NCBI GenBank assembly: GCA_002633005.1
Contig: NMRA01000262.1
Span: forward strand, 322,298 to 386,297
DNA length: 64,000 nucleotides
Direction of reading: 5' to 3'
DNA from: Phoronis australis
Taxonomy: Eukaryota; Animalia; Phoronida
Shown here: piece after piece, positions 1-64,000 of the stretch
How the letters are laid out: every line of letters starts with the position of its first letter
Position numbering within the stretch: position 1 is the first letter of the stretch
The notes under the pieces: generated by a model
The model's database searches: none
Seen by the model: the letters and a program-made list of their open reading frames with translations, nothing else
Told to the model about the DNA's origin: nothing
Program-made: the position numbers and the translations under genes

Positions 1-2277
1 TGTCTGACACTTCATCCATTCAGCATTCATAACTGACCGTGGTTCAGCTGTTACACAAGCACTGAGTGAGGTGATGGCATATTTGCCTTGAGCCAATGCC
101 TAAAATGATTGACGATCTTAGGGACAATTTTTAGGCTGACATAAATAATTTATGTGTTTTTAATGAAATATTTCAATTCGTGCGCTATTTCAAGGCGATT
201 TATCTTTTATTTATAAACAATTCTTTTGAATTAAGACCACATCAAGTGGATGAACCAAAAATTATTTTTTCACTTTGAAGACAAAAGCCAACATCACAGG
301 AAAGGCATTGATGTCTAAAACACAAAAATGAAAAAATATCAAAATCGCATGGTCCATTCAAAAGTCATCACTATTCATGTGTATAGATCGGGTCTGCCAT
401 CTTGGATGCCAGTGGCATAGGTTACGAGTTTAAAAGTGCCTTTCACGAATATTCTAACAGTAAAATTTAGTGACGCATATGTTTACCTACCATTCTGTGC
501 AGTGCAATAATTTGCAACAGAATTTGATAACACAGGTGTAACTTATTGAGTGGTTAAAGTGCCCACGATTCACGTTGGACAACATGGCGGCTTTTCTGAA
601 CTGAAAAGCATGTTCAACCGGCTTACATTGTCATCAGTGAAGATTTAACTATAATACAGTTGTGGACTCGCTGCTGTCAAAAAGCAGTTTTGTACAAATT
701 TCTAGTGTTTTTGCAATAATTATTATGAATGTTATATTTATCTCAACGTGGAGTGTCCATTCAATTGACATTGCACTCTGTTAAAAATAGTTGAAATTGA
801 TTTGAAGTTGTTCTATGTTTGAAAGTCAACTTGTCTTCAACATATGATTATGCGTCACAATAGGACAAATATTTTTCTAAATTTTATGCATAAATTGTAC
901 TTTTCATTCATGTTTTATAACTACTTCTTTTCTGCTTCAGAATGTGTCATAGCACCAAATTGTGAAAGATATTACTTGATTTACAGAAATAGGTTACATT
1001 TGCTAAAAGTGTCACTCTTGGGGCAGCACAGAATCATTCGAAAACATGCATGTAAATAATATTACTTTTTGGCCATATTAGAAGTATGAAGTGAAAAACA
1101 AAAGTGCCGCTTGAGTGCACCACGTAAACAGCGTTTCAATGTTAATCAAAATTCATCATCAGGTATAATAGTAGACAGAAAACAATGGTAGCAGAATGCT
1201 AGATTAATATCAAAACATTGTTTTCAAATATGCATATGTCATTGTTTCCTCTATGGAAAGGTTTTTGCAAAATTTCATGAAAGTTCACCAAAGAAAAGTT
1301 ATAGAAACTGCCACCAGAGGGCCAGCAGTAGTAGAATTATCTAAAAATTGACATCGACTCATTGGATCACCATAGAAAAATATTTGCAAAAATTAGTGAA
1401 GCCCCTTTATGAGGTTTACGAGATACAACTGCATACTGCCTGTAGTCAGGCACCGTAAAATACGGTACGCGATGGTATGTCTGTTATTGGTATATGGTGT
1501 CACTGTTGCTTGAAAACAAACAAAAAGCCCATTTTTTGTTTTTTATTTTCTTAGTCGGACAGAAAACTGGTGATTTCCAATAACATTTCACCAGCACCCC
1601 GTAAACTGGCCCCCAGAACACCTCAAATATGGCTAAAAATCAAAAACACAAAATTGGACAAAATTTACCAAATTTTGACACTCCAGTGAAAGTTAATGGA
1701 AACATCTTTAAAAATGCATAGACTGTCTTCTGATTGAGAGGTTCAATGTCTACAACAATATTTAGATTTTTTCTTTTCGTTCTTTATAGCCGCTTTACAA
1801 TAACTTCACTAACTGAACTTTTTAAACAAAAAATGAGCTATTTTGGGCCTAAATATTCATGATGCTCTTAATTATAAAATAATGGCTCAAAAAATTTCAA
1901 ATTATCATTTTGAACATATCTCACCAGGATGTATGAACACACAGTTTTTTCAAGATCTGAGTCGGTGACCGTAGAGTCAACCTTTTGGTGCTCTTGTTAA
2001 TTTCTGAACCATGGGCACTATTGGACTATTGGAAATGTTTTGGAAAATTGTGGGCATTTACCAGCGTTTTGAGTGAGAACATTGCTTATAGCATGTTTTC
2101 TGAAAGTTTCATATCAACTGCCACATCACACATTTTTGACCTTTGATGTTTTGACGTTGGCCAAATTTTGGACATTTTTCTGCTTAAAAGACTGTGGAAA
2201 TGAAAAAGATCAATTTTGGTTGTCAATTTCTGAAAATGGAGAGATTTTACCATAACAGTTACACATCTTTGTTAACA

Positions 2278-2357
2278 TGTGCTGTGCTGTGCTGTGCTGT
2301 GCTGTGCTGTGCTGTGCTGTGCTGTGCTGTGCTGTGCTGTGCTGTGCTGTGCTGTGC
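2278..2357. repeat. (TGTGC)n microsatellite, about 16 copies
   Basis: Direct reading. Confidence 0.95.
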
Positions 2358-4733
2358 AATCATCTCTAAGTTACAATTGATGAATTTCTGTCTTTGAAAA
2401 ATAGAAATTGGCAATTTCAAATATTGTGTTCACCTCTAATTCAGTAGTTTAAAAAATGTTGGGACATGATATGTCCTGTCACATTTCAGCTATTTAGGAC
2501 ACCTTTATGACAAGCATATAAAAGGTGTTAATGTTACACAGAATATCTGACAACCAGCTTAACCATGGTAAGCTCTTAGGGTTCAAACAACATGTCCATG
2601 AGCTTTGTTTTTTTTTAAGCCAGAACGTGGGAGTTACACATTTATATATTTTCACCACCAGGATCAGTAGGAGTGGGTTCTTCCCATCTCGCCATCTTCT
2701 AGTGTTTATCGCTGGTTTTCGCGACTTAAAGATTGATATGGTAATTGACAAAAGTTGGTAGAACGAATTAAATAAGAGCACGTGAAACCTTAAGCACTCG
2801 TATTTTGAAGACTTGATATTCTTTTGAGGAATTGCTTAAAGTTGAATCATGTAATGATTTAGCTTGGTCAGGTACAGGCCACCTGAGTGTCATTGTTACC
2901 TGATGCTTGCAAAGTTTGTACATGTCTAAGAGAAGACAAGGAAGCATCAACTTATGTCCAATTAAATTATCATGACTTTAACTCGTGTCTCTGCACAAAG
3001 GAAGCTGGTAACTAGAAGGATCAATGTTACTAGCAATCCTAATGGTCAATGAATGTGCTTGCACCCATAAAAATCTCACAAATTTGCTGAAATTACCCTT
3101 TTAAGTGCTTCTAACATTGCAGTGAATGTCCACAATTCTTTGAAATATTGATCTGGTGGTACTGAACTTTAGCATAGAAAAGCATTGATTTGATGCTAAA
3201 ACCCAGCAAATAATTTTCACTTGTCTGCCATTTGGTGAGACCTAGGACCAATATTACTCCCAGATATTACTCTATACAGACAGTGGTTAGCATAACTTCT
3301 AAACACTATCTGTGTATAACAATGACTTGAGGGACTGCTCACAATTAAACATGACCAATACTAAACTTTTGGAGATGGAAATTTTTATTTCTGCACTTAT
3401 ATATGGTAGATATGTGTACATTTGATTTTTTCCTTCTTACTATTTGAGCATTGGAACACTAACTAATAATTGAAGGCTTTGGAAGGTGTTTGATTCTTAC
3501 TTTGTTAATTGGTTAATTGATTGGTTATTAATTGTTAACAGAAAGAATTAGATATTTGACAAAATAATCTTTTGTCAACAATTGCTTTCACTTGCTGTTT
3601 TGATTGGAAGAGTTTTGTCAAACTGTGACAAAAAATAGTACTATAATATCAATGTTCAAAGCCTTCCAAATTGGCTGCCAGAGCAAATTGCACTAACAGC
3701 AAAATATTCAAAGTCCCTAAACTCTGCCAAATATTTGAAGAATCTATGCTCTAACCACTTAAACCATGGACAAAAACGTCCATGAGTAACACTCACTGAA
3801 CAGGTTGCCTAAAACCTACCACTGACCAACTGACCCCCCCCTCTGCTTCTTAGATAACAATGACTTCACACCTGACGTCATACCACTCTGCATCAACACG
3901 ACTGAGTACCAGTTTTATTCAACCTCTAAAGAACACTCAGGTTAATTTATTTGTATTGGCATAGGTATCAAAGCAAAACACCAGTCACCTGTCAACATGG
4001 AATGTATGGCAGAAAAAACTCCTTGACTCTCTGCCCTCTGTTCACTGACTAGAAATTTCACTTGGCTACCCAATGCTAACACCATCATTTAACCATGTTA
4101 TTGGGGATGTAGCCTGTGTATTTAACAGTCACCTTCATTGTATTAGTATTGTGTGTTGAGTGTGTGACTACCATTCAGCTTTACACTACTAGCCCTTTTG
4201 TGTATTTAATCCATGTTGATTCAATAATTGTGAAGTCTTATGTGATCAGCCATTCTTATATTATAAACAAAATCTAACCACAGAACAATGTAATCTCTCC
4301 AACCATAGAAGCACCCTGCACCATCCATTCCACCCTTACATAACCCTTTTCTATAACTTTGGTTTTCAATAACTTCAACACATTGTTGGCTGGGCAATTT
4401 ACGATTGTGGAACTGTACATCTGTTTGAAATTTTGGATAGTTGTGTCACACTCAGGGCATAATAAGACTCAGGTATTCACCAATGAAAGCTCAGTTGGTA
4501 GGTGTATGGTATAGTGCTGGGTATTAGGCAAGCTAAACTGGACTGCCTGCTAATTGCAGATTAATCCACTCTCATGGATGTATTAGGACTTCAAAGACAT
4601 ATTGAGCTTGACCCCAGAAAGGATAATGTGTATCAAGACTAGGATGAACTGTTATCTGTGGTTTTAGGATGTCAACAGGTTGGTAGAAGTATGAAGGAGA
4701 AGATTTATATCTCATTGATTTTCTGCAGTTATT

Positions 4734-4916
4734 GATATCCAGGATGGTGACATGACCACTCTTTCTAGCTGATATCCAGGATGGTGACATGACCACTCTT
4801 TCTAGCTGATATCCAGGATGGTGACATGACCACTCTTTCTAGCTGATATCCAGGATGGTGACATGACCACTCTTTCTAGCTGATATCCAGGATGGTGACA
4901 TGACCACTCCTAGCTC
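4734..4916. repeat. 37-bp minisatellite, about 5 copies
   Basis: Unit GATATCCAGGATGGTGACATGACCACTCTTTCTAGCT at 4734, 4771, 4808, 4845, 4882. Confidence 0.95.
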
Positions 4917-5695
4917 ATCTCAATCCATGCTGTTCACTTTATGGTCTGCTTTTTTCACATTCAGATTAGGAATTTTTCGTCTAAGGTAGACAAGACAATG
5001 CAATGCCAAATCAGCTCGGCTGTATTCAGCTCGGTTGTATTTTACTCTGTTCAGCTGACTAACAATGATAACCACATTAGCCTTTTATTGTCAAGTCACA
5101 GGCAATGTGCACATGAACCACTTTCAAATTTGTGGTCTTAGGACTGAGCAACCTAACAAAGTCTAAAGTGTTTTCTTGATAGTTTTGACTGTTGTTATTG
5201 GAAATAGAATCCTGTCACCTTAAGGACCAGATGCACATTTTTCTGTGTATACACGTATCAGTTTTTAAATTCTAAATAACAACAACTAGTCTCTGGGGTG
5301 GTGTCGACCAGTGTCTTCAACTTGGTAAAGTTGTGTGCTTTAAGAAGATGAAGAAGAAAATTGTGAGACTGATTTCGCAAGCAGAGTTAAAGACATAATT
5401 ATTCAATTTTCATTTTCAATTAAGCGATCTGCTCATGTTTTTCTTCAGTTTCATTGTACAAAGTAATATTATTCTGGCTGATCACATGGGCAAACAGCTT
5501 GGTCTGTGTTTGTGTTGCAAGAAAATGATGCATAAATTGAATAGTGGAATTAAAATTCTTATTTATTTTTGGATCTAATGTTTTAGATTTTGATAGTACT
5601 TTTAATTAAGTCCTGCGCAGTGCTAATTAAGTTGAGTCTAATTCCTATTAAAATAAACAATGAACCCTGTTCTATTTATGGTGTTATCCCTATTA

Positions 5696-6243
5696 AAAGT
5701 GCCGTTTACACTTACAAAGTTGACACGGATCAGCTGACATGGAACAAGTCGTTCCAGTGTGTAAACGGACTGACACGGCGCAAATTGACACAGCTGTGGC
5801 AAATTTTTGCCACCCGTTTGTGAGGTAGAGTAATTTGTGCCCAAACATCTTGACCCATGTCAATTATAAGTCTAAACGCGAAACTGGAGCAAGGCGGAAA
5901 GGATCATCTCTACTGCACTTGTGCAATGACCTACGTACGGGTTCTTTGTCTCTGTAACTGTCGTCGTTTGTAAACCTGCGCATGTGCGATGCAGTTTCTC
6001 CAGCCTTTAATTTCCGTCTTACCACGGTTAGTGAGTTGTGTGTGTAAACGGCCGCTTGACACGGGTCAATTTGCTCTGTGTCAGTTGCGCCAGGCCAAAA
6101 GTTGATGTCTAAACGGGACTAAACGGTGGCAAAAATTTGCCACAGCGGTGTCAATTTGCACCGTGTCAGTCCGTTTACACATTGGAACAACTCGTTCCGT
6201 GTCAGCTGATCCGTGTCAACTTTGTAAGTGTAAACGGCACTTT
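5696..6243. mobile_element. MITE with about 125-bp terminal inverted repeats (possibly PIF/Harbinger-like)
   Basis: AAAGTGCCGTTTACACTTACAAAGTTGACACGGATCAGCTGACA... at left is the reverse complement of ...TGTCAGCTGATCCGTGTCAACTTTGTAAGTGTAAACGGCACTTT at right. TSD unclear. Confidence 0.85.
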
Positions 6244-6669
6244 AGAAAGTAAAACAAAGGGAAACATCCTGAGAATGAACTGTGAGTGATTCTCAAAGAT
6301 TAGGTGCAGGGTGATTTTATTGGTAGCTGAATATATGAATTTTGAGTCTAGTTTCAAGAAAAGTTATTGAATGGTTGTGAAAACTTGGTTGATTTTCAGT
6401 AATACCTGATGACAGACCAAATGTACCATTTGTTGTATGTTTGGATTCATAGTTCTGGTGTGCGTTCCTTAGAGGCGACAATCTTGTGAAAACTCATTAG
6501 TATGTGAGATGTTGCCACTGATGTGAAGTGAATCATGTGATTGCTATGCCTTCCTTAGCAATATTCTTGTGTCTACAAAAGTCTACCTTGTTTACTACAA
6601 GTATACTACATGGTGATAAGGCTACAAAAGCATTGTTGGTTCTGGTCTAGTCGGTGGTGTAGTTTTGTT

Positions 6670-8110
6670 TGGTAGAATTTTTCCTGTTTGGGACAGTCAA
6701 AAATAATTATTTTTGTCAAAGTAGGAGTTTGTCCCAAATTCTAGAAATAGGCAATATTGACCCTAGCAAAGTCAAGAATCTCCAAAAAGGCAGCAGGATT
6801 TTGAGTGACGGCTTAACTGACCATATAGAACGCAGCATTAATGACACACCTTCGTTTCCAAGCCGCCATTTTACCCGACAAACAACATGTTGTTGGTAAA
6901 ACTTATTGTTTGTTAGTCAACATTACGCGGAGCTTGCGATAGGTCAATTATTCACTCAGCAGATCGAAAACAGTCAAAAAGTCTGAAATTTGAGAAATCT
7001 GGTGAAGGGCAAAATCACTCTTGACTCGAATTCTTCTAGAAAATTAAATTTTGATGGGAGTTTCAGTTTCCAGAATTGTAAAACTTTTACCATACCCTCC
7101 AACCAAAAATGATGAGGGATTTGTTTTTATTCACAGCTTATTATGGCATTTTAAACATTGCCTACCCTTGCATACATGCAAAAACACAATACCTCAAAAA
7201 AAAACAGTGCAGGTGGTCTGATGTCATTTGCGGTGCATCAGACATGCGCAGGCCTCATGGTTGGGCCCAAGACCTCGGCTGGCATTTTCTTTTTTAGTCA
7301 CAACACAGTTATCAAAATCAGTCAGGGTAAATAAAGACTATTCTTGTTTTATTTTTTGCCTAGTATTAAAACTGCATGGAGATAGGAATATTAGGTAGCT
7401 TTGACATTCCTGTCATTGGTTTAACAAGTTTCTAATTTTAATTTTGTGTGTTGAGTTTCAACGTGTTTGTTTTAGTTATGACCAATCACTTAAAAACGTT
7501 CCATGTTACTTTGTTAAATAATTTCTATGATTCTGACCATTCAATTGTTATTTTTACAAACCTTCAGAGTACAACAAAGCCTACTCCTAGTAGGCCTTTA
7601 ATGTAAAGCAACATCTCAACAATATAGGACACAATATGGTGGACAAGTGATAGACTGGGACACTTCGATAGACTGGGACACTTCGATAGACTGGGACACT
7701 TCGATAGACTGGGACACTTCGATAGGCTGGGACACTTCGATAGGCTGGGACACTTCGATAGGCTGGGACACTTCGATAGGCTGGGACACTTCGATAGGCT
7801 GGGACACTTCGATAGACTGGGACACGGTCTATTTTGGTGATCATCACATTTTTCATTATTTAGGACACCTGTTTTGTATGGCAGAGTCTGAAAATAGGTT
7901 TAGCTATTCATAAAATTGTCAAAAATAGCTATCAGCACATCATTTCCATTCCTCCTAATAGTTTGTAGCATTGAGATGAATGATGTAAATGATCGTGATT
8001 CTTGAATATGGAACGGCCAATGTTTCCTATTTCTAAAATTTGGTACAAGCTCTGATCTGCAGCAAAATGATTAAAATCCACTGTTCCAAACTGGAGAATT
8101 TCTACTATAT
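6670..8110. mobile_element. Old element bounded by diverged inverted repeats of about 90 bp
   Basis: 6670-6760 and 8020-8110 are inverted homologues; both translate to a similar 'VE..FGTV..N.F....SL.QILEIGNI' string on opposite strands. Confidence 0.5.
7649..7824. repeat. 18-bp minisatellite, about 10 copies
   Basis: Unit GATAG(A/G)CTGGGACACTTC. Confidence 0.95.
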
Positions 8111-9019
8111 ACCAATTTGAAGGTTGCAATTTTGGTTTGCTCATGGAACGAGTATCCTATTGCTGAGATTGGATTTTGAATTTAAGGTTATTAATGGTGC
8201 GAGAAAACGTCCAAATTTGACCCAGTGAGAACATATCTTAGAAATGGCTGTTGAGATTCGTGAGTAACTGTCAGATACTGGTATTATACTCTGTACAATG
8301 TTCTTCACACGCTATTAGGAATGATGCACTTTTGTATTAGGGACTATCAAATAACAGGTATTTCACGATTTTTATGAAAAAAATGAAAAATTACATAAAA
8401 CAAAAACAACACAATGTCTTAGAAGTTTTCATATTTCATCTGAAATATTCATTTCAAGCACCTCTGGCCATGTTGTTGATGTCGTTTTGTTATGAATGTA
8501 CCTTTCAGTTAATTGAATTTTTTTGAAATGACACGGTCACATGACCCAATGAACGGAAATTTGATATAGTGTGAAAAATCAAATTATACAGGTTTTTTCT
8601 TTCAGGAAATATAGATATTTCTTCTACAGTTTTATAGATATGTGGTTGTCGCCGGTACTCTTGGATAACATCTTACATTCCCTAAATATTCTCCAGTTTA
8701 GTACAATCTCTAAAATTTGGGACAACGAATTTCCAGTTAAAATTTAATGTTCTTGAAACTAAAGATTATCATAAGCCACGGGCAATTTTGGCATTAAAAA
8801 AAGAGACTGTGTTTTGTGTGAAGATTATCTGAAAATAGACATGGCTGTTGATACAAGTGTTGAAATCAGTGATGCAATGGTTTGATGCATCTCTATAGTG
8901 CGTGATATGGAGGTAAATGATCATTTGTCATTCACGATGTTTTGCTGGAGCGTTTTTACCATAATACTGTTGTTCCAACTGTTCTGTGTTCATTCATAAA
9001 TCTCTTTCTATACTTCCAG

Positions 9020-9199
9020 AAATGAGCCCTGAGCTTATTACAGCATATCTCAATGCAAATCCAACTTTTTTGGAAAGTTACATATTATCAAATGTGTCAT
9101 GTGATCAGCTGGAAAGACTGCTACTTCGAAGGTCATTAATTGAAAAACAAATAACGGGAAAATGTGCCGAGAAAGCAGTGCAGACTTTGGATGTTTCTG
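9020..9199 (+). CDS. PDE10A: PDE10-like exon 1 in window ([34 protein letters not shown]...)
   Basis: ttccag acceptor ending 9019, G|gtaagt donor at 9200. Resembles the PDE10 N-terminal 'AYL..HP..L..FV' helix. ATG at 9022, but the acceptor implies an upstream exon. Confidence 0.8.
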
Positions 9200-12100
9200 G
9201 TAAGTGTTGAACAATTCTTTTTGCTAATAGAAAAACATCACATTTAAAGATGCACAAATCCAGTAGAACCAATTGTTTCACCCAAGTTTGCTCATGAACC
9301 ACGGAGGATGTTTTTGTTTTCACAAAGAGTGCTAAAGTATATTCAGTAAGGTGTGCAAATTTGTTGAACATGTAATTCGTGAACACCTGGAGAACACCTG
9401 GGGGAGCTGTCAGGCATGACCTTGGCTGCATGCTGTCCCATCCATCATACCCACACCTCATACCCACGATTCCTCACAAATGCAACATTAGAAAGACTAT
9501 TAAAACTATTACCAGCTTATCCTGTCATGCTAATTAATTACTACCAACATGAATATGTCCATGACTTAAAGGGCTTGCAAAGCAATGTGTAACGGCACTC
9601 AAAAATGCCCAAAATCAAAAAGTTTGAGATATGATTTTATTGCATTATTTTTCTCCTTGAATTCAAAAACGTATTGAAATGACCTTCAAATACAAAACAG
9701 AAAGCTGTGCCATTAGTAGTTTTGTGACAAGGCAGTCAGTAGTATACACAAAATCAATTCCACAGTTGGTTACAGATGCACATTAGTCTTTGTCCACAAA
9801 TGTTGACCCCTCTCTGTGGTAACTGCAAAGCATAAGTAGACAGAAGGTAGGCTTGTTAGCAATATGCCTTGCCGTCTTATGTCCGATCTACACCTCATTG
9901 CCACCTGCATTCAAAATATTTGCGCTGTACCTACTATTAGGAGTATCATAAAATCTCGCCATTTTCTGAGAAAACAATGACCACAACTCTTCTTCATTTT
10001 TGAGATTCCTAGAACATTTTTGAGATTTCTAGAACATTTTAGTGAATGCCCTCAATTTATGAAAACATTGTCTCACTCTGATGGTATAGTAGCCTTGGTA
10101 TAGAACCTAAAATGAAACAAGTATTTACTTGGCGCTGTTTTTCTTTTCAAAAATGAAAATAAATTTTCGCTTGTCTTCCATATTATATCCTAAATTGGTA
10201 AGGACTTTTACTGTTGTTAACATTTGTGTTTGTGTAAGGACATGTAGTAGATGTGTCACATTAAGGCCCACAGGGCAATAAAATATCTGGCACCTCTAGC
10301 CATTGCAATTTTTCACCCCCCAGGTTCCTTAATTTTTGTCTTTCAACCATTTAGCTTTGTGTCATCCATGGAGACTCACTCTAGAACAAGTTAGTTCTGT
10401 AATAAGTTGTCTTTAAGTCTGGGGACATCTGGGTAACTAAGTATAGTGCAACTTGCTTCACTTGTGACAAGTTACTTCTCTTGTGTCAAGTTAATTCTCT
10501 TGTGACAAGTTACTTCTCTTGTGACAAGTTACTTCTCTTGTGACAAGTTACTTCTCTTGTGACAAGTTACTTCTCTTGTGACAAGTTACTTCTCTTGTGA
10601 CAAGTTACTTCTCTTGTGACAAGTTACTTCTCTTGTGACAAGTTACTTCACTTGTGACAACTTGTTTCACTTGTGCTACTTCTTATTGCTGTGTCTCCAC
10701 ACACTTGGTGCAAGCCGCAAGGCAGAAGTAATAATGAGCTATGCACTTGCACAGTTACATATATGAGTCTTTCTTTCTTGCATTTTATTGGTATTCATAT
10801 TTTTGCGAAGGTCTACACTGAATGGATACTCTGACACCTGTAAAAAGCCTGCATTCAGAGAATGAAACCTTGTAGCTCAGTGTGTGTTCCTGAAATATTT
10901 GTGTAATTTTAAAATACATGGGAACGTCACAAGTGTGCATAATGTGTGGACTACTATGACTACTTTTGCAGTAAGAAAAACTGTTTTTAGATGTTTGAAG
11001 TCCGTCATTTTTACCCAAGCATTGCATGTGGTCTGATTCTGCAAACAGTCATGACCCCAAATTGAAAGGTTTCATGAACTCCCAAAAGTTATGTTGCCTT
11101 TAGTGGCAGACATTGACACTATACAGTCAGTGTAGCACAAGGCATGGGCTAGCACAAGTGATTTTATGACACAGATAACAATCAGGATTTTATTCGAATC
11201 AGCAAACCACGTATAATATATATAAAAAATAATTGCAGGCGGTCTGATACACGTTGTACCAGACGTGCGCAGGCCTCGCATGTGGGCCCATTGCACTGAT
11301 CACCTGGAAATATTTTTATGCTTTATTAATATATGGTTAAAACCGAGCTGAGGAGCTAGAAACCTGGCTCAAGGGCTTAGCAGTGTGACCTGGCGGGACT
11401 TGAACCCACGACCTCGAGTAAAGAAAGCGGGCACTTATCAACCAGGCCACACTGCCTCCTCAAGCAAACCACGTAGCTCATGAATAGTTTTCCTGGTATT
11501 ACGTAATCTAAAGAAATTTGGTGGAACTCAGAATCTTGACAAATTCGCTTCACAAAAAGTTTTCCTTCTAAAATTTTGCTTGAAAAATACAGGAGATTAT
11601 TTCAACTAACTTTCAAATGTAAAGTCAGGAGATCTAATTTAATTTCCTTTAAATGGTCTCAATGTGATTTTCAAGGGGTTTTAATCTGGAACTGTTGATT
11701 GTTGATTTAAAAAAAATCTTATTCTTATTTGTTTTGTAGCAACGTCTCCAAGTAGAAAAGACATCTTTTCAAAATGGAAAGTAAGTACAGTTTATGTTCT
11801 GTAAAAACTCAATACATATCTCCACAGCTTGGGTCACAGAAGTTTTTCAAATTCATTAACCTGGAATTATCTCGTTATGTTTGTAAAAATTCATTATATC
11901 TACAGCTGGGGTCAGAGAAGTTTAAATTTGTCCATAACATCTATTTGCATTTCTAATGACTTCATATTCTTTTTTAAGGTTAATGTACCCCTGTTTCACA
12001 AAAGAATATTATCAAAAACATCTGTGCTAGTTATGGAAAATCCCAGACACAGTTTTTGAGCATTTCCATCAGAGTTTTAATGCAGAAAATTTGGTAAATG

Positions 12101-15100
12101 TGGAAGAAAAGAAATGTCTGCTATAATATGTAATTGACAATTCCGCTGTAATATGTAATTGACAATTGCTATAGATACTTAGATAGTTCAAAAAGGGATA
12201 CAAGTAACCATAATGCTTGTTATGTTCCAGAAGTTTTAGATAATTTAAAACTATTTGGGTCTTAAATTGGGGGATTTTTATGCTTTTTTGTGCAACTAAG
12301 TTTCTGCCTTAATAAAGCTCTCGTTTGTATACCATACACATTCAAAACTGCTGCTGCTGCTTCAGTGAATTCCTTCATTAATGGAACCCAACCTGAATCC
12401 ATTTGCTTGGTTTTTACAATATATTCTGCCTTGGTTTGTTTCTGCAGACAACAGTGAAGGACGACAAGAGAAAAATGCTTCAAGAGCTAACTACCAATAT
12501 TCAGGATGACCCCAACAAATCACATATCTTATGGGAGCTCACTGCATGCGTGGCTTCAGGTAACTATGGAAACCACACTAATTTGCATTAATTTCTGTTG
12601 ATCTGATTGTCAAAACTTATGATGTATAGCCAGGAAACTTTGATATGAGCATGACAAGTGCTCTGCTAAAATGTGTATTTTTTATAACAAGTACTATTAT
12701 TTATGACGTCACAGGGAGTCATTTCGCGATCTTGTATGTCACTCAACTATAGTTTCTCAGGGATTTATACTCATAGAAAAATTGCCTGACTATGCTTTTG
12801 TTCAAAACAGTATTGATTTTGTGTAATTAATGAGGTTCTAGCCTGTGCTATGCAAACAAGTTCTGTGCAAAATTCCAAAACGTTTGGTACATTCGGCAAC
12901 TGCTTGCTTTCTGGGTAGCATGTCATATCTCAGTATTGCTAAGAGATTGTTTACAAATGGTGAATTTTCATTGAATCAAAACTGATTTGATTTATTTACC
13001 ACCACTCTCTACATGAGACTCGACCCTGAAACTTCCCAGTCACGTCATTGGACATTGAAAAAGTTATTCCAAGTGTGGCATCATCAATTTTTTAGTCAAA
13101 TCTCAAGCAAATTTTGATGGCCACGACCTTGACTTCACATAAAAATCTGACTCTGGTGGTCATGACCCTGACTTCACATAAAAATCTGACTCTGGTGGCC
13201 ACGACCCTGACTTCACATAAAAATCTGACTCTGGTGGCCACGACCCTGACTTCACATAAAAATCTGACTTTGGTGGTCATGACCTTGACTTCTGACTGAT
13301 GGTTTTGTTATAAAGGTGAAGCCAACATCTTGAATCTAAACAGGCTGCCTTACTTCAAGCTCAGGGATGGTTAACAGTTTTGGCTTGGGTACATGCATGG
13401 GTGTGCAAACTTGAAGATTTGATTAAATAAATGTCGTGAATTTAATAATTGATGTGTGTTGGTTTGAAAATGGTGTGTATCTTACATACATTGTCTGTAC
13501 CAATATAAATATACGCAGTAGTAGTAAAAATACTGTGAAATATGAACGCCAGAATGTTACTGGCAACTAGTGATGTTTCTTGTATTCTAGTAATCCTGAG
13601 GTTTATTTTGCAAAGGAGATAAGTTTGGAAATACACCGTACCTCACTTCATCGCAGCACACCGTGGTGTTCTAAGTAACGAATTGACGTGTTTTACACAA
13701 TTTCTTGATGGGTGATTTTGCATTCATGACATTGCTGAAAATGTTTTTGGATGGTGCCATTTTGAAGATGCATAGATAACCGATGGGAAAAGCAGCAAAC
13801 CGTTCGACCAATGTAACATTGTTTGACATTTGAACAAAGACATTCATTCATAGAGCATACAAACTCATAAACAACACTACACTGGCCAACAGGGCAGACT
13901 TTTGCTTTAGAAATGTTATTTTTCATGACGAAGTTGGAAGACTTCCTATTCCGATAATAAAAAATAATACTGAAGTAATCGTTAGGCTTACAAAAGTCTT
14001 GGTGTCGCTTTTGGTTTCATTGGAGAAGCCAGGTGTTTTGAATAAGCAGCAAACAGGATTGCACCGCACGCTACACTTGTTTGCATGACTTTCCTGTTAC
14101 CCCCCTTCATTTGCCATTTTTTTGCAGTACTTCACACCTGCTGTGTCCCACTGTGCCTGTCTCCAGCTTCTGCTCTGTGGTGGTATTACTGCATCACTTT
14201 ATTTCCACTTGAGAATGAAACAAGTGTGCCTTTTAGTCATTTCTCTTGGCAGTTGCTTTATTGATGTTCTGTTGAGTGTCGAACTTTGTTCCGTGGATAA
14301 CAAAGGAACTGAATAAAAATTGTTAATAATGACAAATGTCGTGCATTCAACCAACTTTGCATGTTGGCTATTAGGATAACATTTAACAGTGTCCTTTGTT
14401 GGATTAAGTTACGTCTCTAGTACAAGTAACCCCTTACTGCTGGTGTCATTGTTATAGTGTCCCACTGGAGATGACTTAAGTGTCAGTCAAGTCACCTGTC
14501 CATTAAAGGGTGCCTTTATACACTATACCTTGTCTCAGGTTGCACAATTTGAGTTGTCTTGTTTAACATCCTCAGCCTGCGTGCACAGTAAATGCATTTT
14601 AAAGTGAATGTCAATTATAGATACTTTCCATTAACTGCCAATATTATTGACTGAAATAAAGAGCTCGGAAATGAACAATTCTGCATTCCACTTGCAAATT
14701 GCATAATAGAGGGGCAAATTAGGTAGCAGAATGGTGAAAAATTCTATAAAGTAGATTTAATCTTTGCAAATGATTTCCTTGATGACTTAGGGCTTATTTA
14801 TTGAGGAACCTGTTCTTAGGAGTTGATTTTGGTGTCGTTTTTATTCTGCTCCTTAGTTGGCTCTGGATTTCTGTCTCTTGGCTTCGAGTTGCAAACAGAT
14901 TTTCTGACTTTCAGCCTTAGCCGGATATTCATGAAACAGACTAAACCTTCTGTTGACTCATTTTTAGCCAAAAGACAACAAACAGACTGTTCCTTAAACA
15001 AGCCGCTGAATAATGGACGATCTTGGAAGGTTTTAAAAGCTAATTATACATTTGGCTGTTCATTGCAATTTTGGCATCCCTGAGTCCAGGAGGTGACTTT

Positions 15101-18100
15101 TGAAAGAGGCTCATCATATTGAAATTCACTAACTCACCAGATGGCAGTCAGGCCTTTGTTTGACAAGCGTTCACTGCCACAGCCAGATCCCATGTAATCC
15201 AGACAGGAAGTTTCAACCTAATGGTATATAAAAGTGCTTTAACACCTTTCTTTCCATTACAATGCTGACCAGTTTCCATTGCTGTGTGGTGGATGCATGT
15301 CTTATGAAAAATGCAAACCTTTTGAAATACCAATGGATGAATAAGGACATCAAGTGCCATACATTTCCCACTGCAAAGAAATGTCTGCAACAAAGCCAGT
15401 GGCTGTGGCTGCAGATAAATCGGGGAATTTCTATCCCGGACGTGCAGCTATGTAGCGAAAACACCGAGAGACATAAGAGACAAATTGAAACACTAACTAT
15501 GTTTTGAGACTGCAATTGTCTCATCATCGGGGAATGAGTGCATGAAATATGAACATATACGAAATGAAAGAAACACAGAAATACACGATGACAGCAGATC
15601 TTTAATGGACCCACCCTGCAGGCGCATAGACAACTGTCAGGGAACATACCGTGTGTCTAATGTTATGCTGTTCAGAGAATGAGGATGAAGAAATTCGTCC
15701 ATATGACATGTGAATTGTAAATTACATTAAATCTGGCCACTGATCGCAATCTTTCACGACTGACGTCGTTTTTCATGACAAGGTCACGTGACTTTGTATT
15801 CTGATAATAAATAATTACGTTCAGTCTATCACGTTAACCTTTTCCCTTGCAATCTTCTTTAGAACACGTATGTCACTCAGATATCTGATTACAACCAGTG
15901 GCCAGATGTAATGTTGTTTATTACAACCAGTGGCCAGATGTAAATGTTGTTTATGAAAGGGAAAGGGATTGTTGGTGATGCTTCGTTACTCGGTTAATTC
16001 CGACATTAACCACAGAGTCTTTGTGTTCAGTTTCTTTCACACACCCTGACTAATGGAAAAATTCATTTGTTGGGAAAAAGGAGATAATTAATCACCTTAC
16101 AAACACTGTGGGCAAATGTTTTTTTTTCATTCTTAGCTCTTCTTCAGCCTGACTGTGTTATGGCTGTTTGTTCAAGTTGAATAATGGAATTATAAAAAAG
16201 GAGTCTTATACCTTCCTGTAAGGTAATTTGCAACCATTTCATAATAAATTCTTTTGATCAATACTTGGTGTTGAAGACATACCCTTTATTGATTATTTCA
16301 TTAAACTAATCAAATTTTCTGTATTTCTAAATTTTCTGTACCACTTTGACTCTGATAGATAGTTCACTGCATTGCATTGAGCCAGAGACAAAATCAATAG
16401 TATTCATAATAGACTTCTCAACGTCATGTATCAGATGTAATTTATGACATTGATTTTAACTTGATAAATTGTGTGCAATTTTAACAAATCTCTGGGGCAT
16501 GCTCATCAAAAGCTAGTCACAATATGACTATTTTCCAATAATTTCACCCCCAAAAATTGAATTTATGGCTGAATAGTCAGCATATGCCAAATAAACTGAA
16601 TATAGACATCATAGTTGACAGGTGATACCATGTAAAATGTAACAATTTCATAAAATGTAACAGAGCTGATGTTACATTTTCCATCATTGTAAAACAGTTA
16701 CAGTTTATGTTGCTGGCCTCTCCTAAAATGTAACAAGTTGTTACATTTTATGTAATTGTTACAATTTACATCAAGTGCACATGCCAGAAATGTACCATTG
16801 TTACATTTTACAAAACCATGTCATATTTTATGAGATTGCATGGTATTTGTCACAGGATGAAAACGGTTCACACACTTAATGGCTTTCTCGGATTGTTTGA
16901 ATGAAATTCTGTCAAATGGTGAATTTATAGACATGTCCCTATGTCTTTTCCATTGGTTTTTAACATGAACAATTTCTTGGTATTGTAAAAAGTGTACCCA
17001 GTTTAAACTCCAGACCAAAGGAGTTTCCAGGATCATATAACAAGTTTGTTATTGTCAAGAGCATTCTGACTTGTAATATTTTTTTTGCGCTCACAGGCCA
17101 TTAACCAGTGTCTGGCACACTTCCCTTGGTAAGCACAGCACAATGGCATGGTATTTTGACTGATATTTATTGTATAAAATTTTTCACAGAGAATTCAATT
17201 TTAGAAGCCAATTTGACAGAAAAATCACCCGTTTTAGTATTATTAGTTATATCACAAACAATACCCTAACTGCTGATAGTTCAGAAATAATCAAGTTTTG
17301 AAGTTAGTGCACGTCTAAACAAGATTTTAAATCTCGACCTCTTTGTTTCCAAAATGTAGGCCTACTCTGCATCTACAGCTGTCAAGATGTTTCTCACAAT
17401 GTGGTTAAGGTTGAACCTAGGAACCCATTTAAAATCATTTGAAACATCACTCTCTGCCATTATGGGAAGCCCCCTATGCAGTGAAAACATTGAACCATAA
17501 ATAAGATGATTCAAAAAATCTTTGAGGACCATGATGTATTAACACTTTGCTAAGCAGGTATTGTGTATAGTATATTGCACTGTGTCCTTGTTAAATACAT
17601 TCAATAACAAATCAGTAGCAGTAGCAGTATCAGTAGCAATAGCAGAAAAAATCAATATAAAATAGTAAAATTAGTAAAAATGAAACAACGAGCGTCGGTA
17701 CTAAAATATATTAGAATATTCCCCACCTTTTGAGCAATGCGCTCTTTGTCAAAGGTATGATACAGATTTTCGAATTGACGGATACAAATAAAATCGCACA
17801 GGTGAGCGCATGGTGATGTACTCGTCATGCGTACCCCTCAGTTTGTTGTAATGACCAATATTGTTGATGCTGCCTGTTGTATGCCACCATGCGGTCACCT
17901 GTGCAATTTTACCGTGTTTATATCCATGTATTGGGCAGTATGTATCATAACAGTGACAAAGAGTGCATTGCTCGAATATTTTGATATATTTTAGTACTGA
18001 TGCTCCTCGTTTTATTTTTGCTAGTTTTACTTTTTTATATTCTTATTTGTTGCTGACTGCACGGCATTCCAGCATCTATTTGATTTATTTAATATACTGA

Positions 18101-21100
18101 TAATGGTTAGCCAAATTCATGCCATGCAACTTAGCCCAGAGGGTGTTCCTATAGAAGAGGTATATGAAAAGTGCTGCCCAAAAGGGTATTTTTTCACAGC
18201 AAAAAATACTCTTTTGATTTTCTAGAACAGAATCGTGCGAAAATGTGATTTATTACTCAAAATTACTCTCTAAGTGGGTAACTTTTTTGTCTGAGTTCAC
18301 TCTCTATCTAAATGGTAGGTATCCAAATTTTCGGGTGGCATCCCTCGTCCAAAAATATCCCTGGCCGGCCATGTCAGATACCACTTGTTTGTGATTTTGG
18401 AATTTATTTTGCGCTGTGATGTTGGTTTCATAAAATGTAAAAATGGGGCATTTCTCTCATATGCGGATTCAAAGTAAAATGCAATGATTTGGTAATATGT
18501 AACAGCTTGTTGCATTTTAGGAGGGGCTTAGCAAGGTAAAATGTAATAATGATTTAAAATGTAACAGTTGTTACATTTTACAAAATTGTTACATTTGACA
18601 GTGTATCACCGAGACAGGGGTGCGGTATTAACTGAGTAAACAAGTATTGACAACTGCCCGTGAGTAAAGTTAATAAAATGCAGCCTATGGAGGAATGACC
18701 AATCTGATCATTACTTTACCCCATGATTGGTGAAACACTTTTTGAAGCATATGACTGTAGCTGCTTTTGCATTACAGTAAGTGTGGACTTAAAGAAAACA
18801 ACAACGGTTTTAAGACTTGACATGTTTCGGTGTCATTTATTCAACATCATCTTCAGAAGTGAGAATACAGCGTGCACCTAGCTAGGCCCAGCAACAAGTA
18901 ATGAAGCACAGATACAGTCAGTTACAGAGAGTGACAATGAACTAGACCAACAATGACAACCTGTGGTGTGTCAGTTACCTATTGAGATTGGGCTTGCTCC
19001 AACTGATGTGTCACTTGTTTGCTTGGACCAGTTCACTTGGACTAGTGGACTTGGAATGCATTTGGAACTCAGTGTGATAGCCTATGGTCACAAAATGCCA
19101 CCTTTCTCACTTGACCAAACTAACATTCCGCTGTCTTAACTATAACGCTTCTTCGTACAAGAGATTGCTTCGCTATTGCAATCCTTTCCATCCAATACCA
19201 TGAACCACTGACTCACTCCAAAGGCTGATATGAGAACCTCAATTTCTGGTAACCAGCTAACGACACAGTGTGCACAAACTGGCAGGAAGAACTGAAGTTA
19301 ATTTGAGATAGTCGAGAAAAAGAATCTAAACTAAACCTTTCACTTAAATAATCTGAATAAATTTGGTCCTCTCACTTAGTCGGTCTTTTCGAGCGTACTA
19401 ACTTCAGTACCACCCTCAATTTAGACCGATCTAAATCACCTTTCACGTTGAGTCTAAAAGTTTTGTGGTTGAGAAAGAATGCTAGTCCACCATTCTAAAT
19501 TTGTAGAGCAAATGGCCCTTGAGTGATGGGATGTGTCTTCCAGGTGACTAACTTTCACTACATGTATTTATAACAGCATGAGATAATCGAATACTCAAAT
19601 GGCCCTTGAGTGATGGGATGTGTCTTCCAGGTGACTAACTTTCACTACATGTATTTATAACAGCATGAGATAATCGAATACTCAAATGCATGAATTAAAT
19701 GGTGAATATACACTGCTTAGCTTTCGATTAACATAGCTTAACAGCTGTGTATTACTAGAAAATAATTAAGTCCTTGAATTTTTCTTTTAGCTGTAAATGC
19801 AGATGGGTTTAACCTGTACCTCCTTGATGAGAAAAAAGAGGTAAGCTGAATTTTGAGTATGCCTACTTTCGTATATATAGCTGCTGCATGGCATCACTTG
19901 CATTTCATATAGAAAATTTATCTGTTACACATTCTTGGCAATTATTTAAGACTGAGCTAAGTTGTAGTGAGTATTTCACTGTACAAGTACAATTTTATTT
20001 CTATGTGCATGCTGGAAATTTAAAATCAAGAAAGCATTTGCAGCACCACATTTTATCCAAATGGTAGTGCCAGACTAATCATTCAGCAACCAAACAAACT
20101 ACATCATAGAGACCAGTAGAAATAAAGACTTCATTTCACCAAAGGTTGAAAGTTCAGTCTTGCGTGTCAGAGGGTCATAACTGATTGATGCAAACACAGT
20201 TCATTAACTTGGCTCATGAAAGTGGTTGTTAAGTCTGAATAGGAAAACTAATTAGCTGTAAGTCATCTGCAATGTTTTCACTCTATAAAACAATGCATAA
20301 AATAGGCATACAACCCATCTTAGGTGTGGCCAGACAAGAGTCATGCCTCATTGACATAACACTTGGGTGAATAATTGTGGAAATGGGCTTTTGGCTTGAA
20401 CGACTTTTTGCAACTGGAGCAAGTCAATATTCATGGATTGTTCTAGAACCCTCTCGACCCCCAAAACCTGTCGACCCCCTCGACCCATGACCTGTGGCAG
20501 TAGAGGTATTTTTTATGCTTTTACATATTTCATCTTGTTACGCGGTTGAGTAACTTTCCTTTAATTCTTACTGCCGTCACATGGTTGAACATGTACGTGC
20601 AGAGAGGTCGACGATCAGATTTTTGCAAAAATTAAAGCAGGTTGGGTATTTCATCATGATTCATGCTTCATTGTCGCCGATTTTGTCTCTTTATTGTAAT
20701 TATTCAGCGTCAGGTTATGGGATAGTCGTTAAAGTCGTAATGTATTTTACCCTTTTTAAAAATAATCTTGCGTCGGCCGCGCACCATACTAGGGCCTTGG
20801 GGGCCAAAGTCCCCGCTTATTTCACTGCTGCACAGCCCATGTCTTGATGTAATAAATTCGAATTTTGAGTTTTATGTTGCATGAGACATTGTAATAGTGG
20901 ATGAAACACATTAGTGTACTCTCTGGCTCAGCACAGCAGGTCTCATGCAGACACAGTAGGTCTCAGTCATGCAGACAGAGCGCATGGCAGCTCACATTCC
21001 AACTTTCCTGGCCAGTTGTAGTTGTGCTCTGATTCGTCAAACTGAAAAATATAGTTTGTGATTCCTGTCTATCATCAACATTCCGGGCCTGCTATGGGAG

Positions 21101-24100
21101 GAAATAAGCATCGGCTTGTTTTTGCCGCTTCGGAGATCCGTCTGCCGTTTCTCTCAGAAAAGGTGCGTTTTTCCTGGTTCGATTATATATGCCTTGTTTA
21201 TGGTACATTTGAAGCATGTGGCTGTCTGCTGCTAGTTTTGCTGTTTTGTTAGCTGTAGAGACCCAGCGGCCCCGAAAGTGAGTCCGGCGATAACCTGACG
21301 CAGCTGAACCTAGCTGTGATTATGTAAGTGGTGGGTCGAGGGGGTTGTGGATTGAGGGGTGTGGGGGTCGAGGGGGTTTTAGAACAACCAATATTCATGG
21401 CAAATTTCAAAAAATAAATAAGCCCTTTGTTCCGTTAATCATGCTAAAAGTTCGACTTACAGTCCATCTTCCTTAGCCACCACCAACCATTAACAACAAC
21501 TATGTGAGTGAAACAACTTATAAAGCCCTTTCATATTACCGTTGACGTGTCAATGTTTTGGAGAGCTGCAGTCAGTATGAATGGTTAACTTTAGTCCTGG
21601 ATTGAAGTGAACAGCGCCAGTTAACATTGCAGTAAACAAGTGGATTAGTGGAGCATGATCAGCTGATGCAGATTAAATGGTCAACTTTAGTTCCATTGAA
21701 GTCATCACGGGATGCCACTGTTATCCTCAACAATTAAAGGGCAGTGTCGTTGCTAAAAGTTGCTTATATTTTGCTTGAATAATCATCAATCGAATTGAAA
21801 ATATTAGTCTTATGCCAATTAGCACATGTAAATGTTCCCAAATTGTCACATAAAATATCTTAACGTGCAGCACTACCTCGCTATTACTTCGATGATAACA
21901 GCGTCACCTACCGTTTACTTTGGTGTTCGTTAACTACCACAGCCGGTGTGAACGGTTTAGTTAACTTTGCAGTTTTGTCGACGCTCTGCTCAGATAGGAG
22001 TTAAGTTAGTATGAAAGGACCTATTAATAGAAAAGGATATTTAGGTCCTGAAAATTCATGGAAAGTGTAAACACAATGTGAGTGAACCACTTGTTGTTAA
22101 GCTAAAGCAGCTATGAATAAATCTTCTTAAATTGTTTCAAACTCAGATTAACGCCTTTTCATACTGACTTAACTCCGGTCTGAGTGGAACGCCGATGTAA
22201 ACTGCGAAGTTAACTAAACTGTTCACCACGGTTTTGGATGTCGCAGTAAACGGTAGGTAACACTGTTATCAGAATAATCGCAAGGTAGCGCTGCATGCTA
22301 AGATTTTTTTTACGTGACAATTTGGGAACATTTACGTATGCTAATTGACGTAAATCTTATTTTTGGTTCGATTGATGATTATTTGAGCAAAATATAAGCA
22401 ATTAGTAGCAACTACACTACTCTGTAATTGTTGACGATAAAAGTGCGGGCATCTGGTGATAACTTCGATGGAATTCAAGTTGACTGTTCATTCTGCACCA
22501 CAGCTTCATGCTCCACTATTAAATCCACCTGTTTATTGTGACGACCAAAGTACCTGTTCATACTAACCACAACTCCCCAAAACATCAATGCGTGGACGGT
22601 AATATGAAAGGCCCTTAGTGATTGTTGGACAAAGGAAAGAACTGACAATTGCTTATTGCTTGAGATCAGGATGGTTAAGGTGGCTTGTCACCGCTGGTAA
22701 TGTACGCGCAAAGCATGGTCACAAGTAATAATGAAATGTCACTGCTTCCCACAAGTTGTTCCTCTTCTGAGTAAAGTGCAAGTTGAAATTAGATTTATAA
22801 CCACGAGTGGTTTCACTCAAAACGTTGGCTAACTGCAGCTTAAAGTTTTATTTCCCTTTCTTTTCCAGAATATCTACTATTTAAAACAAAATTCCAACAA
22901 GTGAGTATCACCTGAAACAGCTAACTTAGTCATAACCTGTGAAGCACCCATTTGTTTATACCTGTTGTTTCCACCCCTTTAGCAGGTACACAATACACAA
23001 AACTCTAGTAAGTAATAAAACAAATTGTGAATTTTGCATGCTCTTCAATCTTAAAAGTGTTTGCACAAACCACTAATGCTGTTTACAATGTGAACATTGG
23101 TGGAAATAATCCTGTGTGTTTTTCAAGAAAATTTTTACTATGAAAACTGTTTGCATTAGGACATGGATTTTCCGGAGTCTGAGATTCACCAAATTTGCCT
23201 GGATTGTGAGATTCACCAAATTTCACTGGATTATTACCAGGAAAATTATTCATGATCTCCATGGTTTGTTGATTCAAATAAAATTCTGGTCTTTATTTCC
23301 CCCATCTTACTGACTTGAATATTTCTGGTGCTGGCATATGCGTCATACTGCACTGACTGCCAATAGGCACGACATAACCACCCGGTATTCATATATTAAT
23401 ACCTTTGAGAACACGACTATTTGTGGAATTAATTTTGTGTATTTTTTCTGAAACATTTCTGGGATTTCAAAATATATGGGGTTGGCACTAATGTCACTGT
23501 AATGCTGTCCACATTGTGGACAGCATTACAGTTACCATAGTAGAAGTTATTCCAGGAAGTCAGTTGTCTCTAGGTTTTGTGGTAGTGTGAACGCTGGGGG
23601 CAACTTGGCACATATGTGGCAACCCCTCATTGAGGTAGGCTATCTTGTTCCATAATAAATAATCGCGGAGCAAGTTGCAGTGTGGACGCAAAACTTCAGG
23701 CAAGGTGGAAGTAAAGACCGTTTCCTCACATAAGGGTGTATAATTGTTTGCGAGCCATATTTGTTGCTTGGTGTGTGGTGTGTAGTGTAAGCGCTCTGCT
23801 GAATGAAGGGAGGTTGCTCTAGTACAAGTTGTTCTGGGGTAACTTGTAGTGTGTTTATTCTTTCAGTAACAGCAAGACAATAACTTGCCCCATTGGTCCA
23901 GGCACAACCGTGGGTGCTTACGTGGCACATACCAATGAAACACTGCGAGTGAATGACGTACTAGGGGTGAGTGTATATTTACTTCCCATTTGTCAAGACT
24001 TGTCACTGTAATTTGAAATTCTGATTTAGCTGATATGAAGCAAATTTCAATTTTTCAGTCACAAAGAATTAATTTGTGCTTTACATATTTCTTGTTTAAA

Positions 24101-27100
24101 GATTTTCAGATCTCTATGTAACATAGTTCACAATGTAAATTTGTCATTCAAATGTTCCGGACGAGCATTTTCCAGTAACCATCTTTGCAGAAATTTCGTC
24201 TGCACATGCATTTCCACCATTTTGACAGCTCATGCTGCCCATCGCTTGTATACTAGAGCTGTGAATGCTTCTTGCACTTGTGGGACCAACTTTTCAGTTC
24301 TCAGTCAACGAAAAGCCACATTTTAAATATGCTGTTCCAATTTTCAGGATGACCGTTTCCCAGAAGGCATCATTGTAGATGGCTCATCTGCACAGTCTGT
24401 TCTGGCACAGCCTATAATGAACTCCAGTGATGACTGTGTTGGTAAGTTACTAGGACAATTTCGTTGTTAGACTGTTCTTGACCCTGACCCAGTATAGTAG
24501 TCTCTAGTGCAAAATGAGAATCTGAGACATCTACACTAATTATTGCACAATTTTCTCTTACCTTACACAGGTAGATTTTGCACCAAAGCAATTGACAGAA
24601 TCATCCTATTCTCAGTTTTTGCAAATGCTTATTTCATGGTTACAGATGCTGAACATGTTACCATGTAAACTATGGTAGTTGCTAACACATTCTTAAATAT
24701 GTCAGTCTATTAATTTGTGTTGACCAGGGTCTAGTCATCGTTAAGAAATAATTCTGTAGATGTAAGAATCTTATAACGGAAGTTCCTGTGACCATGTGCT
24801 TGGTATAATAGCAACATATCTCGCAAACTCTTATGTAATCATGCATTTCTTCAAAGTTCTTACATCTACGTAATGCACTTTTTGATGTCAGGTGCAACGG
24901 TGCTCTCAAGTCACTGAATCATCCTATTCTACTAGAGTGTAAACAGACTAGGCATTATAATAAGAATAACTGAAATAAAAATGAAAGTTATTGACAATAA
25001 TAGACTTTAGTTATAGAGGATATATTATATCACATGTGTAGGCCAAGGGCCAAGTTAAACTTACATATATCGTCTATTACTGCAGGTAAGTTGAACTCCA
25101 CATTACAGAACAGTACATTTTACTTATCACCATCATGACCAGTGGGCCGGAGACCTTACTCAAAGGTCTGGGTCGGAGACCTTACTCAATGGTCTGGGCC
25201 GGAGACCTTACTCAAGGGTCTGGGTCGGAGACCTTACTCAAGAGTCTGGGTTGGAGACCTTACTCAAGAGTCTGGGCCGGAGACCTATTAATTACTCAAG
25301 GGTCTGGGTCGGAGACCTTACTCAAGGGTCTAGTAGTGTCGTCTAGTGTGTTTTGAACCCAGCATTTTTAAAGCTGGAAGGCAGTAATTCATCTGCTAAG
25401 CCACAATGGCTCCACCGCTTGGTGAAAATAGCACAGATTTAGACAGATCATGTTCCCACATCATCGTCTCAACACTGAGAAGTTACAATGGCAGTTGTTG
25501 TAGAAACCTCGATATCAATGAAAATTCAGCGCCATTGCATTGTTATTCGTACGACTGTGTTTGGTTAGAGCCCTTCCGGTTCCGCCTCCTTGTGTTGTCG
25601 GCTGCGAATTAAACTCGTTAAACGTCACTCTTTGTCTAGTTTATCTGGCTCAGTCAGTTTGCAGAAAAATTTAAGGAAACATAATTCCCGTTATCTTCTG
25701 TATTGTTTTTAATTAACAATCATTGGGTTTTTAACTGTTGTATCTTTTCCTTGTGCAACCCTTATCAATCGTTGAAGTGCACCTAGGGCTAGGTTTTGGT
25801 GCATGTTTTAAGTATCCCTAATCTCTTGCAATAATATAAAATATGTACTAGTACTAAGGTTTGTCCAAATGGCTTACTCAGATAACATGAAACTTCAATT
25901 GCCTTACAGGAGTGATAGAACTGTTCAGAAAGGTTGGCCGGCCACCATTCGGTACAGAAGATGAGGAGGTATTTAATGTTAAATGTTTCATTATGTCAAC
26001 AAATAACTGTAATGCGTGAAAGTCATATTAATTAAACAGTGATTTAAAACATGCACAATAACATTGTTATAGTGACTGTTGTCTCTGTTGTTAGAGTTTA
26101 CACACTGTAACCATATTAAGAGACAAAATTCACGGAATTTTGACAATGTCTGCATAACAGATTGTTTTGATGTTTCACCTTGAATTTAATTTGTAGCTAA
26201 GAATATTGTTTTGATTCTCTGCAGCCACAAGACTTTGCATTGGTAGCATATTACCACATTTTGTAAAAGAACCATATTAATCCAATAAAGCTCACATAAA
26301 ACTCACTATTTTGTAGACAAAATGATTCAATCTTTACACAGAGACCACTTTGCAAAAATTACGTGTGTGGCTATTTTGTGCAAAGCATTTTATCAAATGT
26401 TAACTTATAGATCAATATATGGAATGATCACATCTTAAAACAGAGGCCATTTTGCAAAAAATAACCTCAGGGATGCATCAGTCTGTATCTCAGTGTTACG
26501 TTTTTGTGTCTTGGAAATTGACCTCACTTACTTGCTATTGACCAGGTTGCCTCGTCATTGATATTGTGGAATTTGTTAGCCGAAAAGTATTATGAGGTAA
26601 CACCGACTGGGTTGGAAATTGGGCTTCTTTGTTGTACCATGGTTTACTTAAATTCAACTGAATTCATGATATGAAAGTGTGCACACAGTCATGGTTACAT
26701 AGTAATGGTTTGAAACACTTTAAGGTTAATATACTGGACCACATTGCCATGTCTGCGGACTTAGCCAAATATATACAAAACTATAGTTTTTAACTAAAAT
26801 ACATACTTACTAGTGAAAATACAAAGCCTTTTTAATTTGATTTTTGACATTTTCACCAATCCATATCATGTGACAATGTCTTTATAGTAAAATTTAGCAA
26901 ACAATGAAGTCAATTATACGATTAAATTTTATTTGATGTAAATGCTCTATATGAGATCTTCATATTTTGCTAGTTTTTTAAAATATCATTTTGTTGATGT
27001 TTTCATGGAAATCCTATATTATGATTGTCCTCATGCACAAGAGAAACATTTCAAAAACAATTCCTAACAAGACATAAACCAATCAGAAAGTTTCATATGT

Positions 27101-30100
27101 CTCCAAGCTGCCATTTCTGAGATGTAGCTGTTCCTAGGTTAGCCAAACTTGGACATTTCTGAGATGTACTGTTCCTAGGTTAGCCAAACTTGGACATTTC
27201 TGAGATGTACTGTTCCTAGGTTAGCCAAACTTGGACATTTCTGAGATGTACTGTTCCTAGGTTAGCCAAACTTGGACATTTCTGAGTTGTACACAACCTC
27301 AAGGTGCTATATTGTCACATTGCCTTAGCAATCAATTCAAAAAAGAGGACTGGTATGGTTCAGTTTGGGTGAACATGACAACAAATTAACAGAAATGAGA
27401 GATTAAAGGCTTTCTGTAAGTTGTGTAATCAGTAATGACTGAAAGATGTATGAGGCACACGTTTTGTTGACAGATTATATGCATTTTGAATCAAAAGTAG
27501 ATACATTATCGTATTTATTCTGTGGTATAACCGAGAAGTCCTTCTTCCTCGTATGTAGATAGCGACTTCCACCCGCTTTGGTAGAATCTTGCCATTGGCC
27601 TATTAACCATTTGATGTCTAAATCAACACAGGAACATCAGATCAGCGGTAAAGCACGAAATCCAAGTCTTGATAAACGATAAAATCTGACCAACTGCATA
27701 GTATTGCATATAAGTATACCTTGGCCCACCTAATATCACTTACCAGTTGGTGAAGCAAAATAAATTAAAACTAATACTGGATTTATATTTCAATTCAGCG
27801 ACGTTGCATCCTCATTGCGAGGATTTTCACTAACAACTGCTGGGGTTATGAGCTGAGCACCACCACGGCAGTTGCTGGTGAAAGGTGATCACAATGAGGA
27901 CGCAGTGTCACTCAGTTGAAGTGTAAGACCAGCATTAATTTTAATTTATTTTGCTGTAGTTCTAAGAATTTGTTTTGCTGATAATATCACTTACCCTTGA
28001 AACCATTTGTGAGGAGAAATTTTTTAAATCTTAATGTTGATCATATCAATATATTTCAATTCGCCTTTTGACAAATGACAACTAACTTGTGAATTACAAC
28101 TTACTGAGAAATCACATCTAATAATGAGTAAAATTCCTAGTAGATGAGATCAATTATCGTTACTTTAAGTAATGAAAGCAGTGACGTTTTACTGAAAGCT
28201 CCAAAGTGACAAAAATGTAAATAGAAGTTGGTTAAAAGAATGTTATTCCAGAGTGCTTGTCACTGCTGGTTTGCTCGCTTGCTCACAGTTTTGGACAGTT
28301 TATGGAAAAATAATGTTGGAACGTCTACTATATATCGCCTTGTTTAGAGTTAAAGTTTTCACAAAGTCTCTGGGAGTGGTATTAAGGACACATTTTTGAA
28401 GTCAAAATTGTAGACTAAGACAAACTGATTATTGCTACAATAAGCTGTTTTTAGAGTTTGATTTGCACCAGTATCAATAATTTTCTATGCACTTTTACAA
28501 AATTGTTAGCTGAGTAGTTTCTAGAAGAAATTATAATGTACTTGTTATTGTCTAAAAATAGCTTTTATCACTTTTTGCTTTAAATTGGTAACTTAAAAAA
28601 ACTCTTTGCACAATTTTGTGTTCTGCGGTTCATCCAAAAAATAAAAATTTACGCTGATCTGAATGTTCATTTGGTTTCAGTTGTCAAAATTAATTGTGGC
28701 TTTCAGAATTAACCTGTCTGTTAATTCATCTTTACTTAAGGATGAATTACTAAAATTTGACCCAAACTTGATGGAAGTGATGTCTACTGACCTTCTACTC
28801 CCACCCCCCACTTAGCCAACTTGTCCCTCTCCCCTGGGGTTACTCGTATTCATTGTTGTATGGGGATGGGAGAACTAGCAATGTAATACTATGGACAAAA
28901 ATAAGGCTATAATCCAATTTGTGCCAAATTTACTTTACTTGTCTGGCTAAAGGCCAGGGACATTTAAACCCTCCTTTCATCATAATAAACAACTCTCCGT
29001 TTTGTAGTCAAGTTGGAGATGACTGCAGGGCTTTAAAAGAACTTACAGTATGTTATGGCTCTACCATGTGTCATTTCATGCACCAAGCAATCTCTACCAT
29101 GTATCATTTCATGCACCAAGCAAGCCCTACCAAGTGTCATTTCATGCATCAAGCAAGCCCTACCAAGTGTCATTTCATGCACCAAGCAAGTCCTACCAAG
29201 TGTCATTTCATGCACTAAGCAAGCCCTACCAAGTGTCATTTCATGCACCAAGCAAGCCCTACCAAGTGTCATTTCATGAACTAAGCAAGCCCTACCATGT
29301 GTCATTTCATGCACTAAGCAAGCCCTACCACGTGTCATTTCATGCACCAAGCAAGCTCTACCATTTGTCATTTCATGCACCAGGCAAGCTCTCAAGAAAT
29401 AATGAAATGTCAGTTCAATGCCCACTCTGAATCACTTCTGGTATAAGTATGGAACAAGTTGAGACCAATTGGATTGGTACTGGTATAAATAAAAAATATG
29501 CATTAGCTTTGATTGCAATTTGAAGGTGGCCAAATACAACAGTGAATGAAACTGTTGAGTTTCTTAATGTACAATAATGTGAGTGTCAAAAAGTTAATAT
29601 CCTGAAAATTCTAAGATACATTAGCATTATTTAGCGGAATTTGGGGTTTAACCTAGACAAGAGCGATCTCCTGAAAATAACTCGATAAGAGTCATAGCTT
29701 TTGGAAGAATCTATGGTAGGTTCATATATAAACAATGATAGTGGAAGGAGGGTAACTTTGTTGACAAAAAGCCTTCAATTTGGTAGGCCTATATAGTTCA
29801 AATCCCCAGTACCACACCCTCATACAAATTGGGGCGAGTACCCTGGGGGCTTGTCTCCCATCTGGTTGTATTCTTGTCTGACTCCTATGTTCACATATAC
29901 ACGCAGACTAACTTTCACCGTTTTGTCTAACTTTTACCTCGACAGATTTCTGGAAATTACCTGGTTTGGGGCGGCATTGCTGTGTACTATGCTGAGGTAC
30001 AGACTCTGTTCTTGAATCACAACACTTGTTGTAGAGTTCTCAAAGTTGCTGAATCCTTGTTTTTTACCAGTGTTCATTGGTTTTGAATTGTTTGTGGCAA

Positions 30101-33100
30101 TTGAAACTAGATGTTTTACGACTTTTCACAAAGTTTGAACTTTTCCAATGTCTAATTTTTAATTGGAAAAATAACTTTTACACAAGTAGGTAGTCTGATG
30201 ACTACGGGGCTCTTCTGGAGGCACTTACTAAATGTTCACACAATTATTGCTACTAATGCCAACAGACGGGGCTTTGAGGCTTTTCTTGTACCCGCATCAA
30301 ATATCAAGATTCTTTTCGATTTATAAACTGAAAAGTCTATCAGATTTGAATTATATCCATTTTATTCACCAAACTTGGGTCCAGCAACTTTAAGTATGAT
30401 TGTGATAGCTGAGTAGAAGCATGCCATGGATGGTTTCTTAAGATGTGGACGACACATTGTTTATGCAATAAGTCGCATGCGGTTCATTAAAGACATTTCT
30501 TTTCCTTTGTTTGCTGCTAAGTTTAATTCATTGAACAAGTCTTACCAACTAAAAGTTGTCACAAAAGTGAGAACATTTTGTAAAATGGAGTCCTGAGTTC
30601 TTTGCATTTTAACTAAGTTGATTTGCCTTGATATTAATTTTGGTTTGGGTTATTTTTTTAAGCTGAAATCAAAAGAAAAAGTTTGGAGGTGATTTCTGTA
30701 GCCACGTATACAAAAGCTTTTTATCCAGGTAGTCACACCTGCCAACTCATTGGGCTCTTATTTGCATCTTGTATTTCAAATTTGTCTATTCTACATTTGG
30801 TACTGCCATTCTTCACTAAATAAAATAACCAAAATCCCATTTTACAAAGGCTGTCTACTTTGCTCCAAATAGTGTCAGCTTAATAAAATATCCTCACAAC
30901 ATGAAACACATAATCAACTAAAACCGTTCAATCTTTTTGAGAAATTTGATAAAATAAAAATTTCACATGACAATAACAGAGGATCTTTTTATTTTCAATC
31001 CTTGAAATTTTTCAGAGAATTGATTTCACATGACTCTGTTCTTATATGTTCTTGTTTCAGTTGCCCTTGGGGTTTCTGTTTCATATGTTTCCACTTTAAT
31101 TACAATAAATCTGCTGGGCACAACTTTTTGGAAAAAGGAACACTTTTTATCATCAGGTGCACCCAAAGGGTCACAGGTTCAAACATGGTCAAGAATATCC
31201 CTGATCATGTATTCACCATGTTTACACATCGTGACTTTTATTTTCCGTTCTGTAAATATAGGGACCCCATGATGACCTTTCAAGTACTTTCCACGTTTGT
31301 CTACTCAATATTTTATTAAGCTTTACGCAAAAAACTTGCTGTGACATTTGTGGTTCATATTGTGTATTCAAACTGCAGTATTATCACGACTCAGATGGCC
31401 GACGTATTTAATGAGACTCTTTGCGCCACCTATTGGCAAACACTGCAGCTTCCTTCATAGCCTATCTGTCTTTATCAAATACCAACTTTCGTGTAAGATG
31501 GCACAGTTTCCATATAACCGTGTTCTGCATGCAAGACCAGCATTTATGTGTGAATTATTAAACTAATACCTGGAAGATTGCTGATGCCTATTGCCTTTCA
31601 AAGAATATTTCCATTCATGTGCATACTGTTGTCTCTGTTACCCTGGCCAGGAGGCCATTAATGAGGTATTCTGGTGCACTTTTGTTTGAGTGATTTGTTT
31701 ATAATTTTAAATACCTTTGAGTAATTTAGTAACTGTGTTGTTGCTGTAAATCAACAATTATTTCTGGGTTTGCTTATGGGAGTAATTATTTGTGGATTTG
31801 TGTTTGATTGGCCATTGTTGATTCCAATTTAGATGGTGACAAATCCCAATCTAACCTCTTTGTACACTTGCTATGTTTTGCACTTTTCCACTAATGATAT
31901 GTTTTAAAACCATTAATTAAAATTTCACATACACTAGATTTTGTGACTACAGTTTGATCTACTCGCTTCTTGATTAGTGTATAATTGTAAAGTTCCATGT
32001 CAAGCAAAATTAAAAATCTGGATAAATCATGTTAGCTGTGGTGGATCAGTCTGATGAAGCAATCACAGGCATGCTACTTAGCCATGTTAAAAACCCAAAA
32101 CAAAGGGTTTCACCACAAAAAATATCTTAATAGTGCAATGATTTTCAGACGTGGCCTTGCGTGGGGCTTTCAAAAAATGTTCTCACCAGTCTATTTGGCT
32201 GATGTGGTTAATAAACTTTTCTTTCTCATTTCTCTAAATTATTCCCATCGTTGCCTTTTGAAAGCAATTTGTTTCATATTTATGAGACTACAAAGTTCGC
32301 CATGCAACCTTCCATAAAATACAACAGCTGATTTTCATTGCAAATGTTAAATGCAATTTAACTTAAGTGTCAAAAAGGTTTGAGTATTTGTGAAAGGGTT
32401 TAGCTAATAAGTGTGTTCATTTCCTGTTGTAGATGTACACCGTCATGATGAAACAAAAAAAACTGAATGAGTTTCTGCTGAATGTCACCAAGTAAGTCTG
32501 ATTTTGATGGTGTGCTCATGTAAAAACTACAAGTTGACCATACAGTGAGCAGCAGCAGCGGAGGGGATTTATAGCCCTGATGGAGGGAGAGCGCTAATTA
32601 ACAGAGGGATAGTAACAAAAGTGATACTTAGATGATGGGTGGTGAACAATGCACTTTTGTTAGACCTATTATTACCGTTAGACCTATTATTACCGTTAGA
32701 CCTATTATTACCGTTAGACCTATTATTACCGTTAGACCTATTATTACCGTTAGACCTATTATTACTGTTACTTAATTACTGCGCATTATTATCACCATAA
32801 CTGTGATTTCACAACATCTATTTTTGAAGGTATCCGAAGATGCTGCCTTCAAATATTATTTAAGATTGTGCATGTGGTCTTACGTATGTTTTTCTAAAGA
32901 ACAATAATGAAAATATTGTACTCACGTGCCTTATGTTATGTGGTCTCGCTCAAAAGAATCTATGATACGTAAAGAAATGTAGTAATGTGTGTGTGTGAAT
33001 GGTATCATACAGTGAACTATTGGTAACGTGCATATATGGATTGTTCTAAACTCCCTCGACCCTCTCAACCCACAACCCCCATGACCCACATCCCCCATGA

Positions 33101-36100
33101 CCCACAACCCTCTTGACCCACAACCTGTAGCAATAGATATATCTTTGCGCTTTTATACATGTTTCATAATCATATTATGTAGCTGAATGACTTTCCCATG
33201 AGACTTACCTACACGCAAACCTGCTCTGGCTGAAGTCTGGTGGTTAAAAAACAGAAAGTTATGTATAACATCACCTGAAATAGCAAATGGTGAGGGTGCT
33301 ACCATTGTCAAGTAAATAGTTCCATGAGTGGCTAACAATGGCCATGCAGTTTTACTAAACTTAGGGAGAACATGACGGGATATAATTTCACGTTTTTATT
33401 ATTTGCTTTCTGTTGTATATTCGTTTACAATATAGTCCATGTACCATTGAGTTAATTTTAGTTAACAGTTTTTTCAAACTAGTTACTGAAGAAATTACAT
33501 ATTTGCCATTTTCTCACATTCTCCCCCAAAAACTTGAATCTGCCATTCACTGAGGAGCAGATGAGAGGATTACACTTTGCTGGAAACGACATTTGTAACA
33601 ATGATAGGACTTTGATTTGATTTGGCTGCGTTGTTTTTTTTTTCTGTTTTTGGCTTTCAAACTTGCCGAATCGACTCTTAATTGCAGGGAAAAACCAATG
33701 GAGCTCACGGCCCGACTCGTTGGTCCTGCAAGTCAGCACTTGTTCTATGTTCAAACAGAGTCAAGCTTGTGTAGACTGGGCCAAGGGGGTTGTGGGCTGG
33801 GGGTCGAGGGGGTCATGGGTCAAGGGGGTTGTGGGTTGAGGGGTCGTGGGGTGTGGGGATCAAGTGGGTTTTAGTTCAATCCTGCATTTATCAACAATCA
33901 CTGCTTACACATGACCAGTGCAACTTTTTGACATGAATTCTGTTTTAGGTCCATATTCCAAGACATAGTCAGCATGGACACACTTATTATGAAAATTATG
34001 GTAAGTGAACATTTAGTCCAGACTATCAAATAAGTATTTCTTAAGTTTGAATTAAACAATGTGAATTGGGATGACTGGACATTAACCCACCTTTCATCAC
34101 AAGCAACATATACGCAGCTTTCAACACAAGAAACATTTTTTGTCTTTAACCACTCACTGTCATCATGGTGTTTAATTGTTTCTTAGTCAAAATAGGTGTG
34201 ACTTGGGCTTCAAACAATCTGACTGTTTGTCATTGCTAAAGACCATTCTGTATAATTTGGTTTGTCACGGCTTGCCATTTTATTCATCACACATGGTCTC
34301 AAGGGATAACAAACTGTTAGTTCTTTGTAAGACCTATATAAACTCATTTGAGTAAGTCAAGTCAAGACCATTTCTATAGTGGAAAGCAAGCCTATGAATG
34401 ATTTGTCAGAGTTGGAAACAAGATGGTGCTTGCTATATAACTGCAAGTTGCATATGTTTGTTATTATGTCATGATTTTTCCATAATTTGGTAACAAGCGG
34501 GTTACAAAAAGCCATACCCATTGTTGTTATGTTTACTTTTGTGGTGAGGGGCAAAATTTTTTTTATTGTTTCTTCTTTAGAAACTGGATGAATGTTTATA
34601 AAGTATTACGGCTCTATAAGTTTAATGGTAACAGGATGCCTTATTGTTAAATAACCTTTAAAATAAGTAGTAGACCCATAAACCTAATATTTTTAAAGTA
34701 ATTAATGATCACAGAATCTTGTGAATGAAATCAATGCCTAGTGATGATTGAAATATCATAATTGCGTTTTTTTTCTAAACCACTTTCCATGGGGATTGCC
34801 AAATTTTTTGCAATCACCCTCTTTCACCGGAAACTTGCAAAGTCCGTTTCTGTACTTAGAATTGATGTTTGTGGAAATAATATGACAATCTCCGTGAAAA
34901 GTAGATTATTTAAGAAACCCAATCACATCATTGTAAACTTGTGGGTATTATTCTAGTGCACGTGAAAAGACTCTTGATCAAGTGGATTTTTAAAATATAT
35001 ACTTGTGTGGAGCTACTACTATTAATATGTAGTCATTTCTTGGTAATGAGGTTGTATAGTTGTTGGTAGAGTTCTTGGTAATGAGGTTGTATAGTTGTTG
35101 GTAGAGTTCTTGGTAATGAGGTGGTATAGTTGTTGGTAGAGTTCTTGGTAATGAGGTTGTATAGTTGTTGGTAGAGTTCTTGCTCAATGTTGAAATATAT
35201 CAAATGGTCTTCATAGTCCTTTAAAGGTATTTAAGGGCTTGTTATCTTGAAAGTGTTTTAGTCATTTTGGCAGATTTTACCATCTCCAAAAAGTATTTTC
35301 AACCTCCTTAGTTGATTTTTATTAAAACGATATTATTAATAATAATTATTCAAATTGCAAGTGGGATGCTCTATGCAATGCAAAGACTGTGTGTCAGATT
35401 GTGGTTGAATTGTTGAATTAGTTTTATTTCCTACTCTGTTATCTTTGCTTATTGACAAATGGTTATTCTGGGGTTATGTGGATATTTTGATTAAAGTTAA
35501 AATGTATCAGAATAGAGAAGCAACAAAACGCTCCTTACTTAAGTCAGGACCTTTCTTAAGTCACCTTACTTAAGTCACCTTACTTAAGTCAGGTGACAGG
35601 TGAACTCACTGCATCAATCTTCTTCTTGTCATTTTCATTAATTTCATGTTTATTGACATCCGCTAAAGATTCAAAATTTGTTTTGTAGCAATTAAACTGT
35701 GCCAAATTTAATACAAAATGCCTTTGAAAAAGGTAACGTTTATGTGATATGAGTGAGAAATGCATAGTGCAGCAATAACACCATTGACATGTCTTCATAT
35801 TTCAACATAGAATTTTGCCCAAAAACTGGTGAATGCTGATCGGGCTTCCCTGTTTCTCTTGGATAACTCGACAAATGAGCTATTTGCACGGATATTTGAT
35901 GTGGGCAATGGGATTGCCCAGAGTGGAGATGACCAAGAAATAAGGTTCAATAGCATGCTCTCGTGTATACCTTCCTACACTCAGTACACTTGCCAAGCCT
36001 AACAACTAAGACAGAAATTGGCTTCCAATTTTAGCAATACAAGAAGCTGTCGCCTCATTTTCTCGAAAGTTCTTCTGAAACTCATCTTTTCCCACAAATA

Positions 36101-38854
36101 TGTTACAATTCCAGTTTTACCTCTGGCTCAGATACCATCTGAGCTTCAGGCTAACAAGACAAATTAAAATCATGCTCAGACTTTGTTAATGGTGAATGCA
36201 GTTGAAGATTGAACACCTTTTCAAAAGGTTGGCAAGTGTGTGTTTGTTGTATTGACCATCTGTCTGCACACACAGGGTCAATGCACATCAGTGTCATGAT
36301 TGTATTATTTTGACCCTACAGCCCACACCCTCATTGTTTTGGTAGTCATGACAACTCATCAGATGGGGCAAATGATGCTTGTTATCCTCCTGCAGATTAA
36401 GAGCCCACATGCACGTTTGTGCTTGTATGCCATTATATGCCATAAAGAATTTTTTCTTCAAGAATTATGATAAAGCAGAATTCAAAATTTAGTTGAGAAA
36501 ATCATGGGCCCATTAGGAACGCTCCGTAGGATTGAAGAATGAGTAGCCTCAAAGTAAAATGTGGGAATGATCAAATATTTGCAGAAAACGACAATAACTG
36601 CAGTGAATTGGGAAGAGCTTAATCCAACGGTTTTGAGCTGACAATGAGTATAAGGTGTGAACTACTGCACAAATTTTGCATCACAAAAATATGATGAATT
36701 TTGAATTGAAGTAAAAGTACTGATCTCCATAGCACCAGATAGCAGCAATAGTCAACAATCCCATATGATCAGAGCACATTGTGTTGTAAAAAAGTCTCGA
36801 TGTTATGCTTTGTGAAAACATGCCGCTATCAATCAGACCTCTTACCCCCCAAATTATTATTGTTTGTTTGTATGTTTTCAACAGAATTTTGCCAAAAAGT
36901 TAGTACATGCCGACAGAGCATCATTGTTCTTGGTGGATAAGCTAACAAGGGAACTCTATGCCAGAATATTTGATACCGGAAAACTGACCGATGAGTCGCA
37001 CAGTCCCAGTACTGAGCGCGAGATAAGGTTTGGCATCTTAGTGAATTTCTGCTTTCACTCTCAGTAATGTTTCCTACTTGGCTGATTTGTTTTATTGTAC
37101 CAACTATAAGTTTCCTCTTGATAACAAACCTACATTGTAACAATCCATTTCAACAGCACTGTGTGCTCTTAAATGCGCTGTGGTGGAAAATAAGCTTATT
37201 ATTTTAAACCTATGACTGTCTTTTGCTCCCATGTCTTTTGTTGTACTTGTGGCCTGCTTTAGTGATTTTCCTTTTTGTTGTTGTTGTTGTAGTGATGTTC
37301 TTTTTGCTTGCTCACTGCATTTTTTATTCGTTTGTAGTCAGGTAAGTGTAGTCTGAGTACTTTAAATATGACAAAATTTGTTTTAATTATTTCTGATACA
37401 GTCTCATTGCTAGTTTTAGGTTAATTTTTGTTGCAAATTTGTCATAGCTGCCGTCACTGCAATTTGTCATAGCTGCCGTGACTGCAATTTTTTTTTGTTA
37501 ATTATTAAATCACACAATTGGCAGGCTTTGCAATGTCCATCTGTTTTTGTGTAATGCCCTTATTGTGTGGAGCCTAACTCAACAGATGGCAGTCAAATTA
37601 TGCACTGACAGTCATGTCACTGGTTTGGAGATTTGAATCTCAGTATGTCTAATCTCTGACCCATTTCTTGTGTTTTAAAAAATACTCTTTATTTGGGTCA
37701 GATATTGTAGAATACAGTTGTGTCTTTTTGAAGTTTCCTGTTGCCATGGCGAAATTCATTGGCTTCGGCTTCTGCACAAAATAATTGCCAAAGTTTCTTA
37801 TAACAGTTTTCAACAACTATTCAGTACAAACATTTATTTCTGATGAGAAAATTGAAGAAAATATGGTTGAAGTCCTCCATAATGCTTGCCAAATAGGTCG
37901 AGATGAATTTCATTTATCTAAATGATTTGAATTAAAACTTTGTTTTTTGACGTAGGGCAGGTTTATACCAGCACGAATGAAATTGTAGTTACAATACTTT
38001 AAACACTCATGGCATTTTTTATAATGTTTTTATAATGTTTATTACGAAATCTTCGATACAATGAATATTCATAACCCAGAAAGCACCAAGAGGCATTATA
38101 TCTGGGTTAAAAAAGTACAAAGAAATCTATATACAATTATTTTACACAAAATAAGAAATCTATATACAATTATTTTACACAAATACATAAATTAAAAAAA
38201 AAACTGTTGTTAAGATTACAATGACACATGGTTACGAAAGTAAATAAATCATTTTCATACACATGTACACAATTCTATCCACTCACACAAAGAGATTTAA
38301 TATTATAAAGAAATTTCATGGCTATTCCTGGTTCATTATTTACAATATTCCACATGTAGCCTGTATGATTATCACTGGATTCAGTCGGATAACATGGATT
38401 TCATTCTATGCAACAAGTGATATTAATTCTCTGAGCATAGTCACTCATGGCTACTTTGTGTGCATTCAGATAAGGAAGGGTATATATTTAAGACTTACCT
38501 GTGACTTGTCCATGTAGGTTTCCTATGGATAAGGGTGTGGCAGGGTACGTGGCCTCTACTGGCGCTATACTCAACATACCTGATGCCTACGCTGATGACA
38601 GGTTTAACAGGTATGCAGCTGTTATCTATATAAAAAAATTCCAATATATTTTAATATTATCAACCTTTAAGAAAATAGCATGTGTATTTTTGTCAAGGAT
38701 GTCCATAAGAATTTCAATAACATATTGCAAAATGTTCGCCTGAGGCTATATGGAGTTGACAGCCGGAGTACGCTTTGAAGTTTTTAACACTGCCAAAGCA
38801 ACGTATGCAAGGTTGAGGAAAATCAGCATCTTGGAAATGTTTTTATGCACCCAC

Positions 38855-38885
<31 letters not shown>

Positions 38886-41800
38886 GGAGAGTGTGTGTTT
38901 GTCACATTTTTCCCTGTGTGTGGGTGGGCGCAGGTGGTTACCAATCGTTTCTAATTGCTGTCGGTACAACGATAGCTTGAAGACTGGTTCGTTCACAAGC
39001 CTACTCAAAACGTCCGAAGTAATGTCTGTTTTATGCTCCAGCCAGTGTGTTCGTATGTTGTCATTTTGTCCAGGCATCAGTGTCTGCTCGAAATCTCAAA
39101 ACCACCTTGTCGAATTTTAATTAAATTCGGCACAAGGGTGCGTGGGCTTCACTAGAATGGTGCGTGCCACTTTTTAATCTGCTCCGCTTCCTGGGGTCAG
39201 TCAGGGGCGTGGCTTTTGCTGTATTGTTGGGAAGAGCGTTTCTGGATAGTACCTAGAGAACGGCTCTATGGATTTCAATGAAACTTGAAAGAAAGGTGTT
39301 TTATATCAATACACTATCACACTTAAATTTTCAGGTGGATTTAATCACTGCAGCACCTCCTAGTGGTCATTTTGTTCTTGGTGGCGGGTTCTTTCAAGTG
39401 TTGTTTTGGGGGCCAAATGATATCTAAAGAACTGATTGACTGGTTTCATTGGAAATTAAGACACAGGGGTATATGATGAGGTTGCACTGGCACCATTGCA
39501 TTTTTTGGCGGATTAGACAACTGCGGCACCTCATAGTTTTGGCTTTTTTGCTTCAGAGAGTTTCCAGATGTTATGTAGAAAACTGAGTGAAGGATTAATT
39601 TCAATTGAAGTGTTGTGGCAAAGGTATGTGTTGTCAATGTGCCAGCGCCATCAAATTTTCGTGTGCATCTGACATCCGTCAACACGTACCTTCTAAGGGC
39701 CATTTTATTCTTGACAAGGACTTTTCATGTGCTTCTTTGGACGGGAAGAGCATTTCCGGATGATATCAAGAGAACCGATTGACAGATTTCAATGACACTT
39801 GACATAGTGGTATATCATGAAAATGCGCCAGGACCATTTGACATTGGGGTGGATTTGATGACTGCAGTGCCTCCTAGTAGCCATTTTGTGTGAGAGCATT
39901 TTGAGATGTGTAGAGAACAGATTGAAAGATTTCAATGAATGTTGACATAGAGGTATTTGATGTCAATGTTCTTGCACCATTAAATTTTCAGGCAAATTTG
40001 ACATCTGTAGCCTCTCCTGGTGGCCATTTAGTTTTTAAAAATATGGTGGTTTTTAATTATTGTTTGGGGAAGAGCATTTCTGGGTGATATCTAAAAACAG
40101 GTTGACACAGAGGTAGAATATGAGATTGTGTCAGTATCATTTAAATGTTGGGCCAATTCAGCAACTGCAGCACCTCCTTGTGTCCATTTTGTGTGAGAGG
40201 ATTTTCAAGTATTGTTTGGGGAAGAGGGTTTCCGGAAGATATCAAGGGAACCTAAGTGGCAGACTTTGATAAAACTTAAGACATAGGTATTATGATGCCA
40301 ATGTGCCGGCACCATTTGATTTTCGAAAGCATTTGACCACTGCAGCACCTGGAAGTGGCTATTTTGTGGAAGATAACTTCCAGATGTTATTTCTTGAACC
40401 AATTGATGGAACTTGACACAGAGGTTGATTTCAAAGCGTTACTCCATTAAATTTTTGTGTGGATTTGACCACTGCAATACCTCCTAGTGGTCATTTTGTT
40501 CTCAAGTGGTTCTCACGTATTGTTGGGGGAAATGAGTGAGTTCTAGATGATATCAAAAACCAATTGAATGATGTCAACAAAACTTGACACAACTATGTAT
40601 GATGTCAACAAAACTTGACACAACTGTGTATGATGTCAATGCACTGGATCCTTCATTTTCGGAGTGTCAATTCGTCCACTGCAGCATCATGACTTTTAAG
40701 GAGCTTTTCAAGTTTTGATTGGGGAAGAGTGTTTCTGGATGGTATCTAGAGAGCTGATTGATGAATTTCAATGAAACTATTACAAAGTTATATATGATGA
40801 CCATGTGCTGGCATCATTTTTGTTTTCCACAAGAGGTAACTTTCAAGTGTTGGTTAGGGGAAGAGCTTTTTGTATTATATCTGGAGAATTGATTGACAGA
40901 TTTCAACGAAACTTGACTCACTGGTACATTATGATAATGCACCAGTGCCATGTGATTGCCGGGCTAATTCATTTACTGCAGCACCTCCTAGTGGCCTTTA
41001 GAACATATCATACACTATGCAACATGGGGGCATTGATATGCCTCCATGTTGCATAGTGTATTATACTCTTGTTATAGAAACTGTGAGGGTCTGCCAAAAC
41101 AATGTGCTTTGAAATGCTTTTGAACATGTCACTTACTATGGACAATCCCTTAATGAAATACCATAGTTGATTTAAACTTCTCAGAAACAAGTCGTCATGG
41201 TGGATAAACTTAAACAAGCAGAGTTATTAACCTTAAAACTGCATGTATGTAACAGCAAATCAAGTTAATATTAATGGTACTTGTGATGGCTATGATTCGA
41301 TTAAAATGTAGACTGTGATTTATTGTTTGCCATTGTCTAATTTTTCATACACAATTTATGTATTTGCAGAGATGTTGACCTTCAAACGGGCTACACAACA
41401 AGAACAATACTCTGCATGCCTATCTACATCAGGGGAAAGTAAGTAAATATTTAATACTTAAGATATTTTGTATTCATTCAAATTTTTATTGGCCCACATA
41501 TTTGTAAGTGGGTGCATTATGTCATCATTATGTCATCATTCCTGTCCATCCATCCCGCGTCCACTGCTCTATCTCCAAAACCATAGCGGATGGGCATGAG
41601 CTGTCTTACAACATCTCTTGTGGTGCTTTTTATTGCCCATCTTACCAGAGATTACCTATTATACGTTATTTACCTGTATTCATTATATTGTAATTGTATT
41701 AGTCATAATAAATGACCTTATATCCCCTACCTCGGTTTCCTTTTCATCTCTGGTAACGAGCTTGCGACGCACGTATCATTTATCTTTATTCGGGACATAT

Positions 41801-44800
41801 GTTGATCATATTAATTGCTTTCATGGATGGAATGGCATGGCCAAACTTTTGGATGTACTTCCCTACCAGTGTGCCCCCTTGTGGCAATTTTTTACATTGA
41901 TCTCTGTATCTTCAAAGGTCTTTAATGGATTTTCATAATATTTGGCATATAAGCATCTACTATCTTGCTGTTTTTGGATGAATTTAGGTATTTTGTCCCA
42001 CCTAGTGGCCATTTTTACTGTTTTCAAGTCCAGCCTTCTGCCAACCAAACCACTCTAAAAATGCTTCAGAAAATTGGCATATAAATTCTTACTGTAAAGA
42101 GGACTGCTGACGATGATTTTCCAGCGACTTCAACTGCTGTGTCAGGTTTTTTTTTACACCCATGGCTGTATCTCCAAAGCCCTCTGCAAGATCTTGAATA
42201 AATTTAGCAAGTGTATTTATATGAAATTGACAATGGATGACAACGATTTTTGGAGGAATCCGAGTTGTAACTGGTGTACTCCCTTTTAAGTGGCAATTTA
42301 ATTTTTTTATGTTTACCTCAGTCTATATCTTCAAAGGCCCTCAATGGATTTTCATAAAATTTGGCAAATAAGCATCTTCTAGTGAAGTGACGCTATTTTT
42401 CTGTTTTCATATGGATTCGAGGTATTTTGCACTACCTAGTGGTGTTTTTCACTGTTTTCAAGTTTGTTTTTGGCACCCACTCTTCTGTCAACCAAACCAC
42501 TCTAAGGATGATTGTGAAAATTGACATATATGTTCTTACGGTGAAGACAATGGCTGATGATGATTTTTCGACAAATTTGACTACTGTGGCGCCTCCTAGT
42601 GGCAGCTATGGTTTTTGGCTGTATCTCTTAAGCCCTCCACAGGATCTTTATTAAATTTAGCACGTGTATTTTCATGTGAGTAACAAGGGACGATGATGAT
42701 GACTTTCAGACGTATCCCATGAATGGTGGGCTAATTTCATTTTCTTTCTGTTTTTCTCTGTTTCTCTGAAGTTCCTTGCCGGTTTTTCTTGAAATCTGGT
42801 AAACAACTTTCTATTAAAGAAGCAATGACATGTTCCCGTGTTTTGCATGGATTTGACATATTTCGTGACATCTAGTGGCTATTTTTAATGTTTTCTAGTC
42901 TGTTTGTGGTGTCCGCCCCTCTACCAACCAAACCAACCTAAGGATGATTTTAAAAATTGGCATTTATGTTTTTACTGTGAAGAAGACGGTTGTTTGCATG
43001 GCTATCTCCCAAACCCTCTGCGGGATCTATATTTAATTCGGCAAGTGTATTTATACGAAGTTGAAAACGGCAAATTGAATGGATCCAAGTACCGCTGCAC
43101 CCCCTAATGGCAATTTTATTTTTTCATTACTTCCTTATCTTTGATATATTCTGCGCCACTTGGTTGTCATTTAAAAAATGTTTGAGTGTGTTTTTCATCC
43201 TTTCCATACACCAAACCGCTTGAATGCTTATAGTAAAATTTGGAGATGTGTTCTTGATCAGAAGGTTGAGGCTAACGCTCAGGGTTTTCGAACGTGTTCA
43301 ACTACTTTAGCCCACGAAGTGACAACTTTGCTTTTCTTGCGTGCGCGGCTGTATCTCCTTTACCCTTTACAGGATCTTTCTGAAACTTAGCAGATGTGCT
43401 AATTTTAGGCTAATTTTAGACTAATAGAGCTGTGCTCCCTAGTAGCAATTTTATTACTTGGCGGAATTCTTCGAATTCCGACAAGTATGTTGCTCTGTCG
43501 TCAAGTTTTTTTTTGTTCGCACTGTACAGGTCGCAATTTTCGTCGGATTCTCACGAAATTTGCACACGACGTGTAGATTGGAAAGTCCTGGAAGCCTATT
43601 GTTTTTGGTCATGATCAAATTCAAAAAAGGCGGACATGGCGGCCATTCTGTTTCCGATTTCAGAGTCAAATGCTCATAGAGGCCGCATTTTTCGACGTAC
43701 AGGGCTGAAACGTGGTACGATTATTATAGAACACATGTGCTACAACTGTGCCGAAAATCGTTGACTTCCAGTCAAAGATGGCGGAAATATTGGAAGTGGC
43801 GCATGCACCCCTCGATATCTGGCCGAAAACGTTTTCTCCTGTAGAGGGCGCATTGGCGAACCAATCACTTTCAAACTGGTCACGTGTTTGTTGCTTTTAA
43901 TCGGCTTTTATAAAATTTTGTTTAACCGGAAGTCACTTTCAAGATGGCGGCTGTGGCGCATTTTCACCCATTTTCAATTGTTCTGCTCTCGCATTTTTAA
44001 TGGGAAGAGCAAATGATGTGAATTTTTGCATGTTGATTCCTTGAAGTATGCTCTTTCAAACGTTCTGCGGTAACGTTTTTTCAGACTTACCGTTTTCGAG
44101 TTATTATACTGAATTTCAAAAAAACCCGCAAAATTTCAATTTTTTCGAAAAAATTATAGAATGTTGCGGAAATATCAATTTAGATAAAGTTTGGAACGGG
44201 CTTTCAGGAGAAGTTTTCCATTTTTCACTAGGACGTCTACTTTTTGTATTATTTGAGATTTTCTGATATCGCTGTTCCTTTGTTGAGCGCTCTAACTGCA
44301 TTGATGTTGGTTTAGTTTATTTGAACAAGACTGTAGTTTATTTCTTACTAATTTATGACATCTAAGTTCGTTGTATGAATGTTATGATGTTGTTCATCAT
44401 TGCCACCTTCATCATCGCAGTCATTGGCGTTAATTTTGCCTATTGTCGCTCAAGTCTGTAGGTAAGCACTGAACAGCCAGGCCGCGGCTACGGAGCATTT
44501 TCTAGTCCCTAGAATTTATGTTGAGGGCGTGTGTCAGGTTTGGCGGGTGGTTTGAGGAAATTGTTGACAATTGCCAAGAAACTTATTTACTTGTGTTTTT
44601 GAATGAGAAAAGCCAAGTTTTACCTACTTTTGATGCAAACTGGTGGCTGTCATTTGCTATCAACCCTTGTCGTCTGCTGTCCGAGAAAGCGGGTGCGATT
44701 TCAGGTGGCTGTCAGACAGATTAAATTTGCCAAAAAAGTAAATGGTAAGAGGCTTACTATTACCACATAGTTAGAATCTAGTGAGGACGAGCATTCTGAA

Positions 44801-47800
44801 TCTGTAGTCAGACTCTTTCTAGCACTTGCAGGGAAGTGGATATTTTGGGGAGAAAATTGTCAAATTTGGCGTTTTTTGCAAATAGTTTTGTGTGCCGGAA
44901 TTTTCTTGCCAATCAGAAATCTGTACAGTTCGGTAGAGTTTTAAACGGGCTTTCATAAGATATTTTTAATTTCTCGCTAGTCGTCATGATCGTCGTCGTC
45001 GTCCTTCCCATCGTCCTCTGTTCGTGTAATTTCGCCAAGTGACGCTCCTCCGAGCGCTCTCGTTTTTTATGTTTGCCTCTGTAACTCCAGAGTTCCTTGA
45101 TGCTTTTCCATGAAATTGGGCAAACAAATTTCTGTTATGAAGATGACAGCAGCTTTCCTTGTTGTGATGGCCGGATTCTGCAACAACTAGTTTTCATAAT
45201 TTTTTAGTCTGTTTTTTGTCGTTTGCTGTATCTTCCAAAATGCGCAGGCAGACAGGCGCTAGTCGGATATAATGGACCCTAACTTATTCCAAATAAATCC
45301 ACTAAATGTAGGTCTAAATGAATGTTTTTGGTATCCTTGCATTCCTCAGACATCTGGCTATCCATACAAATCCTTTTCACGACCCTCAATTACTCTAGTC
45401 TATAACTACGCTATTCCGAACTCGGTCCAATTTAGCCACGTGCATCGTGAAATCGTCAGCCATTTCATGGAACTTACTATATCTAGCGCTATCTATCAGC
45501 GATTTGCTACAACGCGCTGTTCCTTTTACATCAGTCAACGTCATTGGTCGATTTCGTCAATTATTAATGTCATTGTTATTATAATCATCGTACGACTGCT
45601 CTCGTCATCTGCACTTTCGTCGTCTCTCTCATGATCGTATCTGTCATCGTCATGTTATCGTTGTCCATGTTGACTGATGAAAAAGGAACAGCGCATGTTG
45701 TAGCAAATTGCCAATAGATGGCGCTAGATATAGTAAGTTCCCTGAAATGGCTGCCGATTTCACGATGCGCGTGGCTAAAGTGGGCCGAGTTCGGAATAGC
45801 GTAGCTATAGACTAGAGTAATTGAGGGTCGTGAAAAGGATTTGTACGGATAGCCAGATGTCTGAGGAATGCAACGATACCAAAATCATTCATTTAGACCT
45901 GCATTTAGTGGATTTATTTGGAATAAGTTAGGGTCTATTATATCTGACTAGTGCCGACAGTCATTATGAAAATTGGCAATTGTGTTCCTACTGACAAGAG
46001 CATGACTGATGGGGATTTTCAAATGCATCTAACTACATTGTCATCTAGGGCTGTTTCTCCTAAACCCCTTGGAAGATGTTTTTAAAATTTTGTAGTTGCA
46101 TTCCTATGAACTTGACAGCAGTCACTGTGGTTCATATGGCAGTTTGTTTCTTCAAGTTTGTCTTTTTATCTTTGGAGTTCTTTTACAGATTTTCATAAAC
46201 TTTGGAAAACAATTTCGAGAAACAACAACACAATCCCATTTTTGGATGGTTTCAATGTATTGTGAGCCACCTATTGGTCAATTTTATGATACAAATAAAC
46301 ACCCCCAGAAGAGCACCATTTGCGGTGCAGTCTTGGGTGCATTCCAATCCTCTGCTTTGTTCTTTGTTTCTGTTGACAAAAGATAATTATTTTAATTTTC
46401 AAAAATTTGAGATTTCCGTCCCTTATTGCCATTTATTTTTTATGTGTTACCCAATGAGAATCTGATAAATATAATTGGCAGAATTTCCTTTTCTCATTTT
46501 TTCAAAAAGTTTGTGAATGTCCTTAATTTGCCAACATATTGTATGATAGTAGCTGCTGTGTATGGATTTTGAAAATGGTTCACAATGACTTCCATTAGTG
46601 CTTGTGGCTTATGGTTTTACAAGAAAATAATTCTTCGTTTTTCTGCCATGTGGCTAAAATTAGAAAGACTTTCTGGTAATAGTTTGAGATTTTCGAATTC
46701 GTCAAAACGGAAAATTGTTAGCTTGACTATTTTGTCTTTTATTGATGTCTTTAAAAATTTCATTAAATTATTTGAGTACAGTTTTTGGCCAGGATTTGCT
46801 CTGCACTTTTAGAATATTTACATTAAGCGTGTTTTTGAGTGTTCATAACAGTTCACCTTTTGCATGAGGTTAATTGCAGTTGTTTAATTGGGAATACAAG
46901 TATTCATTATCAGGCCCCACTCATTACGGCGTTTTCCCTTTGCTCCCAACTTGTTCAATTCTGTAGCCCAACAATAAGTTGGGAAGTTTACCCTTGTATA
47001 GCCAATATCTTACACGACTGATTAACTCCATTCTGGCTTTCATGATTGGAGGGCCAGCTCTCTTTTGTTCGATAATTGCTCTAATCTTGAATAATCGTAC
47101 CTAGCCTGACTGCGCTTTGCTGTTCAAAATAAAAGTTAAGTTATACCGTATTTGAACATAAACCAATAGCATCTCTGAAATCCTCGTCAAATGGTGATCA
47201 TGTTTAGTTTTTGAATCGCCAAAATTGCCCAACTGCAACAGAAGTTACGATAATCTATTCTTTCTGAATGTACCAATTCACTCTGGGTTTGACGGTGTTC
47301 ACATGTGGTCTGTAATAAGCCTGGTAGATAATTAGCGTGCCTGTTATCATAACAGATAAAAGACTGTGCTTGGCAGTTAACAAAGAAGTTAGATATTATC
47401 ACATGCTCAGAACCCCCTTCGTCTGGTAAAGTCACTGAACGGGAAAACGCTTTCATGTGATCGACCACCCTGTATCTGCGCTCTTGCTGTAAATGTGTCT
47501 ACAATATAATATTATTCCCCAAGGTTGTGCTTTTTCATCCTTTGACACATATCTTATTGAGAGTGTAAGGCAAAAACTGCAATACAATGCTTCCAAACAC
47601 AAATGTTTCACATTTTTTCAGTATCATCGGTGTTGTTCAGATGGTGAACAAGTTGAACGGAACGTTTACAAAGAGCGATGAGGAGTCATTTGAAACATTT
47701 GCAGTATATTGTGGCCTGGCACTGCATCATGCAAAGGTAAGTTAATTTCAACACCTTCTGCCGTTAGGTGTCAGGTAAAACAACTGAACTTTTGTTGTCA

Positions 47801-50800
47801 AGTGGAACTACTTGGTCTAAATTGATACAAACTAGGTTGTTTTTGGGTGGCATTCTCCTTTAAGACTACTTTTATGATGGCCTAAAATCAGAACTTAAAG
47901 CCTAACTTCAAGGGAATTTTGTTATTTAATATATATTGAGTTAACCAGACAGTCCTAGCACAGCCTTAGCAAAATAAGAAAGCGTGAGTTTAATCACTAA
48001 AACGTAGGCCCGTCAAATGATTAGTGAAGTTGTCGTTTCTTGCCATATAGCGTCACCACGAGAACCCAGCACATTAAACAGCAAAAGGCTGATAACAGTT
48101 GCATTGAATAGAGGTCTGAATAGAAAACATTGAGTATCTGTGTTATTCGCAGCTGTTTAAATTAAAATTAGGCAATTGTTTTGGTGACGTAAAAAGCATT
48201 TGCCAATAACCCAAACAGCTTATTACATTTGGCACTTAAAAGCGATGCTCTTAACATAGTCAGAACCAAGTTTACTGGTGTTACTGTTCAAGATGGGCTT
48301 TAATGTCATTCAAAGGATGTAGCTAATTACTACTTGCAAATTTTAAGACCTTAAAAATAAGCTTATTTGAATTTTCACCTTGAAACTGTAGACAAACTTA
48401 CCAACTAAGATTTTATCAGTGAGAATCTTTTCCAGTTGTCTTCTTAGTTGGCTATTACTAAACATCATGCTGGGTAAGATTCTTGCATTAGAGTTCAAGT
48501 TTCACCGAATCAGATTTGCGGATTTTTTCACTGCCTATGGTTCAATCCTGCATGTTTGAGCCATCAGGATTAGACGCAAATTTTCAAGATTGATAAAATC
48601 TAAAACATTTTTGCAAATTCTGACTTTGTGTGTTTGGCAGAGGCTGTTCAATAGATTCAAGAAACTCTTGAGAAAAACTAAATGTAGCCGTGAAAGGCAG
48701 CGGAATGGATTGATTGGTTGCTCTAAGACTTCATATTGGGAATGGATTGATTGGTTGCACTAAGACTTCATATTGCTTTAATTCATACCCATTTGTAGTT
48801 ATATGACAAAATCAGGAGATCGGAGCAAAAGTACAAGGTAGCTTGCTTTAATTCATACCCATTTGTAGTTATATGACAAAATCAGGAGATCAGAGCAAAA
48901 GTACAAGGTAGCTTGCTTTAATTCATACCCATTTGTAGTTATATGACAAAATCAGGAGATCAGAGCAAAAGTACAAGGTAGCTTGCTTTAATTCATACCC
49001 ATTTGTAGTTATATGACAAAATCAGGAGATCGGAGCAAAAGTACAAGGTAGCTCTAGAAGTGCTCTCTTATCACAGTCAATGCAGTGAGCAAGAAGTGGA
49101 AAGATTAAAAGACAGGGTAATCAGTGCACCTGTTGAAGATTTCACCAGGTAAGGTCACCTGTGCATACAGAGTAATTGGAGAAAATACTGCTTCTTCCTG
49201 ACAACTTGTAGTGACTGGTCATTCTAGCTTTGATGATGAATTCTGGTTGTTGTAGTGACTGGTCATTCTAGCTTTGATGATGAATTCTGGTTGTTGTAGT
49301 GACTGGTCATTCTAGCTTTGATGATGAATTCTGGTTGTTGTAGTGACTGGTCATTCTAGCTTCTTTGATGATGAATTCTGGTTGTTGTAGTGACTGGTTA
49401 TTCTAGCTTCTTTGATGATGAATTCTGGTTGTTGTAGTGACTGGTTATTCTAGCTTCTTTGATGATGAATTCTGGTTGTTGTAGTGACTGGTCATTCTAG
49501 CTTCTTTGATGATGATTTCTGGTTGTGTTCAGCCCTCATCATGGGGAATTTTGAGTTATTTTGTTTGACTATTATTGGCGTGTACTATGCAACAAAATTT
49601 GTAAAGTTTTTGTATGTTTAAGAAACAGACATGAGCTCTACCATACTTAAAATGCTGATTCACTTGTTGGCAATTTTTGATGTCAAAAACATTTTGGTAG
49701 CACCTGGTCGCCATTTTAGTTTTTGTCAGAGTTTATCTGAGGTGCATTCCATAGATGCAAGAACCTCATAAAAAGTCAAGACCTGATGCACGACCACTTA
49801 AAATCACCCATAACTCATAAGTGAAACGCAGGTGCTCCATGAGTTTGCTGTTCCTTACCAGCATACGCTAGCAAAATGTCATCCCTTGTCCACTGATTAT
49901 TGTCAAAATGGCCAGACAGATTTTTGATGGACCTTGACAGAGAGGTTTTATGACTGTGAGAAGCACCAGCCCAGTAAAGTTTGATGGCAAAATTACTGTA
50001 CTTAAGTAACATGAAACGTAATGTCACTCAGACTTTTGTGCAGTGTTTGAATAAATGTGCTGGCCCACCGGTCCAATGTGTCTGACCCAGCTGCCAAGTT
50101 GCTGGCCCTGCTTTTAGCTTCCTATCTACGTTTTTGTCCATCTTTCCTGTACACTAAATGTGCATGTGCGTATGAACCCCATTTTTTTCAGTAACTCTAG
50201 GTGAGGAGTTGTTGGTATGAACACCATGTAAGCTGTGGTTATTAAAATAAAAGTCTTTAACTGGATTTAACCAATATATTTTTGCAAAACACATTTCTCA
50301 CTGCACAGAACTCTAGGCTAAAGTTCTATCAATAAACAATTTAGTGAATGGGGGGATCACTCATATATATTGCTCACAAGGTTCAAACTCGTTAGCATTG
50401 AATTAATTGGTTATGAAATCACATCCACATATATAAAAGGGCCTATATGTGAAAGTTTGCTGGCCCAGCCACAAATCCACTGGCCTCGGATCACCGGGTA
50501 TTTCGAATGCTGCTTATTTGTAAAAATGATCTTCATAAATGTATGTTTCCCATTCCAGGTACGATTTTTCACCATGGGCAATTGACAATGATGAGAAGCC
50601 ACTGTATGTGATAAAGATGTTCAAGGCGCTCTTTGATGCCAGTACTAAGTATAGGTAGGAGATAGTTGATAGTGATTGTCAAGTGTAATACAAGCTTAGT
50701 GTGACACATGTCTGCTGCAGGAATCTTTGGATTCTGCAGTGCAGTTCTTCCTGTTCAAAATAAAGCTGCATATCGCTCTGTTTAGCTGGATAAAAACTAA

Positions 50801-53800
50801 AATTGAATTAGGCTTTTTAGTATAGTAAAATTAATCTTGTAATGTCACCTAGCATGATGTGATTCAGCTTGCATTCCCGACACAAAGCATCAGTTGTGTC
50901 AACGACTCAAGCAATGGCTCAGAGTTTAGGGTCGGCCAACCCTCAAGTTTGAAAGTTGTGCATGTACCCATTGCCTGTGACTCGTGCTGGTAATAGAAAC
51001 TATACGAATTCTATCATGCTGACGAGTGTCATGAGATTGTTTTAATAGGAGTATGTCAGGTCTAATTAGATTTTTGTTTTTGCCAGCTTAAAAGAGGGTG
51101 AAATGCCACTAAAAGTCTTTGAAGTGATATTATTGCGCTGAAGTAAAATTTGTGCATGGAATCATAAGAATATCACCTGTTTGATTAAGAATTAGCCAAT
51201 ATTACTTTCCTTGTATTTATTGATTTGATAAGTATTTTTTGCAATTTAAAAAAATCTATAGTGAGTTTTTACTATTTTGTGGCTGTCCAAATGCCAAAAG
51301 AGCTAGACACACACAGTGATATTTCCATATTTTATATGTCCATTAAGGTATGATCAAGAGACTCTGGTCAAGTTCACGCTGACAATACGCAAGAACTACC
51401 GCACCGTGCCATATCACAATTGGGCTCATGCCTTCTCAGTGGCACATGCTATGTTCACAGTCATCAGGACCACCAAGAATGACTTCACACCTTTAGAGGT
51501 AGGAGTGAACACCAAGCTGCAGAGTTCATGTTACTTTTTAAATATAGACAAAATCTCATTTTGTGCAAGGTTTAAGATAAATGTCATGATCATTTAGGGT
51601 GTTTAAAATTTAAATAAACATCCACTTCTCAGCCTGGCGAGATGGGTGAAGATTGTGTAAACTTTTCTCAAAATTATGACAGAAATAGACTACAAAATCA
51701 GGTGATCAATTTTGTTTAAAAGTATTGACGATTTCAATAAAAAATGATATTTAGTTGTTAAGTCTTTTAAAACATCAGAGTTTGGTCAATATGTCTTGCA
51801 AATATTGACCCTGTTAGATGGTTCAAGTGCCCAACTACAAGTTAGAACAGATTAAATTTTTAGTACAATTTGTCTTTTCCTTAAAATAATTCTAACTAAA
51901 ATGAGACTTGTTAATGTTCATAAAAGACTGGTCTGTTTTAAAGTGGCGCTAAACTCATGCATTTTGTCAAAAAACAACGAAATTTTGATGTGATCTCTGG
52001 AAAGCCCTGCATGTGGTGACTTCTTCAGACTTTAAGCTATAGTCAGGTCACACACGACCTGCAGTTCCTTCATAACATTTTAGGTCACACACGACCTGCA
52101 GTTCCTTCATAACATTTCAGGTCACACACGACCTGCAGTTCCTTCATAACAATTCAGGTCACACACGACCTGCAGTTCCTTCATAACATTTCAGGTCACA
52201 CACGACCTGCAGTTCCTTCATAACATTTCAGGTCACACACGACCTGCAGTTCCTTCATAACATTTCAGGTCACACACGACCTGCAGTTCCTTCATAACAT
52301 TTCAGGTCACACACAACCTGCAGTTCCTTCATAACATTTCAGGTCACACACGACCTGCAGATCCTTCATAACATTTCAAGTCACACACGACATGCAGTTC
52401 CTTCATAACATTTCAGGTCACACATGACCTGCAGATCCTTCATAACATTTCAGGTCACACACGACCTGCAGATCCTTCATAACATTTGAAGTCACACACG
52501 ACCTGCAGTCCCTTCATAACATTTCAGGTCACACACGACCTGCAGATCCTTCATAACATTTCAGGTCACACACGACCTGCAGTTCCTTCATAACATTTCA
52601 GGTCACACACGACCTGCAGTTTCTTCATAACATTTCAGGTCACACACGACATGCGGTTCCTTCCTTTCATTTCAGGTCACACACGACCTGCAATTCTTTC
52701 ATAACATTTCAGGTCACACACGACCTGCAGTTCCTTCATAACATTTCAGGTCACACACGACCTTCCGGTTCCTTCATAACATTTCAGGTCACACACGACC
52801 TGCAGTTCCTTCATAACATTTCAGGTCACACACGACCTGCAGTTCCTTCATAACATTTTCAGGTCACACACGACTTGCAGTTCCTTTATAACATTTCAGG
52901 TCACGCACGACATGCGGTTCCTTTAACATTTCAGGTCACATACGACATGCGATTCCTTCATAACATTTCAGGTCACATACGACCTGCGGTTCCTTCATTA
53001 CATTTCAGGTCACTCACGGCCTGCGGTTCTTTCATAACATTTCAGGTCACAGACGACCTGCGGTTCCTTCATAACATTTCAGGTCACACACAACCTGCGG
53101 TTCCTTCATAACATTTCAAGTCTCACACGAAGTGCAGTTCCTTCATAACATTTCAGGTCACACACAACCTGCGGTTCCTTCATAACATTTCAGGTCACAC
53201 ACCACCTGCAGTTCCTTCCAATCCCACAAATCACACCTATTTTGACCAAGGAACGTTAACTTTACATCTATGTCATGATACTATGTGATTGAAATCAAAA
53301 CTGTTTTTGACAGCTGTGTATTGTTGTTTTTAATACTTGTGATGTCTATCACTGATTCAATATGATCTTCGATCAGTGTCACAATGAATAATGGGCCTAT
53401 GCATTTGGTAAGGGCAATCTCAGCTAGTCATGTTTTTGTTATTATAGCAGTCAAGGAACTATAGTGCCCGCTGAACGCTACTCTAATTTATTGTTCCCGT
53501 TTGTCAATTTACTGGAGAAACAAAAAGTCAAGATGTGGGCATTAAATGAAATGCAGCAAAATTGGGTTATGTGAGATTTCAGTTTGAACATGGAAATTCA
53601 ACCTAACCTGAAAATACGGTATTGTGGACCAAGTGCATCAATCCTACGCAAAATCAACGTCGTAATTGTTTGAGGTTTTCTGTTCTAATCTAGTACGCTT
53701 TGCCTTATACATGGATGACAGTTGTTTCATCCTGGTTTGTACTTGATGTCCCAGACATTAAAGTTATCAGATGAGTATGAACTCATAGTCTCCCTTAAAA

Positions 53801-56800
53801 TCTGAAGTTTTGAGTTGTCTCAGACTAGCTCAAATCTAATGGCCATCATGTAAAAACATGATCACATAATATAAAAAATAGAAGCTTATTCTAAATTTGG
53901 AATACTAATCTCAAAAATACTTTCAAATTCAATTTTCAAGATTCCATGTCCTGAAATTCATTTTACTTTCTTTTGCCTTACGCTAGAGCCTGGTGTTGTT
54001 CGTTGCCTGTCTCTGTCATGACCTGGATCACCGTGGCAAGACCAACGCGTTCATGGTAAAGAGTGCCTCCCCTCTGGCCGCCATTTACTCTACATCGACT
54101 ATGGAGCACCATCATTTCAACCAAACTGTCTCAATACTACAGCAGGATGGCCACAATGTGTTCCGATACTTGTCACCTCAAGAGTACAAGCAGGTCAGTG
54201 GATGGTTTTCTGTCTGTGATACTGCAGGGTAGCCAGGGGTGTGTTCCACAGTGCGAAACACTCAACTGGTCGCTTGCAGCCAAAATATTTGGCTTGTGTG
54301 AATTTCTCCATTTTTCTGGGCTATGCTAGTAAGGTTGTGAGCTTTCTCTCAACACACTTGCCTTTCATCTTGTCAAGCTTTCAATTAGAATCTTATTTCT
54401 AAGGAATGCACCTTGGTCTTCCTCTCTTGTGGCCATTAGAGCATTCTCATCACTATTGTACTTTTTCATGAATAAACTTCTTTTACCACAGGTTGTATTT
54501 ACATTCCCACACATTGCAATTCTTTTCTTAAAAATATATTTTTGCAATGTACGAATTTCAGTTCAAACTCTTGAACGAGCAAGAGTTAGGAAATGTGCTT
54601 TTAACTTAAAACTGTTGAAATGTATCAATACTGTGTAACAATACTGTGTAACAATACTGTGTATGTATATGTATCAATACTGTGTATCTGTATGTATCAA
54701 TACTGTGTATCTATATGTATCAGTACTGTGTATCTATAGTACATGAGGAAAAATGTGCTCTGCAGAATGCTTAATATGACTTTTGAGAAAAACATCATTT
54801 TCAGATTTATTCAAACTGACTGTGGAAAAAATAATAATTCTTAATCCTATTTTTCAAAGGCTCCCTGCTTAGAAATTTCATCATTGTATAATTTGCTTAC
54901 TGTTATTCTGTACAAGACAAGCCAACAGCAAAGAAAATAAACTTTTCTGTAATGTTATTTTTTGATGATTAATGTGTCCAAAGGGAAATTAACTTGCTTG
55001 CCATACTGTGTTCCAAATTAAAGACTACTGTATTCAAACAAAAATAATGACCAACATTGTCTTTTTTCGTTTTTCAAATGCTCACTGTATTGCCAAAATG
55101 TTAAAAGTTTCATACTAATATATAGTTTTCAAATTATCAATAATTGTGTTTGGACACTCTCGTTGCAAATTTTACTAAACTTTTGATAAAATGAAAGTTT
55201 AACTGTTCTGCAACATTGTTTTCTAATTTGAAGAAACTTCATATTCTCTTCTATTGTAAAAATCACGCCTGCTCCAAACTAGAAGAAACTAAATGTTTGC
55301 AACAGCAAATCAAACTGAGGGTCATATAGTTGAAGTTCCTGGACCAGTTCATATACTTTTGGTTGCAGTGTTCGCAGAGTTGGAAATGTTAAATAACTTT
55401 GTAAACTTTCCTTCTCTTCACCCCATTGTTTGTATGCCTTTAAGATAGCGAAATCATTTACAAAATTTTCAAGTAAAGTAAAGATTTTATTTTTACCTTA
55501 TGCATGCTTTGACAAGAGAAAACTGGACAGTGCTCCTAAAATCATAAAAATATGTTGGTTAAATTCAGAATTGGTCAATTCAGTTTTGTTTCTTACTATG
55601 AAGAATGAGCTTGTTTGCAAAGTCTCTGGTGGCATTTTTATTGTCCATCTTTCCAGAGAGAATATTATTTCACGACTATATAGCTATTCTCTAACACTGT
55701 ATTGTACCACAATTCTCCTACACTGTGCTGTACCACTATTCTCCTACACTGTGCTGTACCACTATTCTCCTACACTGTGCTGTACCACTATTCTCCTACA
55801 CTGTATTCTCCTACACTGTGTTGTACCACTGTTTTCCTACATTGTGCTGTACCACAATTCTCCTACACTGTGTTGTACCACTGTTTTCCTACATTGTGCT
55901 GTACCACTATTCTCCTACACTGTGCTGTACCACTATTCTCTAACACTGTGCTGTACCACTATTCTCCTACACTGTATTCTCCTACACTGTATTCTCCTAC
56001 ACTGTGTTGTACCACTATTCTCTAACACTGTGCTGTACCACTATTCTCTAACACTGTGCTGTACCACTATTCTCCTACACTGTATTCTCCTACACTGTGT
56101 TGTACCACTATTGTCTAACACTGTGCTGTACCACTATTCTCTAACACTGTGCTGTACCACTATTCTCCTACACTGTATTCTACACTGTATTCTCCTACAC
56201 TGTGTTGTACCACTATTCTCTAACACTGTGCTGTACCACTATTCTCTAACACTGTGCTGTACCACTATTCTCCTACACTGTATTCTCCTACACTGTATTC
56301 TCCTACACTGTGTTGTACCACTATTCTCTTACGCTGTCTTGTACCATGACTATTCTAGTAATAATAAACAATCTATTCACACCAACCCCTGGTCTCCTTT
56401 TCATCTCATGCGATGCATGATTTTTATCTGGTCCAGGTGTCATGAATGAAATAGTAAGTGTAAGCATTATAATTACAGAGAGTGTACACTACCATAATTC
56501 AACTCCCCATTTCTACAGGAGTTTTCATTGGTAGTCCATGGATATTCCTTATTGAAATTTAAAATATGTTTACTCTGAAAAATGAGAATGCTTTTGTTTA
56601 TTTTCAGGCACTTGGAAAAATCAAAGAGTGTATCTTAGCAACAGACCTGGCCTTATTCTTTGGGAACAGAGCAAAACTTAAGGAACTTGTTGATCAAAAG
56701 AAATTTGACCCTACAATACTGAATCACAGGTAAAAAAACAGCTGCAATTTAAAGTGTTAAGACATGCAATTAACCCACTTACTATCGCACTCATCTGATT

Positions 56801-59800
56801 TAAAGCCCAAGATGTATAAATTGAAAATGTCAAATGTCAGGATGTAGAGAAATTTCCCTGTTGAAATGAAGTACTCATACAAACTGAAAGCAACTTGCTT
56901 ATTTTCACACAAAATGACTGAAAACAAGATTTAGTGTTACTGCCAATTTCATAGCTGATCCCAAGTTATGCCAATGTCCACCAAACTTTGATGAGATATA
57001 GTTTGATCAATTTTTTTGAATGGAAACAAGAGACTTATCAGAATATTTGGTCTGTAGAATTTGGGACATTGGACATTCAGTACATAATTGTATACAAGTT
57101 GCTGACTAAGTTGTCTTTGGGAGGACATTATGTTCAAGTTGCTGACTTAGTTCTAGTTTTGAATCTGTTCTTTTATCATTTTTGCGTGTAGAAGGTTAGT
57201 GGAGGCCATATTGATGACTGGATGTGACCTGTGTGCAAGTACCAAACCCTGGGACATCCAATGCAATACTGTTAGCGTTATATTTGAGGAATTTTACCTC
57301 CAGGTAGAGATCAATTGCCATAGATTACTGTCAATGCATGAGTCACTGTAGTGAAGAGTAGAGTTGTAGAAACAGTTTTCTACTGCATTGGAGGTGGTTA
57401 GTCTCACCTCCATGTACAATAATACCTGCTATAGGTTGGCAAGGCAATGTATGGGTGTTGTGAGTGGTGTGAGCTGTAGTCTATTTCTCTGAAGCCTGTA
57501 GTGATTTCTATTCTGAATATTAGAAGAAAACATGGGTTTATAGACTCTTTAAATTGCTTTTTTGAATGATTGGTCTATTACATCACTTCATTGTCAAAAT
57601 AATTACATAATGAGACAGTGAGAGACATTCACTCAAGCAACTAAGGATGACAAAGAAGGACAATCAGGACAAGAAAAATTGTAATGTATTTTATAGTATT
57701 ATGATGGTTGTTCTTTTTATTGATATAGTTATTATAATGTTGAATTTAGATGGTTTACAATCATGGCACACAACTAAGAGTTAAGAGCAACATTGTACGA
57801 AACAAGACAAGGCATGCAATAGTGTCAGTGCAAATAATAAATATATTAATAGATAATAAAACTATAAAGGATATTTTCATCGTGTTTGGTAGGTTTATTC
57901 CAAAATACACGAATACACAAAACAGTAATAATAAGTAAATAATTAAAGTAACAAATAAGATAAGGACACACTACAGACACATGGTAATAGGAGCCTATCA
58001 AAGAACTTCCCTTCATTGCTCTGTGATGCTTTGTAGTGTCAAAAAGGTGTGCTCCATTGCACGTTTCAAATGTCTGACACATACCATCATTATTTTTCTT
58101 TTGCCATAGTCGATAAAAAACGAATGAAATTTTTGTCATCACCGACGATTATTATCACTGAGAAGTAGTTACTTGTGCACACTTTAAAACCAGTAATTTC
58201 TTTTTGTCTTCATTGTTTTATACTTTACAGTGACCTCAACACCATTACTCTGAAACTTGTTTCTTGTTTGTAAATGTTATCTTAGAACTCCATTTCTGTG
58301 TATTTCTATTAATGACTCATATTTTACTACCAATTATCAGATCAGAAAAGCATCGGCTATGAATGATTGCATTTTGTTGCAAGGTTAGATAATTGTTTGG
58401 AATTCAAAACCAACAAAGAACTGGGAAAATGACATTGCTTTCATGCTTCACAATATTTAAATTTAATTTTTTTTTCAAAATTATTCACCAGGTTCATACG
58501 TACACTCGCTATTTTGTTTCATGATTTTCCTTTCTCACTCTCAGTTGCTGCCTGTTTTCACAACCTATTTGGCTCACACTTTTCCACTCTACTTTAACTG
58601 GTAGAAGCCTTTCCCCGCTCTCCACCTGGCAATCTTGCTCAGAGTGAAAAGCTACACTTGGAGCAGATCTGCTCCTATTTTTTCAGTGTATGTCAGGGTC
58701 TTATACCATTATTGCTAGTGCATGCTTTGATCAGTTCTTTACATCCTGGGTCCAGATCTGTTCATAATTGCTAGTGCATCATGGGCTTAGATGAACTCAT
58801 TTACAGTACAAGCTAAAAGAAAGCAGACACCATTTCCACATCATGGCTATCAATTCCGCCTGCATTTTTTTCCCGCTGAACTCGAACTGGAAATAACACA
58901 CCACGATGCATAATAACAGCTGTAATCTGTCATCATAACTCTAATGACATCATACCGGTCCATTACTTTGAACAACCAAGTACTTATGAGGCAACAACTC
59001 AACTACCAAAGTACATAATGGCACACTGCCCAATTACAAGATTTTTGCCCAGTGACAATCATAAAAGTTTAACTATACCTTTCAATCACGCAGAGTTTGG
59101 GTATTTTCTGTTAGCTGTTAGCGGACTGAGACCAATGCCTACGTACAGCTGAATTATGAAAAAAAAAATTTTACCGTAATCAGTTTGCAAAATACTTGCA
59201 TGGGATAAATATTTCTGCACGATTAGAGCAAAATTGTTCTCATGAACATTCTGATTCTGTCGCGTATTTTGTAAGCAAGACCATGTACCTTAAATGATGA
59301 ATTTGCGAAGCCTCAAAGTACTGCACAGGGCATCGGAATATGTTAAATTGTGCCCTTTAGAAAAAGATAACAATGTTACTAGGTGTTGTAATACCATAAC
59401 AAATAACAAAAAACAAAACATCAAATACAATCCTTTCTTCATGTGCTCAAAATTATCTTCATGAGACCAGGGACGGAAAGACATCAAATAATTAATAAAG
59501 CAACCGAAAGAATGAACTGTAGACCAATGAAAGCGGAAGGCGGAGATTTTTGTGGAAATTGTACATAAGAGTGTGGGCCTAAATCAGCGCTCTGGTGTTG
59601 TGTCAATATCATGAACAACATGAAATCAGTAGCACAGTACATGTACATGAATCAGTTTTAATTCGATGTAACTTGAGACAGAAACGCGGACTTTTGCATG
59701 TATAAAGTAGCAATGAGTGACCTAATTACAGTGTAACTGTCGCTTGCATTGGGATTCATCTTTTAAAGTTAACTTGAGGTTTGTTCACGATTGATTAGAT

Positions 59801-62800
59801 CAGAAATATAGGAACAACTAGCTATTCCACTTGAATTAAACATGACATGTCTACTCATACATGACATGTCTACTCATACATGACATGTCTACTCATACAT
59901 GACATGTCTACTCATACATGACATGTGTACACTTATACATGACATGTCTATTCATACATGACATGTCTACTCATACAGTTAATTCCGCTAAACATGACAT
60001 TTCTACTCATACAGTGCAGTTTCGCTAAATTATGTCAACTGAAATAGCATGGAATTTTATCTGCTCAGCAGGCCTGACTTGGAATACCTTTGTTTTTTCC
60101 GTTTACTTTTGGCTTGAACTGTATTAACTAGTGCATGCTGGGATCAGATCTGTTCACATTACTAAGAGTGCATATTGTAGATTCATCACGGCTTGGAATT
60201 TTCCTCTTTTAAGAGGATTACCTCTTTTTTGATTTCCACTTGTTTCCAGTTTCCCCTTTTTTTGTTTTTTTTTTCATTTTGACTTGATTCACTCAAAAAT
60301 GTTTATTTCAGTTAATTTTTACATCACAAAAATATCTCCATCGCACTATCCTATTTATTTGTGGAACGATACATCACCTGTCCTCGTTTTTGTCATTGGT
60401 CATTCCAAGCCCTGATTCATAATAGCTATAGTGCATGTTCTTGGGATCATATCTGTCGTGTAGCAGGATCAGATCTTTTCACATATCTGACTAGTGCATG
60501 ATGGGATCTAGGTTGCATCCTATAGATACAAGGCTGTAGTCACGTGATAGTGTAATCATGTGCTTCCCTTTTAATGGATGGCAACATTTTGATGGTGAGG
60601 AAGTACATGATAACAATTCTCTCACAAGAAACTTAATTGGTCTCAGGAACGCAATCCAGATCTGTTCACATAACTAGGGGATGATGAGGTCATATCTGCT
60701 CATATAACTAGTGCATGATGAAGTCATATCTGTTCATATAACTAGTGCATGATGAGATCAGACCTCTTCATATAGCTAGTGCATGCTTGTCGTTGTTGCT
60801 ATCGTCGTAACTGTTGTCATTCTAGAGAGATGTTGATGTACCACAGTATGACTGCTGCTGATCTTTGCTCAATGTATAAACCATGGAACCTCCAGGTCAA
60901 GTTAGTTAACATCATTATGGAAGAGTTCTGGCAACAGGTAATGCATGTTGTAGCAACACAATATGGTAGTTATATAACCATTAAAGCCATTGGAAATTAA
61001 TGTTTTTTTCTAAATGTTGTTATGTGTAGCTTATTGTGAGATAGCCTGTAGCCTGGCTGCTACATGAAGTAGTGACATTTTGTGAGCTTATTACATGCCA
61101 TCTGTTTATCATGTTGCCTAATGATGGAACATAAAATCATTCATTTGAATTTGTTCACAATGTCTTCATGATGACATCCATTTTTATTTTCTGATAACTT
61201 TCAACATAAACAAGCAGATTCTCCTGGAACAGTACCCAAACTTTTGCTTCTTATTTTCTTCCCAGTAAAATCAGGGACTTCAACTTTTGTAGACTGTCAA
61301 TTTTTAGTATTAAGCTTATGCTGATGAATGTTTTTCAATCCCTGAGCGTTTTTGGCGGCATGCCAGCAGTTTTCCCAAATGTTCCTTGCATTAGTCAAGT
61401 GAAATAATCTATGTTTGTAAAGATGGCAAAATTTGACAAGGTTAAGCTGGTCCATCCTACACAGCGATACTGGAATCTTGCTGTATTTACCCAGGATGTT
61501 ATAAACATCCGTCGGAACATTTGCTCTCTCCTTTTCGTGCCATTGGAATTACACTTATTTGTTGTTGTCTGATTCTTTTCAAGTTTTATTCGTAATTCCA
61601 ATGCTAATAAAGTATTACTGCTGTGTTATAGGCTGCATCTCCGATGTGAGAAATTTTAATAAACTGGACAGTCAAATGCCCATGTATACGTGATGTGATA
61701 TTCTTTGCCTTACTGACATCAATGAGAGACACAAAAATGTGCATGATTTCCAAAAAAGAGGTCACAGGCGTTTTTATCTCTGGGACAAATGAGAGTTCTA
61801 TTGCCCAACTGAGACTAAACCTTACAAATATGAATTCAAGCACTTTTACAGAAGGTGTTGGAAATGTTCCCCATCGGCATCTAAGCACAATTTAATTCGC
61901 ACAGCTCTATGGAATACATTAGTCAAGAATGAAATTGACAAACTACTGAAAAAACTCTTATAGGCACATTGAGTGCTACATGAAGTTTTGAGCCCCAAGC
62001 TCAAGCAGAAAAAATTATTACGAAATGTTTGTGGCCAAGATGTCTAAGGAGATTCACCTTGTATTCAAACTTTTGTATGTTTTTTCCACAAATATAAGCA
62101 GTGCACTATGTTAGTGTGAGTCACAAATACTTATGTTCACTTACAACCATTTCAGGGTGATGAGGAGAAGACACAAGGAATCCAACCTATAGCTATGATG
62201 GACAGAGCCAAGGCACACCAGCTTCCTCAGAGCCAGGTACTGTTTTAACAAGCACTTCCTGCAATACCACAGTGCTCTTTTGATTCTGCAGTATTTACCC
62301 ACAAACCTGTGCATTTGCTGGGCACTTCCCTCACAGCTGTGCACTGCTGCTGTGTTAATAACTATAGTTTGCCATTTGTCATCATTCTTACGCCAATAAA
62401 ATTTTAAGTGAGTTGCAATACAAACTCAAGTCCCTGGGATCCACACACATAGTTACACTAGAACAACTTGCACTAGTGCAACTTACCATGGGCGGCGCAG
62501 CACTGAAAAAAGTGGGGACTATCAGCCCCCCTGTGGTACACCGCCCATAGACCATGGGTGCCAGAGCACTGAAAAAAGTGGGACTATAGCCCCCAGCCCC
62601 CCTATGGTGCGCCGCCCATGCTTACCCCTCTTTTAAGTGGAGCTTCCACATATATCCAATAACTGGGCCAGGTGCCTTCATCTATTCTCACTCAAGTCAA
62701 GGTAAAAATAATTCAAATTAAGTTAGTGTGTAGGTAGTTAATAGAGAAGATATTCTGGACACGTCCTAGTAAGTGCACACCACCAGGACAAGTAATGCCA

Positions 62801-63318
62801 TGGTCAAGGTCAGTGTTGCTGGTTTTGTATTCCAGGTTGGTTTCATCCTTGGAATCTGCCTACCTTGTTATGAGCTGATGGCCGAAGTATTACCTGGTTC
62901 TGAACCTATGGCAGAAGGCGCAAGGTATATATGACAGTTAAAGTGCATAAAGTAACTCTTGATTTAAATCACTTGCAGTAATTATTAGACTCAAACTTTT
63001 CCTTGATCAAAATTTATTTCTGGACTGATGTATTACTTCATTATAACTTGAGACCCCCATGGCTTGACCAGTTGACTTGTCATGGCATGTAATCATGCCC
63101 CGTGCTCTTGGTCTCAAATAGCACCTGTCATTTTTCTAAACCATTTCACACATTTAATTCTGCAGCTAACTTACTTTCGTAGGTTTGAAATTTGACACCT
63201 GCGTGAATTCAATTTGTGTATCGAGGTCTGCCATGTTGTTTGCAGTGCTAATTTAAAGAAATGGAAAGAACTTGCTGAATCACAACCGGAGAAAGAGGAA
63301 GACTCACAGACCAGCTGA
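9020..63318 (+). CDS. PDE10A: Spliced gene: PDE10A-like dual-GAF 3',5'-cyclic nucleotide phosphodiesterase (24 exon positions, 2 of them mutually exclusive pairs)
   Basis: Exons joined by hand via GT-AG sites give one open frame of 2310 nt including stop from ATG 9022 with exon 12a (2319 nt with 12b). It contains the GAF signature ([20 protein letters not shown]; VNK..F...DE), catalytic motifs YHNWAH, HDLDHRG, EHHH, ATDL, xDL and invariant Gln (PQSQVGF). The GAF-B and linker sequence resembles vertebrate PDE10A as recalled; orthology was not tested. Confidence 0.9.
10461..10674. repeat. 19-bp minisatellite, about 11 copies
   Basis: Unit TTGTGACAAGTTACTTCTC. Confidence 0.95.
11341..11458 (-). 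mobile_element. tRNA-derived SINE head fragment
   Basis: Minus strand shows A-box-like TGGCCTGGTTGA and B-box GGTTCAAGTCC followed by GCCCTTGAGCC. No complete tRNA cloverleaf. Confidence 0.6.
11740..11780 (+). CDS. PDE10A: exon 2 ([14 protein letters not shown])
   Basis: gttttgtag acceptor, AAA|gtaagt donor; phase 1 to 0 fits neighbours. Confidence 0.75.
12448..12559 (+). CDS. PDE10A: exon 3 ([37 protein letters not shown]), start of GAF-A
   Basis: ttctgcag acceptor, CAG|gtaact donor; phase 0 to 1. Confidence 0.85.
13115..13292. repeat. 39-bp minisatellite, about 4.5 copies
   Basis: Unit TGGCCACGACCCTGACTTCACATAAAAATCTGACTCTGG. Confidence 0.93.
13580..13985 (-). mobile_element. Penelope-like retroelement remnant (GIY-YIG endonuclease fragment)
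   Basis: ORF 13693-13926: VVYEFVC..C...YIGRT....RL..H...G.I..H is a GIY-YIG motif of the PLE type; frame broken downstream. Confidence 0.7.
15262..15465 (+). pseudogene. Degenerate THAP-like zinc-finger fragment, probable DNA transposon remnant
   Basis: CCVVDAC-x50-CSEN with internal H.FP, W and I.R residues matches the THAP C2CH layout, but the final His is replaced by Asn. Confidence 0.45.
16621..18610. mobile_element. Putative non-autonomous TIR element with AAATGTAACA subterminal repeats
   Basis: GGTGATACCATGTAAAATGTAACAATTT at left versus AAATTGTTACATTTGACAGTGTATCACC at right; ATGTAAC/GTTACAT motifs cluster at both ends. Confidence 0.5.
17596..18097. mobile_element. Diverged foldback (palindromic) element of about 500 bp, nested in the previous element
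   Basis: Arm pairs such as GAGCAATGCGCTCTTTGTC / GACAAAGAGTGCATTGCTC and GCACAGGTGAGCGCATGGTG / CACCATGCGGTCACCTGTGC. Confidence 0.75.
18810..19215 (-). mobile_element. Degenerate Penelope-like retroelement 3' remnant
   Basis: Hammerhead motif plus an upstream decayed 'EAI......(stop)DSG' tract resembling the GIY-YIG C-terminal EAI..LNRD.G segment. Confidence 0.4.
18815..18860 (-). ncRNA. Minimal type I hammerhead ribozyme motif (Penelope-like element type)
   Basis: Minus strand reads ACTT-CTGAAGA-T-GATGTT-gaataaat-GACACC-GAAAC-AT-GTC-AAGT: CUGANGA and GAAA cores, stem I ACTT/AAGT, stem II with one mismatch, palindromic stem III ACATGT, GUC cleavage triplet. Confidence 0.65.
19509..19688. 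repeat. 87-bp perfect tandem duplication upstream of exon 4
   Basis: CAAATGGCCCTTGAGTGATGGG...TAATCGAATACT at 19509 and 19596. Confidence 0.9.
19791..19840 (+). CDS. PDE10A: exon 4 ([17 protein letters not shown]), GAF-A
   Basis: tttcttttag acceptor, GAG|gtaagc donor; GAF 'AD...LYL.D' strand; phase 1 to 0. Confidence 0.88.
20435..21389. mobile_element. Non-autonomous Mutator (MULE)-like element with 9-bp TSD
   Basis: Termini GGATTGTTCTAGAACCC... and ...GGGTTTTAGAACAACC with CGACCC subterminal repeats; exact TSD AATATTCAT at 20426-20434 and 21390-21398. Confidence 0.85.
21523..22615. mobile_element. Foldback element of about 1.1 kb (arms about 480 bp), Harbinger-like termini
   Basis: GCCCTTTCATATTACCGT / ACGGTAATATGAAAGGCC termini; internal arm pairs such as AAATGTTCCCAAATTGTCAC / GTGACAATTTGGGAACATTT; TAA/TTA flanks. 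Confidence 0.85.
22869..22900 (+). CDS. PDE10A: exon 5, 32-nt micro-exon ([10 protein letters not shown])
   Basis: Long pyrimidine tract with ccag acceptor, AA|gtgagt donor; supplies the phase 0 to 2 change needed between exons 4 and 6. Confidence 0.75.
23867..23966 (+). CDS. PDE10A: exon 6 ([33 protein letters not shown]), GAF-A
   Basis: ctttcag acceptor, GGG|gtgagt donor; GAF 'G.TV.AYVA.T...L.V.D' motif. Confidence 0.9.
24348..24441 (+). CDS. PDE10A: exon 7 ([32 protein letters not shown]), GAF-A
   Basis: ttttcag acceptor, G|gtaagt donor; 'D.RFP.G...SVL..PI' motif. Confidence 0.9.
25143..25410. repeat. 26-bp minisatellite (about 7 copies) running into a degenerate SINE-like tail
   Basis: Unit GGAGACCTTACTCAAGGGTCTGGGTC. 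The last copy continues CTCAAGGG...TTGAACCC...AAGCCAC, like the 11341-11458 element. Confidence 0.8.
25910..25968 (+). CDS. PDE10A: exon 8 ([20 protein letters not shown]), GAF-A
   Basis: ccttacag acceptor, GAG|gtattt donor; phase 1 to 0. Confidence 0.88.
27112..27286. repeat. 41-bp minisatellite, about 4 copies
   Basis: Unit CATTTCTGAGATGTACTGTTCCTAGGTTAGCCAAACTTGGA. Confidence 0.93.
27753..27956. repeat. Imperfect hairpin of about 200 bp (small MITE-like foldback)
   Basis: AGCAAAATAAATTAAAA...ATCCTCATTG pairs with CAATGAGGAC...TTTTAATTTATTTTGCT. Confidence 0.75.
29060..29392. repeat. 33-bp minisatellite, about 10 copies
   Basis: Unit CTACCAAGTGTCATTTCATGCACCAAGCAAGCC. Confidence 0.95.
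29946..29996 (+). CDS. PDE10A: exon 9 ([17 protein letters not shown]), end of GAF-A
   Basis: acag acceptor, GAG|gtacag donor; 51 nt, phase 0-0. Confidence 0.88.
30200..30330 (+). mobile_element. Degenerate LINE fragment (C-terminal to the RT domain)
   Basis: Translates [20 protein letters not shown], resembling the 'FCK.LL.V...T.N.A...ELG' segment of non-LTR retrotransposons. Confidence 0.3.
32433..32491 (+). CDS. PDE10A: exon 10 ([20 protein letters not shown]), inter-GAF helix
   Basis: gttgtag acceptor, AA|gtaagt donor; 'KQ..LN.FLL.V.K' motif. Confidence 0.9.
32658..32772. repeat. 18-bp minisatellite, about 6 copies
   Basis: Unit GTTAGACCTATTATTACC. Confidence 0.93.
33038..33882. mobile_element. 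Second MULE-like non-autonomous element of the same TIR family, 9-bp TSD
   Basis: GGATTGTTCTAAACTCCC... and ...GGGTTTTAGTTCAATCC termini; TSD TGCATATAT / TGCATTTAT (1 mismatch). Confidence 0.8.
33949..34000 (+). CDS. PDE10A: exon 11 ([17 protein letters not shown])
   Basis: gttttag acceptor, ATG|gtaagt donor; phase 2 to 0. Confidence 0.9.
35036..35182. repeat. 35-bp minisatellite, about 4 copies
   Basis: Unit TTCTTGGTAATGAGGTTGTATAGTTGTTGGTAGAG. Confidence 0.93.
35811..35944 (+). CDS. PDE10A: exon 12a, alternative GAF-B exon ([45 protein letters not shown])
   Basis: catag acceptor, AG|gttcaa donor; 134 nt, phase 0 to 2, open frame; paralogous to 12b. Confidence 0.85.
36885..37027 (+). CDS. 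PDE10A: exon 12b, alternative GAF-B exon ([48 protein letters not shown])
   Basis: tttcaacag acceptor, AG|gtttgg donor; 143 nt, phase 0 to 2, open frame; paralogous to 12a. Confidence 0.85.
38518..38610 (+). CDS. PDE10A: exon 13 ([31 protein letters not shown]), GAF-B
   Basis: catgtag acceptor, AG|gtatgc donor; canonical GAF-B core. Confidence 0.95.
38840..41073 (+). mobile_element. Helentron/HINE-like composite element: (GT)n near the 5' end, degenerate internal tandem modules, 3' hairpin
   Basis: T-run start, (GT)n at 38858-38885, recurring modules GATTTCAATGAAACTTGACACA...CTGCAGCACCTCCTAGTGG, terminal hairpin CTATGCAACATGGGGGCAT/ATGCCTCCATGTTGCATAG then CTCTTGTT. Confidence 0.55.
41370..41438 (+). 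CDS. PDE10A: exon 14 ([22 protein letters not shown]), GAF-B
   Basis: tttgcag acceptor, AA|gtaagt donor; phase 2-2. Confidence 0.95.
43451..45068 (+). mobile_element. CpG-rich Helentron-associated (HINE/DINE-1-like) element
   Basis: 5' subterminal ACTTGGCGGAATTC with adjacent inverted copy GAATTCCGACAAGT; 3' subTIR TTCGCCAAGT (45031-45040), then hairpin CGCTC-ctcc-GAGCG and a T-run. Confidence 0.7.
45255..45955. mobile_element. Young 701-bp foldback MITE with arms of about 280 bp and 4-bp TSD GACA
   Basis: GGCGCTAGTCGGATATAATGGACCCTAACTTATTCC... versus ...GGAATAAGTTAGGGTCTATTATATCTGACTAGTGCC; GACA at 45251-45254 and 45956-45959. Confidence 0.9.
47622..47736 (+). CDS. PDE10A: exon 15 ([38 protein letters not shown]), GAF-B NKxFxDE motif
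   Basis: ttttttcag acceptor, AAG|gtaagt donor. Confidence 0.95.
48774..49053 (+). repeat. 4 x 70-bp tandem repeat spanning the intron 15/exon 16 boundary
   Basis: Unit TGCTTTAATTCATACCCATTTGTAG|TTATATGACAAAATCAGGAGATC(G/A)GAGCAAAAGTACAAGGTAGCT. Confidence 0.97.
49009..49148 (+). CDS. PDE10A: exon 16 ([47 protein letters not shown]), GAF-B/catalytic linker
   Basis: atttgtag acceptor (last of four tandem copies), AG|gtaagg donor; 'Y..IR.SE..Y.V..E.LSYH' motif. Confidence 0.88.
49206..49526. repeat. 44/47-bp minisatellite, about 7 copies
   Basis: Unit TTGTAGTGACTGGTCATTCTAGCTT(CTT)TGATGATGAATTCTGGTTG. Confidence 0.93.
50041..50512. mobile_element. hAT-like MITE
   Basis: Termini CAGTGTTTGAA / TTCGAATGCTG, GCTGGCCC subterminal repeats, degenerate 8-bp TSD CTTTTGTG / CTTATTTG. 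Confidence 0.55.
50559..50654 (+). CDS. PDE10A: exon 17 ([32 protein letters not shown])
   Basis: ttccag acceptor; donor AG|gtagga at 50655, with an alternative in-frame AA|gtatag at 50649. Confidence 0.82.
51348..51498 (+). CDS. PDE10A: exon 18 ([50 protein letters not shown]), catalytic domain
   Basis: YHNWxH metal/catalytic motif; AAG-type acceptor, GAG|gtagga donor. Confidence 0.93.
52043..53217. repeat. 37-bp satellite, about 32 copies, each with an internal hairpin CAGGTC-acacac-GACCTG
   Basis: Unit TCAGGTCACACACGACCTGCAGTTCCTTCATAACATT; no unique spacers. Confidence 0.97.
53987..54193 (+). CDS. PDE10A: exon 19 ([69 protein letters not shown])
   Basis: Class I PDE signature HDLDHRG.TN; ctag acceptor, CAG|gtcagt donor; 207 nt, phase 0-0. 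Confidence 0.97.
55685..56350. repeat. Compound 26/15-bp minisatellite
   Basis: Units ACACTGTGCTGTACCACTATTCTCCT and ACACTGTATTCTCCT interleaved; explains the 339-aa ORF. Confidence 0.93.
56608..56729 (+). CDS. PDE10A: exon 20 ([41 protein letters not shown])
   Basis: ILATDL motif; ttttcag acceptor, AG|gtaaaa donor; phase 0 to 2. Confidence 0.95.
57192..57303 (+). CDS. PDE10A: exon 21a, alternative catalytic exon ([37 protein letters not shown])
   Basis: gtgtag acceptor, CAG|gtagag donor; 112 nt, phase 2 to 0; MTxxDL..KPW..EEF motif. Confidence 0.88.
59841..60012. repeat. 19-bp minisatellite, about 8 copies
   Basis: Unit CATGACATGTCTACTCATA. Confidence 0.9.
60657..60786 (+). repeat. 34-bp degenerate tandem repeat just upstream of the exon 21b acceptor, with dispersed copies further upstream
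   Basis: CTAGTGCATGATGA(A/G)GTCATATCTGTTCATATAA at 60674, 60708, 60742, 60776; related copies near 58715-58790, 60128-60175 and 60428-60510. Confidence 0.8.
60826..60937 (+). CDS. PDE10A: exon 21b, alternative catalytic exon ([37 protein letters not shown])
   Basis: ttctag acceptor, CAG|gtaatg donor; 112 nt, same length and phase as 21a; same motif intact. Confidence 0.85.
62156..62236 (+). CDS. PDE10A: exon 22 ([27 protein letters not shown]), includes invariant Gln
   Basis: tttcag acceptor, CAG|gtactg donor; 'GD.E...G..PI.MMDR' motif. Confidence 0.95.
62487..62620. mobile_element. 134-bp dimeric mini-element with CATGGGCGGCG termini and 5-bp TSD CTTAC
   Basis: CATGGGCGGCGCA...TGCGCCGCCCATG; CTTAC at 62482-62486 and 62621-62625; AGCACTGAAAAAAGTGGGGACTAT occurs twice internally. 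Confidence 0.75.
62836..62924 (+). CDS. PDE10A: exon 23 ([29 protein letters not shown])
   Basis: ttccag acceptor, AG|gtatat donor; 'Q|VGF....C.PCY' motif. Confidence 0.93.
63246..63318 (+). CDS. PDE10A: exon 24, terminal coding exon ([23 protein letters not shown])
   Basis: tttgcag acceptor; 'NL..W' final catalytic helix; TGA at 63316-63318. Confidence 0.88.
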
Positions 63319-64000
63319 ATTGTGGGATATCACATTTTACAGCAATTGCTTTGATACCAGTCATTTACTTCTGCACATTTAATTTCACATTGTGAAACGT
63401 ATGTCAGTTGTTGACAATAATTGTCATATACCATATTTGCAATACGATGAAGGGAGCACCTTGCTACTTTCTGCATAATATTACTTTTAGACTGTGACAT
63501 GCAGGTTAATAGTCAGGTGTGGAACAAGAGGGGGCCTACAGGGTTCAGAACTCCCCATCTGAGCTTTTGCTGTGTTGTAATAGAAGAATATAATTTGGCA
63601 GTCTCTTGTGAAACACTTGCAGTAACTGAAGGAAACTGTGTGCCATTGACAATAGATGGCGCTGGCTTCACAATGAGAATTTTGAAAGGTATACTAAGAA
63701 AAAAGGGACAAAAAACAAAATCTCCACTTTTCACCCCAAAACCACCACTTGTTTGCCGATGCACAACTAAAACCAACATGAGATTTTGAAACCAAATTTC
63801 CTACCAATTCCAAAACTGGTTCAAAAGTACTGTCAACCAACTATTTCTTTTGCAAATCTGGCTACCTAAAATCGCAGCCAAAATCTCGTTACCCAGCCGT
63901 GCAAAATTGCAACAGGGGCCGCCATCTTGAAGAAGAGTGCAGCTACAGCCAAGCAAGTGATGTTTTTCATTTTCAACATGTTCACAAATACAAACAAACC

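What the first reader, a model, noticed from the sequence alone, without database searches (positions are those of the whole stretch)
35811..60937. A phosphodiesterase gene with two mutually exclusive exon cassettes: swappable GAF-B sensor and swappable active site
Seen in sequence: two separate pairs of paralogous exons (12a/12b and 21a/21b), each intact, with proper splice sites and matching phases. Including both or neither member of a pair breaks the frame: 12a+12b reads AGA ATT TTG CCA AAA AGT TAG, and 21a+21b reaches TGA at the 12th codon of 21b. Established: in PDE10, GAF-B is the cyclic-nucleotide-binding regulatory domain and the 21a/b segment lines the catalytic pocket. As far as I know, vertebrate PDE10A diversifies mainly at its ends rather than by internal duplicated exons. 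Inference: one locus may encode up to four enzymes pairing alternative allosteric input with alternative catalytic output, a splicing-encoded cAMP/cGMP cross-talk switch. I do not know of a description of this, but could not search.
Basis: partly seen in the sequence, partly recalled or inferred. Interest (0 to 1): 0.9.

Follow-up and report, generated by a model that had tools for sequence, protein, structure and literature searches.

The report
Swappable pocket exons in invertebrate PDE10
An invertebrate PDE10 gene, whose enzyme breaks down the messengers cAMP and cGMP, carries duplicate exons at two places and likely a third, one pair building the substrate pocket; molluscs and ribbon worms keep the same pairs, so splicing likely makes enzyme versions with differently tuned pockets, which is untested.

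Summary
Observation confirmed. A 24-exon PDE10/pde-5 gene, probably lophotrochozoan, holds intact pairs 12a/12b (134/143 nt) and 21a/21b (112/112 nt). Only one-of-each gives a full reading frame. RNA reads join 21b to exon 22 in 3 of 3 runs; use of 21a, 12a and 12b was not shown here. Database isoforms show two versions of exon 21 in 12 of 21 spiralian and 6 of 6 ambulacrarian groups, of exon 12 in 6 of 21, and none in 15 other groups. Spiralian 21b forms one clade (99/98), so that pair is ancient. 21a/21b differ at 2 of 5 listed pocket positions (Ser/Met678, Phe/Met693). 12a/12b keep identical residues at the mapped cAMP-contact positions, so a swappable ligand sensor is not supported; a surface loop changes. 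Best reading: splicing tunes the catalytic pocket and allosteric coupling; a true cAMP/cGMP switch is possible but unshown. The mechanism class is known (NALCN, myosin, PKM). My literature searches found no description in a PDE. This scan noted the same system in two other worm genomes.

The parts
9020..63318 (+). PDE10/pde-5 gene, 24 coding exon positions from a possible start codon at 9022 to the stop at 63316-63318; relatives have longer N-termini, so further 5' exons may exist
   Evidence: homologue names
25910..25968 (+). constant exon 8 (end of GAF-A strands), upstream of the exon-9 cassette
   Evidence: 12.6 bits, rank 2 of 127,900 six-frame 16-mers, next 4.1; rank 2 of 74 plus-strand AG-51-GT open candidates
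29946..29996 (+). exon 9, ancestral-type copy (last GAF-A helix running into the linker helix to GAF-B)
   Evidence: helix 266-311 in the model of a nemertean orthologue
33949..34000 (+). constant exon 11, common upstream exon of the exon-12 cassette
35811..35944 (+). exon 12a, ancestral-type GAF-B exon (Gln279, Val306); 134 nt; weak donor GTTCAA
36885..37027 (+). exon 12b, derived GAF-B exon (Lys279, Thr306, longer loop); 143 nt
38518..38610 (+). constant exon 13, common downstream exon of the exon-12 cassette
53987..54193 (+). constant exon 19 with the metal-binding HDxDH motif
56608..56729 (+). constant exon 20, common upstream exon of the exon-21 cassette
57192..57303 (+). exon 21a, ancestral-type catalytic pocket exon (Ser678, Phe693, Tyr697); 112 nt
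60826..60937 (+). exon 21b, spiralian-type catalytic pocket exon (Met678, Met693, Trp697); 112 nt; spliced to exon 22 in RNA reads
62156..62236 (+). constant exon 22, ending in the invariant Gln (726); single copy here, duplicated in some relatives
62836..62924 (+). constant exon 23
63246..63318 (+). last coding exon 24 (to the stop codon)

Best explanation
This is an invertebrate PDE10 gene in which tandem exon duplications left two intact copies of a GAF-B exon, two of a catalytic-pocket exon and likely two of a GAF-A/linker exon, and splicing likely picks one copy of each to make enzymes with differently tuned pockets and regulation. Shown: the copies, their splice sites and phases, early stops when both or neither of 12a/b or 21a/b are used, splicing of 21b to exon 22, and one-copy-at-a-time isoforms in relatives' database models. 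Inferred: (1) double or zero inclusion is cleared by nonsense-mediated decay for cassettes 12 and 21, while cassette 9 is frame-neutral and needs another control; (2) 21b, with Met at 678 and 693 in place of Ser and Phe, reshapes the purine-binding pocket and changes Km, turnover or inhibitor sensitivity while the metal Asp, hydrophobic clamp and invariant Gln stay; (3) 12b leaves the nucleotide-contact residues alone and changes the loop after Asp305 and the helix before it, tuning how strongly GAF-B binding is passed to the catalytic domain; (4) 9/9x alters the long helix linking GAF-A to GAF-B; (5) the choices are tissue-regulated.
For: Frames and splice sites. Junction 21b-22 in 3, 8 and 3 reads in runs X1-X3, on the strand expected for this gene; junction 23-24 had 6, 7 and 2 reads, so 21b carries a large share of transcripts in these samples. 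Two versions of exon 21 in 12 of 21 spiralian groups, exon 12 in 6 of 21, exon 9 in 12 of 21; no RefSeq isoform in the sets holds both copies, and Haliotis rufescens has models of all four 12x21 combinations. Spiralian b-type rows form a starred clade, 16 rows, 99/98; a sister pairing of this genome's 21a and 21b is rejected, p-AU 0.024. In 10 paired species 21b has Met678 10 of 10, Met693 10 of 10, Trp697 10 of 10, Met666 9 of 10, against 21a Ser678 8 of 10, Phe/Tyr693 9 of 10, Tyr697 9 of 10: class differences held across phyla. Val678, Thr685, Ala689, Ile692, Tyr693 are listed active-site residues of PDE10A2 (PMC12571622). Same a-then-b order in read-through gene models of Nucella, Biomphalaria and Bulinus.
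Against: No biochemistry exists for any isoform; even C. elegans PDE-5 substrate specificity is unevaluated (PMC12346295). No junction into or out of 21a was among the 15 joints listed (40 more were not shown, and 20-21b and 22-23 were not listed either). Exon 11-13 coverage was about 0-1.6 reads with no splice junction, so cassette 12 is untested in this species. Cassette 9 was not covered by any read lay. Haliotis and Patella a-type copies already have Met678, so that position is not a strict class marker. The exon-12 tree is weak (derived group 48/81; sister pairing of 12a and 12b not rejected, p-AU 0.36). RefSeq isoform combinations can be assembled from short reads and do not prove independent pairing (general knowledge).
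Confidence: 0.6

Rival explanations
1. One reading: cassette 21 flips substrate preference between cAMP and cGMP and cassette 12 flips the activating ligand, giving a splicing-encoded cross-talk switch.
For: 21b has Met at the place of PDE4 Met337/Met411 (19 residues after the metal Asp; numbering from PMC13095499 and PMC11820465) and the exon covers the purine pocket. Invertebrate NALCN shows that exon swaps of selectivity residues exist (PMC3557258 abstract).
Against: Neither copy has the Asn of PDE4 (Asn321/395) at 677: Ala in all 21a, Ser or Ala in 21b. Gln685, Val689, Ile692, Phe696 are the same in both copies in 10 of 10 paired species, and the invariant Gln is in constant exon 22. GAF-B contact positions are unchanged. 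How sequence sets nucleotide specificity is itself disputed (PMC12982385 passages), so sequence cannot show a flip.
Confidence: 0.18
2. The isoforms are enzymatically near-equivalent; the copies are kept for regulation of another kind, such as partner binding, localisation, stability, or dosage control by routing transcripts into decay.
For: Most 12a/12b differences lie in a loop that is low-confidence coil in the model (residues 351-370, pLDDT about 56-61). Several 21a/21b differences (663-669, 686-691) are not at listed pocket positions. Double or zero inclusion makes premature stops.
Against: Fixed changes at two listed pocket positions across phyla are easier to explain by selection on the pocket.
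Confidence: 0.15
3. In this species one copy of each pair is vestigial (for example 21a, 12a, 9x), so the gene makes essentially one enzyme.
For: Only the 21b-22 junction was listed. 12a has a weak donor (3.3 bits) and 9x a weak acceptor (0.5 bits) on a matrix built from this gene's own sites. Bivalve and bryozoan models show only the 12b type, so copies do get lost.
Against: All copies are open and in phase; 21a is 78% identical to the Lineus a-type copy and 12a keeps every conserved residue. Run X1 has depth 3.7 in the bin holding 21a against 1.0-1.8 in the three following intron bins (suggestive only).
Confidence: 0.07

Closest known systems
Vertebrate PDE10A (solved catalytic domains such as 2oun; GAF-B 2zmf)
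   Same: Domain order GAF-A, GAF-B, catalytic domain; best solved-structure match of exon 19 (92 bits, against 69 for PDE2 and 62 for PDE5) and of 12b; best PDE match of 12a.
   Different: At least 18 splice variants differ mainly at the ends (PMC12571622); no PDE gene in the human tandem-exon catalogue. Tyr693 and Gly725 of its selectivity pocket are Phe or Met and Ser here.
C. elegans PDE-5 and other single-copy invertebrate PDE10 orthologues
   Same: Same gene family (PMC12346295); their exon 12 and 21 segments are of the a type.
   Different: One isoform listed for C. elegans; no second versions in 15 groups of cnidarians, arthropods and amphioxus.
NALCN alternative selectivity-filter exons 15 and 31 (Senatore et al. 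2013, PMC3557258)
   Same: Single gene; mutually exclusive exons at the selectivity site; kept from flatworms to non-chordate deuterostomes and absent in vertebrates (abstract).
   Different: There the swap changes the known selectivity residue (EEEE to EKEE or EEKE); here no known specificity determinant is cleanly swapped, and it is an enzyme.
Muscle myosin heavy chain MXE clusters (Kollmar and Hatje 2014, PMC3912159); oyster AOX duplicated exon (PMC5589949); PKM (row in PMC8373072 supplement)
   Same: Several duplicated-exon clusters tune one enzyme from one gene; gained in protostomes and lost in vertebrates and nematodes (Mhc abstract); duplicated exon in a mollusc enzyme (AOX abstract).
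   Different: Different proteins; none is a second-messenger enzyme. PKM1/PKM2 differing in allostery is recalled, not from a call.

Membership tests
PDE10 (GAF-containing class I phosphodiesterase) | Tandem GAF domains followed by a PDEase catalytic domain | tested here: met
   Spliced frame aligns end to end at 63-65% with nemertean, Owenia and Lingula proteins; such relatives carry PF01590/PF13185 and PF00233
PDE10 (GAF-containing class I phosphodiesterase) | Closer to PDE10 than to PDE2, 5, 6 or 11 | tested here: met
   Exon 19: PDE10A 92 bits, PDE2 69, PDE5 62; nearest database hits are named pde-5/PDE10. The short exons 21a/21b alone score slightly higher on PDE5/6
PDE10 (GAF-containing class I phosphodiesterase) | Metal-binding His/Asp residues and invariant Gln | tested here: met
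   HDxDH in exon 19; Asp674 in both 21a and 21b; Gln at the end of exon 22, aligned with sturgeon PDE10A
PDE10 (GAF-containing class I phosphodiesterase) | Tyr693/Gly725 selectivity pocket of vertebrate PDE10A | tested here: not met
   Phe (21a) or Met (21b) at 693 and Ser at 725. A feature of the vertebrate enzyme, also absent from most invertebrate orthologues examined, so it limits the analogy, not the orthology
PDE10 (GAF-containing class I phosphodiesterase) | Hydrolyses both cAMP and cGMP; activated by cAMP binding to GAF-B | not testable with these tools
   Needs enzyme assays; unevaluated even for C. elegans PDE-5
Mutually exclusive tandem-duplicated exons | Adjacent homologous exons with matching phases and intact splice sites | tested here: met
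   for 12a/b and 21a/b; for 9x/9
Mutually exclusive tandem-duplicated exons | Joint inclusion or joint skipping is non-productive | tested here: met
   Met for cassettes 12 and 21 (12 of 16 combinations stop early). Not so for cassette 9, where both or neither keep the frame
Mutually exclusive tandem-duplicated exons | Each copy is spliced into mRNA in this species | tested here: inconclusive
Mutually exclusive tandem-duplicated exons | Both copies conserved, one per transcript, in related species | tested here: met
   (database gene models, not reads)
Mutually exclusive tandem-duplicated exons | A splicing-level lock (short intron, distant branch point, docking/selector RNA pairing) | tested here: inconclusive
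   Introns between copies are 940, 3522 and 3349 nt and AG-free zones 33-50 nt, so no steric lock; inverted repeats were short or imperfect with no control and no relatives' DNA
Selectivity switch by exon swap (NALCN type) | The swap changes the residue known to set ligand or substrate identity | tested here: not met
   GAF-B contact positions unchanged; at the catalytic site 2 of 5 listed pocket positions change, but not 685, 689, 692, 696 or the invariant Gln, and neither copy has the PDE4 Asn

The most novel reading that the evidence does not exclude
An ancient spiralian, splicing-encoded substrate switch: exon 21b turns the ancestral PDE10 pocket into one with a different cAMP/cGMP preference, echinoderms and hemichordates carry a parallel or shared duplication of the same exon, and together with cassettes 9 and 12 (and 22 in some relatives) one gene yields eight or more phosphodiesterases, doing by splicing what vertebrates do with separate PDE genes and offering natural matched pairs to test how PDE nucleotide selectivity is set.
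Probability: 0.22. Interest if true: 0.85.

Novelty: new variant of a known kind. Interest (0 to 1): 0.6.

Why it matters
How PDEs choose between cAMP and cGMP is still disputed (PMC12982385). Here are natural pairs of enzymes, identical except for one 37-residue pocket segment whose class-specific residues are held across molluscs, ribbon worms, brachiopods and annelids; they make a direct test. It also adds a second-messenger enzyme to the short list of invertebrate genes tuned by several duplicated-exon clusters, and it is hidden in annotation as unnamed isoforms X1..Xn. The same exon is duplicated in spiralians and ambulacrarians, either once in the bilaterian ancestor with losses, or twice.

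Tried and rejected
No whole genome was held, so other loci of this organism could not be searched. No RNA holder was listed for 62100-63700; the RNA runs used came by species label. Read lay on 33900-38700: depth about 0-1.6 on exons and no splice junction; uninformative. Assembly artefact or haplotype duplicate: rejected, as the copies differ at many synonymous sites, flanks are unrelated and each copy has orthologues in other phyla. Further copies of exons 2-8, 10, 11, 13-20, 22, 23 or third copies of 12 and 21: none found; one search had a phase error and only its splice-site scores are used. Docking/selector pairing: nothing convincing. One versus two origins of the exon-21 duplication: unresolved on 37 columns (p-AU 0.52; four long rows were left out of that tree, and the full tree gave 92/87 for a b-type group that included three of them). 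Placement of the organism: unresolved beyond nearest rows Lineus, Tubulanus, Owenia, Lingula. The primary structure papers on PDE10 (Wang 2007, and the GAF-B structure paper) were not held; residue lists come from reviews and one docking paper. Literature searches aimed at a prior description (listings only, 30 of 1,331, 0 of 0, 4 of 4, 25 of 40 and 20 of 276 papers listed) showed none; most subscription journals are not covered, and databases of predicted mutually exclusive exons were not searched. Searches of earlier scan notes by sequence, relatives and a second word set were blank. No fold search or complex prediction was run.
Full report
Gene. The window holds one large plus-strand gene. 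Reading the sequence and scanning for open AG..GT segments gave 24 coding exon positions from 9020 to 63318 with canonical sites. The spliced frame aligns at 63-65% with the pde-5/PDE10 proteins of Lineus, Tubulanus, Owenia and Lingula. Exon 19 matches solved PDE10A best (92 bits; PDE2 69; PDE5 62). A tree of constant exons leaves the organism unresolved among slow-evolving lophotrochozoans.

Observation. 12a (134 nt), 12b (143 nt), 21a and 21b (112 nt each) are intact and phase-matched. Four of 16 combinations give full frames of 767 or 770 aa; the other 12 stop early, upstream of further exon junctions, which by general knowledge makes them decay substrates. The copies agree at 24 of the first 32 residues (12a/b) and 15 of 37 (21a/b); third codon positions and flanking introns have diverged.

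A third cassette. Isoforms of relatives also swap the 51-nt exon 9, and an earlier scan note mentioned more cassettes, so I scanned every intron. One new candidate appeared, 26546-26596: exactly 51 nt, AG..GT, phase 0/0, in intron 8. On a profile of 63 homologous exon-9 segments it scores 12.6 bits, second only to exon 9 itself among 127,900 six-frame 16-mers (next 4.1) and at the low end of the range of real variants scored with close relatives left out (1.9-39.2). Its acceptor is weak and it was not tested with reads. It is frame-neutral, and an Owenia model carries both copies in tandem, so exclusivity there is not frame-enforced.

RNA. Three raw-read RNA runs with the same species label were laid, about 18-19% of each. 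Over 56400-63700 the joint 21b-22 (GT..AG) had 3, 8 and 3 reads and 23-24 had 6, 7 and 2, on the expected strand. No 21a joint was among 15 listed; 40 were not shown, and the obligatory 22-23 joint was not listed either, so this is not absence. The 21a bin had depth 3.7, 0.5 and 0, the 21b bin 5.1, 4.3 and 1.3. Over exons 11-13 depth was too low for any junction (a fourth run, contigs only, added nothing).

Relatives. From two homologue searches and 30 cluster look-ups (at most 15 members listed per cluster) I grouped isoforms by hand into 42 groups. Two versions were found for exon 21 in 12 of 21 spiralian and 6 of 6 ambulacrarian groups; exon 12 in 6 of 21 spiralian; exon 9 in 12 of 21; exon 22 in 4 of 21; none in 15 cnidarian, arthropod and amphioxus groups. 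These are gene models, misses may be sampling, the two Lingula proteins lie on different scaffolds, and the two Rotaria versions are both b-like. No vertebrate isoform set was examined; the human tandem-exon catalogue has no PDE entry while PKM is present (PMC8373072 and PMC9741552 supplements, word search). On 37 columns the spiralian b type is one starred clade (16 rows, 99/98, after dropping four long rows), the ambulacrarian second copy another (99/98); their joint origin is neither shown nor rejected (p-AU 0.52); 21a with 21b as sisters is rejected (p-AU 0.024). Single-copy outgroups carry the a type. For exon 12, Gln/Lys279 separates the classes in 7 of 7 pairs and Val-Ile/Thr306 in 6 of 7 (Asp in Biomphalaria); bivalve and bryozoan models show only the b type; the tree is weak. 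Order a-then-b recurs in snail read-through models.

Anatomy. In an AlphaFold model of a nemertean orthologue (P0139; mean pLDDT 73.5, pTM 0.48, so domain packing is not trusted) exon 9 is part of the long helix leaving GAF-A, exon 12 gives a helix end, two strands and a low-confidence loop, and exon 21 gives two helices around the metal Asp (coordinates). Numbering was transferred through sturgeon PDE10A and 2zmf, whose spacing fits the published numbers; catalytic numbers follow PDE10A2 and GAF-B numbers appear to follow the 10-residue-shorter PDE10A1 (my inference from spacing). Five of the 11 active-site residues listed in PMC12571622 (section 3.1 read) are in exon 21: 678 Ser/Met, 685 Gln/Gln, 689 Val/Val, 692 Ile/Ile, 693 Phe/Met. 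Met678, Met693 and Trp697 are fixed in 10 of 10 b copies. Met693 matches PDE4 Met337/411 by spacing from the metal Asp (PMC13095499 one section, PMC11820465 passages), but the PDE4 Asn at 677 is absent from both copies. That Gln685 corresponds to the PDE5 residue orienting the invariant Gln is recalled, not from a call. In GAF-B, Cys287 (reported as important for cAMP binding) and Asp305, Ala330, Asn353, Gln383 (contacts of a docked ligand in that pocket) come from PMC6151459 (one passage), and F300/F334 from PMC6955301 (passages); those inside exon 12 are the same in 12a and 12b, the rest lie in constant exons.

Mechanism. Most likely the cassettes tune one enzyme: 21 the purine pocket (affinity, turnover, inhibitor profile), 12 and 9 the allosteric path (0.60). 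A true cAMP/cGMP flip is possible at the catalytic site but has no clean determinant, and is unlikely at GAF-B (0.18). Non-catalytic regulation (0.15) and vestigial copies (0.07) remain. That the 12 and 21 pairs are real, old, mutually exclusive exons I put above 0.9. How the spliceosome picks one copy is unexplained: no short intron, no long AG-free zone, no convincing pairing.

Known or new. The mechanism class is well known: NALCN (abstract), myosin heavy chain (abstract), oyster AOX (abstract), human events (PMC9741552 passages). Five searches for a description in PDE10 found none (listings only); subscription journals and bioRxiv supplements are not covered. The isoforms already stand unnamed in RefSeq, and this scan noted the system in two other worm genomes (AI notes, not independent support). 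Verdict: real, ancient, apparently undescribed; a new variant of a known kind; interest 0.6.

Noticed in passing
window 48790-49050: A 70-nt unit repeated four times copies the exon-16 acceptor and its first 39 nt, each followed by GT: three extra in-frame 39-nt micro-exon look-alikes at 48799, 48869, 48939. Recent tandem repeat or assembly effect; could add 13-residue repeats to the linker helix if spliced.
   Followed up: partly
window 50648 / 50654: Exon 17 has two possible donors 6 nt apart, both in frame; I used the first in the gene model, the second scores higher.
   Followed up: no
proteins P0267/P0273 (Magallana), P0038/P0238 (Lingula), P0012/P0121 (Lineus): Relatives have two versions of exon 22; in oysters and Lingula one version ends in Glu at the place of the 'invariant' Gln726, and many mollusc models show only that Glu type. 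This could matter more for nucleotide selectivity than cassette 21. The window has only the Gln type.
   Followed up: partly
proteins P0110/P0286 (Rotaria sordida): Rotifer models have two exon-21 versions that both look b-type, suggesting a further duplication.
   Followed up: partly
protein P0075 (unnamed Logan record): A divergent PDE10-like protein with a b-like exon-21 segment and a long branch; origin unknown; left out of the main tree.
   Followed up: no
window 38020-38320, 60180-60416, 61460-61750, 62450-62630: Short intronic stretches with high, two-stranded, partly matching RNA coverage: interspersed repeats transcribed elsewhere.
   Followed up: no
window 35184-35198 and 35797-35811: A 15-nt, 93% complementary pair whose second arm covers the 12a acceptor; may be chance, no control or conservation test.
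   Followed up: no
window 1-9019: Relatives align from about residue 50-120 onward to this gene's first Met, so further N-terminal exons may lie upstream; none was identified.
   Followed up: no
window 52040-53200 and 55700-56340: Long tandem repeat arrays in introns 18 and 19; many shorter arrays of 4-9 copies throughout the window.
   Followed up: no

Follow-up and report, generated by a model that had tools for sequence, protein, structure and literature searches.

Conserved duplicate GAF-B exons, likely spliced either-or, in the PDE10-family gene of Phoronis australis

Judged from their sequence, two neighbouring exons in the PDE10-family gene of the phoronid Phoronis australis stem from duplication of a single GAF-B exon, and both copies are intact and conserved. 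Both lie on the + strand of the window, i.e. the whole 64,000-nucleotide stretch of DNA analysed here, and both run from phase 0 to phase 2: copy A (35811-35944, 134 nt) has Gln at residue 4 and Val at residue 31 and is ancestral-like, copy B (36885-37027, 143 nt) has Lys and Thr at these positions and is derived. They are framed by an upstream constitutive exon (33949-34000) that ends in phase 0 and a downstream one (38518-38610) that starts in phase 2. We consider it probable that the pair goes back to a single early origin in lophotrochozoans and that its likely either-or splicing would yield two enzymes with probably differing sensor tuning.

The host gene (9020-63318, + strand) encodes a GAF-GAF-catalytic phosphodiesterase, and the database name on most matches is 'pde-5', the invertebrate name of this family. 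Its exons tile proteins like that of a close relative, P0123, whose catalytic domain scores 314 bits to PDE10A and 245-251 bits to PDE5 chains, with 44% identity and a TM score of 0.93 to PDE10A catalytic chains. By these comparisons the gene is a member of the PDE10 family, with tandem GAF domains and a class I catalytic domain nearest PDE10A. C. elegans PDE-5, for which one isoform is given in the accessible part of PMC12346295, is likewise a PDE10 orthologue. The exon numbers 12a and 12b of the original prediction fit the window, where 11 exon positions precede A, including small exons at 11740 and 22869; this count starts at the first exon found (9020), and more 5' exons are possible as homologues are N-terminally longer. 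The gene also holds two further duplicate exon pairs, absent from that prediction. One lines the catalytic pocket (C1, 57192-57303, and C2, 60826-60937, 112 nt each), while a third pair with weaker evidence consists of a candidate alternative exon at the GAF-A end (26546-26596) and its partner (29946-29996), each of 51 nt. Whichever of A and B is combined with whichever of C1 and C2, the reading frame runs uninterrupted from the exon at 23867 to the stop at 63316. The gene yielded neither duplicates of the exons at 56608 and 62156 nor a third copy of the GAF-B exon or the catalytic exon.

Each copy is bounded by AG upstream and GT downstream, exactly where the original prediction had placed them, and A and B are adjacent homologous exons of similar length that encode one protein region in matching phases. 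Recomputation reproduces the predicted pattern of divergence: A and B agree at 24 of the first 32 residues, codons differ at 16 of these 24, and synonymous positions are mostly changed (pS 0.95 versus pN 0.159, Fisher p 8e-12). Compared with three single-copy outgroup exons, A and B each give pN of 0.14-0.25 and pS of 0.70-1.15, in agreement with the claim of an old duplication with purifying selection on both copies. The flanking introns were also correctly described as unrelated. For 500-nt stretches, the score of the real alignment is reached by 86 and 76 of 300 shuffles, and a 10-nt match common to the introns downstream of A and B is at chance level (28 of 300 shuffles).

RNA reads of this species (about 18-19% of three raw-read runs, joint threshold 3 reads) demonstrate transcription of the gene on the + strand, with the joint 38610-41370 in 4+1+1 reads. 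A and B each have a read depth below 1, similar to nearby intron bins, and no joint at the 3-read threshold at this shallow depth. The catalytic pair gives 3.75/0.46/0 in the C1 bin and 5.02/4.17/1.29 in the C2 bin, with neighbouring bins at 0-1.5; C1/C2 joints are absent among the 15 joints listed, 40 further ones standing behind repeat-derived rows. Although neither A nor B has junction reads at this depth, it is extremely improbable that one of them is dead or assembly-generated in this genome. Only 63 of 96 nucleotides are identical and synonymous sites are saturated, the frame stays open to 63316 with either copy, the splice sites are intact, and both types are used in gene models of relatives, all as expected from the original view that neither is an artefact or a dead copy.

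Alternative use of A and B, as predicted, is supported by these relatives. Sixty RefSeq isoforms (gene models) from six snail and ribbon-worm species (Lineus, Tubulanus, Haliotis, Patella, Pomacea and Babylonia) comprise 24 A-type and 36 B-type forms, none with neither exon and none with both, the latter being partly built in since annotation pipelines discard frame-shifted double-inclusion forms. The models thus suggest that A and B are likely spliced either-or. At the genomic level, the tandem pair occurs with its order kept in four of 80 loci (L003, L011, L043 and L079), which together with the window make up the five loci compared below, and the pair is also present in two Biomphalaria models. 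That it is common to several phyla is a point the original prediction had not raised. Among bivalves, each of the 55 proteins examined has B and none has A, and the upstream copy of L011 has drifted at residues fixed elsewhere, suggesting that A can be dispensable. Bryozoan-like loci have B without A. Of 93 non-spiralian cluster members, 91 have a single exon of the Gln4 type and two are without the region.

The exon phylogeny points to a probable single origin of the A/B pair, early in the history of the lophotrochozoans. In a tree of 24 rows the nine B exons fall on one side of a branch with a support of 91/84, which is under the starred level for B and comes from a short alignment of about 48 columns. 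Molluscan-only and nemertean-only A+B clades are rejected (p-AU 0.008 and 0.029). Rotifer and isopod exons that are single-copy and carry Lys4 group among B, as do the long-branch A copies of L043 and L079. Regarding the window itself, the constitutive exons group with Owenia (SH-aLRT 83) and for exon C2 the partner is a bryozoan-like locus (98/92). We regard it as quite improbable that the pair arose repeatedly in separate phyla, with Lys4/Thr31 and the order being convergent or due to copy exchange. Besides the short alignment, such a history is compatible with the window's own pair, for which the test does not reject a clade (p-AU 0.115; 0.067 for Lineus), with the catalytic exon of the same gene, which seems separately duplicated in spiralians and in echinoderms/hemichordates (weak support), and with the independent origins reported for mrp-1 in the accessible part of PMC7434440. 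However, a joint model with one duplication per phylum is rejected (p-AU 0.006), in all five genomic loci Lys4 marks the second copy and is absent from the first, and the B donor is common to the loci.

The donors of both copies are weak, as had been noted from the sequence. That of A (GTTCAA) forms the first bases of the intron separating A and B (35945-36884), that of B is GTTTGG (37028-37033), and T at +3 occurs in none of the 24 other donors of the gene. Scored with a matrix from these 24 donors, which themselves range from 6.8 to 13.1, A reaches 0.1 and B 3.4. A GTTYG donor follows B in all five paired loci versus none of 31 single-copy exons with an intron there (32 rows, one of them without an intron at the site), counts that are phylogenetically non-independent. 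Bryozoan-like loci with B alone have GTA or GTG donors, and the bivalve-like B exon of L001 has a canonical donor, with only 667 nt of its upstream sequence covered; GTTYG is also implied by two non-B read-throughs, P0063 and P0339. Two in-frame donors further downstream, at 35983 and 37063, have lower scores than the homologous ones and were set aside.

As to what keeps the copies exclusive, the original prediction had considered the spacing too long for steric exclusion and had called for nonsense-mediated decay (NMD), RNA structure or trans factors. Steric exclusivity (donor to branch below 50 nt) is indeed out, as the intron between A and B has 940 nt with an AG-free zone of 46 nt upstream of B, and exclusivity by U2/U12 incompatibility is out as both donors depart from the U12 consensus. 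Joining A to B leads to a stop at 36901 and skipping both exons to a stop at 38530, both more than 1200 nt ahead of the last junction. As A+B joining gives a stop early in B in all five loci, NMD of double-inclusion transcripts is likely a backstop for exclusivity, and this part of the prediction finds support. Its RNA-structure part, a docking/selector arrangement of the Dscam type, does not, since no stems clearly exceed shuffles in the five loci. Ungapped intron-intron stems in the window reach -13.7 to -18.6 kcal/mol versus -13.4 to -20.5 kcal/mol for shuffles, and over the five loci two of 15 comparisons beat all 6 shuffles (ungapped stems, at most 1500 nt per intron), narrowly and in one case with a G-run against a C-run. 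It therefore appears improbable that either-or splicing is real and enforced mainly by competing intronic structures with decay as backstop, even though such structures are, according to the accessible part of PMC5740500, a known route for many duplicated exons and usually not conserved over long distances, and the A-B spacing of 281-1472 nt in the five loci excludes steric clash. We lean slightly towards a choice set by weak donors and splicing factors: both donors are weak and that of B is conserved wherever the pair exists, therefore splicing factors would tip recognition toward one exon, and NMD would clear transcripts with both or neither.

Both exons match residues 39-72 of human PDE10A GAF-B (PDB 2zmf), and in predicted Lineus models they span the end of helix α2, strands β1-β2 and the next loop. 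At the positions of human R286, F290 (Phe300 of the long isoform), F304 and D305, A and B are identical in 11 of 11 pairs; the Cys287 equivalent is Ala here, and the mapped pocket residues, a partial list, are partly kept. In human PDE10A GAF-B a Phe to Leu replacement within the A/B span abolishes cAMP stimulation, and the human splice variants differ mainly at the N- and C-termini (PMC4833291, PMC6151459 and PMC12571622, in their accessible parts). Two positions separate the types throughout: residue 4 is Gln or Arg in A versus Lys in B, and residue 31 is Val or Ile in A versus a different residue in B, Thr in eight cases (both 11 of 11 pairs). Human PDE10A has Lys at 4 like B and Ile at 31 like A. 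As originally described, the loops diverge fully before EIR and that of B is three residues longer; in this β2-β3 loop B is more acidic in nine of 11 pairs and A richer in Gly in seven. The proposed phospho-regulation through a Ser/Thr-rich SP loop finds no support, and a conserved phospho-site in the B loop was rejected, as an SP site occurs in three of 20 B and one of 14 A loops and Ser/Thr content is higher in B in five of 11 pairs.

Candidate tuning sites would thus be Gln/Lys in helix α2, Val-Ile/Thr beside the Asp305 equivalent and the Gly-rich versus acidic loop. We see an even chance that the A/B swap alters how tightly cAMP binds, how fast it exchanges or how the sensor is coupled to the catalytic domain, while leaving nucleotide specificity unswitched. 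Somewhat unlikely, in our view, is that A and B are functionally near-equal and both kept because some tissue or stage splices in just one of them, or because unproductive splicing tunes the amount of enzyme. The identical mapped pocket residues would fit this, as would bryozoan-like loci and bivalve models that get by with B alone and the loop, poorly ordered in both predicted Lineus models (pLDDT below 50 at 430-434 and 433-442). The persistence of type-specific residues 4 and 31 across phyla argues against it. The predicted Lineus A and B isoform structures share the fold and do not discriminate function.

A and B resemble the mutually exclusive tandem-duplicated exons described in the accessible parts of PMC5740500 and PMC9741552 in being neighbouring homologues of equal phase and great age. 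Like A and B, 60% of human clusters, according to the former source, have exon lengths that are not multiples of three, and including both exons breaks the reading frame. PDE10A, PDE11A, PDE5A and PDE2A have no matches across 10 supplementary files of the human catalogue in PMC5740500, nor has PDE in the main text and one supplement of PMC9741552 on tandem duplicated exon substitutions. A close parallel, in the accessible part of PMC7434440, is coq-2 with exons 6a/6e in helminths, annelids and molluscs, where the switch changes the product: two homologous either-or enzyme exons, one ancestral-like and one lineage-restricted, differ in few conserved residues near the ligand site. In contrast to coq-2, A and B do not differ at the mapped pocket residues, and they belong to a regulatory domain. 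No description of PDE10 either-or exons was found in the literature searched, where subscription papers or supplements may contain one, and the A/B pair, found across phyla in a cyclic-nucleotide sensor, is apparently an either-or case that had not been described before.

The natural A/B variants isolate two residues and one loop and thereby offer a test of GAF-B affinity and signal passing, while the conserved weak donor is a testable handle on exclusivity in two-exon clusters without RNA stems. Because gene predictors mis-join or drop A/B exons, as in the two Biomphalaria models, the PDE10 genes of snails, worms and bivalves are probably not fully annotated. More tentatively, and with considerable doubt, lophotrochozoan PDE10 might be a splice-programmed family, in which an A/B sensor switch, a C1/C2 catalytic-pocket switch that alters the equivalents of Val678 and Tyr693, and a switch in the GAF-A helix let one gene produce enzymes of differing cAMP/cGMP preference and allosteric control. 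A weak donor, kept for what we take to be more than 500 million years, would hold A and B in balance. If true, a single splice-programmed PDE10 gene would do the job of separate vertebrate PDE genes.

Exons A (35811-35944, 134 nt) and B (36885-37027, 143 nt) lie between flanking exons at 33949-34000 and 38518-38610, all on the forward strand. Both run from phase 0 to phase 2 with AG/GT ends, and the frame stays open to the stop at 63316 with either. In agreement with the original prediction, 24 of the 32 leading residues are identical, 16 of these 24 through different codons (pS 0.95, pN 0.159), and the introns flanking A and B show similarity no higher than shuffles. Against three outgroup exons present in single copy, A has a pN of 0.14-0.17 and B one of 0.16-0.25; pS in these comparisons is 0.70-1.15. 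Each copy is thus separately under constraint, in support of the proposed purifying selection.

The host is the one long forward-strand gene in the window, whose exons tile invertebrate 'pde-5'/PDE10 proteins. The catalytic domain of a close relative scores 314 bits to PDE10A versus 245-251 to PDE5 chains, and the model of this same relative aligns to PDE10A catalytic chains with 44% of residues identical; in nematodes the PDE10 orthologue is named 'pde-5' (PMC12346295). Without its alternative exons, the window protein falls among lophotrochozoans, with Owenia nearest (83, below the starred level). Three raw-read RNA runs under the same species label show transcription of the gene, with coverage too thin for A/B junctions. 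The gene also contains a 70-bp unit repeated four times at 99% identity (48773-49053). The array overlaps exon 49009-49148, taking in its acceptor and initial 44 nt, and provides three additional acceptors upstream with a GT after each one. It is a very recent duplication in tandem, or an assembly slip, and may be an exon duplication at its onset. Its introns hold long minisatellites (52043-53218 and 55684-56346; a 37-bp unit repeated 32 times and arrays of a 26-bp unit) and short dispersed repeats (60190-60416 and 62487-62620) to which RNA reads derived from other parts of the transcriptome map by the hundred.

The claim that the duplication is old is supported by phylogenetic analysis. In trees of 48 columns, which offer little resolution, nine B exons from the window, nemerteans, molluscs and a bryozoan fall on one side of a branch (91/84, 24 rows); labels in one-type species were assigned from residue 4 of the exon (Gln4 for A, Lys4 for B), which is circular for those rows. 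Pairing of A with B within species is rejected in five of seven species, the exceptions being the window (p-AU 0.115) and Lineus (p-AU 0.067). Mollusc-only and nemertean-only clades are rejected (p-AU 0.008 and 0.029), and so is a joint model in which each phylum duplicated the exon once (p-AU 0.006). Rotifers and an isopod fall within B in a 47-row tree, and two long A branches do so in a 32-row tree. These sequences are best explained by a single early origin, with an ancestral-like A and subsequent losses. Phylum ages would make the pair Cambrian or older.

The RefSeq isoforms listed for Lineus (covering 15 of 20 members), Tubulanus, Haliotis rufescens, Patella vulgata, Pomacea and Babylonia number 60, of which 24 are A-type and 36 B-type; none has both or neither. 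As the isoforms are gene models, from which a shifted frame would be left out at annotation, the zero for both is limited in meaning. Two Biomphalaria models run A into B, joined at non-homologous points. Arthropod, nematode, deuterostome and Hydra clusters have one Gln4 type in 91 of 93 members (the region is missing in two), and Lys4 also occurs in single-copy exons of rotifers and one isopod. A tandem arrangement is present in four of the best 80 of 194 metagenome contig matches (L003, L011, L043 and L079), always with a Gln/Arg4 copy before a Lys4 copy and both lengths 2 mod 3. Bivalves are B-type in 55 of 55 proteins examined, yet the bivalve-like L011 has an A-type first copy (4735-4886), open in frame and drifted, possibly an unannotated or decaying exon. 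In bryozoan-like L015 and L016 the flanking exons enclose B only; this lone exon has a canonical donor, and the catalytic exon pair discussed below is retained, its C2 clustering with that of the window (98/92).

Steric clash, which the original prediction had discounted, is excluded as the route to exclusivity because the A-B intron measures 940 nt in the window (281-1472 nt over the five paired loci) with AG-free zones that are short except in L043. A coarse test found no intron RNA stems clearly above shuffles in the five loci, and the A and B donors do not match the U12 consensus. Joining A to B creates a stop at 36901, 1401 nt before the last junction, and skipping both creates one at 38530, 1262 nt before it; in all five paired loci the joint product stops inside the first codons of B. 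Such mRNAs would be expected to undergo decay, a recognised route for exon clusters of this kind (PMC5740500). Both donors are weak as predicted, well below the gene's 24 others. GTTYG is the B donor at 5/5 paired loci and occurs in 0/31 distinct exons that are single-copy and have an intron at that site (leaving aside 25 rows without the intron and ten without an end found); the B donor reads GTTTGGC letter for letter in the window and L011. Intron read-through proteins implying GTTYG comprise four B-type and two non-B; the B exon of L001, a metagenome locus that may be single or paired, has a canonical donor. The A donors share no consensus and lack +5 G in four of five. The two weak exons are thus probably in regulated competition for inclusion, with decay as a likely backstop against unproductive products.

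Both exons match human PDE10A GAF-B (2zmf 39-72). Predicted models of the Lineus A and B isoforms place the exon at the end of helix α2, strands β1-β2 and a low-confidence loop. In human GAF-B the sheet forms the pocket floor and Phe300 in β1 is required for cAMP stimulation (PMC4833291), while reported ligand contacts include Cys287 and Asp305 (PMC6151459). Mapped by offset, the positions equivalent to R286, F290/300, F304 and D305 carry identical residues in the two copies of 11/11 pairs, and both copies in the window have Ala at the equivalent of Cys287. Residue 4 differs consistently (11/11); residue 31, beside Asp305, is Val/Ile in A and Thr (eight), Met (two) or Arg (one) in B, and the B loop is the more acidic in 9/11. 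As mapped pocket residues are unchanged while residues 4 and 31 and loop acidity differ consistently, the swap likely tunes affinity or coupling. Phospho-regulation by the B loop, also proposed, is unsupported: across the A/B pairs compared, the loops show no consistent difference in length, in Ser/Thr content or in SP sites. In amphioxus an optional insert of ~23 residues varies the same β2-β3 loop without a duplicate exon (Branchiostoma P0429/P0433).

A second forward-strand pair of 112 nt each, C1 (57192-57303) and C2 (60826-60937), encodes part of the catalytic pocket. Including or omitting both gives a stop, and RNA reads are present on both. Both types occur in nemertean and mollusc isoforms and bryozoan-like loci; echinoderms and hemichordates have a pair of this exon, which may be of separate origin. 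By alignment the exon holds five of the 11 active-site residues that PMC12571622 lists for PDE10A, with Ser/Met in C1/C2 at the Val678 equivalent and Phe/Met at that of Tyr693. This pair probably says more about function than the A/B pair of GAF-B does. A third candidate pair at the end of GAF-A (26546-26596 and 29946-29996, forward strand, 51 nt each, frame-neutral) is a weaker match (a score of 35, with the runner-up among 64 candidates at 22), at a site also variable in isoform sets of seven relatives; the Tubulanus model P0217 has two such exons in a row. Lineus P0079/P0121 carry alternative versions of the exon matching 62156-62236, of which no second copy was found within the window.

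Either-or duplicated exons are well known and often ancient (PMC9741552), and the coq-2 exons (PMC7434440) are closely analogous and come from the same phyla. No prior PDE10 case was found in the non-subscription literature and the supplements covered. The A/B pair is real and old, and is apparently an undescribed PDE10 case of this well-known exon type.

Follow-up and report, generated by a model that had tools for sequence, protein, structure and literature searches.

Results

Host gene and repeat-bearing exon

The window, by which we mean the whole stretch of 64,000 nucleotides analyzed, contains a forward-strand gene that, judged by its GAF-GAF-PDEase_I layout and the names of its best matches, is a PDE10/pde-5-like phosphodiesterase (Table 1). 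The open frame of the model amounts to 754-757 aa when one exon of each duplicated pair (see below) is used. Of 302 candidates, 280 proteins matched the peptide of the repeat-bearing exon at E <= 0.001. Named proteins among the 120 matches listed were nearly all pde-5-like or PDE10A, with both GAF and PDEase_I domains; the others carried generic names. The best matches among the sequences fetched at full length (about half of the 120 listed) came from an annelid and two nemerteans (62-65% identity), which points to a lophotrochozoan host. PDB searches returned PDE5/6/10 relatives only, and nothing bearing on the repeat. Gene family and array anatomy had both been recognized correctly in the original prediction, which also placed the repeat in exon 16, in agreement with our in-window model (a numbering that counts both alternative GAF-B exons); the exon is 140 nt long, not 141 nt. 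The introns on either side of this exon measure 1272 and 1410 nt. Further upstream, a candidate 32-nt exon at 22869-22900, missed by tblastn and HMM, has strong splice sites and would restore the frame between 19840 and 23867.

Table 1 Features of the host gene and of the repeat array, in window positions
Feature	Position	Strand	Remarks
Host gene, PDE10/pde-5-like GAF-GAF-PDEase (by domain layout)	9020..63320	+	25 exons modelled in the window; 5' end not fixed
Upstream exon (exon 15)	47622..47736	+	donor at 47737 joined to the acceptor in RNA
Intronic 37-bp x2 duplication abutting the array on its 5' side	48702..48775	.	TRF; gapless in X4 contig 48410-48802
Three upstream copies (G, A, A), decoy acceptors	48774..48983	+	each with branch-like TTAAT motif (A at -18), pyrimidine tract, AG, 45 nt of exon and cryptic AAG|GTAGCT donor; tandem junction in X1 and X4 contigs
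Fourth copy (G), authentic intron end and exon start	48984..49053	+	runs on into the remaining exon
Authentic exon, 140 nt, 16th in the model	49009..49148	+	between second GAF and catalytic domain; strong donor CAG|GTAAGG
Intronic 47-bp x7 minisatellite, 58 nt behind the exon	49206..49526	.	TRF; local repeat background
Downstream exon (exon 17)	50559..50654	+	joined to 49148 in RNA; loose read ends located at 50562

A 70-bp unit repeated across the 3' splice site

The fourfold 70-bp unit of intron end and exon start that had been predicted was confirmed by both sequence matching and TRF. The period-70 match spans 48773-49053, with copies starting at 48774, 48844, 48914 and 48984, and TRF reported 4.0 copies of period 70 with 99% matches (score 548) for 48774-49053; the match among the four copies is far beyond chance, and the longest exact repeat within the array reaches 139 nt. 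Each copy joins 25 nt of intron end to 45 nt of exon, which yields exon starts at 48799, 48869, 48939 and 49009, exactly the four identical acceptors proposed, and the AG|GT proto-splice site is duplicated along with them, as had also been stated. The sole variable site reads G at 48822, A at 48892, A at 48962 and G at 49032, in accordance with the claim that copies 1 and 4 share one variant and copies 2 and 3 the other; the difference is synonymous and tags the copies.

Three productive outcomes had been envisaged, namely (i) skipping of the decoy acceptors, (ii) use of an upstream copy as a micro-exon and (iii) a new intron within the array. Reading through from the acceptors of copies 1-3 runs, as foreseen, into a stop, the TGA at codon 26 (48874, 48944 and 49014). 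Outcome (ii) would give a 39-nt micro-exon that keeps the frame and adds 13 residues, while for outcome (iii) the distance from GT 48838 to AG 49047 is 210 nt, the removal of which would restore the native exon on paper.

Splice-site strengths and linker length

The 23 donors and 24 acceptors of the gene itself supplied the matrices with which splice sites were scored. All four array acceptors, identical over 25 nt, scored alike (PWM 5.4). The decoy donor AAG|GTAGCT reached 6.9 compared to 13.0 for the true donor, which is more than 7 of the 23 real donors achieve; the same site lies unused in the native exon and is outscored by 3 of 113 exonic GTs. Outcome (iii) would require the AG at 49046-49047, which scored -8.3, compared to 0.8 for the weakest of the 24 real acceptors, and falls into the bottom 7% of the 3318 AGs in the window. 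Its lack of a pyrimidine tract, already remarked upon in the original prediction, is evident from the purine-rich exon sequence in front of it, with 4 pyrimidines in 16 positions and five other AGs within 38 nt, the nearest preceding one being 6 nt away compared to 17-90 nt for real acceptors.

The linker between the GAF and catalytic domains, into which additional residues would be inserted, comprises 16 residues in 101 of the 102 homologs that matched the search pattern (18 of the 120 fetched homologs did not match it), the exception having 22. The 13-residue duplication was absent from all 120 fetched homologs.

The array in public sequence data

The upstream intron is carried by four runs of one study. 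Two reference stretches, each with one complete copy of the unit, were compared with Logan contigs of X1 and X4 and with reads of RNA runs chosen by species label (X5-X7). X1 is likely genomic; X4 is labelled 'DNA?' and was taken as RNA because of its spliced contigs. Alleles were assessed by simulating graphs of 31-letter words and comparing them with the observed contig pieces, copy number being inferred from contig break points only. A single copy gave one unbroken contig in simulation. X1, however, fell into pieces of 59, 71, 905 and 212 nt, with break points matching simulated (G)n with n of at least 2, and X4 into pieces of 81, 49, 393, 35, 168 and 331 nt, matching an (A)n-G pre-mRNA together with native mRNA. 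The 59-nt junction contig of X1 had a depth of 12.6, compared to 11.3 and 6.0 for its flanks, and in X4 the tandem junction was found in the 81-nt contig, both the G and the A variant being seen. The tandem junction is thus present in contigs of two public samples, and the array is therefore not an invention of the assembly: it is real. The same junction contigs rule out a single-copy site. That the window holds exactly four copies is nevertheless unproven, because the exact internal repeats in all 36 arrays of the window (see below) top out at 140 nt.

Neither X1 nor X4 matched the raw G-A-A-G pattern, and X1 differs from the window at 49161 as well. Three arrangements in three sources (the window, X1 and X4) therefore point to a variable repeat, and copy number likely varies between animals. 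Logan contigs lose rare paths, and pruning could account for part of these allele differences; in fits to contig depth, a pruned G-A-A-G array from which the A bubble had been removed gave a chi2 of 4.2 for X1, compared to 2.7 for (G)n, while for X4 a heterozygote of single-copy and array alleles gave 1.0-1.1, compared to 1.0 for an A-G homozygote.

Transcripts across the array

Of each raw RNA run (X5-X7), 18-19% was read, and splice joints supported by fewer than 3 reads were not listed. The joint from 47736 to the acceptor was covered by 9 reads of X5, 2 reads of X6 and 1 contig of X4; within the 18-19% of X7 that was read, 0 reads fell on this junction. Six of the 7 aligned X5 reads start in exon 15, and the depth stays at 6 beyond the end of the array. 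All six informative X5 reads were native, passing 49053 into unique exon sequence, and at most 1 of them can carry A; 3 further junction reads of this run appear to end before the cryptic donor. With 0 of 6 reads showing another product, the 95% upper bound for such products in X5 is 39%.

The spliced contigs of X4, with depths of 21.9 and 22.5, carry G and lead unbroken from exon 15 through one unit and the unique exon sequence into exon 17. The only junction path carries A, at a depth of 4.3, and unspliced pre-mRNA is visible at a depth of 4-7. The pieces predicted by micro-exon use, by read-through or by outcome (iii) from an A copy were all absent from the X4 graph, and no go-back joint from unit to unit was listed in two alignments of four runs each (joints of at least 3 reads). 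In X5 and X6, no intronic read from which an array genotype could be told crosses the array.

Of the two X6 reads at the junction, one ends precisely where the cryptic donor lies (side 41; depth 0.44, bin 49044-49052). This read is ambiguous and may be a plain read end, for which we estimated by hand a chance of about 1 in 10 (11 junction reads, roughly 110 possible ends), or a micro-exon product whose tail is too short to align. Overall, the transcripts seen in X4 and X5 are the native message, at shallow depth. Skipping of the decoy acceptors, outcome (i), is borne out by this native RNA; leaving the ambiguous X6 read aside, the 49009 acceptor was the only one found in use at that depth, which is the outcome that the original prediction had named as its own refutation.

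Repeat background of the window

Merging of 49 TRF rows gave 36 arrays, which occupy 5771 bases or 9% of the window. Given 32 intragenic arrays and 47 splice boundaries (a count without the tiny exon at 22869), chance predicts 0.88 boundary-spanning arrays, compared to 1 seen; the position of the array at a splice boundary is no more than chance expects. The 3' end of the 37-bp x2 duplication falls on the opening bases of the 70-bp array, so that the two duplications abut. Two other arrays, 60660-60785 and 33782-33870, stop 41 and 79 nt short of an acceptor and exclude it. Six or seven of the 36 arrays measure 174-189 nt regardless of their unit; these similar lengths and the 140-nt ceiling may indicate that longer arrays were collapsed when short reads were assembled. 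The upstream intron additionally holds dispersed repeats at about 47757-47865, 47895-47930, 48076-48170 and 48240-48305, to which many reads and contigs match at 90-95% identity with unrelated flanks, and which are probably remnants of small transposons.

Putative mutually exclusive exon pairs

Two homologous 112-nt exons of the catalytic domain, 57192-57303 and 60826-60937, are each open alone and break the frame together, and for this reason they are likely mutually exclusive. The pair aligns to the stretch of PDE5/6/10 around the conserved D-L motif, which we take to line the substrate pocket. Of 62 full-length homologs, 12 matched the second type best, those with names being molluscs and nemerteans, and two Haliotis entries carry different types. 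Nothing relevant on mutually exclusive exons in PDE10 was found in the literature among the matches listed. The beginning of the second GAF domain is likewise encoded by two homologous exons, 35811-35944 (134 nt) and 36885-37027 (143 nt), which also break the frame when combined, so that their sequences suggest a likely second mutually exclusive pair. Homologs split 47 to 15 between these two types, some by small margins, and the donors AAG|GTTCAA and AAG|GTTTGG are among the weaker ones of the gene. We regard the 112-nt exon pair as more interesting than the array itself.

Discussion

A probably harmless minisatellite at a splice boundary

We consider it highly probable that the array is a real minisatellite across a 3' splice site, likely variable and neutral, from which normal mRNA is made, likely by splicing at the last copy. 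It would have arisen by the same kind of local tandem duplication as the other 35 arrays of the window, with later turnover by slippage or unequal exchange. Copy 4 would be selected through exon definition, as it is the copy with the complete exon and has a strong donor 140 nt away, whereas for copies 1-3 the exon would measure either 210-350 nt or, with the weaker donor, 39 nt; the three upstream copies would then leave with the intron. Messages with premature stop codons are subject to nonsense-mediated decay, and read-through products of copies 1-3 would be expected to be removed in this way because their codon-26 stop sits 132-272 nt before the next junction. Under selection, survival would be expected only for duplications on the acceptor side whose last copy includes the whole exon, which is the arrangement seen here. 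Exon definition finds a parallel in the available sections of PMC9225289, according to which splice sites that lie nearest each other across an exon are preferred when the introns are long, as both are here; this support is partial, because the upstream preference that human alternative 3' sites show overall is, in the same sections, just reduced between long introns.

An alternative explanation is that splicing includes an upstream copy at low level as a 39-nt micro-exon, joined to a later acceptor, which would add 13 residues and create a new intron of at least 31 nt. The donor that this outcome needs is stronger than some of the real ones and the product is in frame; the X6 read stopping at that donor and the potato RdRp gene, which offers a precedent in the sections available (PMC4974935), also speak for it. 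However, no junction of this kind was listed, 0 of 6 X5 reads and none of the X4 contigs correspond to it, the X6 read may be a plain end, the same donor stays silent in the native exon where few exonic GTs score higher, and the near-constant linker of the homologs, all free of the duplication, argues against it. We therefore regard micro-exon use as unlikely. The same holds for the broader proposal that a SNP-tagged, segregating mirage (see below) represents the initial step of an intron gain, with minority transcripts carrying the micro-exon, a linker longer by 13 residues and a new short intron; this is improbable on the present evidence.

It is quite improbable, too, that the upstream acceptors are often used and their premature-stop products destroyed, so that the array lowers the output of the gene. 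Four acceptors with identical sequence and score would permit such masked read-through, the positions of the stops fit decay, the preference for upstream 3' sites in humans is in line with it (PMC9225289, sections available), and a heterozygote whose normal mRNA could stem mainly from a single-copy allele is also compatible with the X4 depths. Nevertheless, X4 contains no read-through contig despite its visible pre-mRNA, arrays in all three DNA sources (the window, S1 and S2) suggest little cost, and mirages are reported not to disturb splicing in the sections available of PMC3087553 and PMC3902484.

A Rogers-type gain through outcome (iii) is very unlikely. The arithmetic works, since removal of the 210 nt by way of the duplicated AG|GT restores the native exon, and from copy 1 (G) the product equals native mRNA and would hence be invisible in the mature RNA of a G-A-A-G animal. 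What fails is the acceptor, which scores below all 24 real ones, ranks near the bottom of the AGs in the window and has another AG 6 nt ahead; moreover, the junction-linked copies in X4 carry A, the spliced path carries G, and the predicted pieces are absent. Nor does outcome (iii) quite represent the classical tandem-duplication model, as had been suggested, because that model duplicates a purely exonic AGGT segment and the unit here spans a boundary.

Finally, an assembly artefact of a single-copy site is extremely unlikely: the 140-nt ceiling on exact repeats (139 nt here) looks like a limit set by read or word length and the count of four may be wrong, but the copies are not identical, and junction contigs occur in two samples, with both variants in X4.

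The idea of an intron gain or exon duplication in progress thus finds no support, either in the RNA seen, which is native, or in the weak acceptor of outcome (iii); the locus is likely not an intron being born but a harmless repeat of the lancelet-mirage kind. As it stands, the array is one more tolerated splice-boundary minisatellite, outside lancelets, and matters little. It does provide a natural test, since the G/A tag and the apparently differing alleles can reveal which of several identical acceptors the spliceosome picks. Should micro-exon use prove true, the locus would represent a rare intron gain that is still polymorphic and whose source sequence is available, and the first direct support for the mirage-to-intron model of lancelet globins.

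Comparison with known systems

Among lancelet mirages, that of Adh3 is reportedly unstable somatically. The sections available of PMC3087553 and PMC3902484 describe mirages as units of 10-160 bp that retain AG/GT signals, differ from haplotype to haplotype and do not disturb splicing; they include the globin genes BflGb6 and BflGb9 as well as Adh (Adh3), troponin C and PGBD5 (PMC3902484 for the last three). BflGb6 resembles our array above all, with an intron 3' end and the adjoining exon start repeated in tandem, 6 and 3 units on two haplotypes, and an intron-gain model that its authors offer as a hypothesis (PMC3087553, sections available). Like mirages as described there, the array has the intron 3' end and the 5' part of the next exon in tandem, a unit (70 bp) within the given size range, preserved splice signals and a normal mRNA. 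The haplotype length differences of lancelets may be compared with the (G)n of X1, the (A)n-G of X4 and the G-A-A-G of the window, part of which pruning may mimic. Unlike those loci, the host here seems not to be a lancelet, given its annelid and nemertean best matches, the copies are 99% alike compared to the 81-100% given for BflGb6 (PMC3087553), and a synonymous G/A site tags them.

The 37-bp VNTR in intron 7 of human F7 is similar in that its edge unit spans the exon-intron boundary and identical pseudo-sites are normally silent. It lies on the donor side, however, where the sections available of PMC1557585 explain the choice by 5'-to-3' scanning; another rule is needed here, because on the acceptor side such scanning would lead to the first copy, the wrong one.

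The remaining counterparts are taken from the sections available of PMC4974935. Under the Rogers model, a purely exonic AGGT segment is duplicated in tandem, and as in ATP2A1, a duplicated AG|GT could supply both intron ends here and leave the protein unchanged (PMC4974935). The ATP2A1 duplicate, however, brings a pyrimidine tract and a branch point before its new AG, a place taken here by purine-rich exon sequence (PMC4974935). In potato RdRp, as in our array, the duplicate covers the 3' end of an intron and the 5' start of an exon, with a cryptic donor in the upstream copy; its donor is GTAAG compared to GTAGC here, and 106 RNA-seq reads cross its new junction, whereas none were listed for ours (PMC4974935). 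By analogy, this boundary-spanning precedent would correspond to outcome (ii), the splicing of an upstream copy as a micro-exon.

Follow-up and report, generated by a model that had tools for sequence, protein, structure and literature searches.

The gene and its duplicated exons

The window, meaning the whole 64,000-nucleotide stretch of Phoronis australis DNA analysed here, contains a gene for a class I cyclic-nucleotide phosphodiesterase (PDE), with the metal-binding His/Asp set, the invariant Gln and the hydrophobic clamp motifs all present in its exons (Table 1). The labels 21a and 21b, and the exon numbering used here, follow the initial annotation of this DNA. Tandem GAF domains N-terminal to the catalytic domain were located by tblastn of GAF-bearing relatives across 19790-47739, and a single open frame of 742-768 codons runs from 9020 to the stop. 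Its constitutive exons share 69-77% of their residues with proteins that are named pde-5/PDE10. As tested on the relative P0066, the closest full-length protein used (about 295 bits with PDE10A catalytic domains versus about 240 for PDE5), and on fold matches, the catalytic domain is nearer to PDE10A than to PDE5, PDE6 or PDE2. For Tubulanus, the AlphaFold model of either isoform, a or b, has its match in PDE10A catalytic domains, with TM to 2oun of 0.89 and 0.91.

Table 1. Exons of the phosphodiesterase gene discussed in the text, by position in the window.
Feature	Position	Strand	Description	Evidence
51-nt duplicated exon, first copy	26546..26596	+	end of GAF-A	splice sites, isoforms of relatives
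51-nt duplicated exon, second copy	29946..29996	+		splice sites, isoforms of relatives
GAF-B alternative exon, first copy	35811..35944	+	134 nt	tblastn, open frame
GAF-B alternative exon, second copy	36885..37027	+	143 nt	tblastn, open frame
Catalytic-domain exon, constitutive	51348..51498	+	first metal-binding His motif	tblastn with relatives, splice sites, open frame
Catalytic-domain exon, constitutive	53987..54193	+	His-Asp metal motif and H-loop	tblastn, splice sites, open frame
Exon 20	56608..56729	+	122 nt, phase 2 at end; upstream partner common to 21a and 21b	splice sites, open frame
Exon 21a	57192..57303	+	112 nt, ancestral-like 'a' type	profile match, splice sites, open frame, tree
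Exon 21b	60826..60937	+	112 nt, derived 'b' type	profile match, identity, tree
Exon 22	62156..62236	+	81 nt, M-loop, invariant Gln at its end	
Exon 23	62836..62924	+	carries second clamp Phe	tblastn
Last coding exon	63246..63318	+	runs to stop codon	open frame

Exons 21a and 21b are adjacent duplicates of equal length and phase in this lophotrochozoan PDE10/pde-5 gene. The GAF-B exons form a second mutually exclusive pair, with a premature stop if both or neither are included, and two versions of this exon also occur in isoforms of Tubulanus, Lineus, Haliotis, Patella and Pomacea. The 51-nt exons are in phase 0-0, so that each is usable alone or with its twin, and Tubulanus isoforms contain each alone and both together.

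Predicted mutually exclusive use of exons 21a and 21b

The positions, length and phase (2 to 0) originally given for the two exons were confirmed, with AG/GT ends in each, as was the identity of 15 out of 37 residues between them. A profile of the slot that they encode, searched against 2966 stop-to-stop segments of the window, recovered exactly two copies (E 1.2e-23 and 1.6e-22) and a next-best segment at E 0.13, indicating that the two copies are not due to chance. No third copy of exon 21 was found in this search, nor a second copy of exon 22 in a profile search of the window. That we are dealing with an assembly artefact or a paralogous fragment, and not with alternative exons, has negligible probability: the copies are identical at just 61 of 112 nucleotides (54%), and independent assemblies share both exon types as well as the a-then-b order.

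In a frame test on the window, 21a alone or 21b alone reads to the natural stop. Because the exon length is not a multiple of three, double inclusion or skipping leads to a premature stop, upstream of later junctions. This test, together with the isoforms of relatives that differ in the slot only, indicates that one copy would be used per productive transcript. Steric clash is ruled out as the exclusion mechanism by the 3522-nt intron, and a search of the window for docking-site RNA pairing gave nine short AT-rich inverted pairs, none of them convincing. Exon 21a has a possible second acceptor 3 nt downstream, which preserves the frame. A protein search with exon 20 returned none from P. australis among 34 of 44 candidates, the best being 82% identical.

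Conservation of both copies across animals

We identified both copies in molluscs, ribbon worms and lamp shells, with type-specific conservation across four phyla. Two different single-slot proteins were found under 22 labels, 13 of which have whole proteins differing in the 37-residue slot alone: database isoforms of nine spiralian species (a/b), three ambulacrarian labels and one rotifer. Three further labels have proteins identical over 150 upstream and 27 downstream residues. Two slot versions also occur in echinoderms/hemichordates and rotifers. The b type was found in 45 of 52 spiralian labels and in 0 of 52 others, with both types present in 14 spiralian labels; the a type also occurs in placozoans, cnidarians, arthropods and amphioxus. 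In Lingula, the a protein and the b protein come from two separate contigs and their exon 22 is not the same either, which makes this pair weaker evidence. The pairs seen in Nucella, Adineta ricciae and Rotaria sp. have differing flanks and were set aside as paralogues for that reason.

Across 13 spiralian pairs, the mean identity out of 37 residues was 23.9 between a copies, 26.4 between b copies and 19.2 between a and b within a species. Window 21a is identical at 29 of 37 residues to the Lineus a copy P0205, and 21b at 32 of 37 to the annelid Paralvinella P0001. When the key columns were masked, typing by identity to the window agreed in 11 of 12 species, Patella being the exception. In oyster P0010, a is followed by b translated in the wrong frame (28 of 28 residues can be co-encoded, against 0 of 2000 shuffles), indicating that its exon order is that of the window. 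Intron-free contigs have each type joined to the neighbouring exons: one of 3368 nt encodes the a-type protein P0108 (918 aa), and one of 3298 nt the b-type protein P0006 (909 aa).

Neutral evolution of either exon, an outcome envisaged in the initial annotation, was not borne out: over nine species, the mean identity to copies of the same type is 66.7% for 21a and 68.2% for 21b, and five constitutive neighbour exons average 57-83% in the same comparison. Between the window copies, pS is 0.67 and pN 0.41. It is very improbable that one of the exons is no more than a relic in P. australis, dead or nearly silent, or that the pair merely throttles expression by unproductive splicing. The frames of both exons are intact and their splice sites canonical, every catalytic residue is kept, conservation equals that of constitutive exons across phyla, and 15 residues are retained between copies whose synonymous sites are near saturation. 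What speaks for a relic or a throttle is that some gene models of relatives include the two exons together and some lack both, and that the a form is rare among listed models (1 of 13 in Tubulanus, 1 of 15 in Lineus). The isoform records are predicted models that include these double-inclusion and skipping forms, so the presence of an isoform does not prove its abundance.

Origin of the duplication

In a slot tree of 37 columns, with no outgroup and an unsettled bootstrap (0.983), the b copies group in a single clade confined to Spiralia, which takes up 21 of the 57 rows and has support of 97/98. The 57 rows come from the 112 database peptides plus window exons in all, with the Bulinus a copy left out, and the vertebrate PDE10A row, considered as a possible descendant of the c copy, is a long branch. 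For one versus separate origins of the spiralian b and ambulacrarian c copies, an AU test on this 37-column tree without outgroup gave p = 0.427, so that a single origin and separate ones are both compatible with the data. The duplication is probably older than the split of rotifers from lophotrochozoans.

A broader scenario, which we consider quite unlikely, is that of a splice-programmable active site. The exon for helices 13-14 would have been duplicated in the protostome and deuterostome ancestor, or independently in Spiralia, Ambulacraria and rotifers, and exon choice, together with a neighbouring exon pair swapping the 'invariant' Gln for Glu in molluscs and annelids, would switch between a cGMP-preferring and a cAMP-preferring or dual enzyme. 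In oysters, exon 22 has a Gln form and a Glu form. If true, the scenario would put the glutamine-switch model, which is disputed, to a natural test.

Residues of the purine pocket

The slot forms two helices that bear the Zn-ligand Asp and the first clamp residue. Matching to the full-length PDE5A chain 9lss (query 4-35 = 756-787) places exon residues 12, 15 and 31 at D764, A767 and A783, in agreement with the earlier mapping. The PDE10A numbers D674, I692, Y693 and F696 are documented, and agree with offsets in sturgeon PDE10A P0151. For the two mapped positions, we take the PDE4D numbers to be N321 and M337; a published specificity table has Asn and Met at these offsets. Column counts below use tree typing (29 a and 21 b rows), the tree itself being built on all columns; identity-window counts at residues 16 and 31 would be circular, since the typing relied on them, and the tree-typed counts are reported instead.

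The metal-ligand Asp is kept in both exons, as had been claimed, the purine clamp and the equivalent of PDE5 Gln775 are identical, and each exon has Val at 779, the clamp Ile and Phe786; the slot Asp, Ile and Phe are invariant in 50 of 50 a and b rows. The Gln775 equivalent, overlooked in the initial annotation, is the T685 position in PDE10A numbering. It is Gln in both window exons and in 107 of 112 distinct slot peptides, so both forms would keep the same core recognition. Among the 24 rows of the published table, Gln at this position is limited to PDE5 and PDE6.

Neither exon has Tyr at 693. In PDE10A, Tyr693 helps to fix the invariant Gln, and this way of fixing it is thus absent from both; nor does either exon have the vertebrate PDE10A pocket type (Tyr693 and Thr685). 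The cAMP-type Asn at D+3 was found in 0 of 112 slot peptides, all of which have Ala or Ser, and in the published table 10 of 11 cAMP-specific rows have Asn there. The supporting position, outside the exon, is Ser instead of Asp in the window, and the cAMP-specific PDE4/7/8 type (Asn at D+3, supporting Tyr/Asp, Pro at D+4) does not occur.

Among the differences first proposed, those at V678 (Ser in 21a, Met in 21b) and Y693 (Phe in 21a, Met in 21b) are stable between types in the tree-typed counts. The position of S677 is no fixed difference, being Ala in 27 of 29 a rows and divided in the b clade between 11 Ser and 10 Ala, and T679 is type-specific, as proposed, but absent from published pocket lists. 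A further pocket position, T688/I778, had been overlooked: it is Thr in 25 of 29 a rows and 0 of 21 b rows, with a Thr/Leu swap. The most strictly type-specific columns take in three pocket positions (exon residues 16, 26 and 31), and exon residues 4, 17, 35 and 36 are type-specific beyond the pocket lists. The reading of the pair as catalytic-pocket alternative exons is supported, as is long-term constraint on both; that of S677 and T679 as substrate-recognition differences is not supported.

Seven of the 15 published specificity positions lie inside exon 21, and three differ between the window copies. In a count by eye, the a form agrees with human PDE5 at 8 of the 15 and with human PDE10 at 7, and the b form at 7 and 8, respectively; since both forms match PDE5 and PDE10 about equally, the table does not decide preference. 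A true specificity switch, with one isoform cGMP-preferring and the other cAMP-preferring or dual, is distinctly improbable. It would be in keeping with these three differences and that at T688/I778, with a first position that is Ser in window b, like human PDE10, and Ala in a, like PDE5/6/11, and with the long retention of both types, which implies distinct roles. However, that Ser is found in barely half of the b copies, the cAMP-type Asn and supporting Asp are missing, and the Gln775 equivalent, Val 779, clamp Ile and Phe786 do not change between exons. Residue-based prediction of specificity is weakened either way by the Gln-partner mutant E406A of PDE9, in which selectivity barely changed (ratio 280 versus 337); the same paper argues against the glutamine switch. 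According to a review, substrate specificity is unmeasured even for C. elegans PDE-5.

Two probable enzymes from one gene

Exons 21a and 21b are diverged copies, one usable per in-frame transcript, whose splicing probably yields two active enzymes with purine pockets predicted to differ in shape and affinity, core nucleotide recognition being kept. Splicing as seen in relatives and the logic of the frame would leave one copy in each productive PDE10/pde-5 transcript, with wrong combinations presumably removed by nonsense-mediated decay (NMD), and the choice of exon is assumed to be tissue-specific. The Ser/Met (V678), Thr/Leu (T688) and Phe/Met (Y693) swaps may change the contours of the side (selectivity) pocket and of the purine-pocket wall, and with them Km, kcat, inhibitor IC50 and product or cross-inhibition. 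Both forms would stay cGMP-leaning or dual, because the PDE5/6-type Gln775 equivalent is kept and the cAMP-type Asn is absent. Judged from sequence, tuning of Km or inhibitor binding is likelier than a flip between cAMP and cGMP, since the Asp, clamp and Gln775 equivalent are shared and PDE10A Tyr693 and the cAMP-type Asn are in neither exon.

It is unlikely, if credible, that the isoforms are catalytically similar and differ in regulation or partners, through allosteric coupling of the GAF domains with the H- and M-loops, dimer contacts, binding proteins or stability. The type-specific residues outside the pocket lists would fit such a difference, as would the GAF-B pair and duplicated 51-nt exon of the same gene, and a survey describes residues of mutually exclusive exons (MXEs) as often clustering at interaction and allosteric sites. 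Against it, the strictest type-specific columns include pocket positions, in line with the tuned pockets that we favour.

Part of a substrate pocket is swapped within one gene, with both versions kept across several phyla. Such matched natural pairs, three to four pocket residues apart on an identical scaffold, could be used for testing discrimination between cAMP and cGMP, the basis of which is still disputed in print. The action of PDE10-selective drugs that rely on Tyr693 is predicted to be different for invertebrate PDE10 and may also vary from one isoform to the other, a point relevant to work on cyclic-nucleotide signalling in molluscs, annelids and echinoderms.

Comparison with known systems

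The window gene resembles the vertebrate PDE10A/invertebrate 'pde-5' (PDE10) family in its tandem GAF and class I catalytic domains, and databases name its relatives pde-5 or PDE10. Vertebrate PDE10A is characterised by hydrolysis of both cAMP and cGMP and by a GAF-B domain that binds cAMP. C. elegans pde-5 is described as a PDE10 orthologue, with one isoform listed. The amphioxus and arthropod isoforms read have a single slot version, unlike the window gene, and in the places of Thr685 and Tyr693 of sturgeon PDE10A, the window exons have Gln and either Phe or Met, respectively. PDE5A and PDE6 are like the window exons in having Gln at the 775 position and no cAMP-type Asn, and 21a alone and 21b alone have PDE6 and PDE5 chains as top matches. 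However, the whole catalytic domain of the window gene's relative is not orthologous to theirs, and PDE5 has Ala at 779 and 783, where the window exons have Val and a bulky Phe or Met, respectively.

Mutually exclusive exons of the FGFR2 IIIb/IIIc type are enforced by NMD. Exons 21a and 21b likewise have a length that is not a multiple of three, and in the window it is the frame that suggests NMD. Known PDE splice variants mostly alter the N-terminus and leave the catalytic domain untouched. PDE2 is an example. We found no active-site exon swap in a PDE reported in the openly accessible literature.

Active-site exon swaps have precedent in KHK-A/C. KHK-A and KHK-C (exons 3A/3C) differ in fructose affinity, and alternative exons of KHK-A/C, PKM1/PKM2, fly CRMP and CG42249 alter substrate affinity, allostery or metal/catalytic residues. 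The survey lists MXE events both at catalytic residues (9) and at small-molecule sites (235); with these and KHK-A/C as precedents, the description of such a swap as unusual for an enzyme is partly true. The window PDE10 differs in fold from KHK, PKM, CRMP and CG42249, and, unlike in these, the piece that is swapped contributes one half of the purine clamp along with a Zn ligand, several phyla have the pair in common, and three animal groups have two versions of the slot.

A frame-exclusive exon pair in a PDE10-type gene

On the plus strand lies a gene with exons between 9020 and 63318; spliced together, they give one open frame of 742-768 codons, according to the choices tested. The initial annotation had described two versions of exon 21, each of 112 nt and with 15 of 37 residues identical, and this description was borne out, with 61 of 112 bases alike. 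A profile of this 37-residue part of the catalytic pocket (the slot), made from the versions found in relatives, retrieved only 21a and 21b (E 1.2e-23 and 1.6e-22) from 2966 stop-to-stop segments of the window, the next-best segment having an E of 0.13.

In frame tests, inclusion of either copy alone left the frame open as far as the natural stop. Joining 21a to 21b produced a stop within 21b, and omission of both a stop within exon 22, in each case with junctions remaining downstream. Steric exclusion is ruled out because the intron between the copies measures 3522 nt, and exclusivity is likely enforced by the reading frame together with decay of wrong transcripts.

Coordinates of exons and repeats in the gene region (window positions)
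Feature	Position	Strand	Remarks
Exon 20	56608-56729	+	phase 2 at end; precedes both copies of exon 21
Exon 21a	57192-57303	+	112 nt; AG and GT ends
Exon 21b	60826-60937	+	112 nt; AG and GT ends
Exon 22	starts 62156	+	next exon after 21a/21b
GAF-B exclusive pair	35811-35944 and 36885-37027	+	both or neither gives an early stop
Duplicated 51-nt exon	26546-26596 and 29946-29996	+	in frame; end of GAF-A
Tandem acceptor opening 21a	57192-57195		second AG would give one residue fewer, in frame
Tandem repeat	48773-49053		70-bp unit, four copies, 99% match; unit takes in the acceptor of the exon at 49009 together with its first codons, giving three decoy acceptors
Minisatellite arrays	~55700-56350 and 59840-60020		by eye; intronic, ahead of exon 20 and of 21b

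Searched alone, 21a and 21b each matched PDE6, PDE5 and PDE10A chains. With a full-length Tubulanus relative (P0066) as query, isolated catalytic domains scored about 295 bits for PDE10A and about 240 for PDE5; full-length PDE5, PDE2 and PDE6 chains outranked the PDE10A domains only because their GAF domains were included. Over 330 residues of constitutive exons, the nearest database proteins carry the name pde-5 and come from Lingula (77%), Lineus (76%) and Tubulanus (74%), which makes a lophotrochozoan source most likely. PMC12346295 gives C. elegans pde-5 as the PDE10 orthologue, with one isoform and unmeasured specificity.

Pocket residues affected by exon choice

The two Tubulanus isoforms, a and b, were modelled with AlphaFold (mean pLDDT 73 and 70; ~79-91 across residues 736-772, the slot), and the models place the slot on two helices and their loop. 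Both models match PDE10A catalytic domains, with TM to 2oun of 0.89 and 0.91.

Seven of the 15 specificity positions tabulated in supplements S3 and S4 of PMC5617230 lie within exon 21: D+3, D+4, D+11, D+15, D+18, D+19 and D+22, counted from the metal-ligand Asp. The window copies differ (a/b) at D+3 (Ala/Ser), D+4 (Ser/Met) and D+19 (Phe/Met), and are alike at the other four (Gln, Val, Ile, Phe). Across the slot-tree groups (29 a and 21 b rows), Met occupies D+4 in 19 of 21 b versus 2 of 29 a rows, and D+19 in 20 b rows and no a row (24 Phe, 4 Tyr, 1 Ile). D+19 corresponds to Y693, a residue lining the PDE10A selectivity pocket exploited by many inhibitors (PMC12982385). Thr at D+14, a pocket residue in S3 (PMC5617230), is found in 25 of 29 a and none of 21 b rows. 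Two further differences, proposed from the window at the positions of S677 and T679, stood in part: the former (D+3) is real in the window but is not fixed between types (11 Ser and 10 Ala among b rows), and the latter (D+5) is type-linked, being Tyr or Phe in 19 of 21 b rows, although absent from the S3 and S4 lists.

Gln is present at D+11 in 28 of 29 a and 20 of 21 b rows. Following the glutamine-switch literature, we take this residue to keep the invariant Gln oriented for cGMP. A cAMP-type Asn was found in none of 112 slot peptides. In the PMC5617230 table, Gln at D+11 is confined to PDE5 and PDE6, and the window forms match PDE5 and PDE10 evenly (7-8 of 15 each, by eye). From the shared and swapped positions, the exon swap is therefore predicted to spare metal binding, the clamp and the Gln network and to remodel the pocket wall.

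A real cAMP/cGMP switch by exon choice is doubtful; a difference in regulation or partners is somewhat less so, if still unlikely. In PDE9 mutagenesis, residue networks were poor predictors of selectivity (PMC3069055). We lean towards two active PDE10 isoforms: an ancient tandem duplication of exon 21 would have created two copies, rendered mutually exclusive by the reading frame, and the isoforms would be tuned in affinity, turnover or inhibitor response with no change in the preferred nucleotide, which is probably cGMP, or cAMP and cGMP alike.

Both slot types in relatives

A protein search with 21b gave eight candidates in all: proteins of oysters, an annelid and a nemertean, and three others. 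Slot pairs were read from cluster members (at most 15 listed per cluster), and all counts are among the matches listed. Within these, both types occurred inside single species, and 22 taxon labels had two different single-slot proteins, 13 of them with a whole-protein pair differing solely in the slot. The 13 comprise nine a/b pairs from Spiralia (Crassostrea virginica, Magallana angulata, Saccostrea echinata, Argopecten, Mercenaria, Haliotis rufescens, Patella caerulea, Lineus and Tubulanus), three pairs from Ambulacraria (two Asterias, Ptychodera) and a single rotifer pair. In M. gigas, Mytilus edulis and Pecten the slot flanks are identical, with further differences elsewhere in the proteins; two rotifer pairs have one flank residue unlike, and the Lingula pair is also unlike in exon 22. 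The slot pairs of three labels were set aside as paralogues.

The a-then-b order was confirmed by truncated models: the tail of oyster P0010 is an out-of-frame b after a (28 of 28 residues fit, 0 of 2000 shuffles), and those of Asterias P0363 and P0365 are a second copy downstream of an a-like copy (12 of 12). The tail of Tubulanus P0068 gave no fit to this out-of-frame reading. One model, from Bulinus, has both copies in tandem with a first, and proteins P0368 and P0379 are skipping forms.

The isoforms of relatives are predicted gene models; NCBI predicted models usually rest on RNA-seq. Contigs too short for introns join each type to its neighbours (P0108 for a; P0006, P0105 and P0109 for b). 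An artefactual exon pair is hardly credible. These slot isoforms have gone unremarked within automated annotations.

Conservation and history of the copies

Across 13 spiralian pairs, mean identities of the 37 residues were 23.9 for a-a and 26.4 for b-b between species, and 19.2 for a-b within species. Window 21a and 21b average 66.7% and 68.2% identity to their own type in nine species, the same comparison giving 71, 83, 57, 61 and 70% for constitutive exons 18, 19, 20, 22 and 23. Between the window copies, pS is 0.67 and pN 0.41, and shared degenerate codons are identical in only 4 of 13. At the sequence level, both copies are constrained; that one is a relic, or the pair an expression throttle, is improbable. 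The exon pair itself is genuine, ancient and conserved; the favoured consequence, two differently tuned enzymes, is a prediction from sequence.

In a slot tree of 57 rows, 21b falls within a clade of 21 spiralian rows (support 97/98) that takes in both rotifer versions. A separate clade (95/94) holds six second copies from Ambulacraria, and the a copies intermix with arthropod, cnidarian, placozoan and amphioxus sequences in no resolved clade. An AU test of a common origin for b and the ambulacrarian copy on this tree gave p 0.427. By motif, 45 of 52 named spiralian labels have the b type, against 0 of 52 from other groups; each of the seven spiralian labels with no b match is represented by just one or two proteins.

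The Patella b copy is nearer window 21a than 21b, contrary to a clean type split. The Patella copies (P0235/P0240 and P0087) are alike at 23 of 37 residues, with N-terminal residues in common, and may have undergone gene conversion. Bdelloid rotifers have two slot versions, both of the b clade (P0148/P0278, P0292/P0160, P0174/P0307), and no a-type slot was seen in them among the matches listed, suggesting that a was lost and b newly duplicated. A second version peculiar to echinoderms and hemichordates was also found (P0361/P0366, P0367/P0136, P0377/P0125), in which the conserved Trp is Phe or Tyr and the equivalent of PDE5 Gln775 is gone in Ptychodera and Saccoglossus; a change of specificity may be likelier for this version than for the spiralian pair.

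Other duplicated exons

We additionally identified a GAF-B pair, with two versions in 6 of 77 labels, including nemertean and gastropod isoforms; one of the six, Babylonia, looks like paralogues. In mammalian PDE10, GAF-B is the GAF domain that binds nucleotide (PMC12346295). Of the 51-nt exon, either one copy or both appear in models from Tubulanus and Saccostrea. An AG-GT 51-mer at 30733-30783 was rejected as a third copy, having no resemblance to the 51-nt pair.

Molluscs, an annelid and a brachiopod have two copies of exon 22, one of which ends in Glu in place of the invariant Gln (proteins P0001, P0002 versus P0053, P0092, P0089 versus P0270). Oyster isoforms show the Gln and Glu forms separately, Paralvinella and Pinctada models contain both copies in tandem, and most molluscs have the Glu form only, among the matches listed. 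Lineus has two versions, both ending in Gln, and Periplaneta models have two copies in tandem. Within the 64-kb window only the Gln form was found, with no second (Glu) exon 22. In PDE9, Gln to Glu raised the cGMP Km about 25-fold and lowered selectivity from 337 to 29 (PMC3069055).

Comparison with known exon swaps

No report of a PDE active-site exon pair was found in full-text literature judged by title and start of abstract, with few subscription journals covered. On this question PMC13095499 yielded general PDE structure only. Swapped exons close to enzyme sites, as in 21a/21b here, are already known. PMC7954323, in whose main text no phosphodiesterase is named, counts 9 such events that affect catalytic residues and 235 that affect small-molecule sites, and between KHK-A and KHK-C fructose affinity differs (PMC7360681).

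Follow-up and report, generated by a model that had tools for sequence, protein, structure and literature searches.

The intron between exons 21a and 21b of a PDE10/pde-5-type phosphodiesterase gene of Phoronis australis carries a cluster of the RBFOX word TGCATG. Its arrangement suggests a lineage-specific RBFOX silencer of 21b, partly built by a repeat, a putative element with predicted binding that is favoured here tentatively. It is almost as likely that the cluster is a neutral by-product of repeat growth. The exon pair itself, which is known as database isoforms, is a firmer result than the RBFOX reading. Positions are those of the window, i.e., the whole stretch of 64,000 nucleotides that was analysed, and the features are collected in Table 1.

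Table 1. Features of the 21a/21b region (window positions)
Feature	Positions	Strand	Basis or remark
Exon 20, PDE10/pde-5-type phosphodiesterase	56608..56729	+	AG/GT ends, open frame; RNA joints confirm donor
Exon 21a, 112 nt, ancestral-type copy	57192..57303	+	translation; RNA reads; exon tree
Stretch to second donor (GT at 57681) splicing to 21b	57304..57680	+	joints, frame; start not shown
TGCATG, +32 from 21a donor, non-repeat	57335..57340	+
Three degenerate 34-bp unit copies; one intact TGCATG (58719)	58667..58790	+
Solitary TGCATG, mid-intron	59197..59202	+
Solitary TGCATG, mid-intron	59695..59700	+
Two degenerate 34-bp unit copies; one intact TGCATG (60132)	60114..60186	+
MITE-like element, high-copy, amid unit copies	60187..60414	.	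inverted ends, depth, flanks
Degenerate 34-bp unit copies; TGCATG at 60432, 60495	60415..60510	+
34-bp tandem array, 3.7 copies, 86% matches, score 182	60660..60785	+	TGCATG at -114, -80, -46
21b acceptor region; no AG from -47 on, branch-like word (A at -16)	60786..60825	+	branch point inferred
Exon 21b, 112 nt, spiralian-type copy	60826..60937	+	RNA joints to exon 22; exon tree
TGCATG spanning +5 to +10 of 21b donor, non-repeat	60942..60947	+
Exon 22	62156..62236	+

The exon pair and its splice joints

The gene has the layout GAF-GAF-PDEase and its exons in the window match named pde-5/PDE10 proteins along its length. The best PDB match of the catalytic domain of a relative (P0022) is PDE10A. 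Exons 21a and 21b, of equal length and with 15 of 37 encoded residues identical, are a true homologous alternative pair. In the exon tree, which omits four named proteins whose exon was missed by the search pattern, the b clade has a support of 100/95, with 21b inside and 21a outside. The a and b isoforms are both present in RefSeq models of Tubulanus, Crassostrea virginica and Mytilus edulis. The a-then-b exon order is ancient in spiralians and older than the split between molluscs, annelids, nemerteans and rotifers. The 37 swapped residues line the PDE10 active site: throughout the class the position of PDE10A Val678 is mostly Ser or Asn in a and Met in b, and that of Tyr693 is mostly Phe in a and Met in b.

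Splice joints were drawn from three RNA runs of one study (same species label, tissue not stated), of which 18–19% of each run was covered. The joint of 21b to exon 22 is found 14 times, and 21b is the productive form in these runs. A joint of 21a to exon 22 is absent among those listed for the three runs, though six reads use the 21a acceptor, a point against the silencer; the original inference that RBFOX-expressing cells would select 21a gains no support from these runs. Three reads from one run splice 21a on to 21b, and five reads from two runs join position 57680 to 21b; the stretch that ends there is likely a 3' extension of 21a carrying an in-frame stop. Messages with both exons undergo a frame shift and reach an early stop. 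The tail of oyster model P0024 follows the b exon in this shifted frame, with agreement at 26/26 steps. The original prediction likened the pair to mutually exclusive exons; strict exclusion is contradicted by the 21a-to-21b joints, which represent double inclusion. Exclusion is leaky, and it is not steric, because reads join the two exons. Since inclusion of 21a need not skip 21b, a productive 21a form would require that some cell type actively represses 21b. The 21a donor has the non-consensus sequence GTAGAG.

TGCATG sites and the 34-bp unit

Ten TGCATG in the intron and one at the 21b donor had been reported, and all 11 positions are exact. The accompanying expectation of fewer than one site holds only for single-base composition (0.67–0.74). 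Markov models of orders 1–3 trained on the window expect 1.7–1.8 per intron, and the remainder of the window, used as a stand-in for genome-wide introns, has 34 TGCATG in 60354 nt, equivalent to 2.0 per 3.5-kb intron length. The raw count of ten departs strongly from this background (p = 4e-5). The suspicion that about seven sites are not independent proved right: seven of the ten lie in one repeated unit, six with CTAGTGCATG exactly and the seventh with a mismatch. With the whole repeat taken as a single site, four are left against 2.0 expected and the excess vanishes (p = 0.14). TGCATG ranks 15th among the hexamers enriched in this intron.

The intact tandem array holds only three of the seven unit-borne words. 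Its DNA read depth at 90% likeness is 7.8–8.2, a single-copy value that older, more diverged unit copies could escape. The unit is therefore a local minisatellite and not a dispersed repeat; the objection that it might be a common genome-wide repeat does not apply at 90% identity. Its exact core has no occurrence elsewhere in the 64-kb window. The period of 34, continued by degenerate copies upstream, conforms to the head-to-tail 10–100 bp unit of a minisatellite. The MITE-like element lying amid the copies has 15-nt inverted ends, a flanking 6-bp direct repeat, a DNA depth of ~10000 versus ~8–10, and loose read ends at 60190 and 60414–60417. Read mapping identifies three high-copy repeats.

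These observations bear on the neutral by-product, according to which slippage or unequal exchange enlarged the array, which held TGCATG and sat near the acceptor by chance. Exon choice would then depend on the weak 21a donor, on some conserved factor and on the decay of messages with a shifted frame. The loss of the excess when the repeat is counted once and the insertion of the MITE amid unit copies argue for it. A separate 33-bp array (29061–29389) yields the same count with nine TGCATG on the antisense strand, and the TGCATG clusters of the window are two sense and two antisense. Arrays near splice sites are also common, 5 of the 28 in the window lying within 150 nt of one. However, the neutral account must treat the two sites outside the repeat, at +32 and +5, as coincidence (0.002–0.02) and names no silencer of 21b.

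In ten diverged unit copies the hexamer is kept at 55 of 60 bases versus 218 of 280 elsewhere (p = 0.008), which favours the silencer, although the test is biased by the anchoring of the copies. Two points count against it: only five of the nine copies found by a hexamer-masked search carry the hexamer intact, and the most invariant letters of the unit, CTAG (39/40) and TAGTGC, are displaced to the upstream side of the RBFOX word. The invariance of CTAG is in line with a repeat that acts without RBFOX, either with TAAC and CTAG serving as decoys for branch points and acceptors, or by pairing with the exon or the intron before 21a in a docking-selector manner, an option that we regard as improbable. 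Branch-like words at -119 and -85, each then followed by AG, fit the decoy version. For pairing, the unit profile matches the 3' end of 21b in reverse complement (15.5 versus shuffled maxima of 13.5–14.9) and a possible 15-bp helix (-20.9 kcal/mol) would leave 21a in the loop. However, the fold of 60650–60950 has a z of -0.81 with the array unpaired with the exon, the array does not rank among the best six partners for the 3' end of 21b, which are themselves within background minima, no helix position is shared by six orthologous loci, and no AG of the array is used among the joints listed. Folding and duplex scans lent no support to an antisense origin of the unit from the 3' end of 21b.

Orthologous loci and known systems

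The orthologues compared are from distant relatives whose introns do not align. L015–L018 (false matches) and L014 (no introns) were excluded; L001 and L002 represent one lineage, as do L003, L004 and L005. The motif cluster is found at none of the 11 orthologous loci. TGCATG occurs within 150 nt before b in 1/10, after b in 1/10 and after a in 0/7, so that the position of the motif, whose conservation had been proposed as a check, is not kept. The seven orthologous a-b introns (6792 nt) have five TGCATG versus 3.6 expected (p = 0.28), with no conserved block and no hexamer above shuffles. The 34-bp repeat was not found at the PDE10/pde-5 gene in the other animals examined. The TGCATG cluster is probably a lineage-specific add-on, and it is not the conserved switch of the exon pair. 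This lack of conservation counts against the silencer and favours the neutral by-product.

It is very improbable that RBFOX already controlled the pair in the spiralian ancestor, its sites turning over in position and being amplified in Phoronis australis. The shorter GCATG is present at least once in 7/7 orthologous a-b introns, and six lie in the first 250 nt after a versus 2.1 expected (p = 0.02, post hoc). However, the reverse-complement control is equal (six CATGC), the comparison with other donors gives p = 0.05, and the absence of a shared hexamer above shuffles speaks against it. Exonic GCATG as a conserved mark of b exons was rejected, its occurrence (4 of 12) being under the synonymous expectation of 5.6.

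In C. elegans egl-15 5B/5A, controlled by ASD-1/FOX-1 and SUP-12, UGCAUG lies just before the repressed exon (PMC2777236). This pair is mutually exclusive and resembles 21a/21b in the placement of the site; in egl-15, however, repression falls on the first exon of the pair and the binding is proven, whereas here it would fall on the second, with repeat-built sites and predicted binding. In C. elegans unc-32 7a/7b (RBFOX and UNC-75/CELF), a UGCAUG after the second exon is needed for the first (PMC3585155), which resembles the +5 site after 21b. The unc-32 site is conserved in three Caenorhabditis species, whereas none is conserved here over much larger distances, and double inclusion was not detected there, unlike the 21a-to-21b reads.

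Mammalian (U)GCAUG clusters, e.g., in Ntrk2, have at least four motifs per 500 nt within repetitive sequence (PMC12435732). The five TGCATG in 60432–60785 reach this density on the transcribed strand. Such a definition alone shows no function, because a mammalian genome has ~20000 clusters and 80% of RBFOX-bound genes in mouse brain are without a CLIP peak on a cluster (PMC12435732). The Ntrk2 clusters are deep intronic, whereas the present one adjoins the 21b acceptor. Splicing-associated tandem repeats include the CFTR TG repeat and the ABCA7 25-bp repeat (PMC10078293, in whose main text "rbfox" is absent). They share with the 34-bp array an intronic position near a 3' splice site and a word for an RNA-binding protein; associations between length and splicing are reported for them.

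Putative silencing of 21b and its meaning

The sites upstream of 21b and downstream of 21a (+32) fit the published RBFOX map (PMC2777236), in which upstream binding represses and downstream binding enhances. Three TGCATG do start 114, 80 and 46 nt ahead of the 21b acceptor, as originally described, but their placement in a "branch-point zone" is loose. The last AG ahead of the acceptor is at -48 and a single branch-like word follows it, with the A at -16; the array motifs are thus upstream of the likely branch point. By folding, the cluster motifs are not more unpaired than other TGCATG sites. TGCATG within 150 nt is found at 3/4 flanks of the pair versus 3/41 other flanks of the gene (Fisher p = 0.005; 0.03 minus the array flank), and within 50 nt at 3/4 versus 1/41, for which chance at the window rate is 8e-5 (0.002 minus the array flank). 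Note that both flank tests are post hoc.

In the favoured reading, a minisatellite would have multiplied one TGCATG word in the intron ahead of 21b, and the three nearest unit copies would form, with the two independent donor-side sites, the silencer of 21b. RBFOX at -46, -80 and -114 would hinder recognition of the 21b branch point. The +5 site would bring it into competition with U1 for the 21b donor, and binding at +32 would help the weak donor of 21a. Messages with double inclusion would be cleared by nonsense-mediated decay. A bolder version, rather doubtful, has a private minisatellite recruited as a multivalent RBFOX silencer that chooses the nucleotide-pocket exon of a spiralian PDE10, with double inclusion as a poison route. 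Because a and b differ at the Val678 and Tyr693 positions, the number of repeat copies would then adjust the properties of the enzyme from tissue to tissue.

If the motifs are neutral, they call for caution, as local minisatellites create motif clusters on either strand. The firmer result is an ancient 37-residue swap at the PDE10 active site, of which no description was found in the literature searched, as judged on titles and abstract openings. If the silencer is real, it would provide a clean case of a new repeat that rewires the control of an ancient exon pair.

Exons 21a and 21b and their use

Sequence comparison identifies the gene as a GAF-GAF-PDEase of the PDE10/pde-5 type and its alternative exons 21a and 21b as an ancient pair. 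The exon spans the metal-binding Asp and the helix corresponding to human PDE5A 755-789. Five active-site residues named in the accessible part of a PDE10A study (PMC12571622) map into it by spacing in the alignment. Two of them differ between the a and b classes (exons matching 21a and 21b): Val678, Ser in 21a and Met in 21b, and Tyr693, Phe and Met, respectively. Both forms, with the same borders, occur in named proteins of Tubulanus polymorphus, Crassostrea virginica and Mytilus edulis, and a metagenome scan yielded 18 loci, 14 of them real, with a upstream of b in 7 distinct lineages. A tree built from 74 exon peptides over 37 columns, with rough support values, gathers the b exons into a single group (37 rows, 100/95) whose members come from molluscs, an annelid, nemerteans, rotifers and the scanned loci, which makes the animal likely a spiralian. 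Rows from cnidarians, deuterostomes and ecdysozoans lie outside this group; since rows are cluster representatives, b may still exist in those animals. The exon a donor is non-consensus in 8/8 cases (the window and 7 lineages: GTATAG, GTATAA, GTAGTG, GTATTC, GTACTG twice, GTACAG, GTAGAG), possibly a conserved feature of the switch.

Another pair of duplicated exons lies in the part of the gene coding for the GAF-B domain, with no TGCATG within 150 nt. Tubulanus isoforms carry one or the other form (proteins P0042 and P0046 versus the others), which makes this pair, too, probably an ancient alternative one. In relatives, exon 22 is duplicated in oyster (P0020 versus P0036) and in orthologous locus L008 (557-640, 1245-1328), and the HDLDH exon, also catalytic, in locus L009 (2530-2685, 3410-3577), whereas the window has a single copy of each.

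Three stranded RNA runs (X5/X6/X7; all from one study under the same species label, tissue unstated) were read to 18-19% each. The joint counts, which are small, are 5/1/0 for exon 20 to 21a, 2/3/0 for 20 to 21b, 3/0/0 for 21a to 21b, 4/1/0 for 57680 to 21b and 3/8/3 for 21b to 22; the 21a-to-22 joint stays below 3 reads from 2 starts in each run. Both exons are used. Exon 21b gives the productive form and is the default in this RNA, while 21a is seen only en route to non-productive messages. Either exon alone keeps the frame and both together bring an early stop, but exclusion is leaky, as the 21a-to-21b joints attest. Leakiness is not confined to Phoronis australis: the tail of oyster model P0024 fits b in the shifted frame (26/26 steps match, shuffles <=3).

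Coordinates of exons, repeats and motif clusters in the window
Feature	Position	Remarks
Exon 21a	57192-57303	
Exon 21b	60826-60937	
Alternative donor	57681	377 nt past 21a; spliced to 21b (5 reads); +32 motif lies between both donors
GAF-B exon pair	35811-35944, 36885-37027	
34-bp tandem array	60660-60785	period 34, 3.7 copies (Tandem Repeats Finder)
Degenerate 34-bp unit copies	about 58667-58790, 60114-60186, 60415-60510	
MITE-like element	60187-60414	interrupts 34-bp unit copies
19-bp array	59840-60013	9.2 copies, same intron; source of several of its most enriched hexamers
15-bp helix	56836-56851 with 58735-58749	-20.9 kcal/mol; could loop out 21a
33-bp array	29061-29389	9 TGCATG on antisense strand; control
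70-bp array	48773-49053	4 copies; exon at 49009 has its acceptor and initial codons repeated, so that four acceptors are nearly identical
Sense GCATG clusters	19576-20007, 60047-60943	
Sense GCATG cluster, wider span	19509-20007	5 in 500 nt, partly from 87-bp duplication
50-nt exon in that cluster	19791-19840	TGCATG at -104 and +45
High-copy dispersed repeats	about 61450-61760, 62480-62625, 63780-64000	by DNA depth

The TGCATG cluster and its 34-bp unit

All 11 TGCATG positions originally reported are present; the cluster is real but over-counted. The expectation of fewer than one site rested on single-base composition; it rises to 1.7-1.8 under Markov orders 1-3, and the remaining window (34 sites in 60354 nt) gives 2.0 for the 3522-nt intron, against a raw count of 10 (p 4e-5). 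Seven sites share the context CTAGTGCATG (6 exact, 1 with a mismatch), and with the repeat counted once 4 sites stand against 2.0 (p 0.14). Fourteen further hexamers exceed the TGCATG enrichment, nearly all from the 34-bp unit or the nearby 19-bp array. That the cluster is a neutral by-product with no role in exon choice is almost as probable as the RBFOX silencing considered below.

A hexamer-masked search of the intron gave 10 unit matches, one of them no better than noise; among the remaining 9, TGCATG is intact in 5. Base retention over the 10 copies is 55/60 for the hexamer versus 218/280 for the remainder, a comparison whose anchoring favours the hexamer; the adjacent CTAG is kept still better (39/40). 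In DNA run X1, possibly the source sample, contig depth is 7.8-8.2 over the array, 9.8 in unique flanks and about 10000 in the MITE bin. The array being near its flanks, the unit is local at 90% likeness (older copies elsewhere are possible), which argues against a unit common genome-wide, the case named beforehand as adverse to a regulatory role. Motif clusters within repetitive DNA (PMC12435732) and splicing-active tandem repeats (PMC10078293) are known kinds, going by the accessible parts of these reports. Literature searches (main listings, mostly without subscription journals and supplements) found no published description of the 34-bp repeat or of the PDE exon pair.

The repeat might instead act through structure or as a decoy, as a profile match to the reverse complement of the 3' end of 21b would suggest, but folding (z -0.81) and duplex scans lend no backing and we consider this improbable. 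For the 15-bp helix that could loop out 21a, no counterpart was found in relatives.

Motif placement, conservation and predicted silencing of 21b

TGCATG placement around the pair is unusual. In flank tests that are post hoc, picked once the data were known, the motif lies within 150 nt on 3/4 flanks of the pair versus 3/41 others (p 0.005; 0.03 minus the array flank), and within 50 nt on all three of these versus 1/41 (chance at the window rate 8e-5; 0.002 minus the array flank). Of the arrays in the window, 5/28 have a splice site within 150 nt, and a published cluster threshold (4 GCATG in 500 nt) picks out two sense and two antisense clusters there.

Seven orthologous a-b introns (6792 nt) hold 5 TGCATG versus 3.6 expected (p 0.28) and 12 GCATG versus 8.1 (p 0.10). 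TGCATG lies within 150 nt before b in 1/10, after b in 1/10 and after a in 0/7 flanks. The first 250 nt after a have 6 GCATG versus 2.1 expected, the reverse-complement control likewise 6, and exonic GCATG in b is not raised (4/12 versus 5.6 expected). A conserved cluster was not found around the orthologous exons of 11 loci from distant lineages. The introns do not align, even between the three nearest lineages; conservation of the cluster is thus rejected by these loci, while close relatives are little addressed. An ancestral RBFOX switch appears very improbable.

RBFOX sites repress from upstream and enhance from downstream, and a calcitonin site at -34 blocks SF1, according to the accessible part of PMC2777236. 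The sites at -46, -80 and -114 before the 21b acceptor and at +32 after the 21a donor would agree with this map. The nearest motif lies about 25 nt upstream of the likely branch point, which is at -16. The TGCATG at +5 after the 21b donor overlaps the U1 pairing region.

If RBFOX acts here, 21a/21b would work like egl-15 and unc-32; in the latter, as far as the accessible text of PMC3585155 goes, choice of the first exon requires a site downstream of the second, and here the +5 site follows 21b. The pair is not classed with them, since the tests for strict exclusion and for motif conservation both came out negative. A productive 21a form would need 21b silenced somewhere. RBFOX regulation as first proposed is not the conserved switch, the GCATG cluster being absent from 11/11 orthologous loci, and is plausible for the animal's own lineage: we tentatively favour a lineage-specific, partly repeat-built arrangement in which RBFOX may silence 21b through these predicted sites.
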